DNA from: Propionibacteriaceae bacterium
GTDB lineage: Bacteria; Actinomycetota; Actinomycetes; Propionibacteriales; Propionibacteriaceae
Assembly: GCA_031256725.1 (NCBI GenBank)
Contig: JAIRQE010000021.1
Coordinates: forward strand, 120,001-152,000
Length of the DNA stretch: 32,000 nt
Direction of reading: 5' to 3'
Shown: positions 1 to 32,000 of the stretch, one piece after another
Position numbering within the stretch: position 1 is the first letter of the stretch
Layout of the letters: the number at the start of each line of letters is the position of its first letter
Made by a program: the position numbers and the translations under genes
Notes under the pieces: model-generated
What the model saw: the letters and a program-made list of their open reading frames with translations, nothing else
What the model was told of the DNA's origin: nothing
The model's database searches: none

Positions 1-1
1 G

Positions 2-112
2 GTACGCCAGTGGGCCAAGAAAGCGGAAGCCTGCCTTGATGGTTTCCCTGATGTGGCTGCGACGCGGGCCCTAAGAATGCTGTGTGAGCAGGCTGTAGAA
101 CGTACCAAGTAA
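2..112 (+). CDS. 3' end of an upstream gene (last 36 codons plus stop); tentatively a polyprenyl diphosphate synthase-like C-terminus
   Basis: Frame 2 is open from the window edge and ends at TAA 110-112 (..VRQWAKKAEACLDGFPDVAATRALRMLCEQAVERTK*). The helical Ala/Leu-rich tail resembles C-termini of trans-polyprenyl synthases. Thirty-six residues are not diagnostic. Confidence 0.3.
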   Translation, partial: VRQWAKKAEACLDGFPDVAATRALRMLCEQAVERTK

Positions 113-169
113 AACCTGTCAGATTCCTGGTGGCTGGATTACACTATATCTAAGTGAAGGGGGCTGCCA

Positions 170-1711
170 ATGATGAGACGGGCCAGAAAACCTACTTGGG
201 GTGTTATCGGAATCGCTTTTGTGATGATTCTTGGGGGGTGTGCCCAGGGTCCACAGGTGGGTCTTGTTGATGAGTACCGCAACTATTATCAGATCTTTGT
301 GGGGTCTTTCGCTGACTCGGATGGGAACGGGTTGGGTGACCTGAATGGGATCACTGAGAAGTTGGATTATATTCGTTATGATCTTGGGGTTGACGGGATC
401 TGGCTGACACCTATTAACCCTTCGCCGACTTATCATAAGTACGATGTCACGAATTACAAGGGGATTGATCCTCAGTTTGGTACGATTCTCGACTTTCGTA
501 GATTCCTTGAGGAGGCCCATGAGCGGGGGATACGGGTACTCATTGATCTAGTGATCCAGCACACCTCCTGGGAGCATCCATGGTTCACTGAGGCCATCAA
601 GGCTTTGAAGTCGGGTGTCGAGAGCCCTTACGTCGACTACTACTATTTCGGTTCTGAACCGCATGAAGGCTATGCCCAGTACAAGGATACGAATATCTAT
701 TATGATGCTGAGTTTGTTGCCGAGATGCCTGATCTCAATGTGAAGAATCCAGTAGTACGTGAAGAGATCGCCTCGATTGTGGAATTCTGGCTCAATGAGG
801 GGGTGGACGGTTTCAGGCTGGATGCCACGACACATCTTCTTCCAAGCGATCCAGGCGGCGAGAAAGAGTTCTTCGAATGGTTGAATGCCACCTGCACCCA
901 AATCAACCCAGATGCCTATCTGGTGGGTGAAGCCTGGACCTGGGCAGACAGAATCGTTTCCTATTATGAATCGGGGATTCCGAGCTTCTTCAACTATCCC
1001 TTCTATGTCGATGACACTATCAACACCGCACTCCAAGCCAAGGATGGAGCCACCTTGGCCACAGCCATTGAGGCCTGGAATCAGCGTCTAGATGATGCCC
1101 ATCCTTCAGCCATTGATGCCCCCTTCATCTCCAACCATGACATCAATCGCCCAGCCTCACATCTGGCATGGAACCTTACTCGTGGAAAACTCAGCGCGGC
1201 GATATACCTTCTCATGCCAGGAAACCCCTTCATTTATTATGGGGAAGAGATCGGTATGGTTGGCTCGGGAATCGACCAAAACAAGCGCATGCCCATGGTC
1301 TGGTCCACCACCGACACCACTAGTATGCCGAATCCTCCCCACTACGCTGACTATGACATGAGTGCTGTTGTCGGAGTTGATGTTCAGCGTGAGGACCCAG
1401 GTTCCCTGTTGAATTTCTATCATGAGGTCCTGGAGCTGAAAGTGAAATATCCGGCTATTGCGCGCGGGAAGTATGCTGCTTTAGACACTGAACGAGCGAT
1501 ACTGGGGTGGCGTAGCGACTACAACAAGAGGGTCATCTATGTCTTCGAGAACTTAAGCGATGCGACTGTGACCCAGTCATTGACTGACTTGGGGATTAAG
1601 TCCGCAGTCACGGTAAGGGATACCCTGCTTCCCGCCGGAGATGATCAGATTCCCACATTGGATAAGAGGGTGCTGACCCTCCCACCGTATACAGTTGCGG
1701 TGGTTGGATAA
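170..1711 (+). CDS. GH13 (alpha-amylase family) glycoside hydrolase, lipoprotein
   Basis: 513-aa ORF. The N-terminus MMRRARKPTWGVIGIAFVMILGGC is a signal peptide plus lipobox. GH13 conserved regions are present: DLVIQHTS (region I), GFRLDATTH (region II, nucleophile Asp), VGEAW (region III, acid/base Glu) and FISNHD (region IV). Amylase versus alpha-glucosidase specificity cannot be resolved by eye. Confidence 0.9.
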   Translation: MMRRARKPTWGVIGIAFVMILGGCAQGPQVGLVDEYRNYYQIFVGSFADSDGNGLGDLNGITEKLDYIRYDLGVDGIWLTPINPSPTYHKYDVTNYKGIDPQFGTILDFRRFLEEAHERGIRVLIDLVIQHTSWEHPWFTEAIKALKSGVESPYVDYYYFGSEPHEGYAQYKDTNIYYDAEFVAEMPDLNVKNPVVREEIASIVEFWLNEGVDGFRLDATTHLLPSDPGGEKEFFEWLNATCTQINPDAYLVGEAWTWADRIVSYYESGIPSFFNYPFYVDDTINTALQAKDGATLATAIEAWNQRLDDAHPSAIDAPFISNHDINRPASHLAWNLTRGKLSAAIYLLMPGNPFIYYGEEIGMVGSGIDQNKRMPMVWSTTDTTSMPNPPHYADYDMSAVVGVDVQREDPGSLLNFYHEVLELKVKYPAIARGKYAALDTERAILGWRSDYNKRVIYVFENLSDATVTQSLTDLGIKSAVTVRDTLLPAGDDQIPTLDKRVLTLPPYTVAVVG

Positions 1712-1885
1712 ATCAGGACCCCAGGGATTTCCAAGAGACGATCACCTGTGATCTGCGCCCTGGATTCAGCGATTCCACTGTACAGAAGGTCAAATCTCAC
1801 GGGTGCTGGCATTCACAAAAAGAATCCCCCCTGTGATCCGGCGTACCGTCCAGGCTGGATACCAGAGGAGAAACTAGAATCAAGT

Positions 1886-1947
1886 CTAGTACCAATGTTT
1901 GGTTTGCCAGAAACTCCAGGCCCCACATGGCGTGGTGTAACGGTTTT
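1886..1947. repeat. Left copy of a 62-bp perfect direct repeat; an orphan copy of the 3' end of the hydrolase gene at 3972..5216
   Basis: ctagtaccaatgtttggtttgccagaaactccaggccccacatggcgtggtgtaacggtttt is identical base for base to 3972-4033. Read on the minus strand it encodes NRYTTPCGAWSFWQTKHWY*. Similarity to the full gene stops at the repeat edge. The minus frame has no start codon and hits a stop at 2045-2047. Confidence 0.95.
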
Positions 1948-2069
1948 CCCTTGGATTACCGAAATTAAAGGCGCTTGGCAAGCCACAAATTGCAGATGAT
2001 GGTACAATTGTATACCTAACTAAAGAGAAGGCTAGCGTTGCAATTCAGAGCAATGATTATGGATTTAGG

Positions 2070-2666
2070 GTGCTGACGATCCTTCAGGATACCTCATCGA
2101 CTGATCGTATTTCATATCAAATTGAATTACCTGCAGGGGCGACGATTGTGCGCGATGAAGCGGGTGAAGGTGCCTGGATTCTTGATTCCTACGGAGAGCC
2201 GTATACGTATCTAGAGTCTGCGTGGGCTCTCGATGCAACCGGAAGGTCAGTACCAACATGGTTTCTTATAGAAGGCAACTCACTCGTTCAGATTATTGAT
2301 CACACGAGTAGTAATTTCACATACCCAATTGTGGCGGATCCTTCCTGGATTTGGTGGGTAGGAACTAGCTTGGCATGTGCGGCGGAACTTGGTACCTTGG
2401 CATTCGGAGCGGCAAAAGTTATATCTGCTTTTGCCAAGGCAGAGAAGATCATTAAAGCAAGCAAGAATATGATAAATGCATACAAAGAACTTGGAAACAA
2501 GATGCAAAACGTCATTGATGCTCTTAAAAAGTACATCAAAAATCGAAGTAGTCTAACAAAAAAGCAGATTAATGCTCTAGAGACACTATCAAAAGCAGCA
2601 ATTGGAAGCGTGATAACTATTCTTGGTGTTGGATCGTGTTACAGCCTTTGGACGAAAGGTACCTAA
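2070..2666 (+). CDS. Hypothetical protein, probably a 5'-truncated remnant: a beta-rich domain followed by two Gly/Ala-rich hydrophobic segments flanking an amphipathic Lys-rich helical hairpin
   Basis: 198-aa ORF from GTG 2070. The same frame is open back to 1941, immediately after a TAA inside the left repeat, with protein-like sequence (..DDGTIVYLTKEKASVAIQSNDYGFR) but no ATG, GTG or TTG. The C-terminus is WIWWVGTSLACAAELGTLAFGAAKVISAF...AAIGSVITILGVGSCYSLW. No recognisable catalytic motif. Confidence 0.5.
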   Translation: MLTILQDTSSTDRISYQIELPAGATIVRDEAGEGAWILDSYGEPYTYLESAWALDATGRSVPTWFLIEGNSLVQIIDHTSSNFTYPIVADPSWIWWVGTSLACAAELGTLAFGAAKVISAFAKAEKIIKASKNMINAYKELGNKMQNVIDALKKYIKNRSSLTKKQINALETLSKAAIGSVITILGVGSCYSLWTKGT

Positions 2667-2968
2667 TGTCCAGTTTCGTTGGAATTGTGGTTCTGATTCT
2701 CTGCTCTGGGGGAGTAATTATGACAGGCATTGTATGGGGTGGGCCATGGCCACCAAAAGCATCAGTAACAAATGGATTATCGCAAGAAATAAATCTAGGT
2801 AACATGAGAATATGGACTGCGATTTTCTTCCTTGGAACTATAGTTGCGCTCTGGCTGGTGAACCCCTTCCACAGTCTACTAGTAAGCTACTTGGTTCTAT
2901 TGTTTCTTCCACTTCTTGTTGGCGTTGTGATCAGGCGCATTTTGTTGCTTCGTGAAAAGCGTGCATGA
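2666..2968 (+). CDS. Small integral membrane protein (about 100 aa, 3 predicted TM helices); immunity-like partner of the upstream ORF
   Basis: ATG 2666 overlaps the upstream TAA (TAATG). An AAAGG RBS lies 6 nt upstream. Hydrophobic segments are SSFVGIVVLILCSGGVIMTGIVWG, IWTAIFFLGTIVALWLV and LLVSYLVLLFLPLLVGVVI, followed by the basic tail RRILLLREKRA. Confidence 0.6.
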   Translation: MSSFVGIVVLILCSGGVIMTGIVWGGPWPPKASVTNGLSQEINLGNMRIWTAIFFLGTIVALWLVNPFHSLLVSYLVLLFLPLLVGVVIRRILLLREKRA

Positions 2969-2996
2969 AAACCATCAATCCAAGAAAATGTGAATT

Positions 2997-3044
2997 GCCG
3001 CACCCCAGTATGAGCTTATACGAAAACTTATACTGGGGTGTGGC
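2997..3044 (+). other. Strong stem-loop (about 18 bp including G-U pairs, 12-nt loop) between the miniprotein gene and the lipoprotein gene
   Basis: gccgcaccccagtatgag / cttatactggggtgtggc are complementary. There is no U-tract on either side, so this is not a canonical intrinsic terminator. It ends 18 nt before the ATG at 3062. Confidence 0.6.
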
Positions 3045-3061
3045 GGATAGAAAGGCGACAC

Positions 3062-3952
3062 ATGTCTGATAGATCAGCATGGCGAGGTAATCCTCTTCAC
3101 CTCATCACTCTTTCCCTTGTTAGCATGGTAATGGGGTTATGTGGCTGCTCAAGTGCAGATGAACAGTTACCATCTTTGTCGGAGGATACTGGTTCACAGG
3201 ATACTTTAGAAGCCATCGCCTCCGCATTTTATAGCTGTCTTTGTGATGTGGAATTACCTGCAATGTATGAAATCCATCAAGGGAGGCCAATCCTCGTTCG
3301 ATTTGATGAAACGGTACCTGTGTTTTGGAGATATCCTGGTCAGACTTTGATGTTCACGAGCGCTGTCTCCCAAGATGATGTAGAGATCGTTTTTAACGAT
3401 GAGGGTTCAGATGATCTCAGTCCATTGCTGATTGTTAAGGGACTTGATTCCTCAAATTTGTTTAGCGAGTGTCTAGAATCATCTGGATATGATGAAGCGC
3501 AGGTATTCAGTGAAACTGAATCGACGTCGATTGTGGCTACATATGTTCGTTTGACTGTGGATGCATCAAACGAATGGGCAAACTGTGCCCGGGAGAATGG
3601 GTGGGCGACTGTTAAGGATGCCGTTCTTCCCTTGGATCCAAGTAATTCCCCGGCTCCAATGGTTCTTCTGCCTCCATCAATAGAGGAAATGGAGTTAAGA
3701 GCGCTACTTGTTACTTGCCCAGCATTCTTACCTGATCGAGCAAAAAAGAATGAGGAGCTTCTACTTACCCAATCCGGTCCAGCCTCATTCCCGGATGGAT
3801 ATCAAGAACAGCCTAATATTGGTTTTGACTATCCCGGATTTCGTAATGATGAACTTGATCCAGGTGGATCAGTGCAGGACGAGACCGCAATAAAGTTGGC
3901 TCTTCTTTCCCAAATTCTTGCTGAAGCCGAGAACTCTTATTGGGATGAGTAG
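3062..3952 (+). CDS. Acidic lipoprotein of unknown function
   Basis: ATG 3062 is preceded by AAAGG with a 6-nt spacer. The annotated GTG 3038 lies inside the hairpin. The signal peptide plus lipobox-like LITLSLVSMVMGLCGCSS is followed by an Asp/Glu-rich mature protein. No family recognised. Confidence 0.65.
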   Translation: MSDRSAWRGNPLHLITLSLVSMVMGLCGCSSADEQLPSLSEDTGSQDTLEAIASAFYSCLCDVELPAMYEIHQGRPILVRFDETVPVFWRYPGQTLMFTSAVSQDDVEIVFNDEGSDDLSPLLIVKGLDSSNLFSECLESSGYDEAQVFSETESTSIVATYVRLTVDASNEWANCARENGWATVKDAVLPLDPSNSPAPMVLLPPSIEEMELRALLVTCPAFLPDRAKKNEELLLTQSGPASFPDGYQEQPNIGFDYPGFRNDELDPGGSVQDETAIKLALLSQILAEAENSYWDE

Positions 3953-3971
3953 GTTGGATTTACTGAAAACC

Positions 3972-4033
3972 CTAGTACCAATGTTTGGTTTGCCAGAAAC
4001 TCCAGGCCCCACATGGCGTGGTGTAACGGTTTT
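3972..4033. repeat. Right copy of the 62-bp perfect direct repeat (the functional 3' end of the hydrolase gene)
   Basis: Identical to 1886-1947. It covers the stop codon and the last 19 codons of the 3972..5216 CDS. Confidence 0.95.
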
Positions 4034-5216
4034 TGATGTAGGTCAGACCCCAACTAATTTGGGTGACAGCATTGGTGCGGTAGTCAGCGCCAGCGGAAGC
4101 CATCTTTGAAGCAGGGAGGGACTGGGGAATTCCATAGGCCCCGGAGGAGGGGTTCTCGGCCCACCATCTCCAGTTGGATTCCCGGTTCCATAGGTTCACA
4201 AGACACTGGAACTGAGTCGTGTTCTGCCAGCCATAGGCGGCCATCATTCCATAGGCAGCCGATTGAGCCTCGGCAGGGGAGAGGTTCCCTGAGGTGATAG
4301 GTGGGGTACTTGGCGCCCCCGAGTTTGAGGTATTCGTATTGTTCTGGGCATTCTTGGCCTCTTCGGCTTTGCGTGCCTCCTCTGCCTTTCGGGCATCCTC
4401 AGCTTTGCGTTTTTCGTCTGCGATCTTGGTGTTGATCGCATGTTGGGCGTTCTTGGCCTGATCAAGGGTGGTACGTGTGTCAGCCTGTACCTGGGCTGCA
4501 TAGTCGCGAACGACCTGGGATTCGATCAACGCGGCCTCAAGGGCATCCTCAGCGGCTTGTGCGGCTTGCTGGGCACTCAAGGCGGATGCTACATGGGCTT
4601 GAGCTTCCTGTTTCGCCAGGTCGGCAGCATGTTGAGCCTCGGTGCACGTGAGTTCGGCAGCATCCAATTCCAGTTGGATGGTACGGAGCTTGTCAAGATC
4701 AACCTGGTTGGTGACCAGTACTGTGTCGGACCATTGGACACGGTTGGCAAGGTCGGCTGTTGATTCGGCTGTGAGGAGTACAGCAACAGAGATCAATGGC
4801 ATGGAGTCTTGGACGATGGAGCGAGCATAGGCATTGATGTGGGCTTTTTGTACCTCAATCTTTGCTTGGCCTTGGGCAACCATGATCTTGGCTTTAGCCA
4901 AAGCCTGGTCAGCCTCAAAGAGTTCCGCAGTCTTGTGGGCTTCGACTTCGGTTGCTTTCGCCCATTCTGCTTGGGCCTGTGACAGCACACTTCGGGCGTA
5001 CTCGACCCTCGACTCAGTCATGCGAACCTGGGCATTCGCAGCCTCAAGGGCCGTTGTTGCATTGTTGTAGTCGGTTTGGGCCCTGTAGGCCGCAGTATCG
5101 GCTCGACTCTTGGCGGAGGTCAGATCCTCCGCATGTGCAGGGTAAGCCAGCAGTGAAAACGCCATCGCGGAAGCGCACAGTACGCCAACCGCCCGACACA
5201 GCGACATTTGAGCCAC
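3972..5216 (-). CDS. Secreted coiled-coil peptidoglycan hydrolase with a C-terminal lytic-transglycosylase-like (SLT / Apf-type) domain
   Basis: GTG start at 5216 with GGAGG 8 nt upstream. Signal peptide ..AFSLLAYPAHA|ED. About 280 aa are Ala/Gln/Glu-rich heptad-like sequence including KAEDARKAEEARKAEEAK. The C-terminus CLVNLWNRESNWRWWAENPSSGAYGIPQ...QISWGLTYIKNRYTTPCGAWSFWQTKHWY carries the Glu-Ser motif typical of transglycosylase-like domains. Confidence 0.8.
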   Translation of the reverse strand: MAQMSLCRAVGVLCASAMAFSLLAYPAHAEDLTSAKSRADTAAYRAQTDYNNATTALEAANAQVRMTESRVEYARSVLSQAQAEWAKATEVEAHKTAELFEADQALAKAKIMVAQGQAKIEVQKAHINAYARSIVQDSMPLISVAVLLTAESTADLANRVQWSDTVLVTNQVDLDKLRTIQLELDAAELTCTEAQHAADLAKQEAQAHVASALSAQQAAQAAEDALEAALIESQVVRDYAAQVQADTRTTLDQAKNAQHAINTKIADEKRKAEDARKAEEARKAEEAKNAQNNTNTSNSGAPSTPPITSGNLSPAEAQSAAYGMMAAYGWQNTTQFQCLVNLWNRESNWRWWAENPSSGAYGIPQSLPASKMASAGADYRTNAVTQISWGLTYIKNRYTTPCGAWSFWQTKHWY

Positions 5217-5414
5217 GTTGAAATCCTCCGTCCGTTCGATGATCTCTGGGTTCGCCGGGCTAGACGAAGGGAGTTCATCGAAAGAATTCTCCTCAACCCT
5301 AGCTGGGGTTGCGCAGGCAAGCGATATTTATTTAGTACCAAAAATGAAGACGCGCGGGAAGGCTCAAGACTAGGTTGAGGATTCGTACCCGCCGGCCCCA
5401 GTAGACTAGAGCCC

Positions 5415-7379
5415 ATGACTCAACCAGCCTTTGATTTCACCCGCTTCGATATGGACGTACGACCCGGGGATGATCTTTTCCGTCACGTGAATGGTACCTG
5501 GCTTGCCACAGCCAAGATCCCCGACGATAAACCCGCCATCGGGGCCTTTGATGATCTACGTGACGCGTCAGAGAAGGCGATTCATGATCTTTGTGAGGAA
5601 CTCGCCGGACAGGATGTGGATCCCGCAACGGAGGAAGGGAAGATTGCGGGGTTGTACCGCTCCTTCATGGATGAGGAGAGGATCGAGAAGCTGGGCTCTG
5701 CACCTCTTGCTGGACTCCTAGCACGCATTAATCAGATTGCGACGGTTGATGATCTGCGGGCCTGGATTGGGTGGTGCATGAGGTACGGTTTCAACTCATT
5801 GACTGGCGGTGATATCGACGCTGATCCTGGCGACCCAAAGAGGTACCTCTTCTTCGTTGGTCAAGGTGGTCTCGGCCTTCCAGATGAGTCCTATTACACC
5901 GAACCCCAGCATGAAGAAGTACGCACCCAATACCACAGGTACCTGATCCAAACTCTGGCGTTGGGTGGGGATCGTGAGGATCCTAGTGAACAGGATCTCG
6001 AAGACGCTGAGGCTATTTGGGAACTGGAAATGGCCATTGCTCGACGTCATTGGGACATCGTCAAGGTACGTGACCTTCAACAGATGTACAACTTGCGTAC
6101 CATTGCTCAACTCGATGAGGAAGCGCCCAACTTTGGGTGGACAACCATCTTGGCGGCCGCAGGAATCGATGACAGGGTTCACGAAGTCGTCAACTGCCAA
6201 CCTTCATTTTTCAGTGATGTTGCGGAACTCATGACTGAGGATTGGCTCACTTCATGGAAGGCATGGGCTAGGTTCCACGTGATCTCCGATCTATCTCCGT
6301 ACCTCTCGAAAGCCTTTGTGGAGAACCGCTTCGGATTCTATGGTCGGATACTGACCGGGCAGAAGATCATCAGGCCACGTTGGAAGAGGGCGGTCTCCTT
6401 CACCGAGTCTGTGATGGGTGAGGCTCTGGGGAAGGTGTACGTTCGGGAGCACTATCCACCGGAAGCAGCCGAGAGGATGACCGAACTTGTGGACAACCTT
6501 CTCGCCGCCTATCGGGAGTCGATCAGCGCCCTGACATGGATGGGGGACCAAACCAAGCAGGAGGCCCTGCGCAAGCTGGATCACTTCCGGCCAAAGATCG
6601 GTCATCCCCAGAAGTGGCGCGACTATTCGGCCCTGGTTGTGGGTGAGGATCTCATAGAGAACGTTATCGCTGAGGGGGAGTTTACAACCGAGTACGAGAT
6701 GGGCAAACTCAGTGAACCCGTGGATCCTGATGAGTGGCTGATGTACCCACAGACAGTGAATGCCTACTACCACCCCTTACGCAACGAGATTGTTTTTCCG
6801 GCTGCGATCCTCCAGCCGCCCTTCTTCAATGTGGATGCTGATGATGCTGTGAACTATGGTGGGATCGGGGCAGTCATTGGACACGAAATCGGCCACGGAT
6901 TTGATGACCAGGGGTCAACCTGTGACGGTGATGGAATGCTACGTGACTGGTGGACACCTGAGGATCGGGAAGCCTTTGAGAAGGCAACACAGGCCCTCAT
7001 TGACCAGTACAACACACTCAGCCCTGCCCAAACCCCAGAACTCACAGTCAATGGTGAACTCACCATTGGGGAGAACATTGGTGACCTGGGTGGGCTCGGG
7101 ATCGCGATCAAGGCCTGGCGTTTGGCCACTGGAGGGGATGTGGAACCCATTGATGGCTACACAGGTCTCCAGCGACTCTTCCTAAGTTGGGCTGCTGCCT
7201 GGAGTTACAACTCCCGTGATGAATTGGTTGCTCAACGCTTGGCTACCGATGAGCATTCACCGCCCGAATTCCGCTGTAACCAGGTGGTACGAAACATCGA
7301 CGAATTCTATGAAGCATTCAATGTGACCCCAGAGGATCAAGAATGGTTGCCACCTAAGGAGCGGGTTACCATTTGGTGA
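5415..7379 (+). CDS. pepO: M13 family zinc metallopeptidase (PepO / neprilysin-like endopeptidase)
   Basis: 654 aa. Contains NAYY, the HEIGHGFD zinc motif (HExxH), GENIGDLGG (the ExxxD third-ligand region) and the C-terminal ..CNQVVRNIDEFYEAFNV. No signal peptide seen. Confidence 0.9.
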   Translation: MTQPAFDFTRFDMDVRPGDDLFRHVNGTWLATAKIPDDKPAIGAFDDLRDASEKAIHDLCEELAGQDVDPATEEGKIAGLYRSFMDEERIEKLGSAPLAGLLARINQIATVDDLRAWIGWCMRYGFNSLTGGDIDADPGDPKRYLFFVGQGGLGLPDESYYTEPQHEEVRTQYHRYLIQTLALGGDREDPSEQDLEDAEAIWELEMAIARRHWDIVKVRDLQQMYNLRTIAQLDEEAPNFGWTTILAAAGIDDRVHEVVNCQPSFFSDVAELMTEDWLTSWKAWARFHVISDLSPYLSKAFVENRFGFYGRILTGQKIIRPRWKRAVSFTESVMGEALGKVYVREHYPPEAAERMTELVDNLLAAYRESISALTWMGDQTKQEALRKLDHFRPKIGHPQKWRDYSALVVGEDLIENVIAEGEFTTEYEMGKLSEPVDPDEWLMYPQTVNAYYHPLRNEIVFPAAILQPPFFNVDADDAVNYGGIGAVIGHEIGHGFDDQGSTCDGDGMLRDWWTPEDREAFEKATQALIDQYNTLSPAQTPELTVNGELTIGENIGDLGGLGIAIKAWRLATGGDVEPIDGYTGLQRLFLSWAAAWSYNSRDELVAQRLATDEHSPPEFRCNQVVRNIDEFYEAFNVTPEDQEWLPPKERVTIW

Positions 7380-7562
7380 AAGAAACCTGAAAGGGTTTAG
7401 GTCTCAGGTTCAGGTTCCTCCATAGTCTGCGTGGTGGTGACCTAATCCGACAGCCTGATGAGCATTGACAGACTCGGCTAGGTTTCGCCGTAAGTCACAT
7501 ATCCATTGACCTTGCATAGGAGGGTACTGATACCCTCGTTATGAATCTGTGAAAGGGGCACC

Positions 7563-8480
7563 ATGTACCCAGACATCCTCCTTATTGGCGAGGCGCTGAT
7601 CGATATTGTGCGCCGAGCAGGAGCCAAACCTGAGTACCATCCTGGAGGAAGCCCTCTGAATGTGGCCGTTGGTCTAGGGCGCTTGGGTCATCGTCCGATT
7701 CTTGCGACCTGGTTCGCCCGAGACGAATTGGGTAGATCCATTGAAAAACACTGCGCCGATTCACAGGTACGAATCCTTCCGGGATCCGACCAGGCCCTTC
7801 GTACCCCCACCGCTGATGCCATTGTGGATGAGGATGGACATGCCGACTATGTCTTCGACATTGATCTACAGGTACCACCGCTTCCGATGGACTTCCATGG
7901 CTTGGTCCATACTGGCTCTATCGGGGCTCTGATACAGCCAGTAGCCACTGAGGTACTCTCCTATATTGAGAATATCCGGTCAGCTTTCATCACCTTTGAC
8001 CCCAATTGTCGACCATCCATCATGGGTGATGTCAATAATCTACGCCCGCTGGTTGAAGGCTACGTGGAGGCATCGAACCTGGTGAAGGTCTCCGATGAGG
8101 ATCTTCAATGGCTGTACCGTGGCCGTGGTACAACCGAAGCCGACCTCGAAGAGTTAGCGAAAGCCTGGGTCGGGTACGGCCCCACTGTGGTTATTGTCAC
8201 CATGGGCGCCGGGGGGGCTCTCGGGGTGACCCAAGACTTTACCGTTCGGGTAACAGCTGACACCTCTCACGGTTTGGTGGATACCGTGGGAGCAGGGGAT
8301 TCCTTTATGGCTGGGCTCATCCACGAAATCATCACAGGCGGGTATACCGAGGATCAGTCTGGACTTGGCGTAGATCCCCATGTACTCACAACCATCCTAA
8401 CCAGGGCCGCAGCCATGTCGGGGATCACCGTTTCACGTGCAGGGGCGAACCCTCCATGGCTATCAGAATTAGGGGAATGA
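7563..8480 (+). CDS. PfkB-family carbohydrate kinase (fructokinase-like)
   Basis: 305 aa. AAAGGGG RBS upstream. The N-terminal GG region is GGSPLNVAVGLGRLG and the C-terminal motif is DTVGAGDSF. Substrate not assignable from sequence alone. Confidence 0.8.
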   Translation: MYPDILLIGEALIDIVRRAGAKPEYHPGGSPLNVAVGLGRLGHRPILATWFARDELGRSIEKHCADSQVRILPGSDQALRTPTADAIVDEDGHADYVFDIDLQVPPLPMDFHGLVHTGSIGALIQPVATEVLSYIENIRSAFITFDPNCRPSIMGDVNNLRPLVEGYVEASNLVKVSDEDLQWLYRGRGTTEADLEELAKAWVGYGPTVVIVTMGAGGALGVTQDFTVRVTADTSHGLVDTVGAGDSFMAGLIHEIITGGYTEDQSGLGVDPHVLTTILTRAAAMSGITVSRAGANPPWLSELGE

Positions 8481-8481
8481 T

Positions 8482-9699
8482 ATGGACCTTCACAACGAAA
8501 CCCTCAGGTTACTCGACTTTGCTTTAGGGTCGGTGTGCGAGGAAGGCGGGTTCGGTTGGCTCGACGACACTGGTCAGATTGACCGCACCCAGGATAGGCA
8601 ATTGTGGATCAACTGCCGTATGACCCATGTCGCAGCAATTGGCACCCTGCTCAACCACCCGGGATGCCGTGAGGCTCTCGATCATGGGGTCACTGCCCTG
8701 ACAACGCTTTTCGCAGATCCCATCTACGGTGGGTGGTACGACCGAATCAGCTGGGATGGGCAACCAATCGATGACACTAAGGCTGCCTATGCTCATGCCT
8801 TCGTCATCCTCGCTGCCTCCAGTGCTGTCGCGGCAGGATCCACTAAGGCCCTTCCGCTCTTCCAGGAGGCCCTTACCATCTCCACGACCCGCTTCTGGGA
8901 TGAGACCCAATCCATGTCTGTTGAGGAGTGGGATCGCAGTTTCTCCACCCTGTCCACCTATCGCGGCGTCAACGCCAATATGCACACAGTTGAGGCCTAC
9001 CTTGCAGCCGCAGACGTAATCGACCTCGTACACCTCAGCACAGTCTCCAGTGATCTTCTCAGGGTACGAGCACACTCCATTATGGACAGGATCGTGAACC
9101 GTGAGGCCCGCGCCAACCAGTGGCGTATCCCTGAGCATTTCGATGAAATCTGGACCTCTGATTTAGAATATAACCGCAACCAGCCAGCCGATCCTTTCCG
9201 TCCCTTTGGGGCCACTATCGGGCACGGATTGGAATGGGCTCGCCTGGCCATCCAGACTCATGGGAGCATCACTGATCCACCTGAGTGGATGCTTGAAGGG
9301 GCCAAGGCTCTCTATGAAAGAGCTGTTGATGATGGGTGGGAGGTTGATGGTACTCCTGGGTTCATCTACACCAGTGATTGGGATGGTCACCCTGTCGTAC
9401 ACGAGCGAATGCACTGGGTACTTGCTGAGGCAATTGGAGCCAGTATTGCCCTCGACAAGGCAAGAATCCTTGCTACTTCCCAGGATTGTGGCCGCTGGTG
9501 GGATTACGCAGACACCTATCTCATTGACTACGACAATGGTTCTTGGCACCACGAGTTGGATCAGAACAATCGCCCCTCCTGTCTGGTGTGGACAGGCAAA
9601 CCAGATGTGTACCACGCACTACAGGCCACCTTGTTTTCTCGACTGCCTGTGGTACCAGCGATCGTACCTGCTCTTGCACGCGGATTGATCACGAGTTGA
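8482..9699 (+). CDS. AGE-family (N-acylglucosamine 2-epimerase / mannose isomerase / YihS-like) aldose-ketose isomerase or epimerase
   Basis: 405 aa, starting 1 nt after the kinase stop. The pattern of Trp/His-rich helices (GHGLEWARL, HWVLAEAI, WHHELD) is characteristic of the AGE (alpha/alpha)6-barrel superfamily. Confidence 0.75.
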   Translation: MDLHNETLRLLDFALGSVCEEGGFGWLDDTGQIDRTQDRQLWINCRMTHVAAIGTLLNHPGCREALDHGVTALTTLFADPIYGGWYDRISWDGQPIDDTKAAYAHAFVILAASSAVAAGSTKALPLFQEALTISTTRFWDETQSMSVEEWDRSFSTLSTYRGVNANMHTVEAYLAAADVIDLVHLSTVSSDLLRVRAHSIMDRIVNREARANQWRIPEHFDEIWTSDLEYNRNQPADPFRPFGATIGHGLEWARLAIQTHGSITDPPEWMLEGAKALYERAVDDGWEVDGTPGFIYTSDWDGHPVVHERMHWVLAEAIGASIALDKARILATSQDCGRWWDYADTYLIDYDNGSWHHELDQNNRPSCLVWTGKPDVYHALQATLFSRLPVVPAIVPALARGLITS

Positions 9700-9832
9700 T
9701 TCCCATATTCATGAAGAACCTTCCAAGAATCGGAGTGGGAATCTAGACATTGTGAGGTTTTCTTGTCCGCTGATAGACTTCGTATAAGAAGGGTTTTATC
9801 GGTCGTACCCCTAGGGGGACTAGGAGGGCTCT

Positions 9833-10975
9833 ATGGTACATAAACCTACTTCTGTTAATGCGCTGTTCAGTGACGGAATCCTTGAATCTGACTCTCGACT
9901 CCTTAACCTTGCCCGTTCCGGTGATCAAGAGGCTCTCACAAAGCTGTGGACCCGCTACTATACCTACGCCTATATCTCCGCATGCGAACGTGGAGGAAAA
10001 ACCGATCCTCACAAACTTGTCTCCCAAGCCTTCCGCAAGCAACTCATTGACGCTTCCAAGCGATCCAGCGATGTGAGCGCCTTCCTACGGGGATGGTTCA
10101 CCAAGCTTGGCGCCAAGCCTCCAGCCACCCCACATCGTGCAGTGGCGTGGGCTTTCTATGCACTCCCTGAAAAAACACGGGCCCTAGTCTGGCGTCACAA
10201 CATTGATGAATGGTCCGATGCTGAGATCATGGGTGAGTTCGCGATCAGCGCCAGGTCGGTTGATCTGTCGATCAACCAGGCCAACAGCCAGTTCGCAGAC
10301 AATGTCGCACTGGCATCTGGGCTCATGGGGATTCGCTCGGATCTGGAGCTCTTCCACGATGCGTCATGGCGAGCTGGCGCTCTGACGGCAGGAATCCTTC
10401 ACTCCCATCCTCATTATCTTGACTCCACCAAAGTGATCTATCCTCCTGGGCCACCAGAGGTCACATCCAAGTCACGGGTGGCTCTACCCAGCTTCAGTCT
10501 TGCGACTTGGTGGGCACAGGCATCAACCATTGCACGTGTAATTCCCATTGCTGGGGCAGCGTTAGTCATCGTGGCTGGGGCTGTCATTGGGATTCTTGGG
10601 TTGAGGCCACATACGACCGATAAGGAAACTGTGCCTCCTGCGGTCTACACTGCGTCCTACAACGAGCCGACTACTCCCACTCCATGGCCGACGCCTACGC
10701 CGACACCAACCCCTACTCCAACTGCGGAACCCACTCCCACGGAAACCCAGCCCGCTCCTCAGGCTACGCGTACATCGACAGCACCGAGGCCGACCCAGAG
10801 GCAAACAAGTGCGCCAGTGAATCCGCCACCAGCGCCTCCGCCTGCGCCATCTGTAACACTCGCTCCAACTACCGCACCGACGACACCCAGTGAAGAACCA
10901 CCTCCAACGGAAGAAGCACCTCCAACGGAAGAACCCACTGTCGTTGAGCCCCAGCCGAGTGTCACAGAGATATAG
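9833..10975 (+). CDS. Membrane-anchored sigma-70 (ECF)-like protein with a Pro/Thr-rich extracytoplasmic tail
   Basis: GGAGG RBS 5 nt upstream. The N-terminus has LARSGDQEALTKLWTRYYTYAY (region-2-like) and ALPEKTRALVWRHNIDEWSDAEIMGEFAISARSVDLSINQANSQF (region-4 HTH-like). A single TM helix VIPIAGAALVIVAGAVIGILGL follows. The C-terminal 110 aa are P/T/E-rich (PTPTPTPTPTPT, EEPPPTEEAPPTEEP). Confidence 0.6.
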   Translation: MVHKPTSVNALFSDGILESDSRLLNLARSGDQEALTKLWTRYYTYAYISACERGGKTDPHKLVSQAFRKQLIDASKRSSDVSAFLRGWFTKLGAKPPATPHRAVAWAFYALPEKTRALVWRHNIDEWSDAEIMGEFAISARSVDLSINQANSQFADNVALASGLMGIRSDLELFHDASWRAGALTAGILHSHPHYLDSTKVIYPPGPPEVTSKSRVALPSFSLATWWAQASTIARVIPIAGAALVIVAGAVIGILGLRPHTTDKETVPPAVYTASYNEPTTPTPWPTPTPTPTPTPTAEPTPTETQPAPQATRTSTAPRPTQRQTSAPVNPPPAPPPAPSVTLAPTTAPTTPSEEPPPTEEAPPTEEPTVVEPQPSVTEI

Positions 10976-11000
10976 AGCTCATTTCTTTCTCGTTGAAGCC

Positions 11001-11825
11001 CTAGAAATCCGTTGGCCGACCTAAGTATTCCCATTCAGCAAGTTCTGCTAGATGGGTCTCTAACTCTGTACGGATCACATCGAAAGCGAAGTTTCCAAGA
11101 GGGAACCTAAATGGGGGATTCTCAGACATAACAGCTGTGATGATTGCCTCGGCGGCCTTCTCGGGGTCACCAGCTTGGGTACCATGCATGGTGTCCTTCT
11201 CCTTTCGGCGTACACCCACTGTCTCAGCATAGGCAGCGATAGGTACATCAGGCTGTTTCAAGGATCGGCCCGCAAAGTCTGTACGGAAGGGGCCAGGTTG
11301 AACAATGATGACCCGGATACCGTGAGGTTCGACTTCGATCTTCAACCCAGCAGACATTCCCTCAAGAGCGAACTTCGTTGCGGAATAGAGCCCCGATCCA
11401 GCCGAGGACACCTGTCCTGCAGTCGAAGAAACATTCACGATCCTCCCACTGCCCTGGGCCCTCATCGTTGGCAGGAACTGCTGAATCAGATCCAATGGAC
11501 CAAAGAAGTTCGTTGCGAACAGTTCGTCGGTGGCGTCCCTCTCGGCCTCTTCGACCGCTGAACGGTAGCCGTACCCTGCATTATTCACAAGGACATCAAG
11601 TCGTCCAAAACGATCAATGGTTGCCTGTACTGCTGCTAGAACTTGGTCATGGTCCATCACATCTAGGGGTACGGCCAAAGCTTGATCGGGGTAGCCGGCA
11701 ACCAGGTCGGCAACTGTGTGAACATCGCGGGCGGTGACGACAGCCTCGAATCCATGTGAGAGAACGGCTTTCGCAAGCGCTCGCCCGATTCCCGTTGAAC
11801 AACCAGTAATAAACCACGTTGACAT
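11001..11825 (-). CDS. Short-chain dehydrogenase/reductase (SDR) family oxidoreductase
   Basis: The start is reassigned to ATG 11825 (MSTWFITG), with GGAGAG 4 nt upstream. Motifs present: TGCSTGIGRA (TGxxxGxG), NNAG and YSATK (YxxxK). Confidence 0.9.
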   Translation of the reverse strand: MSTWFITGCSTGIGRALAKAVLSHGFEAVVTARDVHTVADLVAGYPDQALAVPLDVMDHDQVLAAVQATIDRFGRLDVLVNNAGYGYRSAVEEAERDATDELFATNFFGPLDLIQQFLPTMRAQGSGRIVNVSSTAGQVSSAGSGLYSATKFALEGMSAGLKIEVEPHGIRVIIVQPGPFRTDFAGRSLKQPDVPIAAYAETVGVRRKEKDTMHGTQAGDPEKAAEAIITAVMSENPPFRFPLGNFAFDVIRTELETHLAELAEWEYLGRPTDF

Positions 11826-11863
11826 TATCTCTCCTGTTGTGAATGTGTGTTGTTGGGCAGTAC

Positions 11864-12589
11864 CTAACTGACGGTCTGCCATACGACGATGTTCTTGCGT
11901 ACTGGTATTGCGCTCGCATCCTCGACGAAAAGCTCGGGTGAATGGTCTTGGATCTCGCTGATAATCGCAAAGATTGCACTCAAATGGACGGTCAATAAAT
12001 CCTTGGATTTCTCGATCTTCCCGTCGACCACGGCATTAAAGATCCCACGATGTTCGCTTGCCAGCTCAACAAGGTTGGTATGCGCTCTCAAGGTGAGCAT
12101 TCGGGCACGATCAAGATGGGACTTCGCAGAGGCCAAGGCAGTCCACGCAGTGCCATGCCCTGCGAGGTCAAGGAGTTTGTGATGGAAATCCTCATCCAAG
12201 TTAATGAATGTTGTGAGATCTTGGGCTTGGGCAACCTGATCTTGGTGATCCAGGTTCTCCCTGAGTAATCCGACGGTTTCCTCGTTGAGGGGGTACACAA
12301 TATCGGCGAGGGAAGCCACTTCGACTGCCTGCCTCAGGAATTGTGCATTGGCGACCTTCTGAGGATCGACCCTTGAGACGAAGGAGCCGATTTGGGGGAA
12401 GATTCGCACGAACCCATCCTCGGCAAGCAGGATCAATGCTTCTCGAATGGGGGTCCGAGACATGTCGAGGGTAGCCGATAACTCTGATTCCCTCAATGCA
12501 TGCCCAGGTGGCAAATTCAAATGAACAATCTGCTCTAATAAGGCTTTATAGGCACGCTGTCTGGACCCACCTCTTTGTGCGGTGCTCAT
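11864..12589 (-). CDS. GntR-family transcriptional regulator, FadR/FCD subfamily
   Basis: The N-terminal winged HTH is ..LRESELSATLDMSRTPIREALILLAEDGFV. The all-helical C-terminal domain is FCD-like. ATG 12589 sits 6 nt downstream of a TATACT box (plus-strand coordinates 12596-12601), suggesting a leaderless mRNA. An alternative GTG at 12607 has no RBS. Confidence 0.85.
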   Translation of the reverse strand: MSTAQRGGSRQRAYKALLEQIVHLNLPPGHALRESELSATLDMSRTPIREALILLAEDGFVRIFPQIGSFVSRVDPQKVANAQFLRQAVEVASLADIVYPLNEETVGLLRENLDHQDQVAQAQDLTTFINLDEDFHHKLLDLAGHGTAWTALASAKSHLDRARMLTLRAHTNLVELASEHRGIFNAVVDGKIEKSKDLLTVHLSAIFAIISEIQDHSPELFVEDASAIPVRKNIVVWQTVS

Positions 12590-12636
12590 TGAACAAGTAT
12601 AACGCACCTAGTATTGAAGTACTATCTACCATATTG

Positions 12637-12670
12637 ATCCTCGCGCCATCCATGGCGAGGATTTTATTGT
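12637..12670 (+). terminator. Terminator-like hairpin followed by TTTTATT (plus-strand orientation) in the GntR/MFS divergent region
   Basis: atcctcgcgccat-cc-atggcgaggat (one 2-nt bulge) is followed by ttttatt. No plus-strand gene lies upstream, so its function is unclear. Confidence 0.3.
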
Positions 12671-12683
12671 GATATGAAAATGC

Positions 12684-12760
12684 CAGGGGACGCATCTTCT
12701 GACACACCTTGACCATGTACCCCACCCTTTCGCTTAAGTGGTCAAGAGATACGTCCCCTG
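12684..12760. other. Nested stem structure of 77 nt (9-bp outer stem, 8-9-bp inner stem) in the intergenic region
   Basis: The outer stem caggggacg (12684-12692) pairs with cgtcccctg (12752-12760). The inner stem cttgaccat (12708-12716) pairs with gtggtcaag (12738-12746). The element lies upstream of the predicted MFS promoter. Confidence 0.3.
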
Positions 12761-12764
12761 ACAT

Positions 12765-12792
12765 TTGGAAGGCTGCATCTGGCTTCTAAAAT
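12765..12792 (+). promoter_or_regulatory. Candidate sigma-70-type promoter of the MFS gene
   Basis: TTGGAA (12765-12770), a 16-nt spacer, then TAAAAT (12787-12792), about 64 nt upstream of ATG 12856. Confidence 0.4.
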
Positions 12793-12855
12793 CTGAGTTT
12801 CCTGCAAGTACGAAGGTGCCATATTTCTATCGGACAACCATAGTAGGGTTGGTTC

Positions 12856-14058
12856 ATGGTTCCCCGTACCCTTGACTCACCGCGAGCTATTGCAGCGGTC
12901 ATACTCCTATTCGCCTATAACGGGCTCGTAATTGGGGTCTATGCTGCCTCCATCCCCATCCTGAGAACCAAGTTTGGGTTGGATGCCATCCAAATGGGGA
13001 TACTCTTTGTGGTCGTCGGCATCTCCGCAGTTGCAACGATGCAGGTCTCAGGTCGCCTAGCTGATTCTCTGGGAGCTCGGCGAGTGTGCTTGGCAATGAT
13101 CCTCCCACTGATCATCGCAATCGCGGGGCTCGCACTCGCGCCAACCCATGCGCTCCTTCTCGTCGCGGGTGTCTTCCTTGGCATGGGAAATGGTGGTATC
13201 GATGTTGCCATGAATGCTCTCGCCGTCCATGTGGAGCGTCACCGTCTTGATAGTGGTCGCGGTCCCATTATGAGTTTCTTCCATGGGATGTGGGCCATCG
13301 GCTCCTTCGTGGGTAGTTTTGCAATCTCCATCGTGGGTACCGCCATCGGATTCAGCCAGGGCCTCACCCTCCTCGTTGTGGGGCTTACAGCCGCTGGGAT
13401 CGGTGCGGTTGCTTGGATTGTCGCCTACCTGATTACCCCAGAAACCGACCCTGTGGTACACCGAAGTGAAACAGGCGAGAAGACACCCATACCGCGGGCT
13501 GCCTATCTTCTGGGGCTCATGGCTATAGCCTTCGGCCTGGGAGAGGGTACCGCCAATGACTGGTCTGGGGCTCACGTGCAATCAATCGCCAATGTGGACC
13601 CTCGTACTGCTGCCTGGACTGTCACTGCTATGACCGCCTCCATGGTTATTATCCGCTTGACTGGGGATTTCCTCGTCACGAAACTGGGACGCAAAACCCT
13701 TCTGAGAGCTGGTGGGATTGTGGCTGCTGCCGGGTACCTCACCGCCGCCTTCGCAACTCCTTTCCCGGTACTCATAGCTGCTTGGGCCTTGGTGGGTTTC
13801 GGGATCGGCGTTGTTGCTCCCCAGGTTTTTGCAGCAGCTGGTCACATGGCGGGAGGCCGTGGGCTCGCAGTCGTTGTCAGTTTTGGGTACACGACCTTCC
13901 TGGTTGGCCCAGCCATCATCAGCGCACTCGTCCACTTCTTCGGCATTGACCGAGCCATGGTCGTACCAGGCGTACTCCTGCTTGGTCTCGTTGCTCTAGT
14001 CGGAATTGCCCTCAAAGACGGAACAGATTCTCTGCCGTTATCTGAAGAAGGCTCCTAA
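12856..14058 (+). CDS. MFS transporter
   Basis: 400 aa with about 12 hydrophobic helices. The MFS motif-A-like loop is SGRLADSLGARRV between TM2 and TM3. It is divergent from the GntR(FCD)-SDR pair. Confidence 0.85.
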   Translation: MVPRTLDSPRAIAAVILLFAYNGLVIGVYAASIPILRTKFGLDAIQMGILFVVVGISAVATMQVSGRLADSLGARRVCLAMILPLIIAIAGLALAPTHALLLVAGVFLGMGNGGIDVAMNALAVHVERHRLDSGRGPIMSFFHGMWAIGSFVGSFAISIVGTAIGFSQGLTLLVVGLTAAGIGAVAWIVAYLITPETDPVVHRSETGEKTPIPRAAYLLGLMAIAFGLGEGTANDWSGAHVQSIANVDPRTAAWTVTAMTASMVIIRLTGDFLVTKLGRKTLLRAGGIVAAAGYLTAAFATPFPVLIAAWALVGFGIGVVAPQVFAAAGHMAGGRGLAVVVSFGYTTFLVGPAIISALVHFFGIDRAMVVPGVLLLGLVALVGIALKDGTDSLPLSEEGS

Positions 14059-14064
14059 AAAAGG

Positions 14065-14105
14065 ACTGCCTCAGAGTTGGGGATACTCATCAACTCTGAG
14101 GCAGT
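14065..14105 (-). terminator. Intrinsic terminator for the minus-strand cupin gene, located between convergent genes
   Basis: A 15-bp perfect stem (actgcctcagagttg / caactctgaggcagt) with an 11-nt loop. On the minus strand it is followed by a T-run (plus-strand aaaaaa at 14057-14062). It may also stop MFS read-through. Confidence 0.75.
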
Positions 14106-14132
14106 GAGGAGGTCTTGCGGAGACCTCTTGGA

Positions 14133-14549
14133 CTAGCCTTCTTCGATTAGTGCGCGCAGTTGCTCGCGCGGTGGATTGAAGACATCAATGCATACAGCGC
14201 CCGAGTCGGGACCTGTACCACCACCATGGTTCACCCATGAAGGAATGTAGACAACCTCTCCAGCCTTGATGACGCGTGTCTCTTCACCCAGGGTGAAGAT
14301 CATTTCGCCTTCAAGAACGATAGTGATCTGTTCTTCTTCGTGGGCATGGGGAGGACTCGGTGAATTCGGCTCGACCGTAATGTAATTCACGAGAAGGTTC
14401 TTACCCAAAATGGGACGCATGACAGCCCCGATAACGGGACTGAATTCTTTGGCATCTGCCCAACTTAGCCATCTTCCTGGCTCGGTTGGCGTTCCAGCAT
14501 CATCTGTAGGAACGAAGTAACTGGTGTCGTAACCATTGTCCTGGCTCAT
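14133..14549 (-). CDS. Cupin-domain protein (paralogue of 21459..21911)
   Basis: 138 aa. GGAGAG RBS upstream. Metal-binding cupin motifs are PPHAHEEEQITIVLEGE and AGEVVYIPSWVNHGG. It is collinear with the second cupin (shared blocks YFV, PILG, NYI, EPNSP, HAH.EEQI, LEGE, KAG, IP.WV.HGGGT, IDVF.PPR.QL). Confidence 0.85.
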   Translation of the reverse strand: MSQDNGYDTSYFVPTDDAGTPTEPGRWLSWADAKEFSPVIGAVMRPILGKNLLVNYITVEPNSPSPPHAHEEEQITIVLEGEMIFTLGEETRVIKAGEVVYIPSWVNHGGGTGPDSGAVCIDVFNPPREQLRALIEEG

Positions 14550-14587
14550 ATCACTCTCCGTTGGCGTGAAGCGACAAACTCGTCGCC

Positions 14588-14640
14588 TAGTAGTAATATA
14601 CTACTACTTCCATTCTAGAAACAGGGATAGTTTCTGTCAA
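14588..14640 (-). promoter_or_regulatory. Near-consensus promoter of cupin 1 plus an inverted-repeat operator at about +1
   Basis: On the minus strand: TTGACA (plus-strand coordinates 14635-14640), 17 nt, TAGAAT (14612-14617), 5 nt, then TAGTAGTA-ATA-TACTACTA (14588-14606, perfect 8-bp arms). Confidence 0.65.
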
Positions 14641-14782
14641 GGGTTTCAGGCAAAATATGAGGAATCTCAGGAAGATACCGAACGGAGGAGTCATTTCCTG
14701 ATGGAAATGACTGGTGAGCGTGTTTGGGACAGATGTACCCCACCCCTCCATCCACCTGACACGTAATTCGCTACTCAGCGAT

Positions 14783-15514
14783 TCAGCGAATACCAATGTG
14801 GAAGCGTACATTGTCGCAGCGGTGAAGGGCGTAATATGCCTCGAACCGGCTCCCATCAAAAAGCCAAGAAATCGAATCGATCCCCAAGACAGGGGTTTGA
14901 ATATCGATTTCGAGAAGGGCCGCGTCATCCTCGGAAGCGAATACTGCATCAATCCAGCGATCAGCCCCAGCAGTTTGCAAAGAGTAATTGCGTCGAAGGA
15001 TGTTGTACAAAGAGTTGTTCTCCAGGTTGAGTTTCTCAAGACCCTGTACCAATCGGGCCGGGAGTACAGCCCGAGTCAACATCCACGGAATATCATCGAC
15101 CCTTCTCAAACGAGTCAGACGTACCACTGGAGTACCCTCAGCAATCAGGAGTCGTTCAGACTCATGGGAGGTGGCCTCACCAGGTTCCTGTTCCAGAATC
15201 TGAGTGGTGACCCGACGGCCAAAGCGACGCAAATCGTCGGCTGAACCTGTGACTGATCCTATGAAGTTCACCTCAGTATGTCGAGGAGAGACATAGGTAC
15301 CCTTGCCCTTGATTGCGTACACGAGGTTCTGCTGGGTCAACTCCCTGAGGGCTTCGCGCACAACGGTACGTGAAACCCTGTAGAGGTCGCCTAACTCGGT
15401 TTCCGAGGGTAGGGACTGGTCTGGCTTCAAGCGGCCAGAACGTATGTCCTCTCGGAGTATGCACATCAACTGCAGCCATAAAGGCGCAGGGTCATCACGT
15501 CGCAGATGGCTCAT
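14783..15514 (-). CDS. GntR-family transcriptional regulator, HutC/UTRA subfamily
   Basis: The winged HTH is LPSETELGDLYRVSRTVVREALRELTQQNLVYAIKGKGTYV. The C-terminal alpha/beta domain is UTRA-like. ATG 15514 (MSHLRR..) is preferred over GTG 15526, which lacks an RBS. It is the last gene of the leftward operon. Confidence 0.85.
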   Translation of the reverse strand: MSHLRRDDPAPLWLQLMCILREDIRSGRLKPDQSLPSETELGDLYRVSRTVVREALRELTQQNLVYAIKGKGTYVSPRHTEVNFIGSVTGSADDLRRFGRRVTTQILEQEPGEATSHESERLLIAEGTPVVRLTRLRRVDDIPWMLTRAVLPARLVQGLEKLNLENNSLYNILRRNYSLQTAGADRWIDAVFASEDDAALLEIDIQTPVLGIDSISWLFDGSRFEAYYALHRCDNVRFHIGIR

Positions 15515-15547
15515 AGGCTTTCCCACTTAGAACTATCGGACCGTAGG

Positions 15548-16441
15548 CTACTGAATCCTGGAGCCTACGTCAACGCACGAACGGTACTCGTCGTAGGCAT
15601 CCTTGGGGCTAACATCATCATGAACAACCGCGCGTACTGCCTGGATCATGGCTGCAGGGTGAGCACTCTGGAAGATATTACGGCCCATGTCCACACCAGC
15701 AGCACCAGCGCCTATGGCCCGACTCGCCATCGTGAGGGCATCAAGTTCGGGGAGTTTCTTTCCGCCAGCCATGATCACCGGTACTGGGCAAGCAGCCACA
15801 ACGTGGTCGAAGTCTTCCTCGCAGTAATAGGTCTTGACGATCTGGGCCCCAAGCTCGGCGATGATTCGGGTTGCCAAACCGAGATATCGAGTGTCACGGG
15901 TCAGATCCCGTCCCACAGCTGTGACACCAAGTACGGGGATACCAACCTCCAGGCCAGCGTCAACAAGAGTTGTCAGATTGTGGACTGACCGTGACTCGTT
16001 TTCTCCACCAATGAACACCTGTACTGCCACAGCGTCGGCATTCATCCGTACCGCATCTGACATGGATAGGGCCACGTACTCATCCGAGAGCTCCTTCAAT
16101 ACCGAGGGCCCACCTGAGGCACGCAGTACCAACCCTGCTTGGGTGGCGGGGGGGATGGAGGTCCTCGCTGCTCCGCGTGTACACATCAATGCATCGACAC
16201 ATGACTCTAGGGGAGCAATATCAAGATCTATGCGCTCCAACCCCGATGTGGGGCCCTGGAAATAGCCATGATCGAAGGCCAGCATCACTGTACGGCCTGT
16301 GGATGGATTGAAAATCCGCCCGAGGCGGTTTTGCATTCCCCAGTCAAGATTGCTGGCTCCACGGATCTTATGAATGAACTGTGCGGGAGGGGTATCCGGT
16401 TGGAAACGTTTCGCAGCAGCATTACCTTCTAAATCAGCCAT
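15548..16441 (-). CDS. lsrF: LsrF-like class I aldolase/thiolase (DeoC/LacD-DhnA superfamily; 3-hydroxy-5-phosphonooxypentane-2,4-dione thiolase family)
   Basis: 297 aa. AAGGAA RBS upstream. From memory it is collinear with E. coli LsrF over its whole length: [61 protein letters not shown] (the strand carrying the Schiff-base Lys in LsrF), [11 protein letters not shown] and [11 protein letters not shown]. Confidence 0.8.
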
Positions 16442-16473
16442 AATATTTTCCTTTCATTATTCTGTAAATCTGA

Positions 16474-18021
16474 CTACCGGCCAGAACGGGAGAGTTCCCG
16501 CAACCGGTAATAGGAATCGCGGTACTGCTCCATGTAGGGTTTGTACTGGTCGCAGGCACCCTCACGAGGTTCGACGAGTCTTTCGATACTGGTCATCTTC
16601 GCGGCTCCGGTCGCCACATCCGGGTGAATCCCAGCAGCAACTGAGGCGAGGATGGCGGAACCAAGGGTCCCGGATTCGCCCACCTTCGGAATGGCTATTG
16701 CATGGTTTGACACGTCGGCATGGGTCTGAATCCACAGTGGGCTTTTCAGTGCACCACCGCAGGCAACGATCTCGTGGATGGTATGTCCTGAGTCACGCAG
16801 TGCCTCAAAGATCGACTCTGTACCAAAGCACACAGCTTCAACCACGGCGCGGTATAAATGCGGAGCCCCATGTGCCAAGGTGAGTCCCCAGATTGCACCA
16901 CGAGACTCGGAGTCCACATGGGGGGTACGACTTCCCTGCCAGTGTTCAAGAACATGGACCCCATCAGCCCCTGGTGGAAGGCGGGCCGCTTCAGTTTCTA
17001 AACGGTGATAGATAGCCTGGTTTTCAGCATCACTTCGCATAGTGGAACCCGAGATGAGGTCACGTACCCATCGAAGAACCGATCCTGATGAGGGTTGCCC
17101 ACCCTCGACCGTATATTGTCCAGGCATGACCGCATCCGTGTAGGCCCCAAAAAGCCCACCACCATAGCTCGGAGTATCGGATTGGAGGATCTGGAGATGG
17201 GAGTTTCCTGTGATCAATGCTACCGACCCTGGCCGAATCGCATTCATGCCGATCTGGGCAACGAAGGCATCCGCTCCACCGACACCAACAGGAGTACCAG
17301 CTTCCAATCCAAGTTCTGCGGCAGCCTCAGGACATAGACCTTCACCCAGTGGAGTACCCATGTCAAGTACAGTTGAGGGCAGTTTCTCGACTAGGTCATC
17401 AAGACCGATCTGCTCGAAGAGGGATACTGGCCAGCCACCCTCATTTCGGTCATAGAAGCCTCGGATGGCGGCAGTGTTAATACTTGCTGTCCAGGTACCA
17501 GTGAGTTTGAAACCGAACCAGTCTGTGTACTCACAGACAACAGGAGAATTAGCGAAGGTCTGGAGGTCATTGTCGTGTACCCATAGTGCCTTGCAGGGCA
17601 ACCACTCAGCTGAGACTGCGCCGAATCCGGTGTACTTCAAACTTGGATGGGCTGTGGCAGCGATCTGCTTGGCTTGTGTACTAGAGCGAATATCCATCCA
17701 CAGTAGGGCGGGCCGTGCAGGGGTGCCATCATTGTCACAGAAAACCACTGTGCTACTAGTACATGCACATGAGATGCCAGCGATGTCGTGGCCAGTGATC
17801 TCCAGTTCAGTGAGTACCTGGCGGACGCAGGACACGAGTGCATTCCACCAATCATTGGGGTTTCCTTCAGCCCAGCCGGGGTGGGGATGTTGTGTGGGGT
17901 GGGCGGCGCGTGCCAGACCCACAAGCTCACCTTCAGGGGTGAAGACTGCGGCCCGAACCGCTTCGGTACCACCATCGATGCCAAGCAGGAATGGTCCAGT
18001 GCTCTGATTCTTGATTCCCAT
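16474..18021 (-). CDS. FGGY-family carbohydrate kinase (pentulose/ribulokinase-like)
   Basis: 515 aa. The N-terminal phosphate-1 motif is LLGIDGGTEAVRAAVF, followed by PGWAEGNPNDWW. The C-terminal domain has ACGGALKSPLWIQTHADV (the FGGY GGxxxS/N.W motif). It is not GlpK-like, since the DQGTTSSR motif is absent. Confidence 0.85.
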   Translation of the reverse strand: MGIKNQSTGPFLLGIDGGTEAVRAAVFTPEGELVGLARAAHPTQHPHPGWAEGNPNDWWNALVSCVRQVLTELEITGHDIAGISCACTSSTVVFCDNDGTPARPALLWMDIRSSTQAKQIAATAHPSLKYTGFGAVSAEWLPCKALWVHDNDLQTFANSPVVCEYTDWFGFKLTGTWTASINTAAIRGFYDRNEGGWPVSLFEQIGLDDLVEKLPSTVLDMGTPLGEGLCPEAAAELGLEAGTPVGVGGADAFVAQIGMNAIRPGSVALITGNSHLQILQSDTPSYGGGLFGAYTDAVMPGQYTVEGGQPSSGSVLRWVRDLISGSTMRSDAENQAIYHRLETEAARLPPGADGVHVLEHWQGSRTPHVDSESRGAIWGLTLAHGAPHLYRAVVEAVCFGTESIFEALRDSGHTIHEIVACGGALKSPLWIQTHADVSNHAIAIPKVGESGTLGSAILASVAAGIHPDVATGAAKMTSIERLVEPREGACDQYKPYMEQYRDSYYRLRELSRSGR

Positions 18022-18034
18022 GGGGTGCCTTTCT

Positions 18035-19534
18035 TTAGTCCAATTCCTGGGCGGATGTCATGATCTGCCAGACGGGAGTCATGGCCAACATCACTGCATC
18101 AAAGGTGGCTGCTTGCTTCTGATAGAAATCTGAATGGGGGCCTGGTTCGAAGACATCAATGTGGTCCCCATCGAACCATCCTGAATCGCTTTGCCCAACA
18201 GCCCTGGCAACCAAGGATGCCACCCCTAGCGCGCCAAGTTCGCGATCCAGGTGTCGGTGCAACCTCTGTCGAATGATGTCCGCGAAGATCTGAGCCCATA
18301 GTGTTGACTTCATGCCCCCGCCAGCGAGTTGCCAGGCCTGGTCGGGTGCCACGAGTCCGGTTGCCACAACTCGTTCCAACTGGACTCGATGATAGTGAGC
18401 CACCCCCTCAAGGACAGCGCGTACAAGATGTCCACGGGTGTGGAAGGAGGAAGCGCCCACAAAGGTACCCGAGGCTGGCTCAGTGGTCCCAGACCCGTTC
18501 ACAAAGGGCAAGAAAATCAGGCCATCTGCTCCAGGTGGTACCTTGTCAGCTTCGGCTAGGAGAGTTGAGATTGTCTGGGGTTCTTCGGGTGTACCTAGGG
18601 CCCCACATAACCAATCAATATTGGTTACTGAGGCAGGGGAAACCTCCATGCACAGCATCTGGGTGGGGTCTGGGAGTAGGGCAACCATACCGACGGCAGG
18701 TGGGGGGCCTGAAGGACCAATCACTGCATTGATCGCCCAGGTACCCGCAATGACGGTGACCTCGCCAGGGTTTCGTGTGCCTGTACCAAGTGCGGAAGCT
18801 ATGCAATCCATACACCCAGCGATGACTGGAAGCCCCTCAGGTAATCCAGTGAACTCAGCCACTGTAGTGAGTACACCACCTACTAGATCCCCAGACGGGT
18901 GCAGGGATGGTACGAAATCTTGGGCATCAACCAGCCCAAAAGCCTCGAAAGGTATCCTGCTCAGTTTGCGTGAGCGAAGGTTAAGAATTCCACAGGCACT
19001 GGCATCCGAATAGTCGGTACTTGCAACACCAGTTAGGCTGGCAAGGATCCAGTCCTTGCAGCACAGGACCCAGCGGATGCGAGAGTACACCTCCGGCTGC
19101 TCATCACGAATCCAGCGAAGTAGGGGGAGTGGCTGGGCGGCCCAAGGCCTTGATCCGGTGGCCTCATGGATTTCTTTTTGGAGATCCTCAGGAATCCTGC
19201 TGGCATATCCGAGGGCGCGCCCATCTGAGGAAGCGATTCCGGGGGCAACGGGTACAAGGTTCTCATCAACGAGGTACAATCCATTCCCATGGCCTGTGAC
19301 ACCCAGTCCAGCGATCTGGTAACCCAAAGAGCCAACCTTAGTAACCACATCACGCAGAATCAACAGGACTCTGTGTGCCAACTCCTCCATGTCGACTTCA
19401 TGGATCAGGGAGGAGACGATGGATCGTGGAGTGGCCAACCCACAACTGGTGAGTTGGTGACCATTGCTATCGAAGGCTGAAGCCTTGATCCGCGAAAGCC
19501 CGAGATCAATCCCGATATAACACAGGTCAGTCAT
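18035..19534 (-). CDS. FGGY-family carbohydrate kinase (second, divergent; LyxK/xylulokinase-like)
   Basis: ATG 19534 overlaps the upstream TGA by 1 nt, with GGAGG 6 nt upstream. Motifs: YIGIDLGLSRIKASAF, VIAGTWAIN and LAGGGMKSTLWAQIFADI. Confidence 0.8.
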   Translation of the reverse strand: MTDLCYIGIDLGLSRIKASAFDSNGHQLTSCGLATPRSIVSSLIHEVDMEELAHRVLLILRDVVTKVGSLGYQIAGLGVTGHGNGLYLVDENLVPVAPGIASSDGRALGYASRIPEDLQKEIHEATGSRPWAAQPLPLLRWIRDEQPEVYSRIRWVLCCKDWILASLTGVASTDYSDASACGILNLRSRKLSRIPFEAFGLVDAQDFVPSLHPSGDLVGGVLTTVAEFTGLPEGLPVIAGCMDCIASALGTGTRNPGEVTVIAGTWAINAVIGPSGPPPAVGMVALLPDPTQMLCMEVSPASVTNIDWLCGALGTPEEPQTISTLLAEADKVPPGADGLIFLPFVNGSGTTEPASGTFVGASSFHTRGHLVRAVLEGVAHYHRVQLERVVATGLVAPDQAWQLAGGGMKSTLWAQIFADIIRQRLHRHLDRELGALGVASLVARAVGQSDSGWFDGDHIDVFEPGPHSDFYQKQAATFDAVMLAMTPVWQIMTSAQELD

Positions 19535-21141
19535 CACTCACCTCCTGGATCCTTAGGTTCATCGCTGGAAGAATCTGGCAGGCCATGTACCAGGGCAACC
19601 TCATTGCGGAAGGCCTGTACCTCGTGGTCAACGTGTGTGGAATCCCAGCCTAGGAGTGCAGCCATCGTTGTGGCTGCCAGATTGATGATCCGATCCTTGG
19701 GGGTTGCACCCAGTCTGTGCGGGATGCGACGCAACATGAGATCAGCCAGGGTTGTGGTGTTTTCTTCTTGAACGGCCAGGGTGACTTCAGCGGCGAGTAC
19801 CTGATCGTCCGGGTCTTTCAATATCGAGATGGGTGTGGTGGGCAACAGGTCAAGTACCCTTTGTGCGCGAATGCCATAGATGTGCAGAAGCTGGGTAGTA
19901 ACCTCGGCTGACAAGGGGGAATCGTTTAGGAACTGACGCTTGTACTCATTCCAGTCGGCGGAGTTTGCACCAGGGAGGCAACGTTGCCGAGTAGGGCTGG
20001 GATGCTTGGGAAGGCCAAGGATGGTACGAGCTTTGGCCACGGTATCCTCTCCAAGGGCACGTTGGGTGGTGAGTTTGCCACCAATAATCGTGACCAATCC
20101 GGGATAGGTGGGCCCATGGTCAAGGATCGAGTGGTCTCGGCTGATCGTGGAGTTCCTGGAAACATCTCCAACATAAGGCAGGGGGCGAACGCCTGAATAG
20201 GCGTAAAGGACGTTGTCGGTCGACAGTTTTGCGTCCGGGAAGACTCGATTGGCCTCAGCGAGGAGGTAGGTGATCTCATTGGAGTCTATGCGGACCTCGT
20301 CAAGATCTCCGTCATAGGTGATATCCGTACTTCCGAGGATGTACCACCCATTCCAGGGCAAAACGAAAACAGGTCGACCATCTTGGGCTGCCTCAAAGAA
20401 GAGTCCAATGGTGGGGGCTCCCTCAAAGGGAGCGAGAACGAGGTGACTGCCTTTGGTACCTCCGCTGAGTCTGGGGGATTCGATCTTTCCTGTGAGAAAC
20501 TCATCAATCCATGGGCCAGTGACGTTGATGGTGAGTGTGGCTTCCAGGTTGCAGGTGGTTCCCGTAGTATCCACATAGGTGACTCCCCTCACACGATTTC
20601 CTTTGGTGAGGAAGCCGGTCACTTCGGTGTGGGTGAGGATCTGTGCCCCCATGCTTTGGGCATCCAGCATGAGTTCTACACATAAACGCTGGGGCCATAC
20701 GATTTGGGCATCGTGGAATATCACTCCGCCACGTAGTCCCCGTGTTGCGATCCCTGGTACCGCGGTGGTGATCTTTCTCACCGACATCCCATTGCTACGA
20801 TGGGTACGCGACATGACATCATGGAGAAGAGCCCCGCAGCGAATGAGAGCTCCTGGCCGACGTGATCCTTTGAAAAATGGAACAAGCATGGGGTATTCGA
20901 TGGTGAGATGGGGTGCATCCCTCATGAGTCGCCGCTTTTCATTGATGGACTCTTGGACTAGGGAAAACTCCAGATTTTCGAGGTACTTGATTCCGCAATG
21001 AATGAGATGGCTTGAGGCACTAGTAACCCCACTGGCGATGTCATTGCGTTCTAAAAGAACCACATCTAGACCATGGCTGGCTGCTTCGCGCGCAATGGCG
21101 AGTCCGTTTACTCCGCCTCCAATGATGGCAATGTCAACCAT
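19534..21141 (-). CDS. FAD-dependent glycerol-3-phosphate dehydrogenase-like oxidoreductase (GlpD/EryB family)
   Basis: ATG 21141 (MVDIAIIGGGVNG) has GGAGG 5 nt upstream; the ORF-track start at GTG 21168 has none. From memory it is collinear with GlpD: GVTSASSHLIHCGIKYLE, NVTGPW, KGSH, GSTD, YSGVRPL and GGKLTTQR, plus the C-terminal helical domain. Confidence 0.85.
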   Translation of the reverse strand: MVDIAIIGGGVNGLAIAREAASHGLDVVLLERNDIASGVTSASSHLIHCGIKYLENLEFSLVQESINEKRRLMRDAPHLTIEYPMLVPFFKGSRRPGALIRCGALLHDVMSRTHRSNGMSVRKITTAVPGIATRGLRGGVIFHDAQIVWPQRLCVELMLDAQSMGAQILTHTEVTGFLTKGNRVRGVTYVDTTGTTCNLEATLTINVTGPWIDEFLTGKIESPRLSGGTKGSHLVLAPFEGAPTIGLFFEAAQDGRPVFVLPWNGWYILGSTDITYDGDLDEVRIDSNEITYLLAEANRVFPDAKLSTDNVLYAYSGVRPLPYVGDVSRNSTISRDHSILDHGPTYPGLVTIIGGKLTTQRALGEDTVAKARTILGLPKHPSPTRQRCLPGANSADWNEYKRQFLNDSPLSAEVTTQLLHIYGIRAQRVLDLLPTTPISILKDPDDQVLAAEVTLAVQEENTTTLADLMLRRIPHRLGATPKDRIINLAATTMAALLGWDSTHVDHEVQAFRNEVALVHGLPDSSSDEPKDPGGE

Positions 21142-21218
21142 TAAAGCCTCCACGTCCTTGTTCGGCACCTTGACTAGGCAGGGGACCGAACCTCAGTACC
21201 CGTGATCTATCCCGATCA

Positions 21219-21270
21219 ACCTGTCATTACAGGTACGGGAAGAGTACCACCCCTGATTTCACCACGTCAA
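21219..21270 (-). promoter_or_regulatory. Candidate promoter of the leftward operon with an ACCTGT-N4-ACAGGT operator
   Basis: On the minus strand: TTGACG (plus-strand coordinates 21265-21270), 18 nt, TACTCT (21241-21246), 6 nt, then the palindrome ACCTGTcattACAGGT (21219-21234). Confidence 0.55.
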
Positions 21271-21363
21271 GGAAGAACTCTCTTTTCTGTGAGTTGAGTC
21301 ATTCTTCGTCGGATAGATTGAGATCATGCATCATGAGTGTGGTCATTGAATACAAAAGAACAC

Positions 21364-21414
21364 TTGACCTCCTGGCCTATCACGACTAGTATACTACCAC
21401 CTGTTACTACAGGT
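21364..21414 (+). promoter_or_regulatory. Candidate promoter of the rightward cupin-TRAP operon with two operators
   Basis: TTGACC (21364-21369), 17 nt, then TAGTAT (21387-21392). The -10 box is part of the 10-bp perfect palindrome TAGTATACTA (21387-21396). Six nt after the -10 comes ACCTGTtactACAGGT (21399-21414). An AGGAGAG RBS precedes ATG 21459. Confidence 0.65.
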
Positions 21415-21458
21415 TAACTGTAGATGACTGCAACACAACTCAAAGGAGAGCGGAGAAT

Positions 21459-21911
21459 ATGACACAATCAGACGCCGTATGGCAGGCAGATGAAGGTTTT
21501 GATTCAGAAAAAGGCTGGGACCCCACGTATTTCGTCGAGCCAGATGAAATGGGAGTACCAACCAAACCTGGTCGTTTTACTAGTGTCCATGAGGTAAAGT
21601 CCTTCATGCCCGTTGAAGGGGCGGTTTTCCATCCCATCCTCGGTGAAGACATGTTGCTGAACTACATCGTCAGTGAACCGAATTCGCCCTTGACGATTCA
21701 CGCACATGCTGAAGAGCAGATCTTCATCTGTCTCGAAGGCGAGATCGAATTCGTTGTAGGCGATGAGAAGCGCATGCTGAAGGCAGGCGATGTAGCTGTG
21801 ATACCACCGTGGGTGCCGCATGGAGGCGGAACTCGCGACAAGGGAATGATCGGCATTGACGTTTTCTCTCCACCAAGAAAGCAACTCAAGGAATTCGTGG
21901 AGAGCGAATGA
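21459..21911 (+). CDS. Cupin-domain protein (paralogue of 14133..14549)
   Basis: 150 aa. Cupin motifs are IHAHAEEQIFICLEGE and AGDVAVIPPWVPHGG. It is the first gene of the rightward operon. Confidence 0.85.
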   Translation: MTQSDAVWQADEGFDSEKGWDPTYFVEPDEMGVPTKPGRFTSVHEVKSFMPVEGAVFHPILGEDMLLNYIVSEPNSPLTIHAHAEEQIFICLEGEIEFVVGDEKRMLKAGDVAVIPPWVPHGGGTRDKGMIGIDVFSPPRKQLKEFVESE

Positions 21912-21955
21912 ACGCATAGTTCTGGTGATCCTCAGTGGCCACCAGTAACTCCAAT

Positions 21956-21976
21956 GCATGGTGCGTAGCACCATGC
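21956..21976 (+). other. Perfect 9-bp stem / 3-nt loop hairpin between cupin 2 and dctP
   Basis: gcatggtgc-gta-gcaccatgc. No adjacent U-tract. It could be an attenuator, a processing site or an mRNA-stability element. Confidence 0.5.
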
Positions 21977-22030
21977 GAACTAGAATAAGAAATACTCTTT
22001 ATAGAAGCTGTCAAATAACAAGGATGAATT

Positions 22031-23122
22031 ATGACAACTGGAAAAAACCAATTCGGTTCGAAGAAGAAGGTTCTTCGTGCCCTTATTGCTACCGTTGGCT
22101 GTGCAGCACTAGCCATGGGTGGCTACGGCTGTACTCAGGCTCAACCAGATCCTGACGAAGTCAAAGTTATCGAGATCAAGGTCTCACATAACCAAAGCGA
22201 AACCCACTACCAGACCAAGTGGCTCGAAGAAGTGGCAAAGCGTGTGGAAGAGAAGACCAATGGTCAAGTTAAGCTCACGATCTACTCCAGCTCCCAGCTG
22301 GGTACCATCGAGGATCTCATTGATCAAGCCCTCGCAGGTTCTGATGTGATGACCCTTCACAACTGGGCACAGGCAGCCACCTTGGGTGGAGTACCAAACA
22401 TTGCTGCCATCTCAGCGATGTACACCTTCACTGCTCCTGAAGGTCAGAGTGGTCCTGGAGCCATCTATCCGCTCATTCAGAAGCTTCTAGACTCTGATTT
22501 GTTCGCTGGTTGGAAGGCCGAACTCGCAGACAATGGGTTCATCCTTGTTACCGCTAACTGGTACATGGGCGAGCGCCATATCTACACCGACAATCCCAAT
22601 GGGCATCCAACTCCTGAGGATCTCAAGGGAATCGCACTTCGTGTACCTGGTGGTGTGACATGGCAGGCGTACTTCAAAGAGACTCCAGCCACTATCGTGA
22701 CCATGGATGGCTCGGAAGTTTATACCGCAATGCAGCAGGGTACCCTCAACGGTGCTGAAGGTCCCTTCGCGCAGACCCTTGGCTGGTCGCTGCATGAGTT
22801 GACGAAGTCAGTAACACTGACCGGACATGGTAATGACACCCAGGGCTTCATGCTCGGTGAGAAGACATGGAACAAGCTGTCTGAAGAGCAGCAGAAGATC
22901 CTCGTTGAAGCCTTCGTATGGGGCGGCGATGAGTACACCAAGGAAACCATTGCCAATGTTGAGGCTGACCAGAAGAAGTTTGAGGACCTAGGTATCCCGA
23001 TCTACGAAGCAGATCGTGACGCTTATCGTGCTTTGTCTGACTTGGCCTATACATCAGCAGCTTTCCCTGAGTGGGATCCGGACGTTCGTCAACAGATCCG
23101 CGAAGTTACAGGTCAGAGCTGA
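22031..23122 (+). CDS. dctP: TRAP transporter substrate-binding protein (DctP family), probably lipid-anchored or secreted
   Basis: 363 aa. AAGGA RBS upstream. The signal peptide ends in a lipobox-like AMGGYGC. DctP-type pattern: IKVSHNQSETHYQ.., GQVKLTIYSSSQLG, then NWYMGERHIYT and DLKGIALRVPGG. The Arg in GERH sits where DctP-family proteins carry the carboxylate-binding Arg (from memory). Confidence 0.85.
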   Translation: MTTGKNQFGSKKKVLRALIATVGCAALAMGGYGCTQAQPDPDEVKVIEIKVSHNQSETHYQTKWLEEVAKRVEEKTNGQVKLTIYSSSQLGTIEDLIDQALAGSDVMTLHNWAQAATLGGVPNIAAISAMYTFTAPEGQSGPGAIYPLIQKLLDSDLFAGWKAELADNGFILVTANWYMGERHIYTDNPNGHPTPEDLKGIALRVPGGVTWQAYFKETPATIVTMDGSEVYTAMQQGTLNGAEGPFAQTLGWSLHELTKSVTLTGHGNDTQGFMLGEKTWNKLSEEQQKILVEAFVWGGDEYTKETIANVEADQKKFEDLGIPIYEADRDAYRALSDLAYTSAAFPEWDPDVRQQIREVTGQS

Positions 23123-23171
23123 TGACATGTGCGCCTTGATCTTGAGTGGTCGGGGCGTGCAGTCCACCTCC

Positions 23172-23301
23172 GCTGCCGCCGCCGCATCAAGGGTTGTACT
23201 ACAACCCAGATACTGAATAAGTTGGGATTCAGTGAGGCATACTGAATTGTTTCGAAGGACAGGAAATGCAACGATCAGAATCTGATGCGGCGGCGGGCAG
23301 C
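23172..23301 (+). other. Structured dctP-dctQ intercistronic RNA: a long-range 18-bp stem enclosing the dctQ RBS and start, with internal alternative hairpins
   Basis: gctgccgccgccgcatca (23172-23189) pairs with tgatgcggcggcgggcagc (23283-23301), with one bulged G. Inside the loop are gggttgt-act-acaaccc (23191-23207) and ACTGAAT (23212-18) / ATTCAGT (23227-33) / ACTGAAT (23241-47). Confidence 0.5.
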
Positions 23302-23910
23302 ATTAAAAAATCGCCCGCCAGACGAATACTAGACATCTTTTTCAGTCTCCCAGCGAATTTCGCAGCCATACTCCTGTGTGGTGTGATGGTACTCCTTGCG
23401 ATAGGAGTATTCGCTCGGTACTTCGCCAGGATGAGTCTGACCTATGTTCATGAGATAACCCTCTTATCTGCAGTATGGGTAGCGTTCTTGGGTGCAGCCG
23501 AAGGCATAAGAAATCACTACCACGTACGAATCGATGTTCTCACATCGAAACTGCCGAAACTGGGCCAAATAATCGTCGAAATTGTGGTGACCACGGTTTT
23601 GACTGTCGCCGTGGGAGCCCTGACCTACATGGGGTATAGGGTACTCATCGAGTCATCCTCAATCCTGGAGGGGCTCAATATCTCACGAAAGCCACTGATC
23701 GCAGCAATGCCGGTGGGTTTCACCTTCATGACCTATTTCATGGTCAAGAACGTCTATGAACTTGTCAAGGGTCTGCGTGCCCACTCATATGATCTGCCCA
23801 TCTATGAGCCAGAGGTAGTCGAGGGAGATGAGGACGAGGAAGAAGCCTTCGCCCGTCTCTATGTCGATCCTGACAATGCCGACCCAGAAAAGAAGGAGAT
23901 GGAATCATGA
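23266..23910 (+). CDS. dctQ: TRAP transporter small permease (DctQ family) with an acidic C-terminal extension
   Basis: 214 aa with four hydrophobic helices. Its position between dctP and dctM is typical. The stop overlaps the dctM start (ATGA). The unusual tail is ..YEPEVVEGDEDEEEAFARLYVDPDNADPEKKEMES. Confidence 0.8.
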   Translation: MQRSESDAAAGSIKKSPARRILDIFFSLPANFAAILLCGVMVLLAIGVFARYFARMSLTYVHEITLLSAVWVAFLGAAEGIRNHYHVRIDVLTSKLPKLGQIIVEIVVTTVLTVAVGALTYMGYRVLIESSSILEGLNISRKPLIAAMPVGFTFMTYFMVKNVYELVKGLRAHSYDLPIYEPEVVEGDEDEEEAFARLYVDPDNADPEKKEMES

Positions 23911-25193
23911 TCGGTATCACCTGGATGTTGATCATCTTCTTTGCACTACTACTTCTCAGGGCCCCCATTAGTGTTGCCCTATGTACCTCAGCGATGGTGT
24001 ACTTCCTTCTCTCGGGGCAGCCCTTTGAGTTTGTTGCCCAAAGGATCGTTGCCGGTGTGGATTCCTTCCCACTTATGGCTATTCCCTTATTTGTCTTAGC
24101 GGGTACTGCGATGGCCCGCGGAGGAATAGCGAGCGCCAACCTGGAGTTTGCTGACACTCTCGTGGGTCACTGGCGCGGTGGCCTGGCTCAGGTCAATGTC
24201 TTGAATAGCGTCTTCATGGGCGGAATGACTGGATCAGCGGTGGCAGATGCTGCCACTGATGCGAAGGTCTTGGTACCCGTCATGATCCGCAAAGGCTACT
24301 CCAATGAGTTCTCCTCGGCTTTGAGTGCCGCATCGGGGATCATCGCCCCACTCATTCCTCCAGGAATCGGTTTAGTACTCTATGCCCTGACTGTTCAAGA
24401 GTCAGTAGGGCGACTCTTCCTAGGTTCACTGATCCCAGCATTACTGATTGCTCTAGTCATGAGTGTGACAGTGAACCTTGTTGCTCGACATCGGGGATTC
24501 AGGTCTGACCGTACTCGTCGCGCACGAGGAAAAGAGATCTGGAAGGCCTTTATAAGGGCTCTGCCAGCCCTTGGTATGCCCTTCTTGTTGATCGTCGGTT
24601 TGCGCATGGGAATGTTCACGCCCACTGAATTGGCAGCGCTAGCAGCCGCCTACTCCCTGATCGTGGGGGCCTTCATCTATCGCAAGATCAACTTCAAGAA
24701 CCTTCCCGCGATCTTCCGTGAGGCTGTTGTGGCCAGCGGTATGGTCATGCTCCTCATTGGCGGTGGTGCAGCATTCGGTAATGCCATGATCCGTGAACGG
24801 GTACCTCAAAAGGTAGCTGGGTTGCTTACATCATTATCCGACAATTGGATGGTCATTCTGATCATTATCAATGTGCTCCTGCTGATTCTTGGCATGATCA
24901 TGGATGGTTCCATGCTGATTATTATGCTGGCCCCCCTCCTCGCAGTGGCGACAGCTCAGTTGGGCATCGATCCGATTCACTTCGGGGTACTCATGGTGAT
25001 CAACATCACTATCGGAGGTATTACTCCGCCGGCAGGAGTGGTGCTACTCTCTGTGGTTGGTATCACAAAAGCACCGATGGGCAAATCCTTCATGGAGATG
25101 GTGCCATTCCTGATCGGGAGTATCGGAGTGCTCTTCCTTGTCTCATTCGTCCCAGACATCATTCTGTGGCTACCCAATCTCATCATGGGCTAA
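23907..25193 (+). CDS. dctM: TRAP transporter large permease (DctM family)
   Basis: 428 aa with about 12 TM helices and typical DctM length and composition (..FPLMAIPLFVLAG.., ..GGITPPAGVVL..). Confidence 0.9.
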   Translation: MIGITWMLIIFFALLLLRAPISVALCTSAMVYFLLSGQPFEFVAQRIVAGVDSFPLMAIPLFVLAGTAMARGGIASANLEFADTLVGHWRGGLAQVNVLNSVFMGGMTGSAVADAATDAKVLVPVMIRKGYSNEFSSALSAASGIIAPLIPPGIGLVLYALTVQESVGRLFLGSLIPALLIALVMSVTVNLVARHRGFRSDRTRRARGKEIWKAFIRALPALGMPFLLIVGLRMGMFTPTELAALAAAYSLIVGAFIYRKINFKNLPAIFREAVVASGMVMLLIGGGAAFGNAMIRERVPQKVAGLLTSLSDNWMVILIIINVLLLILGMIMDGSMLIIMLAPLLAVATAQLGIDPIHFGVLMVINITIGGITPPAGVVLLSVVGITKAPMGKSFMEMVPFLIGSIGVLFLVSFVPDIILWLPNLIMG

Positions 25194-25273
25194 CGAGCCC
25201 ACGGGGAACAATCGCATATGAGCAACAGGGCTCATAGCGACACAACTATATAACTGAAGAAGTGGAGAGATTA

Positions 25274-26041
25274 ATGAATAGAAAGTTTCGTAACAAGGTA
25301 CGTTCCCGTGAATTCCTTCTCGGTACATGGGCAACCACCTCGGATCCGGCCATGATGGAAGCCATGGGTCAATCTGACCTGGAGTTCATCATCATCGACG
25401 CCGAGCATGGGCCGTACTCACCCGAAACCCTGCAAACCTGCTTGATGGCACTCACCCCCTATCCAGTCGGTGTTTTCGTGAGAGTCGGCAGTCTTGAGCC
25501 CATCGACCTCATGAGGCCATTGGACATGGGTGCTGATGGCATCATCATCCCGCGCGTCAACAGCGCTGAGGAAGTCGAGCACATCGTGCGTTGGACACGG
25601 TACCCACCGATCGGCGTGCGTGGGTACGGGCCCCGCCGGGCTGCCAGCTATTGCCGTTTCGAAAAGGAGTACGTTGCCGCAAGCGAGGATCACATCGCGA
25701 TCGTACCCATGGTCGAAACCGCTGGTGCTGCCAAGGAATTGGAAAAGATGGCAGCAGTACCAGGCATCGATGGTCTCCTAGTCGGACGCAATGACCTGTC
25801 AGGTTCCATTGGTCTCGAATGGCAGCCGACTCATCCAACTGTCATGGGTATCGTCGAGAGGGTCGTCAAGGCTTGTGCCGATAACGGTATCGCTTCTGGT
25901 ATTGCCTCGGGATATACCCATGAGAACGTTCGAGTCTGGGACGAGATGGGTCTAACCATGGTCGCCGCTGGCTTGGACTATGAATGGATGAAGATCGCTG
26001 CTGATGATCTTGCCTCCTATGAGCGTCTTCCACGGGGATAA
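25274..26041 (+). CDS. HpcH/HpaI-family (class II, divalent-metal) 2-keto-3-deoxy-acid aldolase
   Basis: ATG 25274 with GGAGAG 4 nt upstream. Motifs: GTWATTSDPAMMEAMG, FIIIDAEHGP, VFVRV, PLDMGADGIIIPRVNSAEE, RYPPIGVRGYG, VPMVET and LLVGRNDLS. Confidence 0.85.
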   Translation: MNRKFRNKVRSREFLLGTWATTSDPAMMEAMGQSDLEFIIIDAEHGPYSPETLQTCLMALTPYPVGVFVRVGSLEPIDLMRPLDMGADGIIIPRVNSAEEVEHIVRWTRYPPIGVRGYGPRRAASYCRFEKEYVAASEDHIAIVPMVETAGAAKELEKMAAVPGIDGLLVGRNDLSGSIGLEWQPTHPTVMGIVERVVKACADNGIASGIASGYTHENVRVWDEMGLTMVAAGLDYEWMKIAADDLASYERLPRG

Positions 26042-26044
26042 ATA

Positions 26045-27088
26045 ATGAAAGCGATTGTCTACCTCGGTGACGGTAAGTACGAACTCCAGGAGATTCCCAC
26101 ACCAACTCCGGGGCCTGGTGAGGTACTCGTCAGAGTTGATGCGAACACCATCTGTGGCACAGATCTGAGGATCGTGGCGGGTGCGAAGAAAAAGGGAGTC
26201 TATCCACCTGTGGTTTTAGGTCATGAACTTGCCGGCACCGTGGTAGAGGTCGGCCCAGGATTTGACCGACTGCAGGTCGATGATCGGGTCGGCATGACAC
26301 CCAGTATCACCTGTGGTTGGTGTGATTCATGCCAGCGTGGATGGTTCAACCTGTGCGCCAATGTACTGGTTCTTGGCCATAGTGTTCACGGTGGTCTGGC
26401 AGAGTACTTCCTGGCTCCAGCGCAAGCAATGAACAATGGGGGTTTGGTACGAGCATCCTCAGATCTGCTTCCAGAAGAGATTGCGCTTACTGAGCCCCTG
26501 TCGTGTGTACTCCATGCTCATCGACTTCTTGGGACTGGCCTAGGTGAAACTGTTGTGGTGATCGGTGGGGGCCCGATTGGGCAGCTTCATGCCCAGCTTG
26601 CGCGTAGTTTGGGAGCACGTCAGGTGATCATGAGTGAACCCGTGGAGTCCCGTCGCGATCTTGCCCTCAAACTTGGTACAAACATCGTGGTTGATCCTAT
26701 CCGAGAGGACCTCGTCTCGATGGTTGCTGAAGCTACTGGCGGTCTCGGAGCTGACGTGGTCATCGTGTGTACAGGAGTACCAGACCTGGTAGCTCCAGCC
26801 GTAGAGGTCGCTCGTCCACGCGGAAGAATATCACTGTTTGCGGGGTTCCCAGCTGGCATGATGGCAGGTATTGATCCCAATGCCATTCATTACCGTGAGT
26901 TAATCGTCACTGGTAGTTCCAATTCCACTGCTGAGGAGTACACCATGGCTTTGGATCTCATTGCTCAGCGGCAGATCGATGTACTCTCCCTTGTGAGCCA
27001 CCGATTCTGTCTCGATAACTTCGCTGAGGCAGTAGCCACGGCTGCTGATCTCAACACGATGAAAGTGGCAGTAAAACCGTCATCCTGA
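26045..27088 (+). CDS. Zn-dependent medium-chain alcohol/polyol dehydrogenase (sorbitol/threonine dehydrogenase-like)
   Basis: Catalytic zinc motifs are CGTDLR and GHELAGTVVEVG. The structural-zinc cluster is CGWCDSCQRGWFNLC. The Rossmann motif is VIGGGPIG. Confidence 0.9.
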   Translation: MKAIVYLGDGKYELQEIPTPTPGPGEVLVRVDANTICGTDLRIVAGAKKKGVYPPVVLGHELAGTVVEVGPGFDRLQVDDRVGMTPSITCGWCDSCQRGWFNLCANVLVLGHSVHGGLAEYFLAPAQAMNNGGLVRASSDLLPEEIALTEPLSCVLHAHRLLGTGLGETVVVIGGGPIGQLHAQLARSLGARQVIMSEPVESRRDLALKLGTNIVVDPIREDLVSMVAEATGGLGADVVIVCTGVPDLVAPAVEVARPRGRISLFAGFPAGMMAGIDPNAIHYRELIVTGSSNSTAEEYTMALDLIAQRQIDVLSLVSHRFCLDNFAEAVATAADLNTMKVAVKPSS

Positions 27089-27129
27089 TCCTGCGACTTC
27101 GCGCAGAAACCTCAACAAAGGAGGGGGTA

Positions 27130-28080
27130 ATGTCCCTGCAGAATCTTGACCAATGGCGTAAAACTGTCGATGAGCAGTTTGCGCAACTCAAAGCCGAGCA
27201 CCCCGAAAAGCTCGAACGCCGGATCGATATGTCCTGGTCGAACTGGGGTTTCGGTCTGGAATCCCTAGCAGTCACCGCTGAACGTTTAGCCAAAGCCGGA
27301 TTGGAGTACATCGAACTCCATGGCAACCATTACGGCCCCGATCTTGGGTACAAAGTGGACGAGGCCAGAAGAATACTCGCAGACAACGGACTGAAACTCT
27401 CAGGGGTCTGTGGCATGTTTTCCACCGAATCTGAGTTCTCCTCCACCTCACATGCGACCCGCCAACGTGCCATTGACTACACCCGACGTGAGGTCGAGTT
27501 TTGCGCAGAATTGGGTGGTGAGTACCTCCTCCTCGTGCCAGGTGCCGTAGGTCGCCCGGATGCTTATGACAATTCAGAATGGTACCGCTCCACTCAGGCG
27601 CTAGGTATAGTCGCTGATGCGCTGACAGATGCTGGGATCAAGGGTGCGATCGAACCCATCCGCGCTGCCGAGGTTTCCCTAGTACACACTGTTGCAGAGG
27701 CAGTGGCCTATATTGACGATGTCGGGCATCCAGGTGTACAACACATCAATGGGGACGTGTACCACATGCAGGTTGAGGAGGTGAACATCCCTCTCGCGAT
27801 CATTGAAGCAGGGGATCGCCTCACGAACCTTCATCTCGCCGACTCGAATCGACGTGGTCTCGGTTGGGGCTCCCTTGATGTCGACACCCTGATCAAGGCG
27901 CTCTATGTAATCGGCTATAACACCCCAGGCCATTATGTGACTCCCGAACCGCTTGGTCCTGGTGCAGGCCCGTACCCTGCTATGCATTCACTCCAGGATC
28001 CAGCCATGTTGGATGAGCTTGTCTTTGGCACCGTCACCTACTGGAGACAACGTGAGGAAGCTGTTCTGGACAACGCATAG
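27130..28080 (+). CDS. Sugar or sugar-phosphate isomerase/epimerase, xylose-isomerase-like TIM barrel (AP endonuclease 2 fold)
   Basis: AGGAGGG RBS upstream. Candidate metal ligands have the spacing typical of this fold: IEP.., INGDVYHM and NLHLADSNR. The size (316 aa) is comparable with EryC, SgbU and ketose 3-epimerases. Confidence 0.7.
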   Translation: MSLQNLDQWRKTVDEQFAQLKAEHPEKLERRIDMSWSNWGFGLESLAVTAERLAKAGLEYIELHGNHYGPDLGYKVDEARRILADNGLKLSGVCGMFSTESEFSSTSHATRQRAIDYTRREVEFCAELGGEYLLLVPGAVGRPDAYDNSEWYRSTQALGIVADALTDAGIKGAIEPIRAAEVSLVHTVAEAVAYIDDVGHPGVQHINGDVYHMQVEEVNIPLAIIEAGDRLTNLHLADSNRRGLGWGSLDVDTLIKALYVIGYNTPGHYVTPEPLGPGAGPYPAMHSLQDPAMLDELVFGTVTYWRQREEAVLDNA

Positions 28081-28315
28081 AGCCTTATCCTTGTGTGACA
28101 GTGGGGCCGGTTCGTTGTTGACGCATTTTCGTGTCACGGGGACAGGTCTTTCATTGGTCCTTCACGAAAGGGACTTTCCTGGTTGCTCCCTGAGTTGGAG
28201 GAAAGATCTCTTCAATCCTCCTCAGATAGGGATAAACTCGGAAGCTGTGTACGATTAGGTGTTTGTGTATGCCCTTTGTGGGTATGCGTGCCCCGTACAG
28301 GGAAGGACTCCACAC

Positions 28316-30061
28316 ATGAAGATGCCCTTGAATCGGCTGGTCTTTCAATTCTTGAGACCCTATTGGGGGTGGCTGTTTTTGGTCATCCTCCTTCAGTTTG
28401 GTGCAACGATTGCAGGGTTGGAGTTGCCGCGACTGAATGCGGAGATCATCGATAATGGTGTCTCCAAGGGTGATACGGCCTACATCTGGAGTCATGGGGG
28501 AATCATGCTTGCGGTCTCCGCAGCACAGGTACTGTGTCAGATCCTCGCCGTATTCTTCGGTGCACGTTTGGCGATGTCCTTCGGTAGGGATGTACGCGGG
28601 CGGCTCTTCAAAAAGGTACTCTCCTTCTCGGCCCGAGAGGTGAACAAGTTCGGAGCCCCATCCCTGATCACCCGTAATACCAACGATGTTCAACAGGTAC
28701 AGATGCTCGTACTCATGAGTTGCATCATTATCTTCGGGGCACCAATCACCATGGTGGGCGGTGTCGTCATGGCCATCCGTACAAGTTGGGGCCTTTCATG
28801 GATCATCCTTGCTGCAGTGGTACTACTTGGGGTACTTGCCACGACCATCATCCTTAAGATGGGGCCACTGTTTAAATCTATGCAAACACGGATTGATACT
28901 GTCAACCGGGTACTGCGCGAACGTATCACAGGAATCAGAGTGGTTCGCGCTTTCGTACGTGAACCCTATGAGGCTGAACGTTTCGGGAAAGCTAATGCTG
29001 ACCTGATGGATGTTGGAGTCAAAGTGGGGCGTCTCATGATGACGATGTTCCCGCTCGTGATGTTCATCCTCAACATCTCAACGGTCGCAGTCATGTGGTT
29101 CGGCGCCAAGCAGATTTCCGCGATGGAGATGGAGATCGGTGGCCTGACAGCCTTCATCACCTACCTCATGCAGATCCTTATGTCGGTGATGATGGCGACA
29201 ATGATGGTCATCATGGTACCTCGTGCTGCCGTGTGTGCCGAGAGGATCATGGAGGTCTTCGACCAGAGGTCCACCGTAGTACCTGCCGAAAAACCCGTCA
29301 CGGAACTGACTGGTGAGGGCCGTTTCGCTTTCGAGAACGTTGCTTTCCGGTACGCCGGAGCCGCCGAATCCGTTATCTCTGGGATCACCTTCGCGATGGA
29401 ACCTGGACAGACGACAGCCATCATCGGTTCCACAGGTTCGGGGAAGACAACCCTAGTCAATCTTGTACCTCGGCTCTATGACGCCACTGAGGGTGTGGTC
29501 AGTCTCGATGGGGTGGATATCCGCGAGATTGACGAGCAACTCCTGTGGTCCAAGATCGGTTTAATTCCGCAGAAGCCGTACCTCTTTACAGGTACAGTTG
29601 CCTCAAATCTGAGGTACGGGAACCCGGATGCGACCGATGAGGAACTGTGGTATGCCCTTGAGGTTGCTCAAGCCAAGGACTTCGTATCCGAGATGCCAGG
29701 AAAGTTGGAGGAACCCATTTCGCAGGGGGGTACAAACGTTTCGGGTGGTCAACGTCAACGGCTCTCCATTGCTAGGGCCCTCGTCAAGAAGCCTGACATC
29801 TATATCTTTGATGATTCTTTCTCGGCCCTGGATGTGGCCACTGATGCCCGTTTGCGAGCCGCTCTTCATGAGGAAACCGACCATGCTGTGGTCATGATTG
29901 TTGCCCAGCGTGTCTCCACGATTCGTAATGCTGATCGCATCCTTGTTCTTGATGATGGAGGGATCGTAGGTGATGGTACCCATGATGAACTCCTTGCCAA
30001 CTGCCCGACCTACCAAGAGATTGTTGAATCTCAGATGACTGCAGAGGAGGCACTGGCATGA
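28316..30061 (+). CDS. ABC exporter permease/ATPase fusion, subunit 1 of a heterodimer (degenerate-site subunit)
   Basis: ATG 28316 (MKMPLNRLVFQFLRPYWG) with GGAAGGA upstream. Six TM helices. Walker A GSTGSGKTT, signature VSGGQRQRL, and Walker B IYIFDDSFSALD, with Asp replacing the catalytic Glu. Confidence 0.9.
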   Translation: MKMPLNRLVFQFLRPYWGWLFLVILLQFGATIAGLELPRLNAEIIDNGVSKGDTAYIWSHGGIMLAVSAAQVLCQILAVFFGARLAMSFGRDVRGRLFKKVLSFSAREVNKFGAPSLITRNTNDVQQVQMLVLMSCIIIFGAPITMVGGVVMAIRTSWGLSWIILAAVVLLGVLATTIILKMGPLFKSMQTRIDTVNRVLRERITGIRVVRAFVREPYEAERFGKANADLMDVGVKVGRLMMTMFPLVMFILNISTVAVMWFGAKQISAMEMEIGGLTAFITYLMQILMSVMMATMMVIMVPRAAVCAERIMEVFDQRSTVVPAEKPVTELTGEGRFAFENVAFRYAGAAESVISGITFAMEPGQTTAIIGSTGSGKTTLVNLVPRLYDATEGVVSLDGVDIREIDEQLLWSKIGLIPQKPYLFTGTVASNLRYGNPDATDEELWYALEVAQAKDFVSEMPGKLEEPISQGGTNVSGGQRQRLSIARALVKKPDIYIFDDSFSALDVATDARLRAALHEETDHAVVMIVAQRVSTIRNADRILVLDDGGIVGDGTHDELLANCPTYQEIVESQMTAEEALA

Positions 30062-32000
30062 GCAAGAATCCTCAGGTCGACACCCTAACAACTGGTACTG
30101 CCTCCGAGGCCCCTAAAGCCAACGAGCGCCCCAAATTTGGTCCTCCACGAAGGGGTCATGGTCCCATGGGTCATGGTGGTGCTCCCACTGAGAAGGCGAT
30201 CAACTTCATCCCCAGTTTGAAGAGACTCCTCACCTATCTCAGACCCGAAAAGATCAGGCTGCTCATTGTGCTGATTGCGGGGATCATTGCAACTGCTCTT
30301 AACGTCTATGCACCTAAGCTGCTAGGTCGAGCTACGGATACGATCTTCTCGGGTGTAATCGGAACGATGATCGGAAATCAGTTGTCGAATCCCGAGATCG
30401 CGGCTGCTCTGCCTCAGGTGTGCGCCCAAATCGGATGTGATCCGAATAACCTCACCAAGGATGACGTGCTGGCGCTGATGGAGATCATGTCCCAGAACTC
30501 GGATGTGGGTTCACCGATCCCATCCTCCATGACGGACATGTTGAGCGCAATCGACTTTATCCCAGGTGTGGGCGTTGATTTTGCTCGCCTCGCCACGATC
30601 ATCGCCATCGCTGTGGGACTCTATGTCGTCGCAGCCCTAGTAATGATCACTGTCGGGTGGATACTCAACGGTATTGTCCAGCGAACCGTCTTCTCCATGA
30701 GGACTCAGATGGCGGCCAAACTCGACCAACTCCCTCTGTCCTATTTCGATCGTCAGGCGCGCGGTGAACTCCTGTCGAGGGTTACCAATGACATCGACAA
30801 CATCTCTCAGTCTCTTCAACAGACCCTCTCGCAGGTGATGACTGCTGTACTGACTGTTCTGGGTGTCCTCATCATGATGGTGACGATCTCGCCATTGTTG
30901 ACAGTGGTAGCCGTGGTCACAATCCCGGTATCCATCCTTGTCGTCATGCAGATCGCTAAGCGTTCACAGCGGAAATTTGCGGCTATGTGGGCGGCCACTG
31001 GCGAACTCAATGCCCAGATTGAGGAGGCGTACTCTGGTCACGCTTTGGTGAAGGTCTTCGGTCGTCAACCCGAGGTTTCTGAGGTCGTGGACAAGAAGAA
31101 TGAGGAACTCTATGGGGCCGCTTTTGGGGCTCAGGCTCTTTCGAACTCGATCATGCCCATTATGGGTTTCATCGGAAACCTCGGCTATGTCGTCATTGCA
31201 GTCGTGGGTGGCTTGCGCGTTGCCTCAGGCCACATCTCTCTTGGTGATGTCCAGGCCTTCATCCAGTACTCCCGCCAGTTCACTCAACCAGTGAACCAGA
31301 TCGCATCAATGATGAATCTCTTGCAATCAGGCGTGGCCTCAGCTGAGAGGGTCTTCGAGGTACTGGATGAGACTGAGCAGACTCTAGATGGTCCCCAGTC
31401 TCTGCCTGAACCATTGGAGGGTCGCGTGGTGTTCGCCAACGTGGCCTTCTCCTATGATCCAACCAAGCCCCTGATCACGGACTTGGATCTTGTTGCTCTG
31501 CCCGGTCAGACCATCGCTATCGTTGGCCCGACTGGAGCTGGAAAGACCACACTGGTCAACCTTCTCATGCGCTTCTATGACATTAATGCTGGTCACATCA
31601 GTTTGGATGGTGTGGACACTGCTGCCGTACCCAGGGCTGCACTACGCGGCGAGGTTGGTATGGTACTCCAAGAAACTTGGCTCTTCCACGGTACGATCCG
31701 TGAGAACATCGCCTACGGTCGTCCTGATGCCACTGAGGAAGAGCTCATGGAGGCCGCTAAGGCAACCTACGTCGACCGCTTCGTACGCTCCCTGCCTGAG
31801 GGATACGACACTGTCATCGACGAGGAGGGTTCCAATGTTTCCGCTGGCGAGAAACAGCTCATCACGATTGCCAGGGCCTTCCTCGCTGATCCGTCGATCC
31901 TGATCCTTGATGAGGCAACATCCTCTGTTGACACCCGTACCGAAGTCCTAGTTCAACGAGCCATGGGTGCCCTGCGTAAGAATCGCACCTCCTTTGTGAT
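30058..32000 (+). CDS. ABC exporter permease/ATPase fusion, subunit 2 (canonical-site subunit); 3'-truncated by the window edge
   Basis: ATG 30058 overlaps the upstream stop (ATGA). My translation begins MSKNPQVDTLTTGTASEAPKANERPKFGPP... Walker A GPTGAGKTT, a non-canonical signature VSAGEKQL, and Walker B ILILDEATSSVD. The frame is still open at 32000. Confidence 0.9.
   Translation, partial: MSKNPQVDTLTTGTASEAPKANERPKFGPPRRGHGPMGHGGAPTEKAINFIPSLKRLLTYLRPEKIRLLIVLIAGIIATALNVYAPKLLGRATDTIFSGVIGTMIGNQLSNPEIAAALPQVCAQIGCDPNNLTKDDVLALMEIMSQNSDVGSPIPSSMTDMLSAIDFIPGVGVDFARLATIIAIAVGLYVVAALVMITVGWILNGIVQRTVFSMRTQMAAKLDQLPLSYFDRQARGELLSRVTNDIDNISQSLQQTLSQVMTAVLTVLGVLIMMVTISPLLTVVAVVTIPVSILVVMQIAKRSQRKFAAMWAATGELNAQIEEAYSGHALVKVFGRQPEVSEVVDKKNEELYGAAFGAQALSNSIMPIMGFIGNLGYVVIAVVGGLRVASGHISLGDVQAFIQYSRQFTQPVNQIASMMNLLQSGVASAERVFEVLDETEQTLDGPQSLPEPLEGRVVFANVAFSYDPTKPLITDLDLVALPGQTIAIVGPTGAGKTTLVNLLMRFYDINAGHISLDGVDTAAVPRAALRGEVGMVLQETWLFHGTIRENIAYGRPDATEEELMEAAKATYVDRFVRSLPEGYDTVIDEEGSNVSAGEKQLITIARAFLADPSILILDEATSSVDTRTEVLVQRAMGALRKNRTSFV

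Follow-up and report, generated by a model that had tools for sequence, protein, structure and literature searches.

How did a block of AT-richer genes come to lie between two perfect copies of the end of a cell-wall hydrolase gene? We analysed this question in a 32-kb stretch of DNA from a Propionibacteriaceae bacterium, hereafter called the window. A previous reading made from the sequence alone (the sequence-only reading) had interpreted the repeats as attL and attR, i.e. as the traces of site-specific integration of a three-gene islet into the 3' end of the hydrolase gene. The other possibility is that the duplication is a by-product of the way in which the DNA was inserted, and is not the site of a recombinase.

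The repeats and their native surroundings

The two repeats are located at positions 1886-1947 and 3972-4033 and a direct sequence comparison shows that they are identical at 62 of 62 positions. They are the only two copies of the 62-mer in the window when up to 3 mismatches are allowed, and matches were found in none of 100 shuffles. The edges of the repeats are sharp: Smith-Waterman alignments of 300-400 bp per flank gave z ≤ 0.33 relative to shuffles, and neither flank shows similarity past the repeat. The 62-mer has no notable self-structure (folding z of -0.9). Its right copy, on the reverse strand, is the functional 3' end of a gene encoding a coiled-coil cell-wall hydrolase of 414 aa (3972-5216, reverse strand). 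The hydrolase has an aggregation-promoting-factor or lytic-transglycosylase-like C-terminal domain (NCBIfam AggPromo_Cterm, 8.7e-35) and matches weakly the PcsB coiled coil in a profile search. The C-terminus encoded by the right copy (...KNRYTTPCGAWSFWQTKHWY) aligns with the conserved C-termini of orthologues. The left copy, also on the reverse strand, is an orphan duplicate composed of the hydrolase stop codon, the last 19 codons and 2 more bases, and the outer edge of the repeat is exactly the stop codon. Sequence of another gene family, that of gene 1 of the islet, unrelated to the hydrolase, starts directly to its right. These results are in agreement with the sequence-only reading, which had described a perfect repeat with abrupt ends, a right copy made of the last 19 codons and stop codon of the hydrolase gene (to which we add the 2 further bases) and a left copy that is an orphan fragment.

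An orphan gene end might be all that is left of a second hydrolase paralogue that decayed, and tandem or nearby paralogues with the same C-terminal domain are indeed common in other actinobacterial loci. The sequence-only reading had itself raised the possibility that the left copy is part of such a longer gene. We reject this explanation, to which we give next to no probability, because the similarity does not extend past the 62 bp on either side. The left flank is unlike the hydrolase body, and gene 1 family sequence occupies the place where the body of the paralogue should lie. Moreover, it is implausible that a gene end would remain 100% identical beside the complete decay of the rest of the gene.

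The hydrolase gene is native and its 3' end is a synteny breakpoint. Its orthologues in metagenome-assembled genomes (MAGs) labelled Propionibacteriaceae are 44-63% identical. The neighbouring M13 peptidase gene is conserved in relatives and the downstream side of the hydrolase is variable. In the window, a neighbouring block of PfkB, epimerase and 217-aa-family genes lies beyond the M13 peptidase gene. The left flank of the islet is also native: an alpha-amylase-family lipoprotein gene (170-1711, forward strand, Pfam PF00128 at 4.9e-80), in the same orientation as the islet genes, has GC (50.9%) and GC3 (0.57) values like those of the rest of the window. It is followed by an intergenic flank of native composition (1712-1885) that abuts the orphan copy and that presumably followed the hydrolase stop codon originally. 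This flank resembles neither the hydrolase body, in either orientation, nor the sequence left of the right copy, and a search for a terminator of the ancestral hydrolase 3' flank revealed no significant fold within it.

We then considered the gene contexts of hydrolase orthologues in three relatives (loci L001, L004 and L099). The islet is absent downstream of the hydrolase in all three. The sequence-only reading had named the presence of the three genes in all relatives as contrary to an insertion, and these three contexts do not show it. Locus L001 has a toxin-antitoxin pair slightly further downstream of the orthologue, loci L004 and L005 have a 3.4-kb restriction-modification insert beside it, and the downstream arrangement in L099 is different again. 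The restriction-modification insert has no repeat of the hydrolase end: no duplicated end flanks it in L004, and there is none in L001. In these gene contexts of relatives, the 3' side of the hydrolase is a point of plasticity that lacks att signatures.

The composition of the islet differs from that of its surroundings. The 2,024 bp between the repeats (1948-3971) have 44.4% GC, whereas the 519 segments of 2,024 bp outside the islet average 54.0 ± 1.4%, with a minimum of 50.2%. The GC content of the islet is thus approximately 7 SD under that of the window. The islet is also the sole stretch of the window under 48% GC (in 1-kb segments), and its three genes have GC3 values of 0.37-0.41, versus 0.50-0.60 in 20 other genes. 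It is a compositionally foreign and uniform insertion. The contrast pointed out from the sequence alone persists in this sliding-window analysis, but it is weaker than suggested by the original spot counts of 33% and 42% GC inside the islet against 60% in the hydrolase gene, whose actual GC content is 56.5%.

The genes of the islet

The first gene of the islet (gene 1, 1948-2666, forward strand) is truncated at its 5' end. Its frame is open from position 1941 and the earliest possible start is a GTG at 2070. The homologues that we aligned have 273-375 aa and N-terminal signal peptides. Gene 1 misses approximately 100-190 N-terminal residues, including the signal peptide. In a BLASTP alignment with its closest homologue (P0122, 62% identity), residue 2 of the query (F) falls onto residue 37 of the subject. 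The codon of this residue, TTT at 1944-1946, is among the last bases of the left repeat copy. Since the similarity of gene 1 to its homologues begins at the repeat boundary, the inner edge of the repeat is a break within a foreign gene. Hence, the description of the islet as a three-gene block requires a caveat: gene 1 is not intact, because it was cut at the repeat junction. In its present form, gene 1 is probably inactive. What is left of it encodes a beta-rich domain and, at the C-terminus, a helical, hydrophobic one; in the AF2 model (pLDDT of 69) they correspond to strands at residues 1-133 and helices at residues 143-240. This model has no meaningful fold match in the PDB, a PDB profile search was empty, and gene 1 received no assignment from Pfam, NCBIfam, PHROG or PDB.

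The start of gene 2 (2666-2968, forward strand) overlaps the stop of gene 1 (TAATG). It encodes a small hydrophobic protein of 100 aa with, by inspection, about three hydrophobic segments. All gene 1 homologues that we examined (loci L007, L008, L014 and L015-L018) are followed by a gene of 92-105 aa, and gene 2 aligns with its two closest counterparts at 41% and 30% identity. Gene 2 is a conserved partner of gene 1. We found this gene 1/gene 2 module in 85 clusters among 1.8 billion representatives, in most of which the C-terminal domain of gene 1 is at the C-terminus of proteins of 320-430 aa; the family members of this size are secreted and have signal peptides. The module was AT-richer than the host contig in every case that we saw.

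A strong hairpin lies between gene 2 and gene 3 (2997-3044, forward strand). It is an inverted repeat with 21-nt arms that are 86% complementary, and its 111-nt context folds at -41.4 kcal/mol (z = -6.05), which was equalled by none of 200 shuffles. This hairpin is probably the terminator of the unit formed by genes 1 and 2, and the two parts of the islet meet at it. Gene 3 (3062-3952, forward strand, GC3 of 0.37) is complete, convergent with the hydrolase gene, and encodes a probable lipoprotein of 296 aa. Its homologues are 26-41% identical, one of them being named as a Propionibacteriaceae MAG protein. Elsewhere they form arrays of tandem paralogues and never adjoin the gene 1/gene 2 module or a hydrolase. 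Between the stop codon of gene 3 and the right repeat copy there is a 19-bp spacer (3953-3971), which is the right end of the inserted DNA and is unlike the 19 bp left of the left repeat copy.

Searches with genes 1-3 returned nothing in Pfam, NCBIfam or PHROGs, and the PADLOC matches were weak and at chance level. Genes 1 and 2 look like a pair formed by a secreted protein and a small membrane protein, possibly of a toxin/immunity-like nature.

Site-specific integration versus illegitimate insertion

Could the islet be a decayed site-specific integrative element, similar to a cis-mobilizable element (CIME)? Under this explanation, an attP copying the last 62 bp of the hydrolase gene would have been used by a tyrosine recombinase for integration, thereby regenerating the gene, and later deletions would have taken the integrase and most of the element. 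An att-flanked cassette would remain, which could still be mobilised in trans or through accretion when a relative arrives. Perfect direct repeats of a gene's 3' end that restore its open reading frame are what integrases targeting gene ends usually leave. In addition, the cargo is foreign and AT-richer, and the target sequence is highly conserved. Because the block of identity ends exactly at the hydrolase stop codon, we keep this explanation as a tentative alternative, even if we find it unlikely overall. In streptococci, CIMEs of 1.2-13 kb without any genes for recombination are frequent at the 3' ends of protein-coding genes such as fda, rpsI and rpmG; these att-flanked remnants of ICEs and IMEs also lie at the 3' ends of tRNA genes (PMC7563491). 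Like them, the islet is a cargo-only block of approximately 2 kb between direct repeats of the 3' end of a target gene that is kept intact, and it lacks recombination genes. Unlike them, it has no arm sequences, unrelated coding sequence abuts its repeats and one of its cargo genes is cut. Furthermore, its host is an actinobacterium, and there is no known cognate ICE, IME or other element for this target. More generally, we know of no mobile element targeting the 3' end of a cell-wall hydrolase gene.

Several findings speak against site-specific integration. The break in gene 1 coincides exactly with the inner edge of one repeat and gene 3 ends 19 bp from the other, leaving no room for recombinase arm sites on either side. 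As a consequence, the putative att arms would be coding sequence of unrelated families, and two independent deletions, each ending at the core, would be necessary. The terminal 200 bp on each side of the islet contain no shared, inverted or repeated motifs above chance, arm-like ones included. The window has no integrase, transposase or tRNA, which extends to the 32 kb what had been noted earlier. We also searched for integrase-bearing relatives of the islet and for duplicated hydrolase ends: neither was found beside the orthologues (the closest relatives being approximately 60% identical) or in 80 metagenome loci that encode the same C-terminal domain. In none of these 80 loci is an orphaned gene end present downstream; the only copies seen are full or tandem paralogues. 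The k-mer matches in them fall inside the matched gene region, or upstream of it where tandem paralogues are covered by the match, with the exception of locus L069, in which a full second paralogue lies 5 kb downstream. The 62-mer is absent from viral contigs, and so are relatives of genes 1 and 3. A codon-degenerate pattern of the 62-mer gave no match in GTDB representative genomes or metagenome contigs, the hydrolase protein had none in GTDB representative genomes, the islet DNA had no blastn match in plasmid or phage collections, and Rfam had none in positions 1-8000. What remains of the attL/attR proposal is the foreign insertion and the geometry of the repeats; the site-specific mechanism is not upheld, given the cut in gene 1 and the lack of arms and integrase. 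A transposon or insertion sequence with target-site duplication was rejected, since the islet has no terminal inverted repeats and there is no transposase. To our knowledge, target-site duplications are far shorter than 62 bp.

The anatomy of the junctions fits illegitimate recombination better than site-specific integration. Our preferred explanation, to which we give an even chance, is that the 62-bp duplication is a by-product of illegitimate or homology-anchored insertion and not a recombinase site. A foreign, AT-richer fragment of 2,024 bp, carrying a 5'-cut gene 1, its partner gene 2, the terminator hairpin and the unrelated lipoprotein gene 3, would have entered the chromosome at the 3' end of the native hydrolase gene via illegitimate recombination. 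We infer the route, the TTT(T) microhomology involved and the function of the cargo. In a first route, the incoming DNA would already have borne hydrolase sequence beside the foreign genes. One of its ends may have paired with the resident hydrolase while the other was joined via the TTT(T) microhomology 62 bp inside the gene, i.e. homology-facilitated illegitimate recombination (HFIR). Alternatively, a circle closed at the TTT(T) microhomology may have inserted by a single crossover through the 62 bp, in a Campbell-type insertion-duplication. In a second route, the fragment would have been captured in one step at a staggered break or by template switching, with the 62 bp copied twice. Either route would leave the hydrolase intact, the old last 62 bp orphaned beside the original downstream flank, and gene 1 headless.

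Several observations favour illegitimate insertion. Gene 1 is cut at a non-specific point (residue 37 of P0122) and TTT(T) is common to both sequences at the joint; the TTT in the last bases of the repeat is consistent with a 3-4 nt microhomology joint. The duplicated segment is native, by its composition and conserved orthologues, and the inserted DNA is foreign. Coding sequence lies 0 bp from one repeat and 19 bp from the other, the 32 kb contain no recombinase, and the islet has no arm sites or terminal repeats. The plasticity of the site in relatives, where att signatures are lacking, and the absence of orphan gene ends in the 80 metagenome loci point the same way. Insertion-duplication and HFIR were described in Acinetobacter, S. 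pneumoniae, P. stutzeri and E. coli (PMC3240628). In the E. coli experiments, the single crossover of circularised molecules produced flanking duplications of 109-950 bp of the homologous segment and was commoner than classical HFIR (PMC3240628). The same mechanism was proposed for the T6SS arrays of Vibrio cholerae and for Rhs loci, where it leaves orphan gene remnants (PMC5361080). The islet resembles the products of these processes. Foreign DNA adjoins a native homologous anchor, copies of which lie on either side of the insert. One of the joints falls at no particular point and has a microhomology of a few nucleotides at most, the end of a gene remains as an orphan, and neither a recombinase gene nor a specific site is required. 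However, the anchor has only 62 bp, a short length for an efficient RecA-dependent crossover, versus 109-950 bp in the E. coli experiments. Nothing in the mechanism predicts an outer edge at the stop codon, which would be a coincidence of the order of a few percent under random joining. The homology-anchored variants also require a conspecific donor with an identical 62-mer and with foreign DNA directly after the stop codon, of which the genome and metagenome collections searched gave no instance. Finally, the microhomology is deduced from a homologue of just 62% identity, and a longer homeology between the repeat and the sequence upstream of gene 1, for which locus L007 was used as proxy, is not significant (P about 0.1).

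The arrangement also recalls the effector loci of Rhs, CDI and T6SS, where an orphan 3' fragment is displaced downstream of an intact gene with acquired genes in between, and where a small membrane protein among these genes may be immunity-like. Yet, the orphan end in the islet is identical to the active one and therefore does not represent an alternative tip. Moreover, the orthologues share a conserved C-terminus with the hydrolase, and the genes in between lie on the opposite strand without being fused to it. We rejected the displacement of a polymorphic-toxin C-terminus for these reasons.

An assembly effect could instead have threaded the contig once through a graph loop at the common 62-mer. 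The real molecules could then be an empty chromosome and a 2,086-bp circle or tandem array, or the insertion could be a chimera derived from another community member. The proteins of the window were found on a single contig of 240,050 bp, the closest relatives are MAGs, and a perfect short repeat delimits an inserted block of different GC content. In addition, an integrated form and a mixture of empty site and circle should produce the same assembly graph. Nevertheless, where the left repeat meets position 1948, the hydrolase sequence and that of gene 1 have only approximately 4 nt in common. Such a junction cannot arise from a k-mer overlap, and thus reads with both islet-repeat junctions must exist. 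As far as we know, 62 is not a value that common assemblers usually take as k or k-1. Even as a circle, the islet would be a genuine biological element. We regard the assembly effect as very improbable.

A bolder proposal, somewhat less improbable than an assembly effect but still a long shot, combines mobility and function. The 62-mer would be a live recombination site, and the 2,086-bp unit formed by the islet and one repeat would excise and reintegrate as an integrase-less cassette, with the conserved 3' end of the hydrolase as target and a recombinase encoded elsewhere in the genome of this uncultured Propionibacteriaceae-like bacterium. Genes 1 and 2 would be an uncharacterised actinobacterial pair of secreted and small membrane proteins, toxin/immunity-like, of which this copy would keep only the protective half.

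Implications for the detection of mobile elements

The islet looks more like the scar of sloppy recombination than like a working mobile element. In other respects it is a fairly ordinary case of gene acquisition, although the small uncharacterised gene 1/gene 2 module may merit a separate study. If illegitimate insertion is the true explanation, the locus would be a clean natural example of how islets can enter bacterial chromosomes without an integrase: the native gene end was duplicated, a foreign gene was beheaded at a microhomology joint, and the target was preserved. The logic used to find genomic islands routinely scores such a geometry as attL/attR. Hence, under this explanation, the case would show that flanking direct repeats alone do not prove site-specific mobility.

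The duplicated gene end and the AT-rich islet

The islet (1948-3971, 2,024 bp) lies between two identical 62-mers, at 1886-1947 and 3972-4033. Local alignment of 300-400 bp on each side detected no similarity beyond the 62 bases (z <= 0.33 relative to shuffled sequence), which confirms the abrupt repeat ends described in the sequence-only reading. The body of the hydrolase gene shows no resemblance, on either strand, to the left flank (1712-1885). No further copy with up to three mismatches was found in the 32-kb window (0/100 shuffles matched), a codon-degenerate pattern of the 62-mer had no match in genome or metagenome collections, and neither half of it is present in viral contigs. Read on the minus strand, the repeat consists of 2 nt, 19 codons (…KNRYTTPCGAWSFWQTKHWY) and TAG. 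Hence, the repeat's outer edge, CTA at both 1886 and 3972, coincides exactly with the stop codon of the 414-aa hydrolase gene (3972-5216, minus strand), and the right copy is the 3' end of this gene, as had been proposed. The idea that the left copy is a decayed hydrolase paralogue is refuted: similarity ends at 62 bp and sequence of the gene 1 family adjoins the repeat.

The GC content of the islet is 44.4%, against 54.0 +/- 1.4% outside it (minimum 50.2%, 519 windows of 2,024 bp), and in 1-kb windows no other part of the window falls below 48%. GC3 is 0.37-0.41 in the three islet genes and 0.50-0.60 in 20 other genes. The windowed computation thus upholds the compositional contrast noted earlier, but at a smaller size than the initial spot counts. 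We found no match to the islet DNA in plasmid or phage collections and, in agreement with the first inspection, no integrase, transposase or tRNA in the window.

A truncated two-gene module and a probable lipoprotein gene

The frame of gene 1 is open from 1941, following a TAA (1938-1940) that falls within the repeat, and contains no ATG, GTG or TTG ahead of GTG 2070. Its homologues encode 273-375 aa with N-terminal signal peptides. In the BLASTP alignment with the closest of them (P0122, 62% identity), residue 2 of the open frame (F, nt 1944-1946) pairs at the start with residue 37, so gene 1 is beheaded, to within one codon, where the left repeat has its inner edge. This F codon's TTT is common to the last bases of the repeat (…ACGGTTTT) and to the gene 1 frame, and may represent a 3-4 nt microhomology joint. 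In the contig of the closest homologue (L007, 1758-2748), the gene is itself split, with a 49-aa signal-peptide ORF whose TGA lies 20 bp before a 273-aa ORF; the split reflects a sequencing error or else a pseudogene.

When the C-terminal 109 residues of gene 1 were run in a full HMMER scan against 1.8 billion representatives, they retrieved only 85 clusters, in most of which the domain sits C-terminally in proteins of 320-430 aa. In the AF2 model of gene 1, a beta-rich domain precedes a helical C-terminal one. A distant relative (P0132) keeps the N-terminal part of the family and carries DUF2599 at its C-terminus instead, which hints at modular C-termini. Gene 2 (2666-2968) encodes 100 aa, in which inspection suggests about three hydrophobic segments, and starts in overlap with the stop of gene 1. 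It is a conserved partner of gene 1, because a 92-105 aa gene comes after every gene 1 homologue examined (L007, L008, L014 and L015-L018), and the alignment supports homology. Genes 1 and 2 (1941-2968) are a rare conserved two-gene module, made up of a secreted, beta-rich protein that ends in a helical domain and a membrane protein of roughly 100 aa. In each of the four host contexts measured, the pair is AT-richer than its host contig. Its layout is that of a secreted effector paired with a cognate small membrane protein.

Between genes 2 and 3 lies a very stable hairpin with 21-bp arms (2997-3044). It lacks a T-tract and its context folds at -41.4 kcal/mol (z = -6.05); it is probably a terminator at the point where two unrelated parts of the islet meet. 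Gene 3 (3062-3952) is a complete probable lipoprotein gene, with its stop codon 19 bp from the right repeat. Its relatives show 26-41% identity, one being named as a Propionibacteriaceae MAG protein, and on readable contigs they include tandem paralogue arrays and are never linked to genes 1 and 2 or to a hydrolase. Two such arrays, on other metagenome contigs (L011 5490-9014 and L009 3-3240), hold three or four lipoprotein paralogues of ~290 aa. Viral contigs encode no relatives of gene 1 or gene 3. None of the three islet proteins has a Pfam, NCBIfam or PHROG assignment, as the description of functionally unassigned genes implied; PADLOC returned weak chance-level matches only, and PDB no meaningful sequence or fold match.

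The hydrolase 3' end in relatives

The C-terminal 80 residues of the hydrolase match NCBIfam AggPromo_Cterm (8.7e-35). Its linker contains three overlapping 30-nt units (4356-4421, 18-nt period, 73-77% identical to the reference unit) encoding a KAEEARKAEDARKAEE-type charged stretch that links the coiled coil to the C-terminal domain and varies widely in length across orthologues. The closest orthologues, from MAGs labelled Propionibacteriaceae, share only 44-63% identity, and the window's own proteins were found on one 240,050-bp contig only.

An M13 peptidase gene lies upstream of the hydrolase in all three orthologous contexts, while the downstream side differs. In L001 a 217-aa gene adjoins the hydrolase, followed by a YoeB/RelB toxin-antitoxin pair. 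L004/L005 carry a 3.4-kb restriction-modification and DUF4913 insert (9245-12605) that is absent from L001, and in L099 a 384-aa gene is followed by an ABC transporter. The L004/L005 insert encodes a DNA methylase fused to an S24-peptidase/LexA-like N-terminus, an NgoFVII-type restriction enzyme and a DUF4913 protein. N-acylglucosamine 2-epimerase and PfkB close the block each time, giving the order PfkB, GlcNAc 2-epimerase, 217/384-aa gene, (variable genes), hydrolase, M13 peptidase. Within the part of the window compared (5415-10975), PfkB, the epimerase and a 380-aa gene are instead found beyond the M13 gene. The 380-aa gene is orthologous to the 217-aa gene of relatives (35% identity) and is the only one of the other scanned window genes without a Pfam match, the rest being metabolic or transport-related. 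This orthologue (9833-10975) has a long Pro/Thr-rich C-terminal extension (…TPWPTPTPTPTPTPTAEPTPTET…) missing in the L001 and L004 versions.

The position of these three genes indicates a block transposition with a breakpoint at the hydrolase 3' end, which is thus an old synteny breakpoint and a point of plasticity. No copy of the hydrolase end flanks any of the inserts in the relatives. Among 80 metagenome loci with the same C-terminal domain (318 kb downstream), gene-end repeats arose only from full or tandem paralogues.

Origin of the duplication and its consequences

The sequence-only reading took the repeats for attL and attR. The observation is confirmed and this interpretation partly supported: an outer edge on the stop codon is natural for an element whose att copy restores the gene, as in a decayed CIME-like element (att-flanked and integrase-less; definition and sizes in PMC7563491). 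However, gene 1 is cut at one inner edge and only 19 non-coding bp remain at the other end, leaving no room for att arms; the terminal 200 bp hold no inverted, shared or repeated motifs above chance, and the window has no integrase. Had integration been site-specific, two separate deletions would each have had to stop at the core. We therefore regard a CIME-like origin as doubtful, and a mobile cassette as improbable. An assembly effect, be it an empty site and a circle assembled together or another artefact, is more improbable still, and a chimera is unlikely: the sources of the junction between the repeat and 1948 share only ~4 nt, so real reads must carry it.

We give about even chances to an illegitimate or homology-anchored insertion. 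The inner edge of the repeat cuts the foreign gene 1 inside a conserved domain, and illegitimate recombination accounts directly for this beheading. More than one route would yield what is observed. In homology-facilitated illegitimate recombination, a donor with hydrolase sequence and foreign genes may have recombined homologously within the resident hydrolase, its other end then joining that gene 62 bp inside it. Alternatively, the same donor could have circularised at the microhomology and entered via a single crossover through the 62 bp, or a staggered break or template switching may have led to the capture of a fragment, with the 62 bp copied twice. Under random joining, though, an outer edge exactly on the stop codon would be only a few-percent coincidence. 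The proposed routes are supported by the literature: in E. coli, single crossovers of deleted circular molecules left 109-950 bp duplications flanking the insert, and were commoner than classical homology-facilitated illegitimate recombination (PMC3240628). Such a mechanism, which leaves orphan remnants, was proposed for T6SS arrays of V. cholerae and for Rhs loci (PMC5361080).

The hydrolase appears intact, and gene 1, deprived of its start, signal peptide and about 100-190 N-terminal residues, is probably non-functional. Genes 2 and 3 appear intact and co-oriented with the upstream amylase gene, and could therefore be transcribed by read-through. The feature is another instance of the known integrase-less foreign islets with a duplicated junction. 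It chiefly serves to warn that att-like geometry need not stem from site-specific recombination.

Follow-up and report, generated by a model that had tools for sequence, protein, structure and literature searches.

Do the two divergent operons at positions 14133-28080 of the window, the 32,000-nucleotide stretch of DNA from an uncultured member of the Propionibacteriaceae analysed here, form one catabolic system, and what could such a system degrade? An earlier note had described this span as a supercluster. We found that it is no single, indivisible unit and represents a fusion of two modules, A and B, each of which also occurs separately. We consider the chances evenly balanced that the region is one catabolic regulon, assembled from these modules under a HutC-type GntR repressor.

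Gene content and organisation of the locus

Profile-HMM annotation, in which each gene of the span was scanned against Pfam and NCBIfam, together with independent gene calls recovered all thirteen genes, families and junctions reported earlier. The gene calls were made on Logan contig L081, which is identical in sequence, and reproduced the junctions given before, with an overlap of 1 nt between the GlpD-like gene and FGGY2, and gaps of 13 nt (FGGY2 to FGGY1), 32 nt (FGGY1 to the LsrF-like gene) and 33 nt (LsrF-like gene to GntR). From GntR to cupinA the spacing is 233 nt, and cupinA has a promoter-like site of its own (14588-14640, minus strand), TTGACA-17-TAGAAT, followed by the palindrome TAGTAGTAATATACTACTA at 14588-14606.

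The leftward operon begins with a GlpD/EryB-like FAD dehydrogenase (19534-21168, minus strand; Pfam DAO and DAO_C), which scored 293 bits against the GlpD equivalog, under the cutoff of 360, and shares 50-52% identity with its module A counterparts in actinomycetes, among them Thermobispora and Microbispora. The figure of about 290 bp given before for the control region holds with a GTG start at 21168 (290 nt); with ATG 21141 the region measures 317 nt. This ATG has a GGAGG ribosome-binding site, fits the 535-aa NCBI call, and is probably the true start.

Two kinases follow, which at 25% identity are only distantly related. FGGY2 (18035-19537, minus strand; Pfam FGGY) is xylulokinase-like, with 208 bits against the XylB model (cutoff 380), and shares 49-55% identity with the kinase after the GlpD-like gene in loci L080 and L082-L085. 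FGGY1 (16474-18021, minus strand; Pfam FGGY_N and FGGY_C) resembles ribulokinases and pentulose kinases, its best NCBIfam matches being ribulokinase (292 bits, cutoff 428) and FGGY pentulose kinase (271 bits, cutoff 409). None of the other module A operons fetched (L080, L082-L085, L176, L177) contains FGGY1, and the conserved core lends no support to the second phosphorylation before cleavage that had been suggested. FGGY2 is the core kinase of module A, and FGGY1 an accessory kinase, an extra to the module here.

The quorum signal AI-2 is broken down by LsrF. The next gene (15548-16441, minus strand) encodes a class I (Schiff-base) lyase or thiolase of the DeoC/LsrF family, with about 60% identity to E. 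coli LsrF and 449 bits against the NCBIfam LsrF equivalog (cutoff 297). All ten active-site residues of LsrF (PMC2728841), D57, H58, K203, Y205, G226, G227, D251, M252, G253 and R254, are conserved in it, as they are in 86 of the 86 family members compared. The protein had been called an LsrF-like class I aldolase or thiolase; class I lyase stands, but a true lyase of the LsrF family describes it better than a generic aldolase, and its membership of that family is shown. In the LsrF tree, differing genomic contexts are interspersed, and the identity of the active-site residues in all relatives does not decide for or against a change of substrate.

The rightward operon starts with cupinB (21459-21911, plus strand; Pfam Cupin_2), which among solved structures is matched best by 4e2g, a protein of unknown function, and next by the BacB isomerase; the KdgF match is weak. 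Its paralogue cupinA (14133-14549, minus strand; Pfam Cupin_2) is 54% identical to it, in agreement with the earlier description. CupinA shares 58% and 65% identity with the cupins of L087 and L178, respectively, and is the orthologue of the cupin following GntR in module B elsewhere. Both cupins matched cupin families alone in Pfam, which does not support the proposed kinship with the small beta-barrel YiaL.

CupinB is followed by a TRAP transporter (22031-25193, plus strand; Pfam DctP, DctQ and DctM), consisting of DctP (22031-23122), with a Gram-positive lipoprotein-type N-terminus, DctQ (23266-23910) and DctM (23907-25193). All three score under the YiaMNO cutoffs of NCBIfam. The carboxylate-type arginine noted before is indeed present, in the R-x-P motif within LKGIALRVPGG, and aligned with an arginine in five of the five best solved homologues. 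TRAP orthologues are very rare, with five matches at E<=1e-40.

Downstream lie, on the plus strand, an HpcH/HpaI-family class II pyruvate aldolase (25262-26041; Pfam HpcH_HpaI), a Zn-dependent medium-chain dehydrogenase of the threonine/sorbitol dehydrogenase type (26045-27088; Pfam ADH_N and ADH_zinc_N), and a xylose-isomerase-like TIM barrel (27130-28080; Pfam AP_endonuc_2). The aldolase is under every NCBIfam equivalog cutoff (best GarL, 156 bits against 393), shares 67-68% identity with the aldolases of L087 and L178, and has just four other relatives at E<=1e-50. The Zn-dehydrogenase is 68% identical to the L087 enzyme. The TIM barrel is closest to ketose 3-epimerases, its best solved homologues being ketose, allulose and L-ribulose 3-epimerases; its gene is accessory and not present in L087.

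The left border given previously proved too short, since the functional unit takes in an SDR dehydrogenase at 11001-11882 (minus strand; Pfam adh_short). Over 272 aa this protein shares 59% identity with the SDR located directly after the Zn-dehydrogenase inside the L087 TRAP operon, and is probably the displaced orthologue of the SDR encoded within the TRAP/HpcH operon elsewhere. Upstream of it, in the same direction, lies a second regulator, a GntR with an FCD domain (11864-12607, minus strand; Pfam GntR and FCD), whose membership in the system is uncertain. A TAGTA-N6-TACTA palindrome is present at 12610-12625, just upstream of the start of this regulator gene. Between this pair and cupinA is an MFS transporter (12856-14058, plus strand; Pfam MFS_1). 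L087 and L178 both lack an equivalent of this gene, which probably either was inserted without any relation to the system or encodes an auxiliary transporter.

Shared operator and regulator

The last gene of the leftward operon encodes a HutC-type GntR/UTRA regulator (14783-15526, minus strand; Pfam GntR and UTRA; an alternative 243-aa call spans 14783-15514), presumably a repressor binding ACCTGTnnnnACAGGT. This exact 16-bp palindrome has only two copies in the 32 kb, one per divergent promoter, in a mirrored arrangement that places either copy 6 nt downstream of the -10 box. Candidate operator 1, ACCTGTCATTACAGGT (21219-21234), follows the minus-strand leftward promoter TTGACG-18-TACTCT. Candidate operator 2, ACCTGTTACTACAGGT (21399-21414, plus strand), follows the rightward promoter-like site TTGACC-17-TAGTAT (21364-21392), the two together covering 21364-21414.

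Among the scanned loci, exact operator matches are limited to the window (two copies), L082, L087, L176, L177 and L178, and no exact match was found in about 1.6 Mb of other fetched loci. L176 and L177 carry the 16-mer identical to operator 1 between their GntR and SBP genes, and copies with one mismatch occur beside the GntR genes of L080, L083 and L084/85. The window regulator is 66% and 63% identical to those of the loci with module B only (L087 and L178), and 63% and 55% identical to those of loci with module A only (L082 and L177). Across loci with A, B or both, identities are 63-69%, apart from the lower value for L177, and these regulators are orthologous; a HutC-type regulator neighbouring a different LsrF cluster is just 29% identical.

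The view of the two operons as one co-regulated unit is thereby strengthened: the operator is identical and sits at the same position relative to each promoter, and in other genomes either half is likewise found together with this operator and an orthologous GntR/UTRA regulator. In addition, a 43%-identical Zn-dehydrogenase adjoins a GlpD-like/FGGY/aldolase cluster in Rubrobacter.

Occurrence of the modules in other genomes

Module A is common among actinobacteria, and module B is rare. In many Actinomycetota, including Thermobispora, Microbispora, Peterkaempfera, Georgenia and two metagenome contigs, module A is a conserved operon with a sugar ABC transporter and one kinase, in which GntR/UTRA diverges from a run of SBP, ABC ATPase, two permeases, LsrF-like, GlpD-like and FGGY genes. 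In Microbacterium sp. Yaish 1, GntR, LsrF-like, GlpD-like and FGGY2-like genes were found by tblastn; transporter genes are not annotated there. Module B elsewhere comprises GntR/UTRA, cupin, TRAP, HpcH aldolase, Zn-dehydrogenase and SDR, on the metagenome contigs L087 and L178. Their DctP, DctM, HpcH and Zn-dehydrogenase are 57-74% identical to those of the window, with lower values for DctQ (41-46%). Neither contig carries module A genes, an absence that applies at contig level only, because both are short and start just upstream of GntR.

Proposed pathway

Pyruvate and a glycolytic triose phosphate are the probable end products of the pathway, which would start from an organic acid or sugar taken up by the cell. 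The gene families, the recurrence of the modules, the shared operator with its position and the LsrF-family membership are observed, and from them we infer all reactions and their sequence, how module B feeds into A, and the kind of substrate. Module A would need only a few steps to reach dihydroxyacetone phosphate (DHAP). FGGY2 would phosphorylate the terminal CH2OH of the substrate, and the FAD enzyme would then oxidise the carbinol adjoining the phosphate ester, as GlpD does on glycerol-3-phosphate and EryB on erythritol phosphate, giving the ketone needed by the Schiff-base lysine of LsrF. The LsrF-family enzyme would cut the C-C bond, yielding DHAP and a small second product: acyl-CoA if the substrate, like the P-HPD cleaved by LsrF, has another keto group, CO2 if that position is a carboxylate, or an aldehyde if the substrate is a polyol.

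Module B (cupinB, DctPQM, HpcH, Zn-dehydrogenase, TIM barrel, cupinA and the displaced SDR) would import an organic acid, adjust it by oxidation or reduction and isomerisation, and split it into pyruvate and an aldehyde. A 2-keto-3-deoxy acid is the normal requirement of HpcH aldolases, and the gene set includes no dehydratase, which counts against the HpcH step as proposed.

The two modules could also act on different, merely related compounds, given that cupin, TIM barrel and HpcH genes are missing from module A operons elsewhere, which encode a single kinase. Neutral sugars are the usual ligands of CUT2 ABC binding proteins, and the R-x-P arginine of TRAP binding proteins is typical of carboxylate binders; the ABC transporter of module A and the TRAP transporter of module B probably import different molecules. 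Since both modules elsewhere stand under orthologous regulators and the same operator, a shared intermediate that is also the inducer is the most economical link. This intermediate would be a fragment made by module B and then consumed by module A, and other actinomycetes would import it directly via the ABC transporter.

Comparison with known pathways

Full-text literature searches found no characterised equivalent of the combined locus, in line with the earlier statement that it matches no characterised pathway, and the Pfam and NCBIfam scans of the span bear out its incompleteness for all three systems to which it had been compared. Unlike Brucella erythritol catabolism, the span is devoid of the triose-phosphate-isomerase, RpiB and SorC-type regulator families. 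Lsr differs in that no LsrB, LsrR or LsrG homologue was found in L081 (left-arm copy), and both FGGY kinases of the window are far under the LsrK cutoff of NCBIfam. As to yiaK-S, the span lacks OMP-decarboxylase-type and class II aldolase families. The kinase, dehydrogenase and lyase logic recurs elsewhere with different enzymes. On plasmids of Shinella and Rubrobacter, a class II FBP aldolase, a DHAP-forming lyase unrelated to LsrF, accompanies an FGGY kinase and a 40%-identical GlpD-like protein, and in Microbacteriaceae a SerA-like NAD dehydrogenase replaces the GlpD-like enzyme beside an FGGY kinase and LsrF.

Gene content of the divergent cluster

The gene-by-gene description of the cluster in the earlier note was borne out by an ORF map and by Pfam and NCBIfam scans. 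In order of transcription, the leftward operon (minus strand) encodes a GlpD-like FAD dehydrogenase of DAO and DAO_C architecture (PF01266 and PF16901, Pfam), the FGGY kinases FGGY2 and FGGY1, a DeoC-fold LsrF-like protein, and a GntR/UTRA regulator (Pfam, NCBIfam). The junctions read from the sequence, a 1-nt overlap and gaps of 13, 32 and 33 nt, were reproduced by independent gene calls on an identical Logan contig. A cupin gene (cupinA) with its own promoter-like site lies 233 nt beyond this operon. The rightward operon (plus strand) encodes a second cupin (cupinB), the TRAP transporter subunits DctP, DctQ and DctM, an HpcH/HpaI aldolase, a Zn-dependent medium-chain dehydrogenase, and a xylose-isomerase-like TIM barrel. 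CupinA and cupinB are paralogues with 54% identity, and FGGY1 and FGGY2 share a mere 25%. The window stems from an uncultured Propionibacteriaceae genome, and its GlpD-like, DctP and HpcH proteins share 100% identity with proteins encoded on a 240-kb contig of an NCBI MAG. A search for near-identical DNA in plasmids gave no match.

The cluster consists entirely of known enzyme families. The GlpD-like protein stayed under the cutoffs of the GlpD equivalog models (293 against 360 bits, and 265 against 352 bits), and the GlpK model gave 149 and 85 bits for the adjacent kinases (cutoff 590). Glycerol utilisation, with the FGGY kinase as GlpK and the GlpD-like protein as GlpD, was rejected because both scores are well under the cutoffs, and because such a pathway would have no need of an LsrF-type lyase or a sugar ABC transporter. 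In NCBIfam, FGGY2 is nearest to xylulokinase and not to gluconokinase. The HpcH aldolase matched Pfam HpcH_HpaI with 107 bits and reached less than half of the cutoff of every equivalog model (GarL, HpaI, RhmA). The TIM barrel matched AP_endonuc_2 in Pfam and scored 88 bits with the psicose 3-epimerase model (cutoff 300), and its best solved homologues are ketose 3-epimerases (E ~1e-22). By its solved homologues the Zn-dehydrogenase is sorbitol-dehydrogenase-like. The TRAP system is complete, with DctP, DctQ and DctM all matched in Pfam. R204 of DctP, in the motif LRVP, aligns with an arginine in five of the five best solved homologues, an arginine which by itself is no proof of a carboxylate ligand. 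For the two cupins, uronate processing of the KdgF/KduI type was not adopted, as the likeness to KdgF is weak (E ~5e-5). Kinship with the cupins adjacent to LsrF in other clusters was also set aside, the likeness being at superfamily level only.

Left of the cluster lies an SDR gene at 11001-11882. The plus-strand genes immediately to its left, at 7563-10975, encode a sugar kinase of the PfkB type, a member of the N-acylglucosamine 2-epimerase family and a protein of 380 aa without Pfam match. These genes may represent a further sugar module of the same island. At 2000-5216, a part with GC content lowered to 0.43-0.45 (2001-4000), against ~0.54 elsewhere, precedes three ORFs without Pfam match (198, 304 and 414 aa), which are located between alpha-amylase and M13 peptidase genes.

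Control region, operator and regulator

A 16-bp palindrome matching ACCTGTnnnnACAGGT is present twice in the control region between the operons, as ACCTGTCATTACAGGT at 21219-21234 and as ACCTGTTACTACAGGT at 21399-21414, and these are the only exact matches in the 32 kb. On the strand of the respective promoter, the distance from a -10-like hexamer to the palindrome downstream of it is 6 nt in both cases; the hexamer belongs to TTGACG-18-TACTCT on the leftward side and to TTGACC-17-TAGTAT on the rightward side. The same operator 6 nt past each -10 therefore gives both operons mirror-image promoters, and the predicted site is in the classical position of a repressor. The regulator encoded in the leftward operon, the presumed ligand of this site, possesses GntR HTH and UTRA domains (Pfam). 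The palindrome overlaps the promoter of the regulator itself and those of its targets, and is kept across ten loci.

Two gene groups of the cluster are found at other loci: module A, composed of GntR/UTRA, transporter, LsrF-like, GlpD-like and FGGY2-like genes, and module B, composed of GntR/UTRA, cupin, TRAP, HpcH, Zn-dehydrogenase and SDR genes. At every locus with module A or B the operator adjoins the regulator gene. Exact copies outside the window were detected in L082 (Thermobispora, module A), in L087 and L178 (contigs with module B only), and in the fetched loci L176 and L177, and copies with one mismatch in L080, L083 and L084/85. The ~1.6 Mb of other fetched loci scanned contained no exact copy. 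Regulators of loci with A only, B only, or both share 63-69% mutual identity, against 29% with the HutC-type regulator of a different LsrF cluster. Because the orthologous regulator is shared and the operator is the same, which is the main evidence, the two arms of the window are considered one regulon. As judged from these sequences, the conservation also suggests that the modules at other loci would respond to one inducer or to closely similar ones.

Two unrelated loci placed back to back, with a common palindrome that is coincidental or serves autoregulation of the left operon only, are improbable. Such an arrangement would agree with the occurrence of either module alone elsewhere, with the cupin and transporter that module B has of its own, and with the presence, near module B genes, of another regulator (GntR/FCD) and of palindromes of another type. 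However, the two exact palindromes are confined to the divergent control region at the same distance from a -10, and contigs with module B only carry the same operator together with a regulator 69% identical to that of Thermobispora, which has module A only. Furthermore, the module A operon encodes the sole regulator of this kind in the window.

Palindromes of the second type, TAGTA...TACTA, were observed at 12610-12625, just upstream of the GntR/FCD gene, at 14588-14606, just past the -10 box of the cupinA promoter, and at 21387-21396, overlapping the -10 box of the cupinB promoter. They may be sites of the FCD-type regulator, but the spacing is not constant among them (0, 3 or 9, and 6 nt).

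Distribution of the two modules

The LsrF-seeded genome scan retrieved 80 loci from many phyla, with LsrF at 59-81% identity. Conservation of the whole gene set, a point raised in the earlier note, was seen in none of the 80 loci; what recurs are the separate modules. The lack of any locus with the whole set therefore leads to a modular view of the region.

The nearest relatives of the GlpD-like protein (50-52% identity) belong to Thermobispora, Microbispora, Nonomuraea, Streptomyces, Micromonospora and others. Among the contigs fetched, each of these relatives is surrounded by the same module A operon, which includes GntR/UTRA and, all divergent from it, genes for a Peripla_BP_4 binding protein, an ABC ATPase and two permeases, followed by LsrF-like, GlpD-like and FGGY genes. 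Microbacterium sp. Yaish 1 possesses a related arrangement, in which the transporter genes are unannotated. Outside the window, module A has one kinase, of the FGGY2 type, and is without cupin, TIM barrel and HpcH.

Both DctP and HpcH are very rare: searches with stringent E-values yielded four or five relatives for either protein. On the two B-only contigs, which come from GC-richer organisms, GntR/UTRA, cupin, DctPQM, HpcH, Zn-dehydrogenase and SDR genes run in one direction. Identity to the window proteins amounts to 57-74% for DctP, DctM, HpcH and the Zn-dehydrogenase, and to 41-46% for DctQ. The SDR is 59% identical to that encoded at 11001-11882, and the functional unit therefore reaches further left than the span reported before. 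The TIM barrel lies outside the conserved module B. Both contigs start just upstream of GntR (L087:1-256 and L178:1-58), with the genes upstream out of view, and L087 has operator copies within the first 50 nt. The HpcH-seeded metagenome scan detected relatives at <=36% identity only. Relatives of HpcH at 50-52% identity are found in other sugar-acid-like clusters, together with TIM barrels and 2-hydroxyacid dehydrogenases, and no module A genes were present in those clusters. DctP relatives at 40-42% identity are tied to unrelated pathways.

The region is a fusion of a common module (A) and a rare module (B). The earlier interpretation is supported in part: the shared operator and regulator make the region one regulon, and its function is uncharacterised; no description of this gene set was found in the full-text literature searched, with subscription journals mostly beyond reach. 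Its view of an indivisible block with complete coordinates has to be given up, as the modules occur separately and the SDR gene lies outside.

The LsrF family and its genomic contexts

The LsrF-like protein of the window scored 449 bits with the LsrF equivalog model NF006081 (cutoff 297) and is ~60% identical to E. coli LsrF. The active site of LsrF is lined by Asp57, His58, Lys203, Tyr205, Gly226, Gly227, Asp251, Met252, Gly253 and Arg254, among which Lys203 forms the Schiff base, Asp57 is the general base, Asp251 is specific to LsrF, and His58, Gly226, Gly227, Gly253 and Arg254 bind phosphate (PMC2728841). The window protein and the 86 aligned relatives, without exception, retain every one of these ten residues. 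The window protein is a member of the LsrF family, at family level, and a putative lyase or thiolase.

Although the equivalog cutoff was passed, a canonical Lsr system for uptake and destruction of AI-2 is exceedingly improbable. No LsrB, LsrR or LsrG homologue was detected by tblastn with the E. coli Lsr proteins in L081, an identical copy of the left arm of the window, and neither Pfam nor NCBIfam assigned these families to any gene in the span. The LsrK model gave 183 bits for FGGY1 and 131 bits for FGGY2 (cutoff 528), and the transporter is of the TRAP type, not LsrACDB.

True lsr clusters, with homologues of LsrK, LsrB and LsrR, account for about a dozen of the 80 loci. Around 18 loci, mostly from Microbacteriaceae (L001-L014, L022, L024, L032 and L078; example cluster L001:6074-14521), encode GntR/UTRA, a D-2-hydroxyacid dehydrogenase, an LsrK-like FGGY kinase, and LsrF. 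The dehydrogenase of the Microbacteriaceae clusters is nearest to phosphoglycerate dehydrogenase and PdxB, the LsrK-like kinase of the L001-type clusters scores 450 bits, just under the cutoff of 528, and the Microbacteriaceae clusters add a cupin and a CUT1 ABC system. No cupin was found in the clusters L022, L024, L032 and L078, whose LsrF is farther from that of the window. LsrF loci of the GlpD type are a few, and many loci have none of these neighbours. In a neighbour-joining tree of LsrF the genomic contexts are interspersed, and the window LsrF is sister to the group with 2-hydroxyacid dehydrogenase (81% identity), not to the Thermobispora group with GlpD. For the 66 of 80 genome loci at which no neighbours of the LsrK, LsrB or LsrR type were found, the label of AI-2 thiolase is probably misleading.

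None of the 80 loci showed a homologue of E. coli LsrG, not even where LsrK, LsrB and LsrR are clearly represented. Cupin_2 genes adjoin LsrF in 35 of the 80, and the cupin may replace LsrG as P-DPD isomerase outside enterics.

Two further loci have other arrangements. In Actinotalea lenta (L021:6685-11541), GntR/UTRA is followed in order by a bifunctional fusion of class II aldolase and SDR (881 bits, above cutoff), a cupin, LsrF and another class II aldolase. This second aldolase is nearest to 3-oxo-tetronate 4-phosphate decarboxylase (138 bits, under the cutoff), and no kinase was detected within 8 kb of LsrF. A 15-kb locus of an alphaproteobacterial MAG (L027) encodes a true LsrK (772 bits, cutoff 528), cupin, LsrF, Aldolase_II, RbsD/FucU, FGGY2-like and GlpD-like proteins. 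It also harbours a DUF1537 kinase, an L-threonate-dehydrogenase-like gene, an SDR, an SMP-30 lactonase and CUT2 ABC genes; its tetronate-like genes are all under the NCBIfam cutoffs.

Tentatively, we propose that quorum quenching is not the primary role of LsrF. The enzyme would serve as terminal lyase, releasing DHAP, in widespread carbohydrate or acid-sugar routes of Actinomycetota and many other phyla, with varied feeder enzymes and with enteric AI-2 processing as a specialised branch, and the window would contain such a route fused with the rare TRAP/pyruvate-aldolase module, for an acid to which no catabolic pathway is assigned at present. The feeders of a common 2-oxo-1-phosphate-type intermediate would be a GlpD-like FAD dehydrogenase, a SerA-like NAD dehydrogenase with a cupin, or LsrK with a cupin or LsrG. 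An account of LsrF homologues outside AI-2 processing was not found in the full-text literature searched, a body that mostly excludes subscription journals.

Proposed chemistry and candidate substrates

Beside an FGGY kinase, three combinations of dehydrogenase and lyase recur: GlpD-like with LsrF-like proteins (module A), SerA-like proteins with cupin and LsrF-like proteins (Microbacteriaceae), and, on plasmids of Shinella and Rubrobacter, a GlpD-like protein (40% identity) with an aldolase of the class II fructose-bisphosphate type. The latter plasmids, Shinella pcSHIWSC3 (L174) and that of Rubrobacter indicoceani (L175), harbour GlpD-like, FGGY kinase, class II FBP aldolase and CUT2 ABC transporter genes, as well as acetoin-dehydrogenase-like E1 alpha/beta, a lipoyl protein and E2. 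The Zn-dehydrogenase of the Rubrobacter cluster is 43% identical to that of the window.

GlpD oxidises the carbinol adjoining a phosphate ester, and LsrF and FBP aldolases take substrates with a ketone beside CH2-O-phosphate and release DHAP. From the chemistry of these families we therefore infer a common logic, in which a terminal CH2OH would be phosphorylated, the neighbouring CHOH oxidised, and DHAP cleaved off. What lies beyond C3 would determine the second product. A methyl ketone would make the intermediate P-HPD, yielding DHAP and acetyl-CoA, from a 1-deoxy-pentulose or reduced DPD as substrate. A carboxylate would parallel the OtnK/OtnC or PdxA2 tetronate routes, and with a polyol the second product would be an aldehyde.

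The carboxylate case, with a C4 or C5 sugar acid (for example erythronate, threonate or a pentonate) as the substrate of module A, is possible if doubtful. The kinase would form the omega-phosphate, the GlpD-like dehydrogenase would oxidise it to the 3-oxo (or 4-oxo) acid phosphate, and the Schiff base of the LsrF-like protein would decarboxylate the beta-keto acid or cleave it by aldol chemistry, giving DHAP and CO2 or DHAP and glyoxylate. Non-homologous enzymes would thereby take over the known kinase and decarboxylase steps of OtnK/OtnC or DtnK/PdxA2. The conserved Arg of the TRAP binding protein is in agreement with an acid, as are the D-2-hydroxyacid-family dehydrogenases partnering the sister LsrFs of Microbacteriaceae. 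The nearest of those clusters (L001-L014) have a cupin that could shift a 2-oxo to a 3-oxo group, and the GlpD-type operons, which would make the 3-oxo compound directly, are without one. In the alphaproteobacterial locus, LsrF, GlpD-like and FGGY2-like genes stand beside a DUF1537 kinase and an L-threonate-dehydrogenase-like gene. The reaction logic itself, from sugar acid through omega-phosphate and 3-oxo compound to DHAP and CO2, is established for other enzyme families (PMC12994016). Nevertheless, the module A ABC binding proteins are from a family that mostly binds neutral sugars, FGGY2 is closer to xylulokinase than to gluconokinase, and the tetronate-like genes of the alphaproteobacterial locus score below cutoff. 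No decarboxylase is known in the LsrF family, and HpcH and the TIM barrel would be left without a role.

It seems unlikely that module A makes P-HPD, the substrate of LsrF, bypassing LsrG. A 1-deoxy-pentulose (such as 1-deoxy-xylulose or a reduced form of DPD, the AI-2 precursor) would be phosphorylated at C5 and oxidised at C4 by the GlpD-like protein to 3-hydroxy-2,4-pentanedione 5-phosphate, and acetyl transfer to CoA by LsrF would yield DHAP and acetyl-CoA. The equivalog score and the ten retained active-site residues, including the LsrF-specific Asp251, speak for this route, as does the interspersion of LsrFs from true lsr clusters with those of the GlpD type in the tree. The bona fide LsrK, cupin and LsrF beside FGGY2-like and GlpD-like genes in the alphaproteobacterial locus, and the xylulokinase-like FGGY2, are also consistent with it; E. 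coli xylulokinase also phosphorylates 1-deoxy-xylulose. The products would require no extra dedicated enzymes. However, free 1-deoxy-pentuloses are not known as abundant nutrients, oxidation of 1-deoxy-xylulose 5-phosphate would deplete an essential precursor, no LsrB-type binding protein was found, and the TRAP transporter, HpcH and the dehydrogenases would have no role.

The polyol idea, to which the earlier note gave most room, is also rather unlikely. A tetritol, pentitol or hexitol would be phosphorylated and converted by the GlpD-like protein to a ketose 1-phosphate, with an optional second phosphorylation by FGGY1 in the window, and the LsrF-like protein would act as an ordinary class I aldolase, giving DHAP and an aldehyde or glyceraldehyde 3-phosphate. 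The pairing of FGGY and GlpD-like proteins is the logic of glycerol and Brucella erythritol catabolism; for the latter, Barbier and colleagues reportedly set it out in 2014. In analogous plasmid clusters the aldolase is of the class II fructose-bisphosphate type, and the Shinella cluster has two FGGY kinases. The sorbitol-dehydrogenase-like Zn-dehydrogenase, the ketose-3-epimerase-like TIM barrel and the CUT2 ABC binding proteins, which are often polyol binders, fit a polyol, and the CUT2 ABC system of module A together with the xylulokinase-like FGGY2 would suit a neutral sugar or polyol in general. Against it, the LsrF family retains LsrF-specific residues and not those of FBP aldolases, the conserved core has a single kinase, disposal of the formaldehyde or glycolaldehyde formed as by-product would require enzymes absent from the operons, and the TRAP Arg points to an acid.

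For module B, a pyruvate aldolase is present without a dehydratase, and its substrate would therefore either be a 2-keto-3-deoxy acid already, or be oxidised to a 2-keto acid and yield hydroxypyruvate. In the link between the modules that we prefer, module B would trim the imported acid to pyruvate and a neutral fragment, and module A would use the fragment. The common regulator and operator are the sole basis of this preference.

Implications and experimental handles

Present annotation calls every LsrF member an AI-2 thiolase, and the family would have a wider role if the proposal of a terminal lyase is true. It would also define a new short entry into glycolysis, through kinase, FAD dehydrogenase and Schiff-base lyase, kept across soil and compost actinomycetes. 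The conserved operator with its presumed repressor, the rare TRAP binding protein and a solved binding protein provide handles for experiments. The solved protein is the module A binding protein of Thermobispora (L082:4394-5506), deposited as PDB 4pe6 under the title "putative ABC transporter"; no mention of this entry was found in the full-text literature searched. What module A acts on could become apparent from the ligand pocket of this protein, and the identity of the ligand may assign a catabolic pathway to an orphan sugar acid or deoxy sugar. The interest of the region lies in an apparently unrecognised catabolic role of LsrF, a conserved operator and regulator, and experimental handles that are ready to use.

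Comparison with known systems

The logic of the cluster recalls that of four pathways (Lsr, Ery, yiaK-S and tetronate), and by the membership tests it belongs to none of them. The assignments that hold are those to the LsrF family, the TRAP transporters and the HutC-type regulators only.

In the Lsr system of E. coli and Salmonella, the kinase LsrK and the isomerase LsrG precede LsrF, which converts P-HPD and CoA to DHAP and acetyl-CoA. Similar to this system, the terminal enzyme of the window is an LsrF at family level, an FGGY kinase would act upstream, and DHAP is the predicted end product. However, the window is without LsrG, LsrB, LsrACD and LsrR, its kinases are not LsrK, and an FAD dehydrogenase takes the place of the isomerase. 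Uptake is by TRAP in the window and by a non-LsrB ABC transporter elsewhere, and the regulator is a HutC-type GntR.

With the Ery pathway of Brucella and Rhizobium (EryA FGGY kinase, EryB GlpD-like dehydrogenase, EryC TIM barrel, then TpiA2/RpiB), the window shares the logic of phosphorylation followed by FAD-dependent oxidation. Compared at family level, both have an FGGY kinase and a DAO and DAO_C dehydrogenase, with a xylose-isomerase-like TIM barrel nearby. In the window this TIM barrel is ketose-3-epimerase-like and belongs to the other operon, and no SorC/DeoR regulator was found. Among the genes of 11-30 kb, none was matched by Pfam or NCBIfam to a triose-phosphate-isomerase, RpiB or SorC-type regulator family. 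The window route would end in C-C cleavage to DHAP, whereas Ery ends in isomerisation to erythrose 4-phosphate.

The C4 acid-sugar pathways (LtnD/DenD, OtnI, OtnK and OtnC; DtnK/PdxA2; Ltn3D, PMC12994016) possibly have the same overall chemistry as the window, and they often have TRAP or ABC uptake as well. Unlike them, the window has no DUF1537 kinase, class II aldolase-type decarboxylase or PdxA2, and the OtnI model gave 25 bits for its TIM barrel (cutoff 325).

The yiaK-S/sgb system of E. coli, for 2,3-diketo-L-gulonate, likewise has genes for TRAP, an FGGY kinase and a TIM barrel of the xylose-isomerase-like type at a single locus. The TRAP subunits of the window scored 26 bits with the YiaM model (cutoff 260) and 237 bits with the YiaN model (cutoff 800), in both cases far too low. 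YiaK-, SgbH- and SgbE-type, OMP-decarboxylase and class II aldolase families were not detected in the span by Pfam and NCBIfam. The small beta-barrel proteins of the window differ in matching cupin families only (Pfam).

In KdgR-type regulons, one intermediate induces several uptake and catabolic modules through one repressor and one operator motif. Although KdgR is of the IclR type and the window regulator is a HutC-type GntR, the window resembles these regulons, by analogy from general knowledge, in its separable transporter and enzyme modules, which would converge on a common intermediate.
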